This document shows positions 1 to 64,000 of a stretch of 64,000 bases of DNA, in pieces (within the stretch, counting starts at the first letter, position 1; every line of letters begins with the position of its first letter). The position numbers and the translations under genes were made by a program. The stretch is from assembly GCA_023920165.1 (NCBI GenBank), contig CP089276.1, positions 1,240,001-1,304,000 of the forward strand. Reading direction: 5' to 3'. The DNA is from Curvularia clavata (Eukaryota). The notes under the pieces were generated by a model, which was given only the letters and a program-made list of their open reading frames with translations, made no database searches and had not been told where the DNA came from.

Positions 1-1269
1 CCGATCGTCTTCACTAAGATAAGGGAACATTGAAGTGAATTAACGCTAATTAGTAAATGCTAACAGCGCCACCAATTGACTAGTCGGACCTAATTGGAAT
101 CGAATGTCTATTGGGATTGAATCAATCTGCCAAGTTCTGTTAACGGCATATCTGGTCGAATGAGCAGGTTGCAATGGGATGGTGTTGGAAGAAATGAACA
201 AAGCCCTAGGCAACTTATCGCTAGCTTCATACTGCGGCGAAAAAGATATTGTTCTCACATAATCATCGCCAAGAGAAAATGGACAGTTAGCTTTCCTGTC
301 ACCCAATTCTACAGTTCACTCATCGCTGATTGGTGTCTGTATTGCGACTTCAATGTGACATAAGACTTTAAGGTCGCATACCGTTCGGTCATCAATGTTA
401 CACTTAACCCCATAGCCTAGTTCCTGTAGTGAACGCCTGAGGCTAGACAGAAACATTATCCTCGCGTCCGATCCCCTCAATTACCCTAATGCACGAAATG
501 GAGGAGCCAAGTCCGTTGTTTCCACAAATCAAGCAATCAGTGCATGGTGGACTCCACCGCATTTATACACCCCATGAATTTGCATGCAGTTGTTGCTAAG
601 AGATCCTTGTCGCCATATCCGGTGTTCGCACAGAGTCGGATGAATGAAGCATAACTTTATTATTCCTTGAATTGAGCATTTACTTAATTCGTATGCCTTA
701 AACCTAAGAACCACAACCCTCTTGCTTAATTGGTATAGTACCCAAATTCACTAACGTACTAAGGATTCAGGTGGAGCCATCTAGAATTTACAGATTACGA
801 CACAATAAAAGAACACGTGCAATAGCACAGTCCATCGTAATGGTCGTGATAAAGTTGCTGTGAAGTGGAGTCCTCCGTACCGGCAACATTTATATGGCGT
901 GTGATTCGCGCAATGCTTTGTCGCCAAGAGACTCCTACCGCGCGCTATTCCTAGTTAAAGAAGGCGATAAGATCGATAGGCCAAAGAAAAAATCCAGTGA
1001 ACTAGGCAGCATTATTCGCGTGTGCGGGCACAACCATATTTTTCCCAATCATTAATGCATGTCTAAAGCCAAAACACTACACTCTGTTCACTGCGTGCAT
1101 GTTTTTGATAAGTACATTATATATCAGCAGCCCTTGGCCGAATCATAAGTCTACTAGCCCGTACTTGGGTTTGAGCCATCTACAACAGAACAATCGCGCA
1201 TTACCATAGTAGCTAACTCCGCGTTGCTATACGACACTTGGCCTCACAATCGCTTCCTTCACAAACCCC

Positions 1270-1884
1270 ATGTCATCCTCTACCGAAGAATGGATAAACA
1301 ATCTTGGAATATTCTCAGATGAGGAATTTGTTGGCCATAGGAATTGGGGATTTACTATTTACCGCACGGGATACGGACCTTCATCTGACCAGCAGTGGCA
1401 GCAACTCCTACAAACGATTCAGCTCGGGGCGCGCAAAGGAGCTCTAGACGTGACTGAAACTACTGAAGAAGACCCTGGCTTTCAGCAGCTATGGTCCCTT
1501 TTCCGTCTTGATGCACGCTCAGACTCTGCCTTGGCGGGTCTTGGTATAGATCAGCTTCGCGATCTATACAATAGTGGTGAGGGTGGCCAACCAATGAATA
1601 CGGACTACAAGTTGCATCGGATATTTCTTCTCGCGGATGATGAGGCCCTGTCAGACCCCACTGCTTCTATTATTAAATGTGTGGACGCCGACTACCGTGC
1701 AGAAGACTATATTCCGCGGAACACAAGAATGGGTGGACAACGTTACTTTGGATGGATGCCAATGAGGGCTGGAAGCGTGGCAGAATTGTGGTCTCGCTTG
1801 GATGATTGGGACTTGTGTAGAATCGCCCCTCCTACTATCGGCGGAAGTCACTTGGTGATCTGGGATGGGCACAGCTGGCAGTGA
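1270..1884 (+). CDS. Conserved fungal hypothetical protein (WGFxIYRTxY family)
   Basis: Single-exon 204-aa ORF with natural composition. Carries WGFTIYRTGYG...W and FLLADDEAL motifs typical of a widespread uncharacterised fungal family. Confidence 0.7.
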   Translation: MSSSTEEWINNLGIFSDEEFVGHRNWGFTIYRTGYGPSSDQQWQQLLQTIQLGARKGALDVTETTEEDPGFQQLWSLFRLDARSDSALAGLGIDQLRDLYNSGEGGQPMNTDYKLHRIFLLADDEALSDPTASIIKCVDADYRAEDYIPRNTRMGGQRYFGWMPMRAGSVAELWSRLDDWDLCRIAPPTIGGSHLVIWDGHSWQ

Positions 1885-3071
1885 TGCGAACGAGGATGGA
1901 AGTTCTAGTCATCAGAAACAAAGCGGTTGAGATCTGGAGCTACTTTTGTTTGACGCTATTGACATGGAAATCTTGCTGATATTATCTACTCTTCTAATCT
2001 GGAAAAGTGCTTCGTAACTAGCTCATATGAGTAGTGTCGATAGTCAACCCAATAGCGTTTCGCCCATTCGCTCCAGGAGTCGCTAGTGAAAACTTACCCA
2101 TCCGACTTAGTCACATTCCATACCGGCTCTAAGTGATATAACCGATTTCTAGCATTGTTTATGGCGTCGGTAAGGTGTTGGCTTACATTGGGTGCTTCAG
2201 CGCCCCGGTTTTTGCCGAAGGAGGGCATTCTTGTACGGCAGAGTGGTTCAAGGCCTTGAAGATGATGGTAGCTCAAAGTTGTGAGCAGGCGTACGACGAT
2301 CCGTAGCCAGCGTCAGTAATCTTACTAGAAACATTAACACTCAAAGGTTGTCCCTGATAAGCTTTAATTGGCGGCACAGTCAGAATGTGGGTTTTACAGG
2401 GCTTTGACGGACTAGCCTACGCTTATATTGACCATTCGGAGGGGATGATAACGTATGTATTAGTTGGTCTCAATTTCGTCGGATCATTAGTCTTGCTGTT
2501 GGAGAAATTTGAACATTGGCTTCAATGACAGCTGTACGAAGTAGAAAATATCGTTGTCGTGTTGCTGGAGAATTCTAGAACAAAAATTTTCTTTCTTCTC
2601 TAGGAAAGTAAAGCTGTGTTCGGGAAAGGCAAATACAAAAGACCCTGTTCATTCGCATGGTTTTGGTTTATTTTGGAATAAGCATTGTTAACGGTCATCG
2701 TAATACCAGGAGAAGGGCACCCCTTTCCTCACCGCACCAGCTAGTCCACAATTCTAGAAATACCAAGATTGGGGCACCATGCACGCTTGCATAATACTGA
2801 AAAAAAAGGAGTTTGGAAGATAAGAGAAAAAGGACATGGGAAAAAGCAGTGATTCTGTTGAGGAATGATGGGAGACTCCCTTACCCTGCATGACCCTGTC
2901 GCTGACGCGTCAGCCGTGCGCAAAACCATAAGGAAAGCACGGGAAAACACTGAACATGAATATCACTCAGTGTACCAGCAATGAGTCGGTCAATTCTCAG
3001 CTGCAAGGTGAAAGCATGAACGCTATATGGATATCTCAAGCAAACACATAAGAAAGTCGTAAACACCATGA

Positions 3072-4272
3072 TCAAAGTCCCTCTCGATCCATCGGATCCC
3101 CAGACACCTGCCACTGGGTCAGATTCCGCTCTCGATAGCTGTCCCAATACTGCCGAATCTCGGTTGTAATATCGGTCTTCGCATCACCAGCTTCCCACAC
3201 ATCCATGCCCTCAACAACATTGAGCCACTGGACCATGCGATCACTCCGTCCATCATCACCCGCAAAGTGCACCACAAAGTCACCCTTTCTAGCGCGGAAC
3301 CATTCCAAGTCATCTGGCTCGTTTCCGGCTTCAAAGTCTTCGATGCTGTCTTCGGGTGCGGGATATGCGTTGAACCAGTACCGTGGCACTTGCACATATT
3401 CACCCTGCCATCTGGGCTCTTGAAGTACTTTCTCCATGGCTGTTTGTTCTGCGAGGATGAGATCTTCATTTGGCCGGTAATATCGATAGGCTAGGATAGT
3501 GTTGAAAAGTTGAATCGACCACTCGTTGACCCTGAACAGGAATACTCCTGCGTTCAATCCGATCTCATCATTGTTTGTGATGAGGTTGACGTTCTCGAAT
3601 TCGGAGGTATTGGGAGGGAGGAAGCTGGAAAGTGGCCGGCAAGGGTCAAGGACGATGGCGTCACGGTCGATCCAGAGTATCCATTCTAGACGTGATTCTT
3701 CGGGCTTTAACATCTCGTTCATGACCAGGTTGAGGAGGAAAGCAATCTTGTTCCACGCTCCGTCGGCAAGTTGCTCGCATAGTATATGTGCTGATGTTTC
3801 GTGGACTGCAGCGTGGAACATTTGTGATAAGATCGCACGGTTGTATGCTTCTGTTGGTTTTCCTGTCGTAATGGTCGCGAGGGCGACGCGACGGTTCTCG
3901 TGAGTGTCAAAGGGCGCATGTTTTGCACATGATTCTTTGCGTGTGATTGCGAGTCGTTTCAATCCAGTGTTGAAATCTGGCATACATTGCGTTTGCCCGT
4001 AAGAATTGTGTATCTTGCTGTAGTCAACCGACAGAATGGAGTTATTGGCTATGGATAGTATGTTAGTGTGACTTGGTAGCAATGGTTCACTTCCAGATGT
4101 CCATACTTTGGTCTTCTTGTGGTTTTCGGGCGTCTTGGAACCATACTGCTTCGGTGTGGTTGCTCGCTTGCAACACTACTGCATTGGACTCAACCCAAGA
4201 GAGTTGATAGCAGATAAAAAGCGTCAGTACACCCAGCAGGATCTTCGGAGTGAGTGCAAATGCTCGATGCAT
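3072..4272 (-). CDS. Glycosyltransferase family 34 (galactosyl transferase GMA12/MNN10-like)
   Basis: Exon 1 MHRAFALTPKILLGVLTLFICYQL (type II anchor), then a short intron at about 4051-4090 with CTAAC. Exon 2 has WNK, WILWIDRDA (DxD), GLNAGVFLFRVNEWS, EQTAM and GDFVVHFAG. Confidence 0.85.
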
Positions 4273-6009
4273 TGTGCAAGGTGTAACCAAGAAGTTGCTA
4301 AAGAGTGTGAAGATTCAGTTTAAGCCGGTAGATCCGGTAAGATGTCTGATCGACCAGCCGTGTGATATCATGTCATACAGCTCAGCAGTAACTTCCCGAA
4401 AGTCACGAGCCAGGTAAATGGGAAGAGGCCAGTCAAACAGTGTGACCGCGGACACCGACATTCTTTCAACTATATAGAGACCAGGACGCATAAATCACGG
4501 CCCTCTCAATGTCAGCCGGTGACCGTGCGGAAGTAGTAATTCAACAAGCCAGTGCCCACCATAGCGCAAGCCACAAGTCCCTAGTTCGGACTGTGATGTA
4601 ACTTTGAGACCACGACGGTTCGTCCTCCTAGGCGTACAGTGGCGAGGTGGCATTGAATGCTGCACCAGTTTCCAATTTTACTGTTGTACGAGGAGCTAAC
4701 AGGATAGGTGGCAGTTAATCTTCGTAAGCTCGGAGTTTTCGCCGGGGGGTCCAGTGCCTGGAGGTGCGTATCGTATAAAACGTCAGCAATCCTCGTAAAG
4801 GGATTTAGGGCACCGATTCCGGATACGGACAGACCAACATCCCGTAGAAAATTCGAACAGCATGCTGAACCGTTACCGTTAGGGCGACGGAGATGGGCTC
4901 ATCTGGCATGGTGGTGGCGTCTAGCGGTTGCACTTGCGGCAGCCGAAGAAAAGTATCGGCACTCGCATTACACCATATGCTAGTACCTGTCATGAAATTC
5001 ATTTGACGTTTGAGACATGTCGCCGCTGGAGTGAGTATCTAGTGAAATTGCATGGTACTCTAATTTTTGGTTGTTGGAGGTTTCAGCAAAAGAAGTCTGA
5101 TACAAAATCTAACATTACTTATCTGGTTGACCAAAATTCCTAGCGAAGAATGGAAATAGATTTTTTTAAGGAGGTTTCTAGACCAGTACCCACTTGGCCG
5201 ACACTATCAGGGACAGGTCATGGGCAGGCTGGAGAGACACTTATCATCGAAACGACTCAACAGGGCTGGCTGATAACGCAGGACAGTGTGCCGATGTGGA
5301 TACAGTCAATGAGCTACTGAAAGGGGTGAGGAGTAGAGGCTTTTTCCAGACACTGGGCAGCTGCGCAACCAATCAGCACATAGGTAGCTTCGTTAGTGTG
5401 ATCCATCGCCACTCCTACTCAAGACTGTGCTGCAAGATGTGATAGCCAATGCTTTATAAACACTGGCATCGGTAATTTGAATTACATCCACAAGGGCTCA
5501 GCCTCGCAACTCTGGCTCGATTTTGATAAAGTTTTCTCCGATGCTGTGTTCAAATTGGAGCGATTGCTTGGCGTCACTCTGGATGCTACATTGCGTATCC
5601 CGTACATCGGGAGTAGTCTTCTTTCTAGCAGAATCTTGAAATGATGAGGCAATATGGCATTCAATATTCCTTCATGTATTTTTCGAACAAACATGCAAAT
5701 CCGAGTTCGAATTGAGGATATGGTGTGTTCATCCAAGCGTATACGATAGTGGAGGAGGTTGCAAGGGCCGTCAAGTCTATCCATAACTCAAATTTCATGC
5801 CCAGGGCATTGGAAGGAATATCATGATGGTGCCTTTGCCTTCCAATGGCAGAAAATTGAAGAGTTAGGTAACGAAACAGTGACCAACAGGGCAATATGGA
5901 AGATCGTGCCAAGCCACTAATATTCGCTGACTAAACCGTATCTCGAAGCTCAGCATCATCGCGAACACCTCCGCTGACGACCCGCAAAACGCCCGCCTAC
6001 ACCCGCACA

Positions 6010-6815
6010 ATGCAGTCACTCCGCCGGACAGCAGTGGCTGCTGCCCGCTCGAGCCGAACTCCTGTCGCGCGCCAATCGCGCCGCTACGCCCACGACGAAG
6101 CCCACGCTCATGGCCACCCCAGCCCGGCCGTCGACGAACCCATCGGTGTATGTCCCCTCCCTTCAATTGCCTCGACCCAGTTCAATTATTCGACGGCAAA
6201 GAATCAATTCTATGATGGGAACTGAGAATGCGAAGATATGCTAACGCAATTGGCGTATTTAGTTGGGTTTCTGGATGACAATCGGCGTTATCCCCGCGGG
6301 CCTGGCTCTCTATACCATTTCGCGCACCAATGGCGACAACAGCGAGCCGTACTTTACCCGCATGATCGCCAATGCGACAGCCGGACTGCACGAGAAGTGG
6401 ACGGCGCAGAACGACTTGCACGTGAGGATGATTGAGCAGGCGGGCGAGGACCGAGTGCTGTTTTTGAACACAAAGCCTCAGGAGCATGTTGAGATGAAGT
6501 TCCCAGAGTACGTTTTAAAAGTTCCCGCAAGGCTTGCCGATACCACAGGCGGATTGCATAGGAAAGGAGGAGTCACAAGGAAGATGATAGATGAGGGGAT
6601 GGATGCTGACAGATGCTAGAATCATGAACGTTGGATCTCCATACAACGTCCCTGCGGGAAGCCAGGTCCAAATGGACAAGGTGATTGAAAAATATAAGAA
6701 GCTCGCCAACGAGGACAACGAGCGCAAGCTGGAGAAGCTGAGGAATAACGACATTTCGTCGGAGAAGCCGTTTGAGGGCAAGCTGCGGGTGAAGAAGGCT
6801 CCCGATATGTTTTAG
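6010..6815 (+). CDS. Mitochondrial complex I accessory subunit (fungal NADH-ubiquinone oxidoreductase 17.8 kDa-like)
   Basis: Three exons: Arg/Ala-rich presequence MQSLRRTAVAAARSS, a His-rich stretch, one TM helix and the motif FPE..N.GSPYNVPAG. Confidence 0.75.
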
Positions 6816-8376
6816 GTTCTGAGATGTAGATCCGGAACTGATTCTGCCGGAACTGTACATACTCGGGAAAAATGATATCCGTTCTTACTTGTCCTGCATT
6901 CGCTGAGATCTATGGGTTGAAGTTGGAAGTCCTAACGTGACAGCAGCGTAATGTATCATACGCAACTAGGGTGTCTGCTTGGTTGTCTTAGTAGTCGCCT
7001 CAAGCATGTCTACGGACTAACCTCAGGACGAGTGCTCATGTCACAACCTCGGGACATTTATCCAGCATAGCTAGACTCGATTTCGGCCTTGACATCTGTC
7101 CATACCGATTTCGACAGCGGTATGAGAAGTCCGGCACACGTCACACCAGTTTCATCAACAGCAAAGAGTGGTGTATGCAGGCAAGAGATTCGTTACGATG
7201 ATTGTTAGCGGTGAAGCTGAGCCACGTAGGCAGTTTAGTGTGGGAAATCTGAGACGAGCAGGGCAAGCTGGAGCAACTCGATTTGAATTTGGTAGAAGCC
7301 AAAGAAAGGCGTGGGACGGTTACCTAGTGAGATGTAGATTGTTCGATTGGGTTTTGATATTCCCCAGACTCGGGAGACAATAGTCGGAACCTACTGGGCA
7401 AGCCAGAACAAGCGTAGACGCCATAGCCCGCCATGGTAAACGTCGCTGCATAGTCGGAATGGCGTGTTTCGTGCGGGTGGAACATGCACACGTCACTTGT
7501 AGTAAGACGGTTGCTGGGCAGGTCGGCCCCACATGGCGGCCCGTACCTGACCAGGATGCTCGCTCATTGGCGCATTCTGCATCCTGGCCTGAGTTTTGCG
7601 ATGGATACAGAGGAATTGGGAGGGAAGACAGCATACGGCTGGCTGTGGCTAGACCAGTCTTGCTCAAAAGATAGATGACTCTTCTGCAGCCCATGTCCAA
7701 GGCTCACAGGGAAACTGCAAGAAATCACCACTCACCACTCACTACTCACCACTTCTATCAGCCAGGCCCAAGTAAAGGACAAGTGAGCCAGCACCAATAC
7801 GGTACTTCAACGCCACAAGGATAACAAACGAAAACATGGGAAAGGTGAGAGAGACATACCCACAAGCCGCAGCATTGCTTTTGCCTCCTTGTCGTCATGC
7901 ACTGCCCTTGAAATGAGAGAGGGTCCAAGCCGACAGGATTCCAGCTCTCCTTTGTACCTACGACTTCTCGCCGCGCCGGACCTCTTTGTTGAATCGAGAA
8001 AGAGGATTGCGAGCCAAGGCTAATTCACAGCAGTATTCCAGGCCACTCCAAGTCCGCACGCGAAGCATGGTGTGGCTTCTGTTCCGCCGGAAAAAGGTAG
8101 TCATGGTGACGGCGCCTCCAGGTAAGGCTTAGCGCCCCGGGTGGGGCCCCTGTCGTTCCCTTTCCCAAACATGGTGTATCGCAAGTCGCTTTGATCACCA
8201 ACACCAACATCGACCTCGTCGCTCAATTCCCGCCCTGCACGCTGCCATTGCCGGACCTCGAGCAACGCCAGTTCACTGTAGTGCTCCCGCTACGGGTCGA
8301 TGCTAACGTGTGCCACGCAGACTCAGTGCCTTACCTTCCCGAACTCAACTTCAGCCGCGTCATACAGAGAAATGAC

Positions 8377-9327
8377 ATGAACGGCTCAGCTTGGACCGAC
8401 GACCCTGCTCGCACGGCGAACGCCACACCCATCCGCTCCAAATCGCCTGCTGCCATGCCCCCGTATACGTCGCCTCGTAACACCTCAGGCCCGTTCCCAG
8501 TAGACAAGGCACCAATGGCTGCCGACGAAAACAACTCCTGGGCTCGTCCCAACCACCACAGCACACCAAACTCAAAGACCTCGCAATACATCGACAAGAT
8601 CACCCAAGAAAATGACCGGCTGCGACGAGAGCTCCGCGCAGAGAAGCTAGCAAGAGAGGACGAAGCCAAACGGGTGTCCGCTGCACAAACAAGGGCTGAA
8701 GACTCTCGTGCTGAGTACCAGCACCTCCAGGTCCTTGCCGACACCAACGCACGGGCGATCGAGCGCAAAGACCGGAAGCTGGAGGAGCTCAAGGCCACAC
8801 TAGAAACCGAGGTCCGCCGCAGGAAGATGGCGGAACAGAGAGCCGAAGAAGCCCTCAAAATGCTGGGTGATACACGATCAGAGACACAGCGCCAGTTGGC
8901 ACAGGCATACGAGATGAAAGGTCTCGCAGATACCAACCTAGAGACAGCACGTGACGGCTTCAAGCGCATCACCGACGGCTACGAGAACAAAGTCCGCCAG
9001 ATCAACCAAGAGCTGAATGAGCTGAGGAGAAAGCGCCTCGAAGACGCCGACAAAATCAAGCGACAGGCCATTATCAGTGATCAGCTACAACACGAATCAT
9101 CGCGCTCCGTCCGCACCGAGGCCAAACTCACAAACCTGATGGAACAGTATAAGAAAGAGCACCGCAAGGAAATGGACGCACTCATCGAGGAAGCAGAGAG
9201 ACTGCGACGCGCCATACCAGAAAAGGAGCGTGAGGCCCAGAAGTTGGTAGACGCAATGGTCGAGACCCGTGACAAGATGCGGTGGGTCATGACACAGCAT
9301 GAGCGCCAAACTAGCAGCCGGTCTTAG
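8377..9327 (+). CDS. Coiled-coil protein, She3-like (SWI5-dependent HO expression protein 3 family)
   Basis: Low-complexity N-terminus followed by a long heptad region (IDKITQENDRLRRELR...IERKDRKLEELKA.LE.E..RR). Family call is from memory; start taken at the first ATG. Confidence 0.55.
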   Translation: MNGSAWTDDPARTANATPIRSKSPAAMPPYTSPRNTSGPFPVDKAPMAADENNSWARPNHHSTPNSKTSQYIDKITQENDRLRRELRAEKLAREDEAKRVSAAQTRAEDSRAEYQHLQVLADTNARAIERKDRKLEELKATLETEVRRRKMAEQRAEEALKMLGDTRSETQRQLAQAYEMKGLADTNLETARDGFKRITDGYENKVRQINQELNELRRKRLEDADKIKRQAIISDQLQHESSRSVRTEAKLTNLMEQYKKEHRKEMDALIEEAERLRRAIPEKEREAQKLVDAMVETRDKMRWVMTQHERQTSSRS

Positions 9328-11423
9328 GAGCGTTGCATTTCTCCTCTACTCGTTGACCTACCACCGTTCGTGAGGCATCCCAGCAGCGCCTTATGGGGCA
9401 CCACATGCGCCCCCCACCTTCTACGACTATAACGACCAACTTTATTTCCTGCTTTTCAAACCACACCTGTAGCATATCTGGATAATATGGCGAATGGCGT
9501 TTCGGCATAGCATCACCACACACGCACTACCACCGTTCGAACAAGAAGGGCACAAGTTCGAGTGTAGCGCACGTGCTTCATTTCACTTTTCCTTTTACTT
9601 CTTTTTTCTTTGTACTGTGGTCTGAGAGCATAGCGGGAAAGGGGTCTAAGTAGCTGAACAGATGGACCGACGACGACGTCTGGCATCAATTCACACAGCT
9701 ATTGAATTCATCACAGTTCTCTTCTCCTTCGTAATCGCGTCCTGCCCTGATCGAACTCGGCGGTGCATTGAGCGTATCTTTACCTGAATTGACCACTTCA
9801 AGCGCAGACATCCGAAGAGCATTATCTCATCTTACACCATTCGAAATGCACATTTACTGGACCGCTAAGCAAAATCATCCTAGGCTTTCGCCTTGCATGC
9901 AACAAGCCATTTTTCTCCAACGCCACCATTAAACGAACAATCGAATCAGAGGCACACTCGCACCAAGCAGGGACAAAAGAAAAAATATGTATCAGCAGCA
10001 AAGCAGCCCGATTCTTGTCGATCCGGCAACCAGCCTCACCGCCTGTTGGTTACACCAAACGGCATAACATTCCCAATCAGGAGCCCGGAGAATGTTACCG
10101 ACAAACACATGATGCACTGTCCAGGAACCGTAAATCGTGTCGATCAATCTACGCAAAGTACTGCAAAATGCAAGCATCCTGATCTCAAAGCAGCAAGAGA
10201 AATTCCCAAAATGCCTGTTCAAATAAGAACAGAAAACGGGAACGTTGGGTTATGCTGTCTTGTAGCTAGTGAGAAAACGTATGGCAGCTTTACCTTCTTC
10301 TTCGTCTAAGCGCTGCTACGTATTAAGTGTGCATTTCTTGCCCATGCGCTGCTCACCCTTAGCGGGTACCAATCCGACTCGAGAAAACGGAAAAGTGAGT
10401 TTTCGGAGATCTTTGCAACTAAGAACGCTCGCGTACACGTGTGCAGTTGACAAATCGAGTCGACGTGATGCTACCCCGCGCACTAGGTATCTAGCATACG
10501 ATATGTAAACTTAGGAAATCGAGATCTGGACTCGCCTTGATGCCTAATATGGCGAACGTACTTGGCCTTGTTTGACAGATCAGGGGAGATGTGCATGAGA
10601 GAGACGGAAGCTGGACTGATGGACGGGTGAGAGAGGGGCCTGCTGAGTATACTGTATGTCCAGAACGCTTTGTAGTGCGGTTGAGTAATCTATGACCACA
10701 TTTTTCTGATCTACTAGATCATGGCTATCAACTGACGGAAAAGGTAAAAGAGTGCACTGTCGAAACACGACTATACGTCCAGTGATACCCAGATTTTGTA
10801 GGGCGAATACCACTGTTCTTATATCTTCGTCAACTCGGCTCGCTTATCTTTCGTGATACCTGTGTATACAGCGTAGTGAAAGGTACGGATGTCACGCATC
10901 GACTCATCACTGAGAGTACAGTGGTTGTAGCGATGCGGGAACGAGACGCAGCAGGGCACCAAATCGCACACTACGGCACTCTCCCGATAGCGACGCACCA
11001 ATGCACGCATGTCATACTTGTCATGCATGGAGCTAGACACCACATAGCCAAAACGGCATTTACGAGAAAACGACGTAGATTTTTCTGTCTCCAAAATGCC
11101 GAAACACATCTCGGGAAGCTGCTTCGTGACGTGAGGAAAACGCCACAAGGGCTACGATGATGCACATGAGTTACGTACCCGACGTGAGAGAAACTGCCGG
11201 CAAAAAGTGACAGTCCACACGAATTCAGAAAAGAGGCAAAGGGGAAGGGACATATAAGGCAGACCAGTTACCTATTCATATCATAACCAAAAGCTTTCAA
11301 ACTTCACCATTCTTCTCAACCCCAAGCGACTCGACTTCCCTGAGCTCAAATTATCTTCTTGTCCTAGACACCAGTACAAGCTCCAACCCAGTCCGTCTCC
11401 TCAACATAAAAAAACCCACCAAA

Positions 11424-11690
11424 ATGTGCAAGCACACCTTCACCGACAAAGTCGCCTTTCCCTGCATGAACGACGCCGAAGGCATCACCACCATGCCCGT
11501 AAGTCTCTCTAGCCCGAAAAACCACCCCACCACACCAGTCCCCTCACTTTCTCTTTGTACCTTCTAGTAGTCTGACTTTCCACATGCAAAGGTTCCCGGC
11601 CGCCGCTGCCCCGCCTGTCTGGAGCGCGGAAACACAGTGTGGGTGATTCCAGGAAAAGATTGCCACGAGTGCGGTACTCCTGTGAATTAG
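11424..11690 (+). CDS. 57-aa microprotein with CxxC...CxxC zinc-ribbon motif
   Basis: Exon 1 is 11424-11498 (AAAATG context); intron GTAAGT...CTGAC...AAG is 11499-11591; exon 2 is 11592-11690. Product: MCKHTFTDKVAFPCMNDAEGITTMP/VPGRRCPACLERGNTVWVIPGKDCHECGTPVN*. TATA-like TATAA near 11253. Confidence 0.75.
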
Positions 11691-12436
11691 ACGGAGAGTT
11701 TGGCATTGAAGCTGCGAGTTGGGGACTTGTTCCCAGATTGGAAAATTTTCCTCGCCTTAACTTTTCTTTCCAGGGCGGCGATCAGTTGGTATCTCACACG
11801 GGGTTTTGTTCCTGGGAGACTCGCACCACTGGGGGAGGGACGTTTGTGTGCATTTTCTGGCAGGGAGGAGAGAATTTGCTTGATTTATTTTTTTCTTCTC
11901 TTGGGGGTCGGTACTTGTAATTTAGCATGGAGTGGTCAGTTGAACAATGAAAAGTCTTATCTAAATCGCCTATGGAACGGACACGAATATCAGCATGATT
12001 CTGGGAGAGGTTTCACACAGTCACCATTGTAATGTTTGGTAGTAATTCTGTAAAACCTGATCTTCAAGACAAACCTACGCTTGCTATGACTATACTTTTC
12101 GTCATGCCCCCATAGAGAAACACGAACGACTGCATAACTTCACGAAATCTCCACTCATGCACTCTTGAGCCGTGTGAAACTCTGACGACTACTACCAAAC
12201 CTCCGCTTCTCGCTCTGTGGCGGATGATACAACTTCTGGTACTGACGCTCATGATGCTGCTGCAAAACCTCATTCGAGAACTGTTTTCCACGACCAAACC
12301 GTAGACCAGTCGGGAAAAACTAACCAATCGCATTAGCAAAACGCCCCCACCCAACAGGGCAAAGAACAATTGTTTCAAGGAAAGACAGTAGTAGGACGAT
12401 CGTCTTAGTGACGGCCAGGAAGAACACGAAATTTGT

Positions 12437-14903
12437 TCAAGCCGCACTAACCGTCTTGGTGATGCGGACTAATAGTGCTCCTTTCGACACTACGCCGTTT
12501 GCATCGTAAAGGTGAAGTACCCGGTAGCCAGTCTGCAGGCGGTCAAGGCGGAAACAAGCCCAGGCCGCTAGGTCGTCGCTGAGGCGCTCGTCATCCATGA
12601 CTTTGAACCTACAGGGACAGAATGTCAGCAGATATCGCTGGGATGATTAGGCAGTAGATAGAAGTCAGACGATAAAGTCATCAATGGTGCCACAGTGACG
12701 AGATGACTAGAAAGTGTCGGTCGGAGCAATGCTCGAAGCAAGCCAAGACGACGTGATCATAAAACAGGAAGTTGGTGAGGCAAAGGCACTCGCTGCGGAA
12801 TCACGGCTATCTGCCAGCTTGGCAAACCGAATCCCAGCAGTGTGCCACGACCTTTGTCTCCACGTATCCACTTTGACATCCGTGAAACCGATAAGCCGTG
12901 CGTATACAGCAAGGAAATGCAGCGGCTACCGGATCGGACATGGAAACAGTTTTGTGATACGTTAAACCTCGTGCACAAAGGTGACAGCTGTAGCACAGAG
13001 CGGCCTGCATGCGATGGACACGTCCCGAAAAAAGAAAGAAAGAAAAGCTAACTCACCTGACAAAAGTCAGTTCGTCTGTCACGCCTTGCACATCGACAAA
13101 TTTTATGACCTCACGGCCAAAGTCGGGATTCGGAGTCCTAGCAGTCTTGGTTTTTGCTTTGTATTCGCCTTTTTGGCTCCTTCCGTTGCCCGCCACAGGC
13201 TCGGCATTGCGCTCTTCGTATGACTCGACGTGTAACTCGACCTTAACATAAGGCTTAAAGTCTTTGGGATCGTCCTCTTCCGGAGGCAAGGGAATATTCT
13301 GTCCGGCGATGAATTCGATGCTCAGGTCCATGACTTGACGAGTAATGGCTGTCTTCTGCGATGTTGCATCACTTGTGCTGCGGTAGCCCTCTGGTTTGAG
13401 AACCCAGCCGGGTGTGCCTGCAAACATTGCTTCATTTTGCATCATTCCGCCATCCCAGCGTTGCCAATTGAGAGCTACAATCTGGACTCCCATGCGCCAA
13501 AACACGGAAGGGTTGAGGTTGGAAGAGGTCAATCGAGTCCCCTTTGGATACGCGCGCATAAGGTAGTTTTTGTTGTGGGTAAAGAGTCCGACAGGATCAC
13601 TTTCATGAAGATCCATCAATGTCCCTTCGGAGAGCGCGAAGATGTGCGTAGGTATCTTGGCCTCTGGCGTATCTAGCCCCTTGTATGAATGACCTCCAAG
13701 GTAGACACCGAGTCGCGACAGGGACTCTACAATCTTGGGCTTCGGCGCTGGAGGTTTTGCATCGCCATCCGGTCCCAGTTCCTCTTCCGAGCCTACACTA
13801 TCAGCGCTGGTGGTATGTTCTAGGGGAGGCGTGGGTCCGTCAGCCTGTGGATTAGTGGGGGATGGCTTTATATGGCCACGTTTGACCTTCACGAGGATTT
13901 TGTTCTCCAGAGCTTTCAGTGGAGGCAGGGGGATCGTGTCTAGGCTCTGCATTGGGTCATCTGGCGCCTCAAGCAACATGTCCTTCCAGTACTCTTGCAT
14001 AAGTTCGACCATGATCTCTTGTTGCTCTGGTCCGGCGTGTACCTCGAGACTGACAATCAAAGGCAGATTCGACGCTGCAAATGCGTATTGTTTGATAGTT
14101 GCGCATACTGCTCGGAAGGTCATCTCTTTAGTCAGAGTGTAACCGTGCAACACTCTAGGCTCTGCCCGAGTGGAATAGGACGCTGAATGCCAGGGCTGAA
14201 TCTTCTGCATGTCTTCTTCGGGCGGTGAGGATTTCTCGTCCTCTTTCTCATCATCTGATTTGTCCTTCTTCCCAAACTTCAGACCTAAGCGTTTCCTGAT
14301 ACTGAGACCAGTCTTTGATTTCTTCTTTTCCTTCCTGAGCTCGTCGGCGCCAGGATTGCCCATGGCAGCTTCTTCATCTGAGCTCGAATCGGAAAGCTCA
14401 TCGCCGTCCCACACGTCTACTTCAACGCAGCGACAACCTCGCATCAAGACGTTCTTGTAAGCATCGACGCTTGAGTCACTGGATAACTGGTTTCCGGTGA
14501 GATATGTGTTGTGGCTGGAGGAGATGAAGTAATTTGAGATTGGATACGACTCGTCAAGAGGCTGCGCAGGCTTCATTACATTGGCTAGTCCTGACGCAAA
14601 GTAGTTGGCAAAGGACGGGAAAGAGCCATCACCTAAGAGCTCTAGGTGACTCTGCACTAGTTGTTCCGGACCTTGATCCGAGACATTCTGCTCCTTGAGC
14701 CAGCTCAGTTGGCCTTCTTTGGTCTGTAGATCATGGCGGCTTATGATGTCGTTGTATACGGTTCGAAGGTAGCTTTGGAGATTTGACAGATCGTCAAGGG
14801 TGCGAGCCTTGGGTGAGGCAGAAGCTGTGCCTCCTCCAGCCTGGAGCTGGGGATTGTCAAGCTTGGGGGTACCCAGCTTGCCGTCCTTGGAGGGGTCTGG
14901 CAT
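12437..14903 (-). CDS. Phosphoinositide-specific phospholipase C
   Basis: X-box YFISSSHNTYLTGNQL and GCRCVEVDVWDG; Y-box RAYPKGTRLTSSNLNP...VALNWQ; C2 domain completed by a final exon 12437-12608 (FKVMDDE...LAAWACFRLDRLQTGYR). Start taken at MPDPSKDG. Confidence 0.92.
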
Positions 14904-15621
14904 CGTGTCGTGTGAGGGGTATTGGGGGTGCGACGATAGCAGCAGAGGAGAAGGAAGATGGTAAGGACAGCCAATTGGCGCAAGGCAGAGAGTGAAAGTG
15001 TGAGGCGATAGCGGCGTGGGGTTGTTTAATAGCTGGTGGATGCTTGGGAGATTGCTGACTGCAGGTAGCCCAGCTGTATTGCACCGGGTCAGCGCTTCCC
15101 TCTCAAGTTTGGTCGCATGTGTTGCCTGAATCATGAATAACATACCTGAGGAGAGGTTGGTGGTTGTCTGTTGCGGTTGCAGGGGCCAATATGAAAGACC
15201 GAGGATGTCGAGAGTAGCAGCAGTGTACTATGGTAAGAAAGAGGGCACGGCTGGCAATGTACTCGAGGCAGGCGTGGATGCAATGGCCTCATATCCTCAG
15301 CTCGAGCCTGCCTTGGCTGCCGCATCGGCGTTTGATGACCCAACCGGTGGGGCGCAGAACAAGGGCTTGCACGTGTGGATAAATGCCACGCGGCATTGAA
15401 TAGTTGCTGCATTAAACCATTTTACCTGTGAGGGAGGAGGAGTGCCCTGTTTGCCTTGGGTGCATTGCTAGCTGCCGTCCAACGGGCGGTTCGCCAAGCG
15501 TCATCGACGTCACCCGAGACGAATGTCAGGGTCCAACGGCTCCGAAACACTACATCTCATTCGTCCCACCTATGCCCAGCTCAGTTCATTTTTGACACAA
15601 CAAATATATAGCACAATCACC

Positions 15622-15956
15622 ATGGCAAAGTCTCGGAAAGAAGCAGAGAGCGAGGTTCGTTCTTGGGGGTTCAGCCATGTCTTCACATGGACGGATGGCC
15701 CGTAAGTTTACATTACTATGTTTTGTCCACAAGCCCCGATTCATCACTGCCTAGAAATGCGCACTATGCGCCACACAAGCACAGCGGCAAGACGACACAT
15801 CTTGTCCTCGATGGCTCCCTCACATACACCTATCCCGACGAACCAGAAGCCAAGCGGGAAACTGTTGGTCCCGGCGCGAGATGGGATGTCGATGCACACA
15901 GAGTGCATGAAGTCTGGGTAGGATCCCGAGGGTGTACCTATGTTATTGGGGAATAG
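15622..15956 (+). CDS. Small RmlC-like cupin protein
   Basis: Two exons: MAKSRKEAE...FTWTDGP / NAHYAPHKHSGKTTHLVLDG...WDVDAHRVHEVWVG..GCTYVIGE. Cupin His motifs present. Confidence 0.8.
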
Positions 15957-15984
15957 CATCGACCAGTTCGCTCCATCAGTATCG

Positions 15985-17457
15985 TCACCCTAGGAATCCA
16001 TTTTGTCCCAAATACTTGATTGCGTCAAGTGCTAGCTGGTCCGCCTTGACAAGCTCTTGCTCCACCATGCGCTCGTATAGCCCTGGGTGTTTGATGTTCT
16101 CCTCCCTTGGAGGGTGTTGGTATTTGCATTTGCTCAAATAAGGGCATCTCCCGTTTCGTCTCCAGTTCGAGCACACCTTATTAGTCTTAGTTTCTGCCCG
16201 CGAAACTGCTGCCGGAGCAGGCGGGACCTTTATTGGCGGTGGAGCAATCTTCGACGATGTGGTTTCTGGTGCCTCATTGTCCTCATCCGCATCAAACCCC
16301 GACTCAGATTCTGATGCCTCCGAGCTTGATACAACAGACGACTCTGAGAGAACGGAGCTCTCCTCATCCGACTCACTCTCGCTGTCGTATCCGACACCAA
16401 GGTCTACTGGAGCTGATTGCTTCTTCACCATGCTCTCGTGTAACTTCTTTCGCAACGTAGCGAGCTCCTCTTGTCTCTTCTTTTCAGCTTCTTGTTTCAT
16501 ACCATCGTGTTCAGTCTCATCATCACCCCTGCTCGGCTGAGTTTGAGTACTGTTGGCTGGGTCTGCCTCTTTTTGTGGTTTTCCTTTTATCCTGCGCAAA
16601 AAATCAAGCTCGGCCATACGCTTCCGCGCCGCTTCCTCTTGTTTCTCCACGATTCTCTTCTGAGTGGGGAAGTTCTTTCTGCGATCCTTGATCCACGCCG
16701 CGACTTCAGCTCCCGTTTGTATGCTGATGGTTTCTCCATCGTGCTCAAAAGCGAACCCGCCGCCTTTCAGCTTCTCGGAAAATGCTGCCTCTTCGTCAAT
16801 GTCCTCTTCATCGCTGCCCTCATCCTGGGCAACTTGTTCTGAGAGCCCCAAGGCGAATTTGCGCTTCTTGTTGTCGGTTTTTGTGACTGGTTGTAGTGGC
16901 GGTAACGAAAAGCCAAAGCTGGGCACTGGCGGGGGTACGGCCGCCTTGGCTCGAGGTGGCTTTGAGCTTTGTTGTGGCCCATTCTTCCGCGGTTGTGAGT
17001 CGCCGCTCCGATCCGTCAACTTTCGTTTTTGACCTGCATGCTTTGATGAAGAAAACTGAGGACCTGTTTGACCATGTATCGACGGTGCTGGTTGTAGGTA
17101 CGGTTCAGAGGTATTTGAGCTGTTATCCTCGTGTGTTGTTGTATTATTGAAGGAAAATGAATCAGTATAGCCGGTGTTGGAATCAGCCGTGTGGTTTCTG
17201 CCTCCTCTGTTATTTTGATACCCTCCTCTTTGGCCTCTGCCACGCGCATCTCCTCGCCCGCGATTCTGCCCATGGCCGCCCCTGGTATTACCTGCGGCGC
17301 TGTAACTGCCACCACCTCTGTTTTGATTACCCCCTCTTCCACGGCCTCTTTCGCTTCCCCCGCGGTTGTGGCCTCCTCGTTGGCTTGCGTATGTCTGCTC
17401 GTTCGACGTAGCCTTAGGCGGCGGTGGTGGTGGAGGAGGTGGAAATTTAAATGTCAT
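15985..17457 (-). CDS. NUFIP1/Rsa1-like box C/D snoRNP assembly factor with CCCH zinc finger
   Basis: RGG-rich N-terminus, NUFIP1 motif EVAAWIKDRRKNFPT and C-terminal C-x8-C-x5-C-x3-H finger. Confidence 0.75.
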   Translation of the reverse strand: MTFKFPPPPPPPPPKATSNEQTYASQRGGHNRGGSERGRGRGGNQNRGGGSYSAAGNTRGGHGQNRGRGDARGRGQRGGYQNNRGGRNHTADSNTGYTDSFSFNNTTTHEDNSSNTSEPYLQPAPSIHGQTGPQFSSSKHAGQKRKLTDRSGDSQPRKNGPQQSSKPPRAKAAVPPPVPSFGFSLPPLQPVTKTDNKKRKFALGLSEQVAQDEGSDEEDIDEEAAFSEKLKGGGFAFEHDGETISIQTGAEVAAWIKDRRKNFPTQKRIVEKQEEAARKRMAELDFLRRIKGKPQKEADPANSTQTQPSRGDDETEHDGMKQEAEKKRQEELATLRKKLHESMVKKQSAPVDLGVGYDSESESDEESSVLSESSVVSSSEASESESGFDADEDNEAPETTSSKIAPPPIKVPPAPAAVSRAETKTNKVCSNWRRNGRCPYLSKCKYQHPPREENIKHPGLYERMVEQELVKADQLALDAIKYLGQNGFLG

Positions 17458-17760
17458 CGTGCTAAGGACAATGTTTATTATAAGAAGTAAAGTTCAACAC
17501 ATGGCGCTGGTTAGGGTATCTATGGGAAACGGAGCGCAATAGGGTTTGCGAAGAAAAAGTGTGAAGTTGGTCGCAGCAGGAGATGCGACGCGCCTCGGTG
17601 ATCTAACAGCACGCCAAAAAGTTCTTATCGATACTGCTAGTTCCACGCTAACCATCACCCAAGGCGCAACTCTCATCTCTGACTCTCTTTACCATATCAC
17701 AATGCATAGGTGACGAGCGCTCATTAAACCTAAATCCATGAAGCCTCCAAAGCCGCGACC

Positions 17761-18667
17761 ATGTTCATTCTCGTAAGTTGTGCTCGCATCCCACAACCCA
17801 CCAAAATCTACGACACGTCTCTCATAGACCACCGAAATTTTCAGAGCATCACAATCTTTACAGTCACGCCGTGTGCTCTGGGCAGCAAATCTAGTTTTTC
17901 GATTGATTTATCGTAGAGTAGATACTGATCGATTCTTAGACCACGATTCAAGACCTGATTCAAATCAAGCCGCAGGATTTTGAAAAGCCTAGCGCGCAAG
18001 CCATTAAGGATGTTATCAACGACAAATACAGTAACAGGATCATTCCCAACATTGGCCTTTGCCTCTGTATGTGGGATCTACTGTCAGCTTCCGAGGGTCT
18101 GATTGGCCATGGTACAGGTCTCGTCAACGTTAATGGTGCGCTATTACACTACTACCACCTGGCTTGCGCTTACCTGACTTGCAGTCGAGTTCCGAATGAC
18201 CGTCTTCCGACCATTTCGTGGTGAGATCATTTATGGGCGCATCAAGACTTCCAACGAAGAGGGCATCATCATTGATCTCGAATTCACCTCCGAGGTCTTC
18301 ATTCCCTATCAAAATCTTCCAGAGAACTCGTCATTCTCTCAAGCAGAAAACGTGTGGGTCTGGAACTCTGAAGGCACTGAGCTCTTTTTCGATAAGGGAG
18401 AGCCAGTCTTGTTCAGAGTAGAGCATGAAGAATGGTTTGATCAGCGACCGACTATTGTGGAAAAAGATGAGAAGGGTGAAATTATTGAAGAGCGACCCAC
18501 AGCCTGGAGAGTGATTGTAAGTACTAGGACTCGCAGGTCGGGGACATCACTAACCAGGAGCCTAGGGTTCAATGGCCCAGCCAGGTCTTGGCCCGACATT
18601 GTGGTGGGCTGAGGGTGGAGAAGAAGACGAGGAAGGAGACGTTGAGATGGATGGCGCTGAAGAATGA
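17761..18667 (+). CDS. RPC25: RNA polymerase III subunit RPC25 (RPC8)
   Basis: Four exons: MFIL / TTIQDLIQI...KYSNRIIPNIGLC...GLIGHGTG / EFRMTVFRPFRGEII.G.I / GSMAQPGLGPTLWW followed by an acidic tail. Confidence 0.92.
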
Positions 18668-19280
18668 TGACACTATTTGATGACCATGCATAGTAAAGCC
18701 ATGATTATGCATTTGCGCCTTTGGCAAATCGAAGTCCTGGGTCGGCAAAAAGTGGAGTTGAGGATTGCTACGAAACTCAAGGCGCGCAGGGTAATAGCCT
18801 CGCTGGATTAAGAGCGTCACGCTGCTATCCTAGGAAGTGCTCGTTGTATGAAATGAGCATAGATGCATGTATTCCTATATATTCTATAGACAACTTTTCT
18901 AAACCTCCAAAAGCTTTTTTCAAGACTTTGCAATATTGTTCTTATTATCGCGCTTGGGGGTTCTAGGTGCGAGTTTTTTGGCTGAGACATGCCCCAAGCT
19001 TCTGGAATAGGAAACCACCGCCCGAACCTCGGTATCTTTCTCCGCATCCCCAGCAACGTCGGTCTGGGGTGATCTGTGCAGATGCCACCTTCAAACATAA
19101 CGGCAGCATTTCTGCTTTCAACCGACTCGTCTTCCCCTTGTTCTATTAATTTTCTTCCTTAACAATCTTCTCTTTTCGCAAACACAGGCTGGTGTCTTTG
19201 GCCTTGGAACTAAACAGCCGGATACACATCACATCACTTTGTCCTTCGTCCGTTGATATCTTCTCTGAGAAAACGTCAGA

Positions 19281-20432
19281 ATGCCGTCCTACACGTCAAT
19301 CCACCTTGCCGAGAGGCCGAAAGATGGTATCGTAGCCGGAAAGACCTTCACACCAAAACAGCACGAGGTTCCATCTGCATCATCGCTCAAAGATGGCCAG
19401 GTCATCTTCCAGACCCTCTATCTATCAGTCGATCCCGCCATGCGCGGCTGGCTCAACCCAACCAGGTCTTACCTTCCACCTGTTGAGATTGGCGCTGTGA
19501 TGCGCGGCCAGGGTATTGGTCTTATCGTCGCAAGCAAGAGCAAGAAGTATCCTGTGGGAACATATGCAAAGGCAATGTGCGGATGGGCCGAGTATGCCAT
19601 TCTCAACGACAACAAGGACATCGAGCCGCTTGACCTTCCGCAAGGCGCTGTGCTCACAGACGAGCTTGGCGTTTTGGGAATTACGGGTCTCACTGCCTAC
19701 TTTGGTCTTCTTGAGATTGGGCAGATCAAGAAGGGAGACTTTGTCGTTGTCAGTGGCGCAGCTGGCGCTACAGGAAGCGTTGTCGGGCAAATTGCGAAGC
19801 TCAAGGGTGCAAGGGTGCTAGGTCTTGCTGGCGAAGATAGCAAGGTGGCGTGGCTCAAGGAAGAACTTGGCTTCGATGATGCATTGAACTACAAGGATCC
19901 CGAGTTTGCGAAAAAGTTCAGGGCCGCTACGAAAGGATTGATCGATGTCTACTTTGACAACGTCGGTGGAGAGATTCTCGACATGGCGCTGGGCCGAGCG
20001 AAGCCTTTTGCTAGGTTCGTCATGTGCGGTGCGATCTCAGACTACAACAAGAAGCAGGTGCAGGGACTCAAGGTAAGTTGAGACGACGTAAGGGCCGTTC
20101 TGGAGCTGACATATGCAAGAACTACATGATGGTCATCTCCATGCGCATCCGCATGCAAGGCTTCGTCGTCTTCGACTTCTTCGAGAAGTACCCCGAGGCT
20201 AGGAAAGAGCTCGCGCAGTGGCTGTCTGAGGGCAAGCTCAAGCGGAAAGAGACTATTTTCACAGGTGGCATCAACAAGGCCGAAGAAGCGTTGGTTGCAC
20301 TGTTCGCAGGCAAGAATACTGGTAAGTTTTGTGTAGATATGGTCACGTGCGCTCAGACCCGAATGCTAATGATTTGCAGGTAAAATCCTGGTACAAGTAG
20401 CAGATCCCGAGGCAGTCAAGGCTAAACTGTAG
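19281..20432 (+). CDS. NADP-dependent oxidoreductase (MDR superfamily; PTGR/2-alkenal reductase-like), peroxisomal PTS1
   Basis: Motifs LSVDPAMRGW, VSGAAGATGS and YFDNVGG. Three exons; ends ...EAVKAKL*. Confidence 0.9.
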
Positions 20433-20676
20433 CCAATGTGTTTGATTAGTTTCTGTTAGCAAAGCATTTATACGATGATAGGGTCTAAAGTAATAGACAT
20501 GTGATAGAATTGTCGAGTGCCGACTCCAAATGCTGCGCAATCGATAAGTTTTGTGACTAGTGCTAATTAGCCCCTCGGCGATGGCCCTTGCACGCAACTT
20601 TTAGATGGCCGCCGCCGCCAATAGTGAAATCCCCACGCACTTACTCTGAACAAACCTCGCCAGGTCAAGGCATGTT

Positions 20677-22026
20677 ATGCTACGAACCCTCTTCCGAACA
20701 ATAACACGAGCCATGGCCTCCTCCGAGCCCGCACGCGTGCCCATCCCCAAGAATGGCGTCGACTATCGCGGCAAAGTGGTCCTCGCGCCAATGGTGCGCT
20801 CCGGTGAACTCCCCTCTCGACTGCTGGCGCTGAAGTACGGCGCAGACCTGGTATGGGGCCCAGAGACTATCGATCGCGCCATAATTGGAACCACAAGGCG
20901 CTTCAACCCACACACCTCGACGCTGGAATTCACCCGCCTGCCGACCTCCAAGATCAAGAACCCGACCCTCGACCCCGATCTACGCGAGAGCGTCATATAC
21001 CGCATACATCCAGAGCTCGAGAAGGGGAAGCTCATCTACCAGATCGGTACAGCCAACCCTGAGCTGGCAGTCCAGGCAGCCAAGATTGTAGCAGCCGATG
21101 TCGCAGGCATCGATGTCAACTCTGGCTGCCCTAAGCCCTTCTCTACCTCTGGTGGCATGGGCGCAGCGCTTCTGAGAACACCAGATCTTCTCTGCGACAT
21201 CCTGACAAGGCTTGTAGAAGAGGTGGGAAAGCCATTTGAGATTGGCATCAGTGTCAAGATCCGCATCCTGGATCGACCAGAAGACACTGCAGCCCTAGTG
21301 AAGCGACTCGTCCGCACCGGTATCACTGGTCTCACTGTACACTGCCGCACCACACCCATGCGACCCCGAGAGCGAGCCATCAGAGACCAACTCAAGATGA
21401 TTGGAGAGATATGCAGAGAAGCAGGAGTCGCATGCGTTATGAACGGAGATGTGACCTCTCGCACTGAAGCTTTCAAGCTCATGGAGGAATTCAACGTTGA
21501 TGGCGCTATGATCGCCACCGAAGCCGAAAAGAACCCCAGCTGTTTCCGTCCCGAAGCCGAGGGCGGTCCCCACGAGTGGCGCTCACAGTGGAAAACCGTC
21601 GTCACAGAATACATGCGCTTTGCACTGCAAGTCGAGAACAGATGGGGCAACACCAAATATCTCCTCGGCCAGATGATTCCGGGCAAGGAGAAGGCATATG
21701 CAGCCATGAACAAGTCAAAGTGCTACACCGATGTTATTAAAGCGCTTGGTTTGGACAAGGTAGATGATTTGCTTCAACAAGCACAAACTGTAGACGAGCA
21801 TCTCGGCATACCCATAAATGAGTCAAGAGCATCGAAACGCGCCAGAGTGAAGGAGGCGAACAAGCCCGAAGAAGGTGTCAAAGAACAAGGAGAGAAGAGG
21901 AAAGAAAGGGATGCAGAGGAGCCAGAGGCAAAGCGAGTCAAGGTACCTGAACCGAATGCTGAACCGGAAGCTCCTGCTCCTATTCAGCCTCAGGAAGTTC
22001 TGGCACCGGCTGCATTGAGCGTGTAA
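20677..22026 (+). CDS. DUS2: tRNA-dihydrouridine synthase 2
   Basis: Motifs VLAPMVRSGELP.RLLALKYGADLVWGPE, IDVNSGCPK, LTVHCRT and NGD. Confidence 0.9.
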   Translation: MLRTLFRTITRAMASSEPARVPIPKNGVDYRGKVVLAPMVRSGELPSRLLALKYGADLVWGPETIDRAIIGTTRRFNPHTSTLEFTRLPTSKIKNPTLDPDLRESVIYRIHPELEKGKLIYQIGTANPELAVQAAKIVAADVAGIDVNSGCPKPFSTSGGMGAALLRTPDLLCDILTRLVEEVGKPFEIGISVKIRILDRPEDTAALVKRLVRTGITGLTVHCRTTPMRPRERAIRDQLKMIGEICREAGVACVMNGDVTSRTEAFKLMEEFNVDGAMIATEAEKNPSCFRPEAEGGPHEWRSQWKTVVTEYMRFALQVENRWGNTKYLLGQMIPGKEKAYAAMNKSKCYTDVIKALGLDKVDDLLQQAQTVDEHLGIPINESRASKRARVKEANKPEEGVKEQGEKRKERDAEEPEAKRVKVPEPNAEPEAPAPIQPQEVLAPAALSV

Positions 22027-22713
22027 AGACTATTTTCTCTATTTTCTCTTCTTTTCTATGATGTCCAGCAAAAGGTGGAGGCGTGTATATGGAGGCATTG
22101 ATAGGCGTATTGTACTGTAGTATAAACGGGTGAATGAAATCCATACCCTCAACCCACTGATTGGCTTTGTGTTGGATGTCGAATATAGCCTTTTTTTTTC
22201 AAGAAAAAAAGCTCTTACTTCTAATTCCTTATTTGCTGTTGGCTGTTGGGACGGACAAGGACGGGTTCTGGAAGGTAAGGCTATGTAGGTTTTCTCTTTT
22301 TCAAAGATGTGTTGTGTTTTGTTCGTAACTTTGCGCATTATGTGACGAGGAAGGACGAATGGAACAGGGAGAAAACCCAAGCGGGGAAGACTTTCTGTTC
22401 GCCACGCATGAAACAATGTTTCGGTGGATCTATTGAATTGGCCTCAAGGCTTATGCCGTAATATTCATACTCTTTGTAGGGCGGATATGTCTTTAAAGAC
22501 TGCATTGAGAAACAAGGCTGTCGAAATGGAGATGAGCGTACGTTCAGATTCCCTAAACGTCAAACTGTCCTTAGTACTCATGCTGAACTACTCATCCCTC
22601 GGCATGTGTAACTCGCAGACTTGGGAAAAGTCAAAATAGTTGAGTTCATCAAGTCAATTGAACGTTGCATTGATTGAATGGATACACTAGCTGTCTATAG
22701 GACCGCTAACTCA

Positions 22714-24531
22714 TCAATGAGGTACAGACTCTCGAATGCTCGCTTGACACCTTTTCGGTAGTTGAGTGATGCATAGTCGATATCCGGCTTGGATCTGGTA
22801 AGGCCTCCTAAACATCCTCGGGGTTTCCAGACTGCCAGTCAAAAATGCAAGAATATCTTCTCTAATCACGCGATGCCACTCGTGTTCTGGAATCGAGATG
22901 CGGCGGAGTACAACCTTGAGACTATGGCCATCTTCGCCGAGAGGAATTATGATGCTCATGTAGCGTCGCGATTGGCAAGTGTGTTTTACTTCCCATTGAC
23001 CCAAGCAGCGCTGATCCCGATAAAAACCGACGCCGTGAAGTCCGATCTCGCTCATAGAGTACCACAGTCTTACAGCTCCAATCATGTTTTGGTCAACCAA
23101 GTTTTGCAAAGACACGGTAAGATAGAAACGGTCGTTTAGTTGTTCAGGTAACGGAAAGCTTGCTTTTACAGTAGTCTGGACCAAATTCGGATGTTGATTA
23201 TCACAGCGCCAGTCAAACGGCTTGAAGGATCTACTCAAGAATTCGAAATGAGCGATCTTCACTGCTGATGCTACTGAAGAGAGCGCAGAGCCAATATAAT
23301 GAATGGGGGCGACTTCTCTAAATTCATTGTAGACAGTATATGCTCCTTGTCTGTTTCCGTCAATCTTCAGAGTATTCATGTTCAGCAAAACAGGTATAGT
23401 GAGCATTCGAATATAGCCACTAGCGGATACTTGTCCAAGGACGATTCCGAAGACATATTTGTCAATACGACGAAGACTCAACGGCAAAATTGCGGCAAAT
23501 TTGCCAAGCAAAGTGCACCCCTCAATACCAAGATTGCGTTCTTCAGGAGCAATGTGTTCCATCAGAGGCAATTTGATTATAGCGCCCTGCCGCACCAATC
23601 GGATATAATGGGCATCGGTAGAGAATTGCCCCGGCACCGCATTTCGAACGACGTCGGAATAGGGTATGTCTGAGTGAAGACATTCTTCATGTGATCGACA
23701 CACCGAACAGTGAGGCCTTCGGCAAAATCTCGTGATCTGACTCGCTAACATTGATACATTGCTCGCACTCGGGGCCCTAGCGAATAGAAATAAACTATAG
23801 TCGGCGGTTTCCTCGAATATTGCTTGTTGCAATCTATGAAAGGCTTTCTCTTCTCCTTCACCATATAGGAGCGGCATGTTGACATTGAAAAGGCCAAAGA
23901 GGCAGTATGCGCTATCTTCAACCTTGGAGACTCGTCGGTGTGCAGCCCAGGAAAACTTTTGTGCCGCGCAAAAGCTGTCTTCCGTAGTTCCCCAGTCAAA
24001 CTCAAGAGCGTCTGTTTCGATGCTTGTAATAGAGGCGATGAGCCCCGTTCGGCATAGCTTAGTGCCTATAGGGCTCCAGTCCGCCGAATAAAACTCAACA
24101 TTGGATGGAGCTAGGAGCTCCTGTAGCGTCCAACCTCTTGCAAACCATTGACTCTTTTCGAAATCTTCACTCCAACCAGAAGACTCGTCAGCAACATCGC
24201 TAAGATAGGCGTAGCAAACTTGTGCCTGTCGATACCATCGGAACATCGAGTTGATAGATTCCTGTAGCTCTGCCGAACTAGATTTGTCGATGCAGCAGCT
24301 GTCGATCCAGACCCATTCATACCCATCATTCGCCGCCAAGGCACATGTGCCTATGAACTTAGCAAATCCAAACTTTGATCTAGCGGGATTCTCTGGACTG
24401 CTCAAAGGGATCTTTGAAACATCCTCGAAAAGAATCTCCTCATCCTCCCATCGATGGGACAAGATAGCGTATTCCGGGGCGTCGCCAACAAAATAAGTAA
24501 GTTCAAGTGTGTTGGTATTGATTAACCTCAT
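22714..24531 (-). CDS. HET-domain heterokaryon incompatibility protein
   Basis: Motifs MRLINT, YAILSHRW, WVWIDSCCIDKSSSAELQESINSMFRWY, WFARGWTLQELLAP and AYCLFGLFNVNMPLLYGEG. Confidence 0.92.
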   Translation of the reverse strand: MRLINTNTLELTYFVGDAPEYAILSHRWEDEEILFEDVSKIPLSSPENPARSKFGFAKFIGTCALAANDGYEWVWIDSCCIDKSSSAELQESINSMFRWYRQAQVCYAYLSDVADESSGWSEDFEKSQWFARGWTLQELLAPSNVEFYSADWSPIGTKLCRTGLIASITSIETDALEFDWGTTEDSFCAAQKFSWAAHRRVSKVEDSAYCLFGLFNVNMPLLYGEGEEKAFHRLQQAIFEETADYSLFLFARAPSASNVSMLASQITRFCRRPHCSVCRSHEECLHSDIPYSDVVRNAVPGQFSTDAHYIRLVRQGAIIKLPLMEHIAPEERNLGIEGCTLLGKFAAILPLSLRRIDKYVFGIVLGQVSASGYIRMLTIPVLLNMNTLKIDGNRQGAYTVYNEFREVAPIHYIGSALSSVASAVKIAHFEFLSRSFKPFDWRCDNQHPNLVQTTVKASFPLPEQLNDRFYLTVSLQNLVDQNMIGAVRLWYSMSEIGLHGVGFYRDQRCLGQWEVKHTCQSRRYMSIIIPLGEDGHSLKVVLRRISIPEHEWHRVIREDILAFLTGSLETPRMFRRPYQIQAGYRLCITQLPKRCQASIRESVPH

Positions 24532-25819
24532 AGTTAGCGTATACGGCTCTCCAAAATTATCCTCCTAAAAAAGGATTCGTAGGATAAATCGCGCTGAGGC
24601 CGAGATTCATGCTCCAACTTGGCCTTGTAGCTGAACGACAGGAATCATTTACCAAAGTGCTAATTCGCAAAGAGGGAAACGCAAAATCAAAAGCGGCTTA
24701 CACTGTCAATTCTAGGAACTCTGAAAAGTACACAGACGAGCTATTTTAGCTCGAGGAAGGGAAAGGAAGTGAGAACTCAAAACGTTGCCAGACTGAAGGC
24801 AGTCATTATGCCGAAGGCGGGGCGTATTATGCCGAGGATACAGACGTTCACCCAATCATCTCACAGTATATTGATACAATTGTTGTTGACCTAAAAACAG
24901 CGCTGTTCAAACACTACTCCAAATGTGAATAGTATTCGAACATGTCGAAATGGCTGTTCATGTGTGGAACTTTAGAAGCACGTCCGGGACGGCGGGTCAT
25001 TAGAATGTCACGTGCCGACGGCGCATGTTGCCCAACTCTGAACACTGCTCAGGCGCTGATTTTCTCGAGACACAGTGATTAATTCACTAGAGGGCAAAGA
25101 ATGCTTTACCGGTTGCGAAGATATAAACCTTAATGGCACTATTTCATTGAATACTTTGTGAGCCGTTACGGCTGGGCATGCCGTGAGACCGTGCCGCATG
25201 GCCTAACGGAGCCCAGCCCGTTGGCGTTGTAGTACTCGCAGCGTTTATGCGACTTTTGTCCGTAAGCACATGTGGCATCTCAATTAAGTAACAATTTGAT
25301 GATGGCCGCAGATCTCGAGTACAGTGGAATCAATCAGATAAGAGCGAATGCGAAACTTACACATTACTGCAAAAGACTATCCACGTTCAATTTCTAGACA
25401 GAGCCTGGAGATGTAATTGAACAGTATGCAGTAAAAAGCAACATTCATTATCCATGCTGACATAGCATGTCATCAAGACGATTTAGGAAGTTCATTAGGA
25501 GACTGTCGGATGTGCTAAGGCATTATGATTGACATAACTAGTACTGTACTGGGATTCTTACACGTCAACATTGAAACATTAATCAACTGCCGCACGATAA
25601 CTCCCAATGAAAACTAGGGCAGTTGACGAGCCGACCACCCCTGGGATCGCCAGTATCTCCTTCATATCCCGGCAAAATGCTACTTTCGAGAACACCAATT
25701 TATATTGCGCCGAACCGCGCAACTAATATATACTAAACCCGCAGATCGCAACTTCGTTTTCTAGAACATATAAAATTCCAAGCCCTGTCTACCGCCATGT
25801 CTCTGTATGCATATCCAAA

Positions 25820-26820
25820 ATGCACTATCTTCCAGCTCTTGTCCTTCATTTTGGCCTTGCGACCGCAGCGTCGGTCTACCAGCGCAAGTCCCTGAGCAAC
25901 GAATCCGCAGGCACCATCTCCTGTCCGATAATTTTCGATGGCCGTATCCCTCTCAACGCCACCCTCCAATCATTCGATAACGCCAATACATCCACCTTCA
26001 TCTCTTCTGCTGTCAAAGGTGAAAACCTCACCTGGTCGGAGATACTTCTATTCCCAAACAACACTGCTCCAGCGCTCTTCGACCCTAGCGACACCTACAA
26101 ACCCCTTGAAGTAACCATCGATGAGCGCTCGCAATTTCGACCCGGAGGCGCAAGCGGGAAGCTTCAAAATGCGTTCCGTCGTGCGGGCCTAATTTTCAAG
26201 GACGACCTCAATGACCCAGGCGCCGATGCGGCTGACAATGGAACTATCACTTTCCACTGGAGCATTAAAAGTGATCCACAAAGGCCACTGAACTTGACTC
26301 ATGGCTACATGAACGTGTGGCATGAGAAAGCTGATTACTCCGGGAACCAATTCATGTTCGTTGGGGGACTGATCCTGCCAGGCGATGGAGGAAACGGTAT
26401 CGATACCAAAGAAGAGAAAGAGAAATGGAGAATACAAGACTTCAACAAGAATTCCATCTTCGAGACGCCAATGTTGTTCGACGCATGGCAGAACTTTGCG
26501 GTACAGATGGATTACGTGGAGAAGTAAGTCTTTTAAATCTGCGTTTTTCGTCAATATGGACTCGTTGCTGACGTTTTTTGAACAGCACGATCCGCGTTTT
26601 CTATTCGGCTGGAAACACGCCGCTGAAGGCCGCCACGGAGGCACTGCCGAACGAAAACGGAGGCGGCGGTCAGCTGCAAGTAGGTATCATCAAGAAGCCT
26701 ACGGAAACGAAGACCGCTTTGTATGATGGGTATCAAGAGTATCTTCCTAACCAGGCCGAGGGATTGATATACAGTGGTGTATTTGTAGAAGATAGCACCG
26801 GTGGATGTGTCAGCGTTTAA
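25820..26820 (+). CDS. Secreted glycoside hydrolase family 131
   Basis: Signal peptide; C.IIFDGR, VTIDERS.F, Q.AFRRA.L, TFHWS, H.YMNVWHE and WQNFA motifs; final exon QVGIIKKPT...EGLIYSGVFVEDSTGGCVS. Confidence 0.85.
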
Positions 26821-27751
26821 AGTTATGAAGCGTGATCGTTTGATAGAAAGAAGATAAAACATCATGACAGAGCAGCAGTTTAGATTCCCAATGGAAATGA
26901 TATGGATGAAGTCGTAATTCCCTTGTTGGTTTGGGAGATCTTACTTCTTTTCGGATGTTTCAACGGATACACACCTTTGCTCAGGGACTTCACAGAAAGC
27001 AGAAATGCTCAGCGCACGTCTGACAGTTATAGGGATATCTGAAGCAAGTTGGCTTTTAAGTGAACAGTATACGTAAAGCATCTAATCAACGTAAGACATC
27101 AACGTTACTGTGGTTGACGTTGACGCGAGCTGGAGGACCAGGCTAGGGTCGGCAGATAGGTATAGGGCACCTCGCATTGGTAGACTTCAGCGTATGATGA
27201 TTTGATATCTAAGCTAAACTAGAGGATACGTGTGAGGTACTGGAAGCTAGGTGATTGTAGGGGTCGGTGTTAGAGTACCCTTTGATGGGCTGAAGCCTAG
27301 TTCATGAGTTAGCAGGTCAGTCAGATGCGCAACTGCATTGTCCAGAGGTACTTGATCATGATTTTGAATTCCGTTGACATTTAGCAAATGAATGCGAGAA
27401 TATCTCTCCTGTCGTCCAGTGTAGTCCTGTTCTCTGTCGCATACCGTATTAGGCTAGGCGGCCTGCGTTCAGGTGCTGGAGCACAGCGGAGTGCCTTACG
27501 TCATTAGATCTGCTCTGATTGGTCGACGGAAGCTACACCATCCGAAAAAACGCCCCACCATGATTTCGCATTGCTTGGTCATATTCGACAAATCGACGAC
27601 GCGCCAAGCGACACTTCAACTGCTGCCGGTTGCTAACGATCTACTAAGCCAGTCAGTCCAGCATGCCATCCACTCGCGCGCGCGTCAAATGCGCCTTCGA
27701 ATATTCTAGTCTCCATCCTCGCACCTCCTATATAGCACCCCATCCGACCCC

Positions 27752-28864
27752 ATGAAGACTCTCGCATCCATCTTTTTCGCCGCCGTTGCGATCGCACTTG
27801 CTATTTACAACAACGAGTACATGCTCTCTAGAGTAACAAGCTCTTTCAGACACATTACATCGCTTGCGAAGATACCGACTTCGATTCAACCTACCACCCA
27901 AAATATGTCGACCATGTTTCGAGGACTCCCCGTGATACCCGACGAGCAATATACGACGAATGCGCCGCGCAAGATTGCTAAATCCTTCCTCGCCGTCGAA
28001 CAATCTGAGGGCGCTGGGGCAAGAGTGAGGCGGAGTATTGGTGTACCTCAACTTCGAAATTTCCCCCCCTTTCTTATGCTCGACCACTTCACGATCGCTC
28101 CAGGCGCAGGCTTCCCTGATCACCCGCACAGAGGGCAAGAGACGGTGACATATTTGCTGTCTGGAGCAGTGGATCATGAAGATTTTGGCGGAAATAAGGG
28201 AACCATCGAAGAGGGCGATCTGCAGTTCATGACGGCAGGTCGCGGCATCGTACACGCCGAGATGCCCCACCAGAACGAAGACGGCAAGCCTAACGTCGGT
28301 TTACAGCTCTGGGTCGATCTCCCTAAAGAGCTGAAATCATGCGAGCCGCGATATCGAGACCTTCGTGCCAAAGAGATACCTGAGGCAACAGCGGACAACG
28401 GAAAGGTGAAGGTCAAAGTAATCAGCGGGCAAGCTTATGGCGTAGAGAGCCTTAAGGAACTAGCCTACACACCTGTCTGGTTGCTAGACTTTAAAGTTCA
28501 GCCAGGAGGCAAAGTCAAGCAGTCGCTCCCTAAGGGTTGGAACGCATTTGCCTACCTTCTGGACGGTACAACCATATTTTCATCCGACGGCGTTTCGAGA
28601 CCCATTGACCAATATCACAATGTAGTCTTTGACAGAAATGGTGACAGCATTGAAGCATCTGTTGAGGAGGGTGCTGAGAAGGAGTCAAGATTCATACTGG
28701 TTGCTGGGCCTCCGCTCGACCAGCCAATCGTACAATACGGTCCATTCGTAGTAACCTCGAGAGATGAGGTCGTTCAGGCCATGATGGATTATCAGAGCCA
28801 CTCCAATGGGTTTGAGCGAGCGAAAGATTGGGAAAGTGAGATTGGAAAAAGCATGGTACATTGA
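27752..28864 (+). CDS. Pirin-like bicupin protein
   Basis: Motifs EGAGARVRRSIG, PFLMLDHF, GFPDHPHRGQET.TY, MTAGRGIVHAEMP and QYGPFV. Confidence 0.92.
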   Translation: MKTLASIFFAAVAIALAIYNNEYMLSRVTSSFRHITSLAKIPTSIQPTTQNMSTMFRGLPVIPDEQYTTNAPRKIAKSFLAVEQSEGAGARVRRSIGVPQLRNFPPFLMLDHFTIAPGAGFPDHPHRGQETVTYLLSGAVDHEDFGGNKGTIEEGDLQFMTAGRGIVHAEMPHQNEDGKPNVGLQLWVDLPKELKSCEPRYRDLRAKEIPEATADNGKVKVKVISGQAYGVESLKELAYTPVWLLDFKVQPGGKVKQSLPKGWNAFAYLLDGTTIFSSDGVSRPIDQYHNVVFDRNGDSIEASVEEGAEKESRFILVAGPPLDQPIVQYGPFVVTSRDEVVQAMMDYQSHSNGFERAKDWESEIGKSMVH

Positions 28865-29485
28865 GCGAGTTCCGTCGCGTCAAAGTCTTTCTGTATATAC
28901 CCTCTTCTATAGCTTCGCATGTTATTGTAAATTCGCAATCAATAGAAATTGAATTACTGTTGATATGTATTTCAGTTTTGGTATAGTTACAAGATTTGAG
29001 TTTTTAGTACTGTTTTCCGATGTGGTCATGTCCAAGATAGCTAGAGATAGGCATCAGAGAGCTGAGTTGCGACCAACAAAAGCCAAACGTAGCCTCGCTC
29101 ACATTTTGAAGACTCCTCGAGTTATCGACAAATGTATCAGAACTACTGAACATCACTTTTCAGCAAGTGCAGGTGTTTCCATGACAGCTTGAGCTATGCA
29201 ACAACATCCCCTATATACAGCCGAGCCACGTAAAACAAAGAAGGGCTAGTTTGCAGCGAATCTTAAACCAAAGAAAACCCTAGCCCCTTTGAGTGAGCTC
29301 CAGACTTAAAGGTGGAAACTTTGGAATACTTTAAAATACTTTGAGCAGCCGACGGGCTTGATTGGGATGCGATACATAGGAATTAGCTCTTCCCAGGATA
29401 TGAATATAAGTCAGAACCAAATCTGAACCGATCGTAAACATAGTCCGCAGAACAAAACGTCATAAATTCTTGACAATTACATATG

Positions 29486-31190
29486 TCACAAGTGGGGAAA
29501 GACCTGCGACCACGTCGGTGTCTCGTAAACGCCCCGCGGAACCTCTCTTATACTTATGAAAGCCTCAACGACGATATATATCCGGCTAGTAATATAGCTC
29601 ACACCGCACAAGACACATAGGAAAGTGATGATCAAAGTACTAAAGAGTCCAAGTGACCGCTTGTTATAAGCGATCCAGATCGTGTCGATAAAAGGGAAGA
29701 CATGAGCCAGGAGGTTGGTGACTAGCCAAAATGCAGCGCAGAACGTTACCCAGACGGAGCTCATGCGCCAGAACAACTGCTCTAAAGGGGTGGGAAAGAA
29801 GTAATCCCAAGCGGCTACATGTATGGCACCATACGCCATGGAAGCACCCCAGAGAACCATTCCCATGACTAAAGATTGGGTTCGTCGGAGCAAACCATCG
29901 TTTGGCCAGTCAGGAGCGTGGTATTGCACTAGTTCGGTTATGTAAGGGAGTTTGTAACTGTTTTCCAGTTCGCCTGTTCCACAGCTAGGAGAAAGGAGGT
30001 TGTATAAAGCTGGGTATAGCTGAATGGCCTGTTCCGCGAGATGTTCAAGTCTTGAGTTGGCTACTATTGGAGATTGACATGGAAGCGTTTCGCCTTCTTG
30101 ACCAAAGCTCTGAGCGCTAGGACGCGGTCGAAGCTGACCTGATGTAGAAGATCGTGTCGTTTCCGAGTTGTTTCTGGGACTATCTGAACCGGACGAGATT
30201 TCTTCATCTACAAAGTAAGCCAGCTTTTCCAACTCTGGAGTGGCGGACCGAAACATGGCGAGCTTGCCTTGTGGTGGCTTCCCACTCATTCGACTTGCCA
30301 GATACATATACGCAATCAAAGGCAGATGTTCCACTTTCAAGATCGTAGGAGACGTGACTTGGCGAGGTTTGTGCCACCAAAGAAGGTACATGACCAGCGC
30401 ACAGACGACATGTGCTACAACATGTACTTCAAGTAAAGTAGTTGGTATCCCGATAGCTGTGCGACTAATGACTTGGACAATCATCCAACCTGCTTGAATG
30501 CATACTAGAAGCTTGGCGAGGCCATCGGTTTTGTTCTTGTCTTTGATGTCGTCAAGGGAGATGTCTACAATATATCCGCATTTGGCTAGCAGTGTGACGC
30601 CTTTGGCTGTTAGGGTGAGGCGATCCGCATCGTTGAATAGGATCGCGTTTGGATTATCATCGTTCAGTTCGATAGCGAAACCTCCCATGCTGGCGTAGAA
30701 TCCGTGCGTCACAGTCCACTTGTTAAAGTGGTCTTGGACGTGGGCCTCGGTCACCGCCACGTTCTGATAGTTGTTAGTGAAGCTAGGATTCGATGGCTAA
30801 TTTGAATACCTTGTCGTTTGTCTCGTTACTACTTGCTTCTCTTCTGATATCTTCCATTTCTATACATAGCTGTCGTGCAGAAGCCAGTTGTCGCCAAGCG
30901 GTATATAAGATCAACTCAGGTGCGAACAGACCAACGACACACCATTGGAGTTCCCTAATTAGGACCTGATAGTTCTTGTCGCTCTTGCGGGGTACATTCA
31001 GGTGAACAGCCGAATAAACGCACAATCCAAGCGTAGCGAAACAGCTGATGAGGAGAGAGATCGTATCTCGCTGATTGTCCTCCCTGACGAAACCCACAGT
31101 ATCTGTGGTGTTAACATTACTGTTGCCGATGGCGGAGACCTTTTGAACGAAAAAGAAGACAATAATCAAGTCAAATGTGACTAGGAGCAT
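29486..31190 (-). CDS. Conserved fungal multi-pass membrane protein of unknown function
   Basis: Signal-like N-terminus and two exons. Family motifs: TLGLCVYSAVHLNVP, FAPEL...AWRQ, HGFYASMGGF, DKNKTD.LAK.LVC.QA.W, WWHKP and YGAIH.AAW..FPT..E. Confidence 0.8.
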
Positions 31191-31723
31191 GGTTGAAGCC
31201 GATCAGTGTAGACTAAAGGGACGAAAGTGGAGCAAAAGTTCACGGGTCGTCCCGCTCATACGATTTTGTACTTTCCATCCATTCGCCTATGTGACGGCAT
31301 GTAACACCCGCGTATTCAGGGGTGGTAGAGTACGCATGACAGTCAAAATGGTTATCATCTTTGGCTGCAGCTATCTGTACTGTGCCGTAGCATCATGAAA
31401 CGTGAGGCGTCGTTCCCATTGCCGTCTAATTCGACTTCAGCTTGAGGGGCGCGCATCTCTGCGAGTAAGATTCAGCGCTTACCGAATCCTTCCGACAATC
31501 TAACATTGATGCGCACCAGAAGGTAGCTGCATATGATTGATTGGACAGTTAGCATGGAGCTGAGCATATAGGATTCGAAGGAATCCGTGTGGTGATGAGT
31601 GTTGGGCGCTTCGAACTGATCCGTGCATTGACCTTCCCATTCTTGCACTAGGGTATGTGCTCTCCCACCTTCACACAGATGTACCCAAACCAATACCTCA
31701 AACTGCAACTGTCAGGATAAACT

Positions 31724-33074
31724 ATGGGTACTCGTTCCCGGAAGTCCACGTCGACAGCGACAGTTGTCGCGGACCAAAGAGTAGGCAAATGTTTAGTATT
31801 CATCCCGATATCTTGACTGACACGTATCAGGCCGATCTATGCGATAGAATGAAGAACAAAGACCGGAACTCCCTTTTAACATGGGATGAAATACGTGCGA
31901 TCTTCATTCACTCCGCTATTAAATCTCACTAACCATCTCTATAGCTGCCTGGTACCAGTAGGTTCGATTGACTACTGACTTTCAACACAAACTCACAAAG
32001 GCAGAGACAATGAGTACATTCTGTCTAGCTACAGGTACTGTGCTAGAAATACATTCGACCAGTCTCTCTATTGACAAAGAGACAACTCAGGGTGGTATCA
32101 AAATCCTATACGCGATGTTTGGAGAGCATTCTCGGCATCCATAATGAAACTGGTATGTCTCTATCAGGGCCGTCCCAGAAACGTAGCTGAAACCTCTCTA
32201 GTCAATATATTTTCGCATCTGATAGGGTCTGCGCTTTTCTTCGCTCTACCTTTACCCGTTTATTGGTCTTTGCAACCAAGATATGCCACTGCCACAACAG
32301 GGGATGTTGTCGTGTTTTCAACGTTTTTCTTCGGTGTCGCTATATGTTTTGCTCTGTCTGCAACGTAAGCATCTGCTAATATCTAAATTTTATATCTCAC
32401 AACTAACGTACACTCAAGTTTTCATATTTTCAACAACCACAGCGAAAGCATTCATATTTTTGGAAATCAACTAGACTACGTAAGAAACTTTGCATTTTGT
32501 TTATCAGCAGCTTATTCGTATAGCTTGGGATCGTCGTATTGATGTGGGGCTCTACCATCCCATGTGTTTATTACGGTTTCTACTGCACCCCGCAGTTGCA
32601 GAAAACATACTACACGCTTGTCTCAGTACTGGCAGCTGGTTGCGTATACGCTACGTTGCATCCGGCTTTTCGCCGACCTAAGTATCGTCCGTATCGTGCA
32701 GCCATGTACGCGGGCCTTGGACTGTCATTCATCATTCCCATCGTCCATGGAATCACTCGATTTGGCTGGGAAACGCAGATGTGGAGAATGAGCCTTGACT
32801 GGATGGCATTGATGACAACATTCAATCTTACTGGTGGTGCCCTGTATGCCATGCGAGTAAGTGACTAGATTCTTGATCCGAATCACTGTTTTCCAGGGCT
32901 TGAGAGCTGACTAATTAGATTCCCGAGAAATGGTACCCCTATCGTTTTGACGTTTGGGGAGCGAGTCACCAGATTATGCATTGCCTGGTCGTATGTGCTG
33001 GAATTGCACATTTGTTTGGGCTCTTGAGAGCATTCGACCATGTACATGGACATGGAGACATTTGCATCGCTTGA
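31724..33074 (+). CDS. PAQR / IZH / hemolysin-III family membrane receptor
   Basis: About nine exons splice to LLTWDEIPAWYQDNEYILSSYR...HNETVNIFSH...FHIFNNHSE...LDY.GI...IPEKWYP..FDVWGASHQIMH. Confidence 0.88.
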
Positions 33075-33871
33075 TTGGGACAGTGACTTTTCGCACATAT
33101 AGCAAGCTTAGAGATTTTTTGTGCTGATAGGGCCATGTAATGTGTAAGCTTTATTGGCAGCGAAGAGAAGGTTTATCTACAGAATATCATCAACGCGCAG
33201 CTGCGGCATGATACGTGTGGCTTAGCATCTTTTGTAATATAGCGTCAAATGATTCTATCATGAAGTTCATCATCTAGATGGTCAATATCTACGCACTCAA
33301 TTATTCCAGTGGTACATGTCCATATCTCAGATCAAAGGTGGATGAGCCGCTTAACAGACCGTTGAACAGCGCTACTGCCAAAAAGCTAAAACCAGCCCTC
33401 TTTCCCAGTACCCATCATTCTTGGAAGCTAAGTCATTACAAACACTAAAGCCGTTCGAGTCTCTACACAAGCCCCGCATCTCAACTCGACTCTTTGCTTG
33501 CGTCAGCTAGCTGCTTACCGTACGCTTCTGTCTCAAACCCCTTCTTAACACCACACCATAACCTCAAACACTTTCCAAGAATACCACGTGAATGCATAGT
33601 AATTACCAAACCAGGTTAGACATTGTGTGTAGAAGAAGATAAGGCGCAACGACAACACCAAGCAAAGTGGCCAAAAGTACCTCGGCATCTTTCGGCTCCA
33701 CTTAGCAAGACGTACGTAGTCTAGACCAGAGCGGAGTAACAACACAACATCACACACCGTAAAACTATACAAAGCAAAACCCGTCTTCTTAATTTTCCAC
33801 CCCGAATCTTTCTCACCTCCATCTACCCATCTGCCCATCCATACCCTCAGATCCACCTCATCTTCGCCAAA

Positions 33872-34455
33872 ATGTCCGAACCCATCGATGTTGTCGCCAT
33901 TCTAATTCCCAAGCCTGGAAAGGCAGACCGAGTAAGTCTTCCCTTGTCCATTTTCTACCGCTTTCTTTATCGTCTCCTTCACAGAATCTTTACCTTCTGC
34001 GTATATACGTATAAGAACTAACTCAAGCCGTCTCCGGCGCCCAGGTTGAAGAGCTCCTTGCTGCCGCCGCGAAAACTGTAAAAGAGACCGAGCCCGGCAC
34101 ATTGCGATATCATCTTCAGCGCGAAACGAAGGGTGATCAGCCGCGATTTATCATGCTGGAGACGTGAGTCCACCCCTTTCGTTGTCATCACTCCCGGCAT
34201 GTTGTTCGAGCGATTCGATTTCGAAGAACTTGAGCGAGTATATTGCAAGTTTCGCTATTTGAGTTTTTACTCGTGCAACAAAAAGCTGATTTTGCGGGTG
34301 GCAACAGATACGCAGACCAAGCTGCGCTAGACGCGCACGTCAAGAGCCCAACAGGACAGCAGCTGGGCAAGGCGTTCAAGGAGGAGGATTTGGTTGCTGA
34401 GCCGATGAAGATTCTGTTCACGAAAAGTGTAGCGGGGTATGCTAGCAAGTTGTAA
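33872..34455 (+). CDS. ABM (antibiotic biosynthesis monooxygenase) domain protein, peroxisomal PTS1
   Basis: Three exons: MSEPIDVVAILIPKPGKADR / VEELL...EPGTLRYHL...FIMLE / YADQAALDAH...YASKL*. Confidence 0.85.
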
Positions 34456-34729
34456 GGAGTGAGCTGCGTGTTTGCGATGAGCTAGCATGTATGGTGAGTC
34501 TCTCGAATGGAATGAGGCAAATGTGATGGAAGTTTCACGATAAGAAACGAGGCAATAGACGCATGTGTACAAGTCAAAGAAGTTCTGTGTGAGGTATAGA
34601 GAAGTGGACATGTACTTTGAAATGACAGAACAGTCCTGGTAACACTCCAGATTAGAAAACAAGAAACATGTGCACCTCAAAAAGAATTTGTCATTAAAAT
34701 GATATCCAAGGACTATGTCGACTTATATT

Positions 34730-37183
34730 CTAGTTACCTCCATACCAGTAGTCCTCGAAGTACGGGACGCCCTGGCCCGTACGGTTCGCAGGCGGCTGAG
34801 GCCACTTCGTCAGCATTGCCTCGTCACCCGTAAGCGTAAAGTTGATTGAGGTGAGTGGTTGATTGTCAATCAACAGACTGTACTCGCCAGGGTACAAGAC
34901 CTTGTTTCCAGACTCGTCGACGCGCGCAAGTGAAGCCAGGGTAAGATTGAGCGTAGCTGTTGAAGAAGAGCCACCGGCGACGTTGAACAGACGCTTGTAC
35001 GAGACGAGCGACTTCTTGGGGTATGGCTTCGGACCGAAGGAACCGGCAAGATAGCCTAGAGTGACGTAGTCAGATGAGACTTTGCCGTCGTTCTTAACAC
35101 TGACGTCGACGGATGTGAAGGGGCAGCGCTCGAGGAAGCCGCCGGTGCCGTTGCAGCCCTTGACGAGGTCAGAGATGGCGTAGCTCTGCTGCATCTTTGT
35201 TGCAATCTGGGCCGAGAAGTTTGTGTAGTGAAGACCGTAACCAAACTCGAATATAGGCTTGCCTGAGTACCACTTGTAGGTGCGACCGGGGTTGTGTTCA
35301 CTTGGGCGTAGTGTCATGTCTGTCATGGGTACCTCAGAGATGTACTTGGATGGGTATTGTGTTTGCGGAAGACGTCCGGCAGGGGAGGACTTTCCGGTGA
35401 TAATGTTCATGATGGCAGTGCCACCATCCTGGCCGGGATATCCAGCCCAGAGGATTGCGGAGATGTTGGGGTTCTTGACGAGTGGAGAAGTGTCCATCTG
35501 TCCACCTCCAGTGACCACCACAACAACCGGCTTTCCAGTGTCAGCGAGTTGTCCAATAACATCAAGCTGGGCGCCTGTAAAGGTCAAATAAGATCGGTCA
35601 TGGTCTTCTGCTTCAACACTGTTGTCCATTCCGCCAACCCACACGAGGATATCACTGTTGGCGATGGCATTAGTGAGCGGAAGCCAGTTGCCTGTAGTTG
35701 GGTCGCCGTGGCCACCCGGAAGTCCACCAGCATAGTTGACAGTCACACCAAGCTGCTGCAGGGCATAAAGTGGGCTGTGCGTGAAGACCGGAACTCCATG
35801 GTAGTTGCCCAAAAGCTGGGTCGTAGCGTTCGCCCAATCACCAAACAGACCGACCTTTTTAGAGTCAAAAGATAAGGGAAGGATACCGTCATTCTTGAGA
35901 AGAACAATGCCCTCGGTAGCAGCCTTGAGTGCAAGTGCTTGCGAAGCATTGGTTGCGACTGCATCAAAGCCAAGCTGGCGGTAGGGTTGTTTCTCAGGCG
36001 CGTCGAAGTAACCAAGGCGAACAAGAGAAGAGTACTGACGAACGAGAGCCTTGTCGATGGCAGCCTCGTTGGTGAGGTTCTGTTTGAATGCACCTGGCAG
36101 ATGCGCCTGCATGTAGGTACCGCAATCAAGATCAGTGCCCGCATTCAGAGAGTCGGCGGCAGCGCCTTCACGAGACGAAGACCATTGATGGGGCAAAAAG
36201 ACGTTCTGAATAGCGTCACAGTCAGAAGTAACCCACTGCTCCTCGTTCGTCCAACCCCAGTGCTCGCGGAGGACTGTCTGTAGCAGATAAGGATCGGCAC
36301 ATGGCGGGACGCCGTTCACCGCATCTACAAGATCATTAGTCACAAGCCCCTACTTAGTGATTCTTCAAAATAGCTTACTGTAAGAGCACATGAAGGCACC
36401 AACGTTTGCCGAAACACAAGCCTCGAATGGAGCGAGATAGTACTCGACCAGGTCTTGTTGGGAAATCTGAACATCATTCTGGTAGCGGAGGTTTCCATTC
36501 CAGTTTTCGATATCGTAACCAGCGTAGTGCTTGCACGTAGCAACGACTCGTTTATAGGGATCTGACGCGTCACCCTGAAGTCCATGGATAAGAGCCCTAA
36601 CATAGGAAGACAGATGGTATGTGTCTTCGCCAGGGGTCTCTTGGCCGCGGCCCCACCGAGGGTCACGGAAGGGGTTGATGTTTGGAGTCCAAAAGTCGAG
36701 GCCGGTTCGATTGGCGTTGTTGAAAGCACGCGCCTCGGTAGAAATGACCTTTGCAACCTGGGTAATGAGATCGTCGTCAAACGAGGCACCCATCAAGATG
36801 GGCTGAGGAAATGAAGTCGAGTAGCTCCATTCGCCTTGCTGGCTAAAGTTGGTGAAGGGACCAGCAATTCCATGGAGACCCTCGTTCCACCATTCGTATG
36901 GTGGAATGCCGAGACGGGCAACGCCGGGCGAGCTGCTAGAGGTAGCATTGATCTTCTCCTCGAGCGTGTACAGTGCTACCAGTGACTTTGCACGAGCGAC
37001 CGGAGCTAGGACATGTTAAAAAAGAAGACCTGGTTTGCTAGGAGATGGAGATCACGAACATGCTGAAGAGTCACAGATGGTCTCATTCTTCAATGGCCCA
37101 TTCGTACAATCCGGAAATATAAATTGAGCATATACTCCGGCCGCAAACAGCAATGCCGACAGCGGATGTGGCGAGGTAAACAT
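34730..37183 (-). CDS. Secreted GH3 beta-xylosidase (XlnD/BxlB-like)
   Basis: Signal peptide plus FPDC.NGPL; WWNEGLHG, WTPNINPFRDPRWGRGQETPGED, CKHYAGYD, catalytic VTSDCDA and a C-terminal FnIII region. Confidence 0.93.
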
Positions 37184-37964
37184 GATGAAAACTGTCTGAT
37201 CTCGACTCAGATACCCTTCACCCAATGTCCTACACTCATAACTTATAGCAGTCTAAATAGCCGTAGTGCTGACCCTACCACGAGAGGGGGTTAAAAAAAC
37301 ATGTCCAACGATATCCAAAACGTCATACACATGTCGGCGACCCAGCTACGGATCCACTTATAGCCGACGTCCGATCCAGTACAAGACCAAAGCCACTCCC
37401 GGTGCTTGTGCTCGAGGGATGTGGTAGCCAAGCTTTGAGCCGAGCCGCGTGCGGAGCCCCACGCTGCCCCCGCCATTCAATGAGGGGTTTGCGCTAGGTG
37501 GGACCAGTAATTCTGTCATTGGCTGTGAATTCTGCCTGAATGGTTCCGAGGAACGGGATATGGTAAGCGGGAGTGTCGGTAAGTAGCATTGACAACTACA
37601 TGAAGAGATCTCCCTTACGGGACAGGAAATGTGCGGAATCGTCATGCAATAGAATGTGATCTACAGGGACGGCGGAGGGCGCGGAGATGAAAAGTGCATA
37701 TGGCAATCTCAGTAGCAGTCAATTTGCTACAACTGTGACATCGTAAGCAGCCGGTTAGATGAACCAAAAACGATGTGATTTGCTTCTGTGGCATGAGCGC
37801 CTATTTTGAGTTTATGGGAAATGCGAAATAGGTATCCGTGCCACGGGAATGCCTGTCTAATATTGGTTGTTTAACAACAAGCATTCGGATTGTTGAGCAC
37901 ACGCACACGGATCGCCTGGCAGCCAAGCCTGTTTGGACATAGCAAAAAGCCTGGCGCCTCGTAA

Positions 37965-39745
37965 TCACGACGGCCAGGTGGACTTTTTTACAGTCATTGG
38001 CATGCCGTCACGGGGTTGAGCTTCAAATACAAATTCCTGGTACGCCCTGTCTCCAAAGGTCAAGTCAAGATCAAACCATTCCGTCCTGGGCGTTTTGTTT
38101 GGTTTGAGGTCTGCGCAGGTAAAATCAAAATCTCTTGTAGTCAAGAGAAGAGCAATCACCAGCTCATCCATGGCCAGTGGTTGGCCAAGGCAAGCTCTGG
38201 GTCCGCGCTCAAACGGACGCCATGCATGCCGAGGGAAGTCTTCGCGCATATATCGCTCGGGGTCGAACTTAAGCGGGTCTATGAACGAACGTTAGCGGTT
38301 TCTAAGTGCCTTCTGAACGATGCTACATGCTACTGACCAGTGAACAGGTTAGGGTTCATATGCATAGCTAACTGAACTGGGCAAATCATCAGGTCTTTTG
38401 ATGGCCATTGTTTGCCCTTATATGTAAGAGTGTCGATGCCCTTGCGGGCAGTGTTGCCAATTGGATAAAATCTAAGGATTTCCCTCATCACTCCGTTTGT
38501 ATACTTGAGCTCGTTGAGTTTGCCTGGATTGGCCTTTAGGATCTCATACGTCGCATCGATGCCAGGGGCAAAAACACGATCATGTTCCTCGCGCATCTTT
38601 TGGACTACCTCAGGATTCACGCTCAATAGCATTTGTCCAAAGCAGAGTGTGTCTGACGTCGTGCCACTGCCAGCGATAAGTAACGTCTTCACCTGGGTCA
38701 CAGCATCTTTCAGAAATTCGGAGCTAAGCTCTGTTGCTTTGCTGTTGGCAGGGTCTGTGAGATAATCCCTGAATATCAGGTCCATAATTCCGAGACCGCG
38801 CTTCTCAGACAGATCAAGGTTGCTTCCTGTAGCAGCGCTGGGTCAGCGATGCAATAGCTTATGCAGGACAAAGTGCTTACGTTTTATGTGTTCGAATCTT
38901 TCCTTGATGAGTTTCGTCATAAAATCGTCCAGCTTGTGTCTTTCAGAGTCGCGTGTTCTGTGGGCAAAGAAGTTACCAATGTAGTTGAACGAGTCTCTCG
39001 TCTTCATTTGAGCCCGGACCATGGCCTTGAAGTACTGCAGAGCGGGGCTGCCTTTTTTCTGAGCGTCAAGTGACTGCCCAAAAGCTGCCGTCGAAATGAC
39101 ATCGAATGTCAGATTATGAGTGTAATCCTCGAACCGAAAGATCTCTCCTGATTCTGCTTTTTGATGGAGGATAGATCTGAACTTCATCACTTCGGCGGCG
39201 ACCATCGGCCTCATTTCGGTGATGTGTGAGATGGAGAACGCAGAGCTCACCATCCTGTGCAGGTGTTTCCAGCGCGGCCCATCGGTGCTAACGATATTGC
39301 TATCCCCAATTATGGGATCGACTATAAGACCAATAGCCTCGTGTTTAGGATGATTACGGATAACGGTGACATCGAGCGCAAGGTCGGGATCTGTGACGAC
39401 GATCTGGCCCCACGCGACCGGCCACAAGTCGATATAGAAGAGACCTGGCAAGTTGTACTTTCTGGAAAGCGTTGTGACGGCGGCGTGGTAGTGAACATCA
39501 CGTGGCAGCATGGCAAAGGTTTCACCCATCAGCTTGAGGTGGCCGAATAGAAAGCTGTGAGGCGGCTTGGGCTATACACGACATTAGCCCGTATCTAGGA
39601 AGCACAAGTGTGACACAAGTGGTAGTGTACGAACAAGATCTCGGTAGAAGCGGCGGACTTGAATCAGTCGCACGATACCGTAGACAAGCGATGCGACGAT
39701 GCCTGTAAAGGCAATCGTCACCCATGGCAGGTCGCGGAGAGCCAT
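37965..39745 (-). CDS. Cytochrome P450 monooxygenase
   Basis: N-terminal TM anchor, PPHSFLFGHL, I-helix AGSGTT, K-helix EILR, PER and heme motif FERGPRACLG. Four exons. Confidence 0.93.
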
Positions 39746-39954
39746 TGTCAGAGACAAAGGAGTGATGACGGGCGACGAATGGGGCTGACCACATAATGTA
39801 GTCGAATATTTATGCTGCAAGGCGCCCAGCTAGGCGGCTGGGCGCTAGTAAGCGCAACGTGAGACGGAACCTGGACTTGAGGCCATGCCATGCTCTGTTT
39901 CTGTTCGCCCAACAACAGGACCCTCGCCATACATCTGCAGCATAAAACATATAG

Positions 39955-41054
39955 CTACGGTATCTCATCGTGAACTATCCTCTCCTTGGCCGCAGCCTTC
40001 GTCCTCGCATCGAGCAGCGACATCAGCACCTGGTCTGTACCCTCCGTCAACCATGAAGTATCATGCGCGAGTGCTATATGAGCCCCATGGTCCGTCTCGA
40101 GCGCCCGCAGTTTGGCAATGGTGTCTTTCGCAGACTCAATATCGCTATGGAGGGACATGAGCTCCGAACTAGGACCTGGAAAGCAGGCGATTTCGCGTCT
40201 CCCGTCGAGCAAGTCCCTCGAATGACAGCCTGATTCAGATACCTCATCAACAAAGACTCATAAGTGTGTGCATGAGGAACAACTTACAATCACTCCCAAG
40301 CACGACCCATTCGCCATTTCGCAACCTTGCAGCGGCGGCCAAGTTACCTGGCATATGTCCTGGTGCATCCAGAATCCAGAAACTGCCGTCTCCAAAGTAA
40401 TCCAACGCCTTTTCAAACGGTCCAAATGGTTGCCATTCGCCCTCCAGTTCTTGCCATTTCTCGGTGGCGTGGTCAGGATCAAAGAACCGCCCGTCCCATT
40501 GTAGGTTGGGATTTTTCATATGACCCGGCTCGCAACTTGCCTTTGTCCCTGGACCAAAGTACGCCGTCGCATTCGGAAACAGGTTACTGATGGGTCGACA
40601 ATGGTCGAAATGAGCGTGACTATGTTCGCTTTAGCCAACGCCTTGTACGTCCCTCGCTAGTGGCTTTTTACCTAAACAGAACAGTGTCGATCTCCTGCGC
40701 GGCAACGCCCCGTTCGGATAATTGCTGCACAATGGTGCGCCTCGGACCAGAAACAGTGGTACGTTCCAGCATGTTCTTATGCACCCAAGGCGTATAGCAG
40801 CTCCGATCCTGCAATGGCATGAGTCAAGTACGGTCAAGTTTTCTTAGTCTTCGCAATCTCACCTGGTCCAAGCCCAAATCCCAGAGAACATGTCTTCCTC
40901 CGTGCGCAATGTAGAATGCCCAATTGTACATGCGAAAAGTACCAAGCTGTCCCGCATGCAAAAGACTTAAGTCGCCGATGAAACTGCCTCCATCAAGCAG
41001 TGAGAGTTCTACGAAAGCATCTGTTGATGGCAAGCCGGGCTTTGATGCGATCAT
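39955..41054 (-). CDS. Metallo-beta-lactamase-fold hydrolase (AHL-lactonase/lactamase-like)
   Basis: Four exons: WDLG, SHAHFDH (HxHxDH, about 40598-40620), DYFGDGS...DAPGHMPGN, GSDC/CH and LAHD. Confidence 0.88.
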
Positions 41055-41460
41055 AATTCATGCAAACTTGGGTTATTATCGCGGTAGGTACGAGTCGCTA
41101 AATTCATTCGCCCACGATGCCCGCATGTGTTTATCAGTGCCAATGCCCCGCAGCCGGATCATTGTACCGGGGACAAGAGTTGCCATGGAGAAGCAACCCA
41201 GGCAGCTGTGTTCTCCACGTCTCGTGTGCTATGTGCAGTCGCTCAACTACTTAGGTACCCCACTACCGCATTCCTCCGAAGCCCGGTTTAGAAGCGGGGT
41301 AAATAGCTCTCCCACTCCCGCTTCCATCCGCCTATCTTCCCCAACCAATCCCATCACACAAAGAACATATGTGCAGGAACGGCAATTCCTTCAGAAAATT
41401 CCAAGCGCCGTAGTCGCCTAATCCTCAATACCACTGACTTTCTGTTCCGTACTCATCGAC

Positions 41461-43290
41461 ATGGCAGCCACTTTCACACATCCGGCACTTGGACGAGTTC
41501 AAGGGAATCAGAGAGATGGTGTCGCCCAATTCTTGGGTCTCAAATATGCATCGATAAAAGACCGTTTTGCTCCACCTGAGGTGGTAGATAGCTACGAGTC
41601 TGGGGATATAGATGCCACCAAGTTTGGGTCCGTAGAATGTACCTGTTCGCTGTGCAACAAGTATTGAACTAGTCTAGGCCTCCTTCAGTATCACCAGTCG
41701 GCGCCATCAATGCTGAGTTCGGCTTCCTCCAGCACTCTCTACCATTGCCACAGGTACCTTCGCATTCAGATCTTGAATGCCTTAACCTCAACATTACTGT
41801 ACCCACGGGCAAAGATGGCTCTATCGACTCGAATGCAAAACTACCAGTGTACGTGTTCATCCACGGAGGCGGTTTCGCAGTCGGGAGCAGCTGGTATCCA
41901 CAGTATGACCCAACTGCTATTGTGAAGATGTCGGTTGAAAAGAAAAAACCTATAATTGGCATCACCATCAAGTAAGTTTGCGGCAGTTGTGTACAAATAC
42001 TCGCAGCTGAGACGTTTAGTTACCGGTTGGGCGTCACCGGATTCATGACATCGGCTGAACTGCGAAAGGCTGGATACAAAGCAAACAACGGTCTTCATGA
42101 TCAGCGCGCTGCCCTACGGTGGGTTAGAAAGTTCATAAGTGGCTTTGGTGGAGATCCCGATCATATCACAGCGTGTGGAGAAAGTGCTGGAGCCTGTACG
42201 TTCCACTACCAGCCAACGTAGAACCAAAGCTAATATGACAGGGTCTGTAACATCCTTGCTGAGCTCGAACGAGCCGCTGATGCGACAAGGTCTGGGCACG
42301 GGTGGAACATCACTCCTCATTACACCCGTCCCAGAATTTGTGGCGGAAGCAGCCTATCAACAGGTTGTTGAAGCATTTGGATTGGCGGATTTGTCTCCAG
42401 AAGACCGCATCAAAAGGCTCCTGAACATACCAGTCGACGATATTTGGCAAAAGGTGCCAAAATCGGCGCGCATGACACCTACGATCGATGGAGATATCGT
42501 ACCTGGCGCGCTCGACTTCCTCACTGTGTCGTCTCAGGATGACAAGCCTACATCCGTGATACCAGGCCGAAATTGGTGCAAAGCGTTAATGCTTGGAGAA
42601 TCAAAGCTCGATGTAAGTTGCTCATTTATAGCTCATGATAGAGCTGTGTCTGATTGTGTCAAGGCCAACATCTTCGCATATACGACTCTGGATGCCCGAA
42701 AATCTGGAATTGCCCAAAGCTTTATTGACTCTTGCAACAAAACCCTTGCCAATAAACCAGAAGTAGCCAAGGAACTGATCACAGCGTACAACATCACCAC
42801 TTCGTCTTCAGATGACGAAGCGCTCCTCGCCATCCTACGCTTCCTTTCTGAGGTAGCCTTTTATGCTCCCGCGCGTGCATTCGCTCAGGGCTGGCCAAAT
42901 ACCTCTGATTCAAAACTCTTCCTCTACCACTTCAACGAGGGCATTCCCTGGGAAGGTCGTTTCAAAGGCGAAGCCGGCCATATCCTAGACGTCGCCTACC
43001 TGTTTCAAAATTTCAACGAGCATTTAGATGATGCGCAACTGAAAGTGGCAAGGGAGTACGGAGAGGATTTTATCAAATTCGTCAACGGCGAGGACCCCTG
43101 GCCCCCGGTGCAACAGGGTAAGCTGGGTGCAAAGGTGTATGGGCCCAGTGCAGATGGTGTAACAAGTAGGTGGGTGCCAGATGGGGCCCCAGCGAAGATT
43201 GGACGGGATGAGAGGATACTAAAGCTGGAAGAGATGGCTGGTATGGATACACTTTTTACAGTCTTCCTGAACTTCTTCCAAGGAAAGTAA
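41461..43290 (+). CDS. Carboxylesterase type B (alpha/beta hydrolase), no signal peptide
   Basis: Motifs FLGLKYA, LECLNLNI, FIHGGGF, GLHDQ.AAL.WV, nucleophile GESAGA and C-terminal AGHILD. Confidence 0.9.
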
Positions 43291-43399
43291 CTAGGCATAA
43301 CCGACTAACTACCAACCCTGAAATTATGTCAAACCTGATCGTCACCCTGATAATGTGAGAAGTGTGTCTTAGGCTCACAAAAAAGGTATACAAACTTTC

Positions 43400-44477
43400 C
43401 TAGGAACTTCCTCCATCCACCGCCTCCAACGTCGCATACGCCGGCGCAACCACGTCCTCGCTGATATCCCCCCATGCAGACCAGTGCTTGCCGACCAATT
43501 TCTTCGCCTCCACCTCATCCGCAATCGCAATCGCCATATCCCCCACACTAATCCCTGTCATCCTCCCCTCAAACACATCGTCGCCCTGCTGTTCTCCCAC
43601 CAGCACTGCATCATCAATACTAATCTCATACTTGCCCGTGCGCTTGCCCGGCCTATATAATGCCGGTGGCGACACAAAGCTCCACTGGAACGACGTCCTT
43701 TCTTCGAAAAACATATACGAGGTACGTCCCCCCTTGATGAAATCACTCGCACCATCTTTTGAACGAACCTGCTGCTCGTACTCTGCAATCACTGCCTCGT
43801 CTTCTGCAGTACGCGGCGATGCAAGACGTGCGGAACGGTAGCGTCGGAGAGAAGTGCCTAGAATACCGAGACGCTCTTCCATGTACGCAATGTGTGCAAG
43901 GGAGGTGGAGATGGCGCGGCGGTAGGCGAGGAAAAAATCAGGGTGGTCGGCGCAGGTAATGGAGGTGCCGGGGACGTGTAGTGAGCCGGCCCCTCCGACG
44001 AAGAGAAAGTAGGATGTTGGCTGGAGCTTGTGCGCGAGGATGAGTTTGCGGACAGCTTCCAGGAAGGGCACTGTAGAATGGTGCAGTTAGAGATCATTCT
44101 TATTTTTTCTTATCAATTTGAAGTACCCGAAAAGTTGGAACCACTTTTGAATTTGGTGATGGTATGAACAAGCAGAGAACGTGAGAAATAACTAAAAAGA
44201 ACGTACTGTAAAGTAACGCCCCTACCCCCGCCGTGTGCGGCCCATACTCAGATACTAGCACGTCGAGCCCTTTGAATGTCTCTGCTATCTCTTCAATTGA
44301 CCCGTTGTCTATGTCAACGGAGCGTGGGATATAGCGCGGGTGTTTGCCCAGTTTGGAGGGATTGCGTGAAATCCCGATCACGGTATGGCCTCGATTTAGG
44401 AGTTCAACACAGAGATACGAGCCTCCGAAGCCTGCAGGGCCGATGACGCCAACTTTCAAAGGTTTTGCTAGAGACAT
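43400..44477 (-). CDS. NAD(P)H-binding Rossmann-fold protein (atypical SDR / flavin-reductase-like)
   Basis: Motifs VGVIGPAGFGGS, FVGGAGSL, WSFVSPP...PGKRTGKY and ISVGDMAIAIADE. Two exons. Confidence 0.85.
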
Positions 44478-44900
44478 GGTGTGGAAAATGGGTTATTAAG
44501 TAAAGATTTTGGGATACGATCGGGAATGTGAAAAGTAGAAGATTTACTTATTCGTCATTAGCATCTCTTGTAAGAGCGATGCATATGTTTGCTACCCCAT
44601 CCACATCCACATCCATGCATACAGGCCTTCTGGAAAAGGAATGCAGAGTACACCACAACGGATGAATTGCGCCGAGACTGATGTGTTGGAGATACTATGT
44701 TGGGGAAGAGGGGAAGAATGTGGGGCAGCGTAGACTAGCCTATGTTGTAGCCACACTAAGATGCATGTAATCATTCAGTGACAATGATATGGATCATGTA
44801 GTATACCGTTTTGGAAAAGAAAAAAAATCAAGTTTTCTTTTACGAAACTGGTAGGAATTCGAGTAACACACTGGAAAAAGGACCAAAGACATCCGACAAC

Positions 44901-45994
44901 ATGGCAGAAAACTATGCGTTCATCGGTAATTACACCAACATGCCCGGATACGAACTTTCGTTCAAGAAGCGTTCAGTAACAAGTGAAACACAGGCCTGGG
45001 AGCAATGGGCTACGCAATGGCATCAAATATCCGCATGAAAATGCCTAGGACCTCCACGCTCTTTATCAACGACATCAACGCCTCCGCCTGCACCCGCTTT
45101 ACATCAGAATACTCCTCCTACGGCACCATAGAAATTGCATCTAGTGCAAAAGAAGCCGCCGAAAATGCTAGGTATCTCATCTCAATTGTTCCAGACTCCA
45201 AAGACGTGAGAAGTGTATACCTGGACGAACAAACCGGCGTCATAGCCGCTCGCAAAGACCCCGAAAGAATCATGCTGGAATGCAGTACTATCGACGTGCA
45301 AACCACAAAAGCCGTCGGATCCGCATTACAAGAAGCGGGTATTGGGACCTACATCGACGGCCCCGTCTCAGGCGGTATGCCCGCCGCCCAGGCAGGCACT
45401 CTGGCCCTCTTAATCGGGTACCCATCTCCCTCATCCCCACTCGCGAACCCCAATCTCTCCCCACGCCTCACTCACCTTCTCTCTATGCTTGGACCTGCCT
45501 CAAAAACTATTTACCTCTCACACCTCGGCGCCGGCCTAACCGCGAAAATTGCAAATAACTACATCTCAGGTACCGTTTTACTCGCTACCGCAGAGGCCCT
45601 CGCACTCGGTGTCTCGCATGGTCTGGACCCTGAGGAGTTGTATAAAGTGATAAAATCTAGCACGGGCCAGTCTTGGATGTGTGACCATGTCATGCCTATT
45701 CCAAATGTGCAGAAGGAGTATTGGGTCCCGAGTAATAGTGGGTATAAGCCGGGTTTCAAGACGCAGATGATGATTAAAGATTTGAGCCTTGGTGTGGAGA
45801 GTGCGAGGCAAGTGGGGACGAAGTGTAGTATGGCGGAGAGGGCGGTGGAGGTATGGCAGGAAGCAGCGGTAGACGAGAGGTGTAGGGGTCGTGACGGGAG
45901 TAGTATTTATCTCCATGTTGGGGGGAAGTTGCCAGAGGGGTATGAGGATAAGGCGATGAAGAGAGAAGATGGGACTTGGGAGTTTGCGGAATAG
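44901..45994 (+). CDS. Beta-hydroxyacid dehydrogenase (3-hydroxyisobutyrate/6-phosphogluconate dehydrogenase family)
   Basis: YAFIG/LGAMG across an intron; ECSTID, DGPVSGG, catalytic KIANNY and GF...MMIKDL. Confidence 0.9.
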
Positions 45995-46162
45995 ATTTTG
46001 GAAAATGTAGTATTGGCTGATATGTAACAGAAACAGCAGAAGTATGGTCGTTTGTGTTCCAGAACAAAGGGGTCGGAACTTCATTGGAAAAATGAGAAAA
46101 AAAAATCGCTGCTGAAAATGCTACTGATAAATCTTTAATGAACCGCTTTTCCCTTAATTGCA

Positions 46163-47922
46163 TCAAACCGTCATCTCCTTCAAATTCTCGCTGACCTTGA
46201 AAGGCGCCTCCGTCTTGCTCTTGATCTCATCCACAGTAACGCCCTTGGCGTGCTCTATCAGTGTGAGACCTTCGACCCGGTCGCATTCAAAGACGGCCAA
46301 ATCGGTAATGATTGTGCTCACGCACTTCTGTCCCGTCAAAGGAAATGTGCACTGCTTAAGGATCTTGGGGTTGCCCTTCTTGTCAACGTGCTCCATGGTG
46401 ATGACAACTTTAGTTTGTGTGGGGTTTGCAACTAGGTCCATGGCGCCGCCGATACCCTTGACCTTCCCAGGAAGCATGAAGTTTGCTAGATCTAGATTTG
46501 GAATCAGATCAGGTTCAACCTTATTTAATAGAGTAAAGAGACATACCTCCGTATTGGTTGACCTGCATAGCACCGAGCATGGCAACGTCTATCCGACCTG
46601 AGCGGATCATGCCGAATGATTCGTGGCTTCCAAATGTCGATGCGCCCTTGATAAGTGTGACAGTCTCCTTTCCAGCATTGATCAAATCAGGGTCCTATCA
46701 TCACGTTAGCACCCTTCTCATATCCAACAACATATTCGTAAACAAACCTCCTCTCCAGGCTTAGGGTACCTTCCCATACCCAAAATACCGTTTTCGGACT
46801 CGAGAATGATTTCTGTACCCTCAGGCAGGAATGCGGGTGCTGCAAGTGGCATGCCAATGCCGAGATTGACATACATGCCATCCTTCAGTTCTTGTGCAGC
46901 GCGCTTGATGATGCGCTCTCGCTTTTGTGACGCTTCTGATGATCCTATTTTCTTGTCAGCGACTAACGCTTCTTGGTTGCTCGATCCGGCGTAAGACTTA
47001 CCGCCTTCCAGAAGTGCCTTCTTCTGCTCCTCTGGGCTCTTCCAGAACACCTTCCTCTCAATCTCCTTGCCTACCGTGCTCTTGATCACTCGCTTGACGT
47101 AGATTCCTTGAAGATGGATATCCTCTGGCGCAATCTCTCCATCCTCAACGATCTCGTCTGCCTCTACAATTGTCATCTTTGCATTCTTTCCCATTGCCTC
47201 GTTGAAGTTGTTTTGTGCTTTTCGGAACTGGCAGTTGCCGAGACGGTCGGCTTTGGCCACCTTGACAAAGGCATAGTCACCAAAGATGGCTTCTTCCATA
47301 ACATAAGGCTTTCCGTTGAATTCGCGAGTCTCTTTTGGTGGCGCCATCTTTGCGATTGTGCCGTCGGTGTTGTATCGGACGGGTAGCTCACCGGTTTGTA
47401 CTGCATTTTGTCAATTACAAGCCTTAGTACATATCGCTTCCTGAGATACAAACCTATTGTTCCATAGGCAGCGGGTGTGTAGAAAGCTGGAACTCCCGCA
47501 GCACCTGCAGCGCACTTCTCTGCGATGGTTCCCTGAGGAGTCAACTGCAGACTCAGTTCGCCTTTCAAGTACATTTGCTCAAAAACTTTGTTGTCGCCAA
47601 TGTAACTTGCGATCATGGTGCCGATCTGCTTCGTTTCCAGAAGTTGGCCTAATCCAACACCCGGCATGCCCGCATTGTTGCTGACAACTGTGAAGTTTGT
47701 GAGGTCTGATCGATCGCGTAGAGCATTAATAAGAGTATTTGGTACGCCTGAGAAACCGAAGCCGCCGACCAAGAGGGTAGAGTCAGACTTCATGTCCTTG
47801 ATCGCTTCCTGGGCAGAAGAGACTATTTTGTTGATCGCGGGTCGTGATGTGCTGGCAGAGAAGAAGCGCATGCCCGTCGCTGGACCGCGGCGGCGTGCTG
47901 AAAAGAGCAAAGATCTCTGCAT
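46163..47922 (-). CDS. Succinyl-CoA:3-oxoacid CoA-transferase (SCOT / 3-oxoadipate CoA-transferase-like), mitochondrial
   Basis: Presequence [36 protein letters not shown], catalytic SENG and KGIGGAMDL. Confidence 0.92.
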
Positions 47923-48553
47923 TGTGAGGTTCTAGTGACTGGGCGGTATGTAGAAGAGTTCGCTCTCAGGGAATTTCAATCCGTCCAATGCGGTTTATGA
48001 TACGTCACCAAGGAATCCGAGACTGTTTCTTGAGGATGAGCACGAAGATACCTGTAAGACGTCGGCAGCTTCTGATGTGCTTTACGATTGCCAACCCAGA
48101 ACGATATGAAAGAAAATATGGTGAATAGATGCTTGGTGCGGAGATGACGCTCCCCACACATACCACAAGGGCACGCATCATTGTTACTAGCCAGTTGAAG
48201 CTGGCCGACACAAATGCCGTGCCGATGGCGGGTAAGCAAGTCTCCACAATCGGAGGCGGCGGGAAAGAACTTAACCGAGCACATTGCGGAGGTTGCGGGC
48301 AAAACGCATGCTGATTGGTTGGAACAAGTAGCGGAAAAAGGCAAATGGGGTGCGGACATGGAAAAGGTTTCCACGCAAGCGATGGAAACCATTTCCATGG
48401 CTCAAATCAAGCATAGCTGGTTTATTCTTCGGGGGACAGTTCGGTCTTACATCACTGGGCTACTTCATTGACTATGCTACATTTTGAATATTTTGGTCAT
48501 CTGAGCCAAAGTAATCTGCTCATGGGCAACACTTTCTGCCCTTGGCATATGGA

Positions 48554-50014
48554 TCAGTAGAGGTTGCGCACGATTTGTTTCACTGCAGCACATGTCAGTT
48601 GTTGTTGTCAAGACGCCGGTGAGATGGCTTACAGCTAGCAAAATCCTTGTGCTCTTTACTGTGAAGTGCGCGCAAGGCAATGGCTTCTTCTTCGGCTTCT
48701 CCTGTTGGCACGTTGTACTGTAGGACTGTTAGTAATCACTTTCCAAACATGAGTCCATGACTTACGGCTGTCAAGCTTGTCTTGTGTCCGAGTCCCTCGA
48801 CAAGGCCAGCAATGGCATCAGCAACGATATGCGAATCTTTCTCGTCGCTACCCGTGCTCTGTTTGCCAATGTATGGAATAATTCTGGCAATCTGTTTTGC
48901 TTCCTCCGGGTTGCTGGCCTTGAAATGTACTGTAGGCGCTAGGCTAAGGCAGCTGGTAATACCGTGTGGAATGCTATACGTGGCACCGATTGCATGACCA
49001 ATGCTATGACTGAGGCCGACGCCTCCAGTGTAGAGGAACGGGAAAAGAGACGAATAGCAAGCGACGAAGAGCTTTGTGCGGACTTGCGCATCATCTGGGT
49101 TGGCCTTCGACTGGGGTAGGTAAGTGAAGAGATCTTTGATCGCCTCCAAAGCCATGCGCTTTGTGGGTATTTCAGCTGCAAGTGGATGATACATCAGCTC
49201 TACCGCATGGTCCAATGACCGAATCTGAGGTTAAGTCAGTAAGCTTCCATTGGCGTGTTCCTTGCGATGGATTTGCTTCATACCCCTGTGCTAGTCCAGA
49301 GATTCAAAGGTGTGTACAAGGCAAGGTCTCCGTCATAAACCACGGCTAATCATAGTCAGAACACGCTTGGAGCTTCCTCGAACGGGTCGCCACTTACCCT
49401 TTGGTACTAACTCTGGGTTGCTGACCGCAATTTTATGCTTCTCTTCGGTTGTGAAACCAGCATTTTGTGTGGTCTCAGCGACGCTCAGCGTCGTCGGGAC
49501 TGCGATACTCGGTATCCACTTTCCTGTCTCTTGGTGGATGTTATATGCAATAGCCTTGGCCGAATCGATAGGCGATCCACCTCCTATTGATACAAGAACA
49601 TCACATCCTGACTTTGCCATCAAAGAGGTGGCTTCTCTAATGTCTTGAATTGGTCTGTAAGGCGTGAACTTCTGGTGCGACAGACAAATCATGATATACT
49701 TACGCATGCTGCCCAATCTTACTGAACGTACCGCCATGGGCTGATCCCAAGGTCTTCTCGATATTCTTGATCACTGGAGTCTTTTCGTAAAGCGACCGGC
49801 CGGTAATGATAAATGCTTTGGTAGCGCCGAGCTCTCCAATGACATCTAGAAGCTGGTTGCTTGTTCCTTAGGTAGAGGTTTAGCTCTGGTGGAAGCCAAG
49901 AAGAGACATGTACCTACCATTTCCGTATATCATAAGTTTGATAGGTGATGCCCTGTATACTCCCTTCGTAGAGGAGTCGATGCTACCATTTTGATATTTG
50001 TTAGGAAGAGCCAT
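48554..50014 (-). CDS. Iron-containing alcohol dehydrogenase family, maleylacetate-reductase-like
   Basis: Multi-exon gene with IGGGSPIDSAKA, AVPTTLSVAE, G/IRSLDHAVE and GLSHSIGH...IPHG; ends ...KQIVRNLY*. Confidence 0.82.
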
Positions 50015-50290
50015 TGTGTAGAGGCGTGTTTGTCTCAATATGCTACCGAGAATGTTGAAAGCGAACTGGTGTGCCTTCATGCAGGCTAGATCCAGCTAAC
50101 ACCGATGTTGCCCTGAATCGGCCAGTCGTCATAGAGGGGTTTCCGGCGTCGCCCCACACAGACACTCGCCCCGCCGCAGCAAGTACCGCAACCACATGCG
50201 ATGATCCCGGGACCACGTTTTACCATACCTTTACATAGAGGGTTGTCCTGATCAAAATGGATCGCGCAAAATTTGAGGGTAATCGCAAAG

Positions 50291-51608
50291 ATGGCGAACT
50301 TCAGCAGGGCTGCACGGAGCATCCTTCAGAAGAGCCCAAATGACGTTGTACTGCTGTCTGCTGTCAGGTCCCCGATCAATCGGAGTTTCAAGGGTGGATA
50401 CAAAGATGCACACCCCGAGGATATTCTAATGCCAGTGAGTTCAGCGATGACAAATCTTGATCAATGGCTGAACCTGAGCAGGTCATGCAAGCCGCTGTAC
50501 AACGAGCTGGAATCGAGAAAAGCGACGTCAACGATGTCTTAATAGGAAATGTTCTTGCTGAACTCGGTTTCGCAAAGACAGGGCGCATGGGACTTAACCA
50601 TGCTAGCTTTCCAAATTCGACCACTTTCCACACGGTCAATCGTCAATGCTCGAGCAGCTTGCAAGCAATAACCCACATAGCACACTCAATCATGGTGGGT
50701 CAGGTGGACGTGGGGCTTGCTGGAGGCGTGGAAAGCATGTCGAGGAATTATGGCTCGCGGGGGATCCCAACAGACGTTTCTCCTACTCTGCTGAATTCCA
50801 ACATCAAGGATGCCCGTGACTGCCTCATGCCCATGGGCATCACGTCAGAGAATGTAGCAGAAAGATACAATGTTGATCGAAAGTCGCAAGATGAGTACGC
50901 CGTACGAAGTCACGGTCGTGCAAGTCACGCACAGAGAGAAGGTCGTTTTGATTGGGAGACGGTACCAGTGAAGGTGCGACGAGTTGATGAAACAAGTGGA
51001 CAGCCAGTCGAATTCGAAGTCACCAAAGACGATGGTATCCGACACGGTCTGACTTTTGAGAAAGTTTCCTCACTCAAGCCTGTATTTGGAGAAAATGGCA
51101 AGAGTACTGCTGGCAACTCGTAAGTCATCCTTCTAAGCTGCTGTTGCAAAGCTGAATATACAGCTCTCAAATCTCCGATGGAGCATCTTCCACCATTCTC
51201 GCTCGACGCTCGTGGGCAGAAGCTAGAGGCCTTCAACCACTGGGTCGCTTCGTAGGCACACAAGTCAGAGGTTGCGCGCCAGATGAAATGGGCATCAGCC
51301 CAGTCTTTGCTATACCAGCATTGCTTCAATGGACGGGCGTAGCGCTCAGCGATGTGGACATTATCGAACTGAACGAGGCCTTTGCAAGCCAAACCATTGC
51401 ATGCATACGAAAACTTGGCCTGGACGAAGACAAAGTGAATCCAAATGGTGGGGCTATAGCGCTTGGACATCCTACTGGAGCCACCGGTGCGCGTCAGACC
51501 GCGACGCTGTTCGGGGAGTTACGGCGACAGGATAAGGAGATTGGGATTGTCAGCATGTGTGCCAGCACTGGCCTGGGTGTCGCATCGCTATTCGTCAGAG
51601 AGTCATAG
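50291..51608 (+). CDS. 3-ketoacyl-CoA thiolase (3-oxoadipyl-CoA thiolase-like)
   Basis: Motifs [10 protein letters not shown] (catalytic Cys), [31 protein letters not shown] and SMCASTG. Confidence 0.93.
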
Positions 51609-51955
51609 CGCGAATAACAAACTTGTGATGAATGTGCATAGCGGTGAAGGTGTTGGTGGTGACCGTGGCCCCGTAGCGCGTACATGCTCTACCCGCCGTT
51701 GCGTGACGAACGCGTGATCACGTGCATGTACTCACAAGCGTCTTCCGCCACCGGCAAATCCACGACCCCCTCCTACTAGTACACTCCGCCAACCTCTTCC
51801 CCACACGCTGTCGCAGCTCCCGCGTCCCACACGGTCAGCTTCCACTGTCCATCGGCTTAGAGCCGCCATGTCATGCATGTCGTGGCGGCACTTTGCAATG
51901 GGTTTATCTCTCTTTGAGACCCATTGAGTTTTATCCCCTCACAAGACTATTCATC

Positions 51956-53383
51956 ATGTTCCTGCTTCGACGTGCCCCACTACGTGCAATTCCACGGCTC
52001 TCGACTGTGCGTCCTCAGCGGAGACTGCTCGGTAGCGTCAGTGCAATTGATTCTGTAATCTTTCGCACTCTCTTCGGAACGGACGAGATTCGAAAGGTAT
52101 TTGACGACAAAGCATACATTGACCGATGCGTGGACGCCGAGACCGCTCTAGCCAGAGCACAATCAAAATGCAACGTTATTCCGTCCCACATTGGAGAAGT
52201 TGTGACATCGAAAGCAAGAGAAGCACAGTTAGACTATGATAAGCTGCGTCGTGAGACGGAAATTGTTGGCTATCCTATCTTCCCGTTGGTACGCCAGCTG
52301 TCTGCATCCTGTGGTGACGAGGCTGGACGATACGTGCATTGGGGAGCCACTACGCAGGATATCATGGACCTGGCAAGCATGTTGCAGATGAAGGAAGGTC
52401 TCCAGATCGTTGAACGAACACTCCGGTCCGTAATCAAGAACCTCGAGCATCTCTCAAAGAAACATCGGGACACTCCTATGGCCGGCCGCACACATTTGCA
52501 ACATGCCCTGCCCATTACCTTTGGCCATAAATGTGCTATTTGGCTTTCTGGTTTCCAAAGGCACCTCGAGCGTTTAGAGCAACTAAAGGAACGCGCATTG
52601 ATGGTGCAATTCGGCGGAGCTGCAGGTTCCTTGGCTTCGTTAGGATCAGGCGACGATGGAATTCGGGTCCGAAAGGAAATGGCAAAAGACCTTGGTCTCA
52701 CAGATCCCCCTATCACCTGGCATGTTGCGCGAGACGGCGTTGCCGAAATCACAAATTACCTTGCACTTGTTGGCGGATCACTGGGCAAGCTCGCCCTAGA
52801 CATCATCATCATGTCATCAAACGAGCTCTCTGAAGTATCGGAGCCCTTTGTACCACATCGAGGTGCATCGTCTACCATGCCGCAGAAGAGGAACCCCATT
52901 TCAAGCGAGGTCATTCTCGCAGCCTCGAAGATATTACGATCAAATGCCGGCTTGGTGCTCGATGGCATGGTGTCGGACTTTGAGCGTGCTTCCGGTCCAT
53001 GGCATCTTGAATGGGTCGCTGTGCCAGAGAGCTTCGTCATTGCTGTTGGCGCACTCAACCAGGCCGACTTTGCACTCTCTGGCCTGGTTGTCAATCCCAA
53101 GCAAATGCTCACTAATCTATACTCAACTAGGGGCCTGATTGTCGCTGAGGCTGTCATGATGGGCCTTGCTCCACATGTTGGTCGCTCAAAAGCGCACGAT
53201 ATTGTTTACGAGGCATGCAAAGAGAGCATCGAGAACGATACTAGTTTATTAGAAGCTCTCCAAACACGATCTGAAATCACCGACAAAATCTCAACCCAGG
53301 AGTTGAGTTCTTTGTGCGATGCCAAAAATTACCTTGGCTCATGCGGGCTCATGGTCGACGAAGTCTTAGCTGCTTCGAAGTAA
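51956..53383 (+). CDS. Fumarase/adenylosuccinate-lyase superfamily enzyme, PcaB (3-carboxymuconate cycloisomerase)-like, mitochondrial presequence
   Basis: Intronless. HWGATTQDI, GRTHLQHA and signature SSTMPQKRNP; Arg-rich N-terminus MFLLRRAPLRAIPRLS. Confidence 0.85.
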   Translation: MFLLRRAPLRAIPRLSTVRPQRRLLGSVSAIDSVIFRTLFGTDEIRKVFDDKAYIDRCVDAETALARAQSKCNVIPSHIGEVVTSKAREAQLDYDKLRRETEIVGYPIFPLVRQLSASCGDEAGRYVHWGATTQDIMDLASMLQMKEGLQIVERTLRSVIKNLEHLSKKHRDTPMAGRTHLQHALPITFGHKCAIWLSGFQRHLERLEQLKERALMVQFGGAAGSLASLGSGDDGIRVRKEMAKDLGLTDPPITWHVARDGVAEITNYLALVGGSLGKLALDIIIMSSNELSEVSEPFVPHRGASSTMPQKRNPISSEVILAASKILRSNAGLVLDGMVSDFERASGPWHLEWVAVPESFVIAVGALNQADFALSGLVVNPKQMLTNLYSTRGLIVAEAVMMGLAPHVGRSKAHDIVYEACKESIENDTSLLEALQTRSEITDKISTQELSSLCDAKNYLGSCGLMVDEVLAASK

Positions 53384-53833
53384 ATAATTCTAATCAACAT
53401 AGTCACAATACAAACAACTGCTCATCTACCGAACTCTGACGTGCAGTAAATCTTTCAACTCGTTGTCTGAGTCAGCGCTAAATTTAGGATAATGCTTCTG
53501 ATGAAAGTCAAGTGAAGACCCCGCAAGTGAGTTATGAGTCCCACGTTGTGGTTCCATCCACCAAGTAACGGGTAAGGGGCCCTGATCTCACTAGACCCAC
53601 TAACCAGGACATCCTTCACTCATTGTGGGTCTTTCCCAGCTCCGGTATCCCAGCTACCGAGGAGCTAACCCCGCTGCTAAGGGTAGGCCCCGCCGCCACA
53701 TCGTGCACAAGCCGATCATCTAGCGGCGGCAGATGTCGGCCTGCCGTTTCACAGCCATGGGAATTCAATATAAGACATCAGTTTTGACATAACTGATGCT
53801 AACATACTCATTAAAAACATTCCCATATCAAAC

Positions 53834-55647
53834 ATGATGCAAGACTTCAAGGAACGCAAACTTGTGACCGACCCACAGAAGGCATTTCACTTCACGGATC
53901 TCCAGCGGCTAAAGCCAACACGTGCAAACGACCCATACGACTATCAAACAGGATGGGGAAACCGGCATCAGTCTGAAGTCATTCCAGGTACACTGCCAGT
54001 TGCGCAGAATAATCCCCAAGAAGTCCGATTTGGCCTTTACACTGAAGGCATCACATACTCGGCGTTCGCAGCCCCCCGTGCGCACAACTTCAGTACTTAT
54101 ATGTATCGCTGCCGACCAGCGGCTGCTCACAGTATGTATCATCTCAAAAAGCTTATGAAGCCGTTGCTGATCTCTAATAGATGGCTACGTTCCTATCGAG
54201 TCAAAATCTAACATCACAAACTGCTTCCTCTCTATCAACCCCAAAGTAGAGACGCTTCCTGAGCAAGCTGAGTGGAGGCCATTCCCGTTGCCGAAAGATG
54301 ATGAGAAGATTGATTTTGCCGACGGTCTGCACACTCTCTGTGGAAGTGGCGATCCAAACATCAGAGAGGGCATTGCGCTCTATGTCTACATGATCAACTC
54401 AAACATGGAGCGGCGAGCATTTTGCAACACTGATGGTGACTTCCTCATTTGCGCACAGCAAGGTAATCTTGACATCAAGACTGAGATGGGAAAAATCTTC
54501 CTGCAACCTGGAGAGATTTGTGTCATCCAGCGTGGCATCAGATTCTGCCTTAACTTGGCACCTGGTACTTCGGCAGCACGGGGTTATATCACTGAGGTAT
54601 GGGGCTCCATGTGGGAGCTTCCAGATCTCGGCCCTCTTGGTGGTCATGGGCTGGCTAATCCTCGCGACTTCCTGTACCCGGTGGCTGCTATCGACGATGA
54701 GTTGCACGTCGACTGGCAAATTGTCAACAAGACGAATGGTCAGCTTGTAGCCATCCAGCAGGATCATAGTCCATTTGATCTCGTAGCATGGCACGGCAAC
54801 GTTGTTCCATACAAATACGACCTTACCAAGTTCTCGTCCCAGAACAGCACATCCATCGACCACACTGACCCTTCAATTTTCACAGTCTTGACCGCCAAAT
54901 CTCGCGACCCTCTGACACCATTATGTGACTTTCTGTGGTTCGGGCCACGGTGGGATGTTGCAACCAACACTTTCAGACTGCCGTACTTCCACCGCAACTC
55001 AGCTTCTGAGTTTTTGGCTTGCATTTACGGCCAGGGTCTTGGTCGTAGCGACGATTTCCAGCCTGGTGGAGGTAGCTTCGAGGGCAGTCACACACCACAT
55101 GGAGGCTTCCATGAAGGGTACCAGCATGGCATGCGTATCCATGAAAACCAACCCGAGAAAATTTTGACTGGTAAGTTTATTTCAAGACGATATAGAAATC
55201 AACATCTAACGCATTCTTAGATCAATTGACCATTATGATTGAATCGAGCCGTCTATTTCTTTTCACTGAGTACGCGCGCAAAGGCTGTGGAACAATCGAC
55301 ACACACGGCACGGACTATAGAGTCTGGGACAAACTACCTGTAAGTTTCCGTGTTACGAAACACTCCAGGCTTGTTCTAATATCTTATAGGATCGCTTTTC
55401 AAGCAACCAAAGAGCTCAAGAGCTGCTCGCTCGCATCAAAGAAGACAAACTTGCCGAGAAGCAGTGGCTCGCACCCTATTATTTCGGCGGATTCTCACAT
55501 GGTGCAAATACTAGCAGCACTGACGGAGTTCACCGAGAGGAGCTTGAGCCTTACCTCAGCGAAAAGGCAGAGGTGAACGGCATCAATGGAACTAACGGAC
55601 ACAAGGGGATTAATGGAACCAATGGAACAAACGGAATCAAAGCTTAG
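53834..55647 (+). CDS. Homogentisate 1,2-dioxygenase-like ring-cleavage enzyme (divergent paralog)
   Basis: Four exons. YQTGWGN..SE, PG.LP..QNNPQ, DGDFLI..QQG.L, ELPDLGPLG.HGLANPRDF, WHGN..PYKYDL, DHTDPSIFTVLT, PYFHRN..SE and TPHG. Confidence 0.9.
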
Positions 55648-55832
55648 GATTTATTGGCATTGGCGGAAATCTGTCATTTCAGCGTTTTGATATCTCTCTT
55701 CAGTTCCTAATATATTTCCTTAGCTAGATTGGCATGCTCTTAGCAGTCCGCAATGGAATTTGGCCCTATACCCGCACAATCAGCGGCAACGTAAACGTCT
55801 GTGCATGCATGCCCCAGAGTGTCCTTTTCCGA

Positions 55833-55853
55833 CCCCACAACCGGTATGTGGGG
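55833..55853. promoter_or_regulatory. Inverted pair of CCCCAC/GTGGGG boxes upstream of the family III CoA-transferase
   Basis: CCCCACA-accggta-TGTGGGG, 77 bp before the ATG at 55931. Confidence 0.45.
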
Positions 55854-55930
55854 CGAGGAATCTGGTGAAAGTTGGTGATGGACTTTCTTTTTAACATGGC
55901 AAGGCCCAGTTATGGATTTCTGTAGCCATC

Positions 55931-57607
55931 ATGTATACCTCTGGGGCGCTTGTGAGATTCGCGCCGCGTGTGGGCGTACGACACTCAACTGGCCAAGTTC
56001 TTGCGGCAAGATCATGTCAGTGGAGGAGAAGTATATCGAACCAGAGCAATGTAGATAAGCAGGCGGTTGAAAAGTTACCTTTGGCTGGTATCAAGGTATT
56101 GGATATGACGAGGGTTTTGGCAGGGGTATGTAATAAATATTTACATTAGGGCCTTTGAGGAACGTTCTTACTCACAACACTATACAGCCTTACTGCACAC
56201 AGATACTCGGAGACCTGGGGTAAGCAGCTCTGGCTTTCTATTCCAAAGAATACATCAATTGACAAGATAGCACAGAGCAGATATTATCAAGATCGAACAC
56301 CCAACACGCGGCGATGATACACGATCATGGGGTCCTCCCAACGCACCATATACCGATGGCATAGAACGCCAATTCCCAGGAGAAAGCGCATACTATCTTT
56401 CTGTAAGCCTCATCTTCCCTCTGACTGCCAACCATTCTAGTTCTCCCAGTGCCTCTTACTAAAACACTTCTCTTTTCCCCATGCAGGTAAACCGCAACAA
56501 GAAATCCGTCGGCCTCGCCTTCAACAACCCGAAGGGGACATCCATCTTACACAAACTCGTCGAGCAATGTGATGTTCTGGTTGAAAACTACCTCCCTGGC
56601 TCTCTAGCCAAATACAAACTCGACTACGCGACGCTCTCGAAAATCAATCCCTCGCTCATCTACGCTTCCGTTACAGGATATGGCCAGACAGGTCCTTACC
56701 GTGACCGGGCTGGCTACGACGTCATGGTAGAAGCGGAAATGGGACTCATGCATATTACGGGAGAGCGCGATGGTCCTCCTGTTAAGGTGGGCGTTGCGGT
56801 CACGGATATCATGACGGGCATGTACACAGCGATTGGGATACAAGCGGCATTATATTCGCGCAAGGAGACGGGGCTGGGCCAATGGATCGACGCGAGTTTG
56901 AGCGATGTGCAGGTTTCAGGGCTGGCGAATATTGCGAGTAGTGCTTTGGTGACGGGGAAGGGAGATAGTGGGCGGTGGGGTACTGCGCATGGTGAGTGTT
57001 GTTTTGATTTCCCTTGTTTTCCATTATATCTGGTGCGTGTATCGGAAATTTGGGTTTAGGGAGTATTCGTTCAGGGTTACGGAAGTTAACAGCATCAACA
57101 GCAACTGTAGTACCGTACCGCGCATACGCCACAAAAGACACAAACGTTGCCGTTGGCGGATGCAACGACCGCCTTTTCAAGATCCTATGCGACAAGCTCT
57201 CGCATCCGGAATGGGCTTCTGACCCGCGCTTCCTGACAAACGCTCTCCGTGTGCAACATCGCACCACGCTCGACGCCATGATCGAGGCGGAACTCAAGAC
57301 GAAGACTACAAAGGAATGGCTGGATATCTTCGAGGGAAGTGGGATGCCGTATGCGGCTGTCAACGACATCAAGGCGACAGTAGAACATGAACACGTGCTG
57401 GCAAGAGGCATGATTGAGGAGGTTGAGCATAAGGCTCTAGGCAAGGTCAAGTTGGTCAACCATCCAGTCAAGTACTCGAAGGCTGAGCCAAAGATTCGAA
57501 TGCCGCCACCACTGCTGGGCGAGCATACAGATGAGGTGTTGAGAGAGATATTGGGGTATAGGGAAGATGAGATTAAGGGGCTGAGAGATACAGGCATCGT
57601 TGCATAG
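55931..57607 (+). CDS. Family III CoA-transferase (CaiB/BaiF; SUGCT-like), mitochondrial presequence
   Basis: PLAGIKVLDMTRVLAG/PYCTQILGDLG/ADIIKIEHP, NRNKKS, VENY.PG, GYGQTGPY, catalytic VAVTD and PPLLGEHT. Confidence 0.92.
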
Positions 57608-59385
57608 CTTCATGGAATGGAACTTGTGCATGAAGCACATCGTTCTTTCTTTCCTCTTCTAAGGATTTAGATCTCTGTTTGGTCTACCGTTACAATCTAC
57701 ATGGTACTCTGCTCACCTACCTAATCAATATTTCTCCGACGCGTGGCCTTTGATCTCCGATCTATCGTCCTTCGGCCAAAACGCGGTGTCACATGTTCCT
57801 TCCCCTCTCTTTCCCCTTTCCATTGGGTCTGGAAATATGCTCACTCGGCCTTTCTTCGAGGCCTTTGAACCTTATCGTCGCCGTCAGCGTGTACGCGAGC
57901 ATGCCAATGTCATCGCGCCCCACATCCATCTTTACCGCCTGCTGACGCGCTAGCCCCACATACCTCTGCCCCTGCGATGGGTTAGACACGACCCTGTGAC
58001 CCCTACGATCAGCGGTGTCGCTCTATGTCATCGTGCAGTGCATGCGACGTGAAAGCATTGATGTTGGGTCTAAGGACAGTTTCAGGAGTATGTTTGTTGA
58101 GGTATCAATAACATTAGCTTTGCCTTTTCGTGACATTGCTTAGCCGGGCCGGTAGCTTGCCAGTAACCGTTAGGAGCTGTGGAAATAAATCAGCTCGGCG
58201 TTTTCAAGCATGTAAATGTTGCATTATCGGCGTTAAATCGAAACTTTGGCGCAGAACCGATCACCAGTCACACAGGTGTCAACCCTTGCCGTGCCTCTAA
58301 GTGTACTTAGCCAACGACAAATACACAGTTGAGAAACTGCATTTCGCGAAATCAAGGGTGGAGAACGACGAGACTGAGATGAGACAAGTTCATGTCTGGA
58401 TACCCTCCAAGAAGTGTTTTGCAAAGGCATCATGTTCTTCTTCTGATGGAATCATTTCATCGCCATGGGTAGTTGGCTTTTTCCAACATCAACGTCCAGG
58501 TACGGTCAGCAAAAACCGGTCTAGTGCAATAGTAAGAGTGTGACTTGGCATGCAGTGGCTTTGCAACTACTAGATAGCCTACAATATTGTGGCTGGTAGT
58601 GATCGTACTCACTAGGTGAACCGTAAGCCTGGCATTAACTTGACAGTGTGCCTCTTGCGTTGTCCCGACGCTCCAAGCCTTTGGCTAATGTGTCGGAAAC
58701 ATGGATGTGATGTGTGTAAATTTCCGACCTCCGATGTCCAAACGGGAAACCAACGGATATTCTATGTTAGCCGATGTCGAAAGTAGCAATTAATTTCATA
58801 GAAAGACCGCATCCAGAAGTGGCTATTGCCTCAACGAGACGGATAGGAGGCTTGTTGGTTCCAATTTGGTCAAAAATCCGGCAGTGCCCCATTGGTATAC
58901 CTACGCCTCACAGTCCCACATGCGAGATGATCCGGGGTTGAAGTAGGACAGAATCCTTCTAGACGTTGGAATTCGGAGTTGTAATTTTCAAGTTTTTTAT
59001 TCCCCCGCGACCCAAACGCTAACCCCGAATGCATCACGATCTTGAGAGCTTTGCGATGAGCTCGTACCATCTGGTAGGCCCGATGGTGTTATTGTGATAT
59101 CATGGCCTAGGGAGATGGCCAGGTGACGACCAGGCATGCGTGCAGCTGGGCTGTGACGGTTGAAGACTTGTTCAAGGGCGCGATGCAATCTTGATGGGAT
59201 ATTACTATCGAATAGTAGATGAGGTTGACATGAGCCTATAGTTGATGCATAGGCCGAGTCATGGCCTTGCTTCCCCCGCAGTCCATCATGGCTTGGCAAG
59301 CTAGCCAGTGGCTGCGGACACCGGTCTTCGAAGGGTCCTCCGATCACTCGTCTACACATCGAAAACATCACGACAACCACAGAAG

Positions 59386-62300
59386 ATGGCGCTGAAGCAA
59401 TGTAGCATGTGCGATCGAACCTTCACCAAGTGTATGTTACCTTCGACTGTGCGGCGCATGTTCATACTGACTTTCCTACTAGTGGAGCACGTAAAGCGCC
59501 ACGAGCGATCTCGTATGTCTGGCCCAGTTCTTGGACAGGATGCATGAGGCTTATATTTATCTAGACACGCGAGAGCGACCTTATGAGTGTCCGACATGCA
59601 AAAAGCATTTTTCGCGCAGGTGAGAGCCCTAAGAGGAGAAAAACAAAAGTCGCCCTGTCCAACCTCCAATCAGCGACGTCTTATTTCGCCATTGCAAAGG
59701 CCACGCGCAGAATGCCATGAACCGGATGAAGAACAATGAACAACAGCAAAACTCCGCGACAGATCAGAATCAGCGCAATAAGTCTCTGAATGATGGTCAA
59801 ATATCAAGTCCAGCCAGTTCGCGGCCAGCAATGTCACGCAACGGAAGCGGCCCGGCCTCAATGCCAGCACCATCAATCCACGACGACTCCAACTTTTCAC
59901 CCATGGCCAACAGGACAGATGCGCAAATGGCGCAAATGAATATGAGTCGACACTATAGCGCACATCTTTCGTCAACTTCCCACGGACGGCAACCGTCGTC
60001 GCGACTGCATCCGGCGTCGCCCGGCGAGGATCGTATCGAGGCGCTCATAAATGCGGCCCAGCATCTCGAGCCTGGGGTCGACACACCATGGCGATCGCCC
60101 TCACCCATGCTCATTTCCCGCAGTGAAAATGCACCGATGCAGAACCGGAACCATCACGAAAATATGGGACCGCCAATAGATCCAGCAATGGAAGTTTTGT
60201 CATTCTCGCCTGCAGCCCACGTCTCAAGCTTGGATCAATGGGCCTTTGAGCTCGTCCAGAGCAACAACCCAGTTCCCAACCGGACGCCAGCTGATGCACT
60301 GCAAACATGGCTATTTCCTCTAGAAAATGATGTACACACCCCGCAAGGACCGCATTCGCTAGGAGTAGGAGTCGACGGCTTTTTCGATTCTGAGACTGTC
60401 CGAGCGATGCAAGAGAATCAGGCGAGCCCGTCCGGCAGCAGTGTGTCCATTGCAAGCAGAGTGCCAAGAGAGCGGTTTCAAAGAGTCCAAAGTTGCTGGC
60501 CAGCACGGAATCGGAGATCTTCGCGTTTGATGCTAGATCTTTGGCAGAGTCTCATCTCGTCTGAATGCACTAATCTTCTCTCAGGAGATTCTGGGACAAT
60601 AGAGACACCGATCAGTGCAAGGGACAGGAAAAACTCGCGCTGGGGCCTGGATGAGGAATGCAGGATTAGGCTCCAGAGTGTAGTGAGAAGTCTACCGTCC
60701 TCAAATTTGCCGCGGTCGGAGTCTATTGCCGACACTGCATCATCCAGTGGTGATGCCGCTGGCAGTCCAGGTGTGGACAGCATTCAGTTTCCTCCCGCTG
60801 AAATCTTGGACATTGCATTAGAGATGTATCTCTACTATTTCCATCCTACTCTCCCAATCATTCACATACCGACTTTCTCGGCGAAGAGCGCACCGCGGCC
60901 TTTGCTTCTATGTATGTGTCTGATTGGATTGAGTATACTTGGGACAGCAGGCGCAGCCAAATTCGTCACGCGAACGTTTCCAGTAAGTGAAGCGAACGAG
61001 GAGACGTTGCAAATTCTAACATGAGGCATAGACTGTGCTACAGCTTGCTCTGGCCGAACTGCAATCGTTACCAGGGTCAGATCAGCCCCCACATAGGCAG
61101 ATGAGGATTATAGCTACCAGCTTACTAGCTCTTAACCTAGCTTCCATTACCGGCGTAAGTTATTGAAATGGCTCATCTAATATCATGCTAACCTCCGCCA
61201 AGCGAAAAAGCCGCATCGCGCAAGCCGAGAAGTTGTATACAGAGCTCATTGGTGTATGGAGTCATTTACACATAGAATTCAACCATGTCACTGACAAACA
61301 CAGTATGCCCAAAGCCAAAGCCTTTTCTCTGTAAACGAAGCGACCAAAGTAGAGCCACTCATAGATGAGATCATCGACATCGACGCCAAATGGAAAGCAT
61401 GGTCGAAAGTCGAGTGCAGCAAACGAATCATATTCGGCCTGATTGAGGCAGATTGTTGGTGGGCAGGATACCTCTCGACTGCTCCCATGCTACGCCCAGA
61501 AACCGTTCATGTCCTACCACCTTCTGATCACACATTATACCATGTGAATAGCGCTGCAAAGTGGTTTCATCTGGTGCAGCGAGGAGCAAGAATCCATTCG
61601 CAAAAGATCACACCGTCATTCCATCCAACACCTGGGTTGAAATTGGACACAAGTAGTTTCCGAGTTTTGCTAACACTCCTACTCCTCCGCATCTACGAGA
61701 GCAACGACCGCCTAGCCCCTGCGACAGGAAACCAGAAGCAGCTGGAGCCGTGGCGCATCTATGCCGAAGACCCACGAAGTCGCGATATCCTTCCCTTGTT
61801 GGTAAACCTTTCGAGCTCCTCCATCGACGCTGTCCGCACTGCAGATCTCAATTCGGCCGTTCTTTGGCATGCCTCTTGTATGCTTCTCGGCGCCAACCTG
61901 CGTTACTTCGAGCTCGCAGCTGGACGTGCGGGCCCTGAACCTGCCGTCAGCGCCCTTGACGACATTTCCGCCTGGACCCAAACGCCTAGCGCGCGCCGCA
62001 GCGTTGTACACGCCGCACAAATATTCAAGCTGCTTTTCGACCGCAAAGTTAGTGACATTGTCAACCCGCACAGCGTCGTCGCTCTCTTCCACGCTGCCCT
62101 TGTCCTCGGTCTGTACATATTCACCGTTCCGCCTCACCCCCAAACCTCCACCAACGGCAACTGTCCACCAAACGAGTCGTGCATCGAATTCCTTGACTTG
62201 GTGGATTGGCTTTCTGTCGGCCAGCTCGGTTTCATAGACACCCCGCAGTCTCCCGTCGGCTTCTCAGACTCCAGCGATGTAATAAAATTCATACGTCATG

Positions 62301-62608
62301 GCGGCCCATTCAGTATGACAGGCATCGTGCTAGAAGGCGGCTACCTCGCTGCCCGACGTACGCTCCTGCACTGTTCAGACCTCATGGAAGGCATGGGCCG
62401 CTGGAAGAGCCGTACTTTCAGCCAGATACTGCACATCATGAGCGACGACCTGACCGACTACGAAGGCCACAGCAACGACGAAGAGGAAGTGTCGGGTTAT
62501 GAAATGGATTTGCGGGATAACGACGATAGGGAAAGGACGAGAAGCGCGACTAGGCTAGGGCCGAGAGATGAAGGACAGCAGCAGCAGGAAGCGAGTCATC
62601 AGCTGTGA
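59386..62608 (+). CDS. C2H2 zinc-finger transcription factor with fungal-specific TF (MHR) domain
   Basis: Small exons splice to [49 protein letters not shown]. Later YFHPTLPIIHIPTF and W..W...E..KR. Confidence 0.9.
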
Positions 62609-63127
62609 CGGTTTCGGTCCTCTTCCCAACAGTGTCTTTCAATTACTAGGTTGCAAGACTTGTGGGGGGAGAGGATCAAGACGAGGAGCGGTAACAGTGT
62701 CAACGCCGCAAGATAATATTTGCTGGGATTTTGGAGGACAAGGTCGGTTTTATTGACATGGGAAAGGAGGAAAGTTGATACCCAAAGCGTTATATGGCTG
62801 GGCAAAAGAGATTTAAGCGACTAGATAGAAGAAAGGTTAGGGACAACAAGTCTTCATCAAGGGAAGATGAACGAAACATCGGATTGGTGGGTTAGTTTGC
62901 CAGTGATATCCAAAAGACGATGGAAGATGAAAAGCTTGTTCTTACTCTACTAATACATACACTTTGTCCCACCCCCCTTTTCCTCCTTGAGCAAATTTTT
63001 GGATGAGTGAATGTGATACATTTCACCATCAATGCTGTGTACTCATGCCACGGTGTGTCGTCCTCATAATGAGTCATGGGGCAAACATCGGATCGGTGTG
63101 TCGCTTGTGTCTTCAATGGCAGGAAGA

Positions 63128-63997
63128 CTACGCATCTTCTACACTGAGTCCGGTCAGGCGCTCGACAATTGCATCGAATACGTTCATGCTGTATCTCGTG
63201 ATTGCTGCTACAGTGCACCAGAAGATGGTAGCGGGTAATGCCTCGATGACGTTGATGAAAGGTGGATGATTGGCGTGATAAATCACTCGGTGCTCGTCTG
63301 GAGCCTGCAGAGCTATATCTGAAATCTCGGGACCTGTGTTGTGCTTCTCGTCTTGTTCGGTGAGTGGCATGGAGCAGCGCTGTGGAGTTTGTAGTTGCAA
63401 CCGCGTACCCCGTTTCCGCTTTGGGCTTGGTGATGTCTGGGGAGGTTTGAACTCTGGCTTGCGATAGCTGCGTCCAAAGATTTTCGTGTCCTGGACCTTT
63501 ACTGGCGTACCATGCGTAATTGGATATTTCTTCCCAAAGATCTCCCTGTCTTGAACCTTCACCGGAGTGCCATGCACAAGCAGATCTCCCGCTGTCTTAC
63601 TCTCCATAATAGGTTCCAAAGGTGCGAGATCCACTTCTCTGTATTTCTCCAACTCCCTCAATGCTGCTTCTTCCTCAGCTTCAGCTTCCTCGATCGCAGC
63701 TACGCGGGCTAGCTCGGCAAGCTCGTCTGGTGACGAGGCTTTGCGACGACGCTTGAACGGAGAAGTTGCTTTGGATTGGCTTGATCTAGACGAGCGGGTT
63801 GCTTTCCTGGAAGGAGTCGTGCTGAAGGGCAGATCGTCGGGTGCTCGGAGTGTTGTAACGGGGTCAGAATTCAATTCGATCGAGGAAACACTTCTTGTCC
63901 GAAAGGATTCAGACATTATGTCTGACCCATAGAGATTACTCGGGAAATCAGTCCCATCGAAACTATATGCATCATCCCCGTCACTATCCTGAGTCAT
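63128..63997 (-). CDS. Hypothetical low-complexity protein (may extend beyond the window end)
   Basis: 289-aa ORF that is S/T/P/E-rich, with a basic KRRRK patch and an internal 20-aa duplication. Confidence 0.55.
   Translation of the reverse strand: MTQDSDGDDAYSFDGTDFPSNLYGSDIMSESFRTRSVSSIELNSDPVTTLRAPDDLPFSTTPSRKATRSSRSSQSKATSPFKRRRKASSPDELAELARVAAIEEAEAEEEAALRELEKYREVDLAPLEPIMESKTAGDLLVHGTPVKVQDREIFGKKYPITHGTPVKVQDTKIFGRSYRKPEFKPPQTSPSPKRKRGTRLQLQTPQRCSMPLTEQDEKHNTGPEISDIALQAPDEHRVIYHANHPPFINVIEALPATIFWCTVAAITRYSMNVFDAIVERLTGLSVEDA
63464..63574 (-). repeat. Two-copy 60-bp coding tandem repeat
   Basis: Encodes HGTPVKVQDREIFGKKY / HGTPVKVQDTKIFGRSY with a 20-aa period. Confidence 0.8.
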
Positions 63998-64000
63998 ATA

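Follow-up and report, generated by a model that had tools for sequence, protein, structure and literature searches.

A conserved gene block of Curvularia clavata as a candidate catabolic cluster for a hydroquinone-type aromatic intermediate

Introduction

Fungal catabolic systems related to the locus described here include the homogentisate/tyrosine-degradation cluster, composed of the genes hppD, hmgA, maiA and fahA, and the 3-oxoadipate clusters of Candida, which are comparable lower 3-oxoadipate systems. In Aspergillus niger, ring opening of methoxyhydroquinone by the dioxygenase MhdA yields a methyl ester; a maleylacetate-reductase homolog and the esterase OmeA act next, and the pathway leads to 3-oxoadipate (Lubbers et al. 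2021, PMC8336404). The A. niger gene kstA is raised about 44-fold on protocatechuate and is needed for every aromatic compound tried; the kstA mutant grew only on fructose (PMC10406623). The same source places kstA among nine genes, NRRL3_01880–01888, that also hold a transcription factor, a homogentisate dioxygenase (HGD) paralog, a fumarate-lyase family gene and a further transcription factor. The HGD paralog, NRRL3_01882, reached only about 3 TPM on protocatechuate (PMC10406623); it is four genes from kstA (NRRL3_01886) and beside the fumarate-lyase gene. NRRL3_01881–01885 and 01887 receive no mention in the main texts of the literature searched.

Here, a 64,000-nucleotide stretch of C. clavata contig CP089276.1 (the window) was analysed. 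An earlier note, made from the sequence, had placed a twelve-gene, self-regulated catabolic cluster in it.

Materials and Methods

Stop-to-stop ORFs of the window (from 80 aa in 36–64 kb, from 105 aa in 1–35 kb) were scanned against Pfam at E ≤ 0.001; the scan that gave the families of the block took in 62 ORFs. RNA evidence consisted of contigs from four public runs of four studies, which report on transcription and splicing, not on co-expression. Synteny was assessed in 62 metagenome loci and in named genomes, with counts made only among loci that had enough flanking DNA.

Results

Gene content and transcription

All twelve genes are present where they had been placed, at 37965..62608 (Table 1), and the Pfam families and spliced RNA contigs confirm the block in the order given. 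Spacers between coding sequences are 109–554 bp, the sole exception being the 1.8 kb that precede the regulator. GT..AG joints of 46–63 nt in the contigs demonstrate that the P450, esterase, SCOT and reductase genes are transcribed and spliced. RNA-supported introns number four in the carboxylesterase and six in the maleylacetate reductase, are also found in SCOT, and lie at 38279–38337, 38826–38879 and 39572–39634 in the P450. Contigs of run X1 cover the MBL-fold hydrolase gene, and a piece from the same run spans 54181–55169 of the HGD paralog, for which the model has exons 53834–54131, 54181–55170, 55221–55339 and 55390–55647.

Table 1. Genes of the block, with positions in the window.
Gene product	Position	Strand	Part	Domain or motif evidence
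Cytochrome P450	37965..39745	-		Pfam p450 on three ORF pieces (ORF 37965-39571); start MALRDLPW at 39745
MBL-fold hydrolase	39955..41054	-		HSHAHFDH motif readable, ORF pieces
Type-B carboxylesterase	41461..43290	+	Pleosporales shell	Pfam COesterase on N-terminal exons (ORF 41422-42218)
NmrA-like/NAD(P)H-binding atypical SDR reductase	43400..44477	-	Pleosporales shell	NAD_binding_10 (ORF 44103-44492), Epimerase
Beta-hydroxyacid dehydrogenase, HIBADH-like	44901..45994	+	Pleosporales shell	NAD_binding_2/11 (ORF 44987-45991)
Fused SCOT-type 3-oxoacid CoA-transferase, kstA-like	46163..47922	-	Core	CoA_trans (ORF 46166-47931)
Fe-ADH-family maleylacetate reductase	48477..49989	-	Core	Fe-ADH, ADH_Fe_C (ORF 48739-49770)
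3-ketoacyl-CoA thiolase	50291..51608	+	Core	Thiolase_N/C (ORF 50461-51605)
CMLE/Tad1-subgroup lyase, aspartase/fumarase superfamily, 3C8T type	51956..53383	+	Core	Lyase_1 + ADSL_C (ORF 51707-53380)
HGD paralog, third clade	53834..55647	+	Core	HgmA_N/C (ORF 53774-55217)
Family III CoA-transferase, SUGCT-like	55931..57607	+	Pleosporales shell	CoA_transf_3 (ORF 56463-57604)
Regulator, two C2H2 fingers + fungal-specific TF (MHR) domain	59386..62608	+	Core	Fungal_trans (ORF 59633-61021)

The ORFs scanned contained neither a backbone synthase (PKS, NRPS or terpene synthase) nor any family member of the GST-zeta, fumarylacetoacetase or intradiol dioxygenase (catechol, hydroxyquinol or protocatechuate) type. 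A catabolic, regulator-linked cluster that has neither the canonical homogentisate partners nor a backbone synthase, as had been proposed, is supported. The note had not recognised the gene combination as a described one, and no earlier description was found in the full-text literature searched or in FAMeDB (2026). Promoter words common to the cluster genes did not exceed those of shuffles.

Families of the individual proteins

The SCOT protein matches both the pcaI/scoA and pcaJ/scoB subfamilies and begins with a presequence of mitochondrial type. The closest solved structure to the maleylacetate reductase is 9ph0, 'MAR1' (E = 3.4e-35). Together with the thiolase, these two enzymes make up no more than the lower part of the 3-oxoadipate pathway as already known; the hybrid pathway that had been read from the block is supported in part. 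SCOT shares synteny with kstA of A. niger, a gene used by every 3-oxoadipate branch, so the copies may be canonical rather than dedicated ones. In the regulator, both C2H2 fingers, read directly, precede the Fungal_trans domain and an intron splits the first.

The MBL-fold hydrolase had no Pfam match at E ≤ 0.001; it weakly resembles AttM/AHL lactonases (NCBIfam E = 9e-6, far below the cut-off) and PDB 9kho (E = 0.0019). Adjacency is what would give this protein and the P450 roles in the block. The NmrA-like reductase has weak PDB matches to NADH-flavin-reductase-like proteins. The HIBADH-like dehydrogenase scores 204 bits against TIGR01692, under the cut-off of 291.6, and starts with MAENYAFIG followed by an intron, with no presequence. 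The SUGCT-like transferase has a presequence of mitochondrial type; its top NCBIfam models, succinate-glutarate CoA-transferase and then mesaconate CoA-transferase, both score below cut-off. None of the 159 matches of the carboxylesterase comes from Aspergillus and, as a result, an OmeA-like function is only putative.

The dioxygenase

The Fe-binding His/Glu/His motifs of the HGD paralog align with those of human HGD (1ey2) and are kept. In a 49-row tree, the window protein and A. niger P0043 belong to a 30-row clade (SH-aLRT 99) separate from groups of 7 and 12 rows. The P0043 gene model is fused and includes a PNP_UDP_1 domain, which fits NRRL3_01881 beside NRRL3_01882; P0043 was therefore matched to NRRL3_01882. 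Judged by sequence, the window dioxygenase is the ortholog of NRRL3_01882 and a member of an uncharacterised third clade. In the label order of the published tree, NRRL3_1882 is outside the bracketed MhdA group. Clade position rules out canonical HmgA, the comparison that the earlier note had suggested, and orthology to NRRL3_01882 rules out the methoxyhydroquinone dioxygenase MhdA (NRRL3_10111).

Conserved core and Pleosporales shell

Apart from the P450 and the MBL-fold hydrolase, which are putative members, the block is composed of an old, widely conserved core and a Pleosporales-specific shell (Table 1). Among metagenome loci, the lyase was present in 20 of 32, the thiolase in 16 of 25, the maleylacetate reductase in 14 of 21, and SCOT in 10 of the 14 with at least 8.1 kb upstream. 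Where at least 7.5 kb of downstream DNA is available, a regulator homolog (34–84% identity) lies near HGD at 15 of 16 loci. The full core order is still intact at 62% HGD identity (L137, L138), and its recurrence at loci where HGD is only 62–80% identical indicates a grouping beyond chance. In nine named genomes from the Eurotio-, Leotio- and Sordariomycetes, and also in A. niger, lyase and HGD occupy consecutive locus tags. The lyase was absent beside HGD in 12 of the 32 loci with enough upstream DNA; several of these have HGD and the regulator alone, twice with a polysaccharide-deacetylase gene. The six-gene core stays together across many distantly related moulds.

With respect to the shell, the carboxylesterase and HGD orthologs of Plenodomus lingam and P. 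lindquistii are seven locus tags apart, the same spacing as in the window, and in seven further Pleosporales the esterase ortholog and a core gene (HGD or lyase) agree in longest-contig size. The NmrA-like reductase was found in 4 of the 13 loci that extend far enough upstream and the HIBADH-like dehydrogenase in L083, L084, L087 and L091. Of 27 loci that reach at least 2.5 kb downstream, seven contain the SUGCT-like transferase, each of them having HGD identity of at least 78%, and its orthologs (83–85% identity across the N-terminal part) are present in seven named Pleosporales species (eight proteins). Synteny across fungi, proposed earlier as a check, thus holds for the core and most of the shell. 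A P450 of 50–55% identity adjoins SCOT in only one metagenome locus (L098).

The lyase

The lyase had been described as PcaB-like. Its PDB matches are 3c8t (9e-164), Tad1 (1e-121) and PcaB (8e-100), with 549 bits to the uncharacterised 3C8T protein, 410 to Tad1 and 338 to PcaB. A score of 347.4 bits against the pcaB model falls under the cut-off of 355.75, and the protein is orthologous (57% identity) to a non-PcaB paralog of a Pseudomonas strain whose true PcaB is only 37% identical; PcaB is thereby ruled out. The protein retains both the SS loop, GxSSTMPxKxNP, and the segment ER..GxW...W. A presequence of mitochondrial type in the window protein and at six of ten loci examined points to a location that is probably mitochondrial. 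In Thermoascus thermophilus, a gene model (P0189) joins a Thiolase_C domain to the lyase.

The lyase is also found in A. terreus, A. japonicus and F. oxysporum, for which the best 120 HGD matches and the published tree contain no clade member. Its bacterial orthologs adjoin GntR regulators and dicarboxylate symporters, not aromatic genes, at six of seven loci. From these neighbours and this distribution, the lyase may not act on a ring-fission product. The order in which ring cleavage is followed by lyase action or lactonisation, as the earlier note had it, is weakened by the presequence and by the occurrence without the HGD clade. As candidate reactions, the lyase could decarboxylate or lactonise a carboxylated product of ring fission, or could cleave its substrate with release of fumarate.

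Discussion

A proposed route and its alternatives

The block looks like an undescribed route by which a plant-type aromatic ring is opened and led to central metabolism. The evidence leans modestly towards a catabolic cluster for a para-diol, hydroquinone-type intermediate. The HGD-family iron dioxygenase would open the ring next to a substituent to yield a maleylacetate derivative, the double bond of which would be saturated by the maleylacetate reductase. If the substituent is alkoxy, the carboxylesterase could then free 3-oxoadipate from the ester. Conversion to 3-oxoadipyl-CoA by a mitochondrial SCOT-type transferase and thiolysis to acetyl-CoA and succinyl-CoA would follow, with the adjacent regulator predicted to control the set. 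The substrate class, step order and compartments are those that protein families and presequences suggest, and participation of the P450, the MBL hydrolase, the NmrA-like reductase, the HIBADH-like dehydrogenase or the SUGCT-like transferase is conjectural.

A possible, though rather unlikely, alternative is that the conserved unit is a general lower 3-oxoadipate module of reductase, kstA-type SCOT and thiolase, beside which the HGD paralog redundantly cleaves hydroxyquinol or methoxyhydroquinone and the lyase and shell are unrelated passengers. The proximity of kstA to the HGD ortholog, its requirement on all aromatics tried and its induction on protocatechuate, where the HGD ortholog is scarcely expressed, agree with such a module, as does the lyase being commoner than the HGD clade. 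Moreover, hydroxyquinol cleavage in the manner of MhdA would give maleylacetate directly, making the lyase unnecessary (extrapolated from PMC8336404). However, passengers are hard to square with lyase and HGD adjacency in ten named genomes and 20 of 32 loci, with a regulator homolog that so regularly accompanies HGD, or with the esterase–HGD spacing kept in both Plenodomus species and the matching contig sizes of the other seven Pleosporales.

It is improbable that the block is the described methoxyhydroquinone (vanillate) pathway. While the block has the three families known from A. niger, namely an HGD-family dioxygenase, a type-B carboxylesterase and a homolog of maleylacetate reductase, the dioxygenase is orthologous to NRRL3_01882 and not to MhdA. 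A. fumigatus, A. oryzae and F. graminearum, for which the published tree shows MhdA homologs, are missing from the window clade among the best 120 matches, the esterase matches include no Aspergillus, and Paraphoma has the HGD ortholog yet no OmeA ortholog according to FAMeDB. An alternative homogentisate route, from maleylacetoacetate to succinylacetoacetate, CoA activation and two thiolyses that bypass the isomerase and fumarylacetoacetase, is highly improbable: the intact metal motifs, the lack of GST-zeta and FAH families among the ORFs scanned, and a reductase, CoA-transferase and thiolase that might suffice on paper are compatible with it, but the dioxygenase clade stands apart from canonical HmgA, the lyase and esterase are left without a role, and the literature searched offered no precedent.

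Comparison with known systems

The block shares an HGD-family ring-cleavage enzyme, its own regulator and organization as a fungal catabolic cluster with the homogentisate/tyrosine-degradation cluster (Greene et al. 2014, PMC3914699). It differs in having no isomerase or fumarylacetoacetase among the ORFs scanned, in its HGD clade, and in a proposed exit by CoA transfer and thiolysis. The lyase belongs to the same superfamily subgroup as PcaB (CMLE) and the Ustilago maydis trans-aconitate decarboxylase Tad1, but is nearer 3C8T and, unlike them as they are described (PMC11880804, PMC4720413), carries a presequence.

KstA and KctA of A. niger (PMC10406623) and the window both pair a fused SCOT-type transferase with a thiolase for conversion of 3-oxoadipate into succinyl-CoA plus acetyl-CoA. 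As in the lower 3-oxoadipate route, the reductase is read as feeding these enzymes from maleylacetate. The upstream places are taken instead by the HGD paralog and a class-II-fumarase-type lyase, with no intradiol dioxygenase among the ORFs scanned. NRRL3_01880–01888 is a reduced version of the window neighbourhood; in the published account of the locus (PMC10406623), it is without the reductase, thiolase, esterase and family III transferase and is interspersed with peptidase M49 and hypothetical genes.

The A. niger methoxyhydroquinone pathway (MhdA, NRRL3_4956 reductase and OmeA; PMC8336404) has an HGD-family dioxygenase, a reductase homolog and a type-B carboxylesterase in common with the window, and opens a substituted hydroquinone with exit through 3-oxoadipate, as the proposed route would. 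The window dioxygenase is in the NRRL3_01882 group, which neighbours that of MhdA, and orthology of the window esterase to OmeA is no more than putative. While mhdA and omeA are the sole neighbours in A. niger, according to that source, the window also clusters the reductase, SCOT, thiolase, lyase and regulator.

Gene content and borders of the cluster

A Pfam search of 62 stop-to-stop ORFs from the window confirmed eleven of the twelve gene families named in the earlier note, each at the position proposed for it. For the twelfth, the MBL hydrolase, the HSHAHFDH motif is present and matches to AHL lactonases are weak. The regulator is composed of two C2H2 fingers, one of which is split by an intron, upstream of a fungal-specific transcription factor domain. 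Measured by CDS starts, the gene spacers range from 109 to 554 bp with the exception of 1.8 kb ahead of the regulator, and the introns of the window genes are short with GT..AG ends. The window is fungal, and its nearest named relatives belong to the Pleosporales: identity is 92% with Plenodomus lingam for the exon of the homogentisate dioxygenase (HGD) paralog, and 95% with Curvularia clavata for the esterase. A Protein Atlas look-up with the P450 returned generic P450 clusters and nothing else.

Features upstream of the cluster
Feature	Position	Strand	Remark
GH3 glycosidase (Glyco_hydro_3 N and C domains, Fn3-like)	34730-37015	-	immediately upstream of the P450
Pirin-family bicupin (Pirin, Pirin_C)	27710-28861	+	9 kb upstream of the cluster
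Unexplained 436-aa ORF with no Pfam match	29489-30796	-	between the pirin gene and the cluster

The GH3 enzyme could release the aglycone of a phenolic glucoside; no link to the cluster was found. Farther upstream of the GH3 gene is a mixed set of genes (HlyIII, pirin, GH131, HET, Dus, Rpc25, PI-PLC), and the left border of the cluster is therefore placed near the P450. At the other end, the 1.8 kb between the family III CoA-transferase and the regulator (57608-59385) contains short ORFs alone, with no Pfam matches. This interval is outside the stretch to which transcripts were mapped and may correspond to a small gene or an extended 5' leader. As had been claimed from the DNA, no backbone enzyme family occurs among the ORFs scanned, and a secondary-metabolite cluster was rejected for this reason. 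Of the homogentisate partners said to be missing, neither a GST nor an FAH family occurs among these ORFs.

A third clade of the homogentisate dioxygenase family

The HGD paralog matches both Pfam domains of its family (HgmA_N, 3.3e-75; HgmA_C, 3.3e-31). In an alignment with human HGD (PDB: 1ey2), its motifs PYFHRNSASEF and HTPHG correspond to PYYHRNCMSEF and TPHG, and the His/Glu/His residues, which we take to be the iron ligands, are kept. Against the hmgA equivalog TIGR01015, the 329-aa exon alone scored 374 bits, the threshold of 510.75 bits being set for the full protein. The best 120 relatives fall into two tiers, one of at least 62% identity and approximately 510-550 aa, and the other of 55-60% identity and approximately 480 aa. 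In a tree of 49 rows, the window HGD is found inside a clade of 30 rows (SH-aLRT 99), apart from two other groups. The clade spans Dothideo-, Leotio-, Sordario- and Eurotiomycetes and includes an Aspergillus niger protein, P0043. Since Venustampulla and Clonostachys each have members both in and out of the clade, the division reflects paralogy.

The A. niger protein P0043 shares one 90% identity cluster with a fused 1873-aa model bearing a PNP_UDP_1 domain, and in A. niger NRRL3 a gene with a nucleoside-phosphorylase domain adjoins the HGD gene NRRL3_01882, according to the entries of supplement 2 of PMC10406623. In Fig. S4 of Lubbers et al. 2021 (PMC8336404), read by the order of its labels, the three A. 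niger HGDs are 9969, 10111 and 1882. In that figure, 9969 is placed with HmgA; 10111 is MhdA, with a bracket label centred on a group of ten rows; and 1882 falls in an adjacent group of five rows with A. nidulans, P. subrubescens, T. stipitatus and C. lunatus. From the matching neighbour gene, the label order of the figure and the tree, the window dioxygenase is identified as the ortholog of NRRL3_01882.

Canonical HmgA was rejected as an identity because the protein groups with the NRRL3_01882 clade and no maiA/fahA-type partners accompany it among the scanned ORFs. Orthology with MhdA (NRRL3_10111) was rejected because the A. niger relative P0043 is associated with a PNP-domain gene as NRRL3_01882 is, and 1882 appears outside the MhdA bracket of Fig. 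S4. FAMeDB (April 2026) holds six HGD-family enzymes, none of them from the NRRL3_01882 group.

Two further observations concern the HGD comparisons. Within the third clade, the Didymellaceae proteins P0048 (Boeremia) and P0057 (Ascochyta) pair with P0050 (Verticillium) with an SH-aLRT of 100 and are thus apart from the remaining Pleosporales, while P0019 (Lineolata) groups with P0053 (Clonostachys); these placements may reflect either between-class transfer or hidden paralogy. In addition, a 90% identity cluster represented by the Plenodomus HGD (cluster 4, P0003) includes family III CoA-transferases from seven Pleosporales species that have no similarity to HGD, and a fused gene model may bridge the two.

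The lyase

The lyase matches the solved but uncharacterised structure 3c8t with an E-value of 9e-164, compared to 1e-121 for the Tad1 structure and 8e-100 for the PcaB structure. The SS loop and the catalytic Arg segment known from CMLE/Tad1 enzymes are both conserved (GASSTMPQKRNP and SDFERASGPWHLEW), and the homology places the lyase in the CMLE/Tad1 subgroup of the aspartase/fumarase superfamily. In the Tad1 catalytic segment, the Arg and the two Trp recur in true PcaB and so cannot tell Tad1 from CMLE.

A lead to S-(2-succino) lyase (PMC9706529), an enzyme of the same broad class, was dropped, as nothing places it in the same subfamily and the bacterial loci annotated here are not yxe loci. 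The earlier note calls the lyase PcaB/ASL-like; PcaB itself does not hold as its identity. The lyase scored 347.4 bits against a threshold of 355.75 for the pcaB equivalog TIGR02426, and 451 against 595 for PRK09053. In one Pseudomonas genome (G001), a true PcaB (469 bits) coexists with a paralog of the window-lyase type (353 bits). The window lyase shows 56.6% identity to that paralog, as against 36.9% to the PcaB, making it an ortholog of the paralog.

Among 600 matches of a sequence pattern to prokaryote genomes, 585 encode relatives of the lyase, the best 80 being 54-61% identical; the bacterial orthologs at these loci (L001-L080) are proteobacterial and actinobacterial. In six of the seven bacterial loci annotated, the lyase is part of a GntR/UTRA - lyase - SDF dicarboxylate-symporter unit (e.g. 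L069:9156-12736 and L040:9140-12700), and in the seventh it adjoins a peptidase M29 gene. No function was found for the lyase family that contains 3c8t, its solved structure notwithstanding.

The N-terminus of the lyase is an Arg-rich extension devoid of acidic residues (MFLLRRAPLRAIPRLSTVRPQRR...). It recurs in six of ten related loci; for the remaining four, exon 1 is outside the frame read. Similar extensions are found on SCOT and the family III CoA-transferase; the HGD, the reductase and the HIBADH-like protein have none. From these extensions, we infer a mitochondrial location for the lyase, SCOT and family III transferase. The lyase is also encoded in A. terreus, A. japonicus and F. oxysporum, for which no third-clade HGD is among the matches listed. 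Considering this wider spread, the presequence and the bacterial context, the lyase may serve another dicarboxylate and not the ring-fission product.

Lower pathway genes and the esterase

The closest solved relative of the Fe-ADH gene product is 9ph0 (E-value 3.4e-35), a maleylacetate reductase by its name alone, 'MAR1'; the runner-up is a methanol dehydrogenase (1.2e-13), and matches to the bacterial reductases 3w5s and 3hl0 are weak. The CoA-transferase gene encodes fused A and B subunits with pcaI_scoA and pcaJ_scoB matches on successive exons, the subfamily scores being those of single exons and each under the whole-protein threshold. A thiolase gene is next after these two. By homology, the reductase, SCOT and thiolase are assigned to the known chemistry of the lower 3-oxoadipate pathway. 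In A. niger, kstA is four genes from the HGD ortholog, and by this synteny the window SCOT is a putative ortholog of kstA, as opposed to the two other A. niger SCOT paralogs.

The family of the carboxylesterase (type B) was called from its N-terminal exons and the precomputed Pfam annotation of orthologs, and its C-terminal 383 aa have no Pfam or PDB match. As a candidate OmeA-type partner, the esterase has no Aspergillus protein among its 159 matches. The esterase and HGD are seven locus tags apart in Plenodomus lingam (004638 and 004645) and P. lindquistii (004209 and 004216), equal to the spacing in the window. In seven more Pleosporales, the longest contig of the esterase equals in size that of the HGD or the lyase, and in three others it equals only that of the family III transferase, a gene of the Pleosporales shell.

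Conservation of the gene neighbourhood

Relatives of the HGD exon are encoded at 62 metagenome loci. The P450, MBL hydrolase and GH3 genes are more than 10 kb from the HGD gene and their absence from these loci is uninformative.

Genes accompanying HGD at metagenome loci with enough flank (near-duplicates among the 62 loci: L137/L138, L098/L099, L101/L102/L127, L105-107, L108/L129)
Gene	Loci
Lyase	20/32
Thiolase	16/25
Reductase	14/21
SCOT	10/14
Regulator homolog	15/16
Family III transferase	7/27
NmrA-like	4/13

The order SCOT-reductase-thiolase-lyase-HGD is kept at 62-80% HGD identity (L100, L111, L113, L130 and L137). Exceptions include L098, which has no thiolase, and L102 (80% identity), in which a DDE_1 transposase ORF (7142-8086) lies between the lyase and HGD genes and the reductase is absent; here the cluster appears to be decaying. 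In a second arrangement, HGD is accompanied by the regulator homolog alone, the lyase, thiolase, reductase and SCOT all being absent from its vicinity. Twice, in L094 (11565-12593) and L108 (13157-14125), a Polysacc_deac_1 gene is positioned between HGD and the regulator homolog, and this arrangement may be a second, different neighbourhood of the third HGD clade.

In named genomes, the lyase and HGD genes have consecutive locus tags in Penicillium alfredii, Talaromyces verruculosus, Paecilomyces variotii, Thermoascus thermophilus, Oculimacula yallundae, Scytalidium lignicola, Fusarium nematophilum, F. lateritium and Verticillium albo-atrum, and the entries of supplement 2 of PMC10406623 place them side by side in A. 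niger. The synteny that the earlier note proposed to look for was found in other fungi, with the core order recurring at metagenome loci and the lyase-HGD adjacency in named genomes. As in a fungal metabolic gene cluster, the neighbourhood is kept across distant taxa, the named genomes with these locus tags belonging to four classes.

Transcription and regulation

RNA contigs from four public runs, each of a separate study, were mapped on 37900-57899. The contigs of run X1 provide cover in 30 of the 30 bins of this stretch, including all cluster members there, while parts of it carry no contigs from runs X5, X9 and X15, from which no inference is drawn. In the P450, esterase, SCOT and reductase genes, the contigs contain joints 46-63 nt long whose ends are GT..AG, or CT..AC where the gene is on the minus strand. 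Besides the 15 joints located individually there are 24 more, and the joints are consistent with the gene models. From the contig cover and the joints, the genes are therefore transcribed and spliced; since contigs carry no expression levels, they report on transcription and not on co-expression. Run X15, a root metatranscriptome on record, holds transcripts of four cluster genes, which are therefore expressed by the organism in a plant-associated setting. Loose ends with poly-T and adapter were present in run X9 at 45992 and 48472.

The convergent 3' ends of the esterase and NmrA-like genes are 109 bp apart (43290-43400), and those of the HIBADH-like and SCOT genes 168 bp (45994-46163). Each pair is bridged by single X1 contigs, so the transcript 3' ends probably overlap. 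A search for shared promoter words in nine intergenic regions identified none above shuffles: the best 7-mer, in five regions, was matched by shuffles in 79 of 200 trials, and the best 8-mers, in three regions, in 200 of 200 trials.

Proposed pathway and relation to known systems

The core of the cluster resembles a central route for the breakdown of a para-diol intermediate, with an exit via 3-oxoadipate. If the HGD were to cleave the ring beside a substituent as MhdA does, a maleylacetyl derivative would result. With a hydroxy substituent the product would be maleylacetate itself, and with an alkoxy substituent it would be an ester, which would explain why the esterase was retained in the Pleosporales. 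In the MhdA pathway, as outlined in PMC8336404, 3-oxoadipate is presumed to arise from the ring-fission ester through reduction by a maleylacetate-reductase homolog and hydrolysis by OmeA.

A substrate with a ring carboxyl would yield an aconitate-like 3-carboxy compound on fission, which a Tad1/CMLE-type enzyme could decarboxylate or lactonise. That the lyase acts in this way is our own suggestion from the presumed carboxyl group; we know of no fungal aromatic pathway with such a step. The steps proposed here use the HGD, esterase, lyase, reductase, SCOT and thiolase, and assign none to the P450, MBL hydrolase, NmrA-like reductase, HIBADH-like dehydrogenase or SUGCT-like transferase.

Taken together, the cluster might represent a ninth fungal central aromatic pathway, although this reading is tentative and rather doubtful as a whole. 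In it, the third-clade HGD would open an as yet unnamed substituted hydroquinone, possibly one that bears a carboxyl or alkoxy group, for instance 2,4,5-trihydroxybenzoate or 2,5-dihydroxy-4-methoxybenzoate. A mitochondrial Tad1/CMLE-type lyase would next decarboxylate or lactonise the product, followed by the reductase, SCOT and thiolase. The pathway would be ancient in the Pezizomycotina and in part horizontally transferred.

The cluster marks two uncharacterised groups, a dioxygenase clade and a lyase family, that evolution has kept beside a 3-oxoadipate exit across four classes of moulds, with A. niger among the species. Since A. niger is a genetically easy organism, the cluster offers a directly testable candidate for a further route derived from lignin or plant phenolics. 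It also places the 3C8T-type lyases, which are common in soil bacteria, in a physiological context for the first time.

The gene combination had not been recognised as a described cluster by the earlier note, and this agrees with the full-text literature searches, in which no description of the third clade, its lyase partner or the cluster was found. The review of Martins et al. 2019 (Adv Microb Physiol), which reportedly covers fungal central-pathway clusters, may bear on this. FAMeDB, which cites that review, likewise has no such combination and includes neither a third-clade HGD nor a Lyase_1 enzyme. For fungi, it lists eight ring-opening intermediates, two of them recent additions (FAMeDB 2026). 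Fungal 3-oxoadipate-type central pathways are already a known class, and the cluster would be a variant among them.
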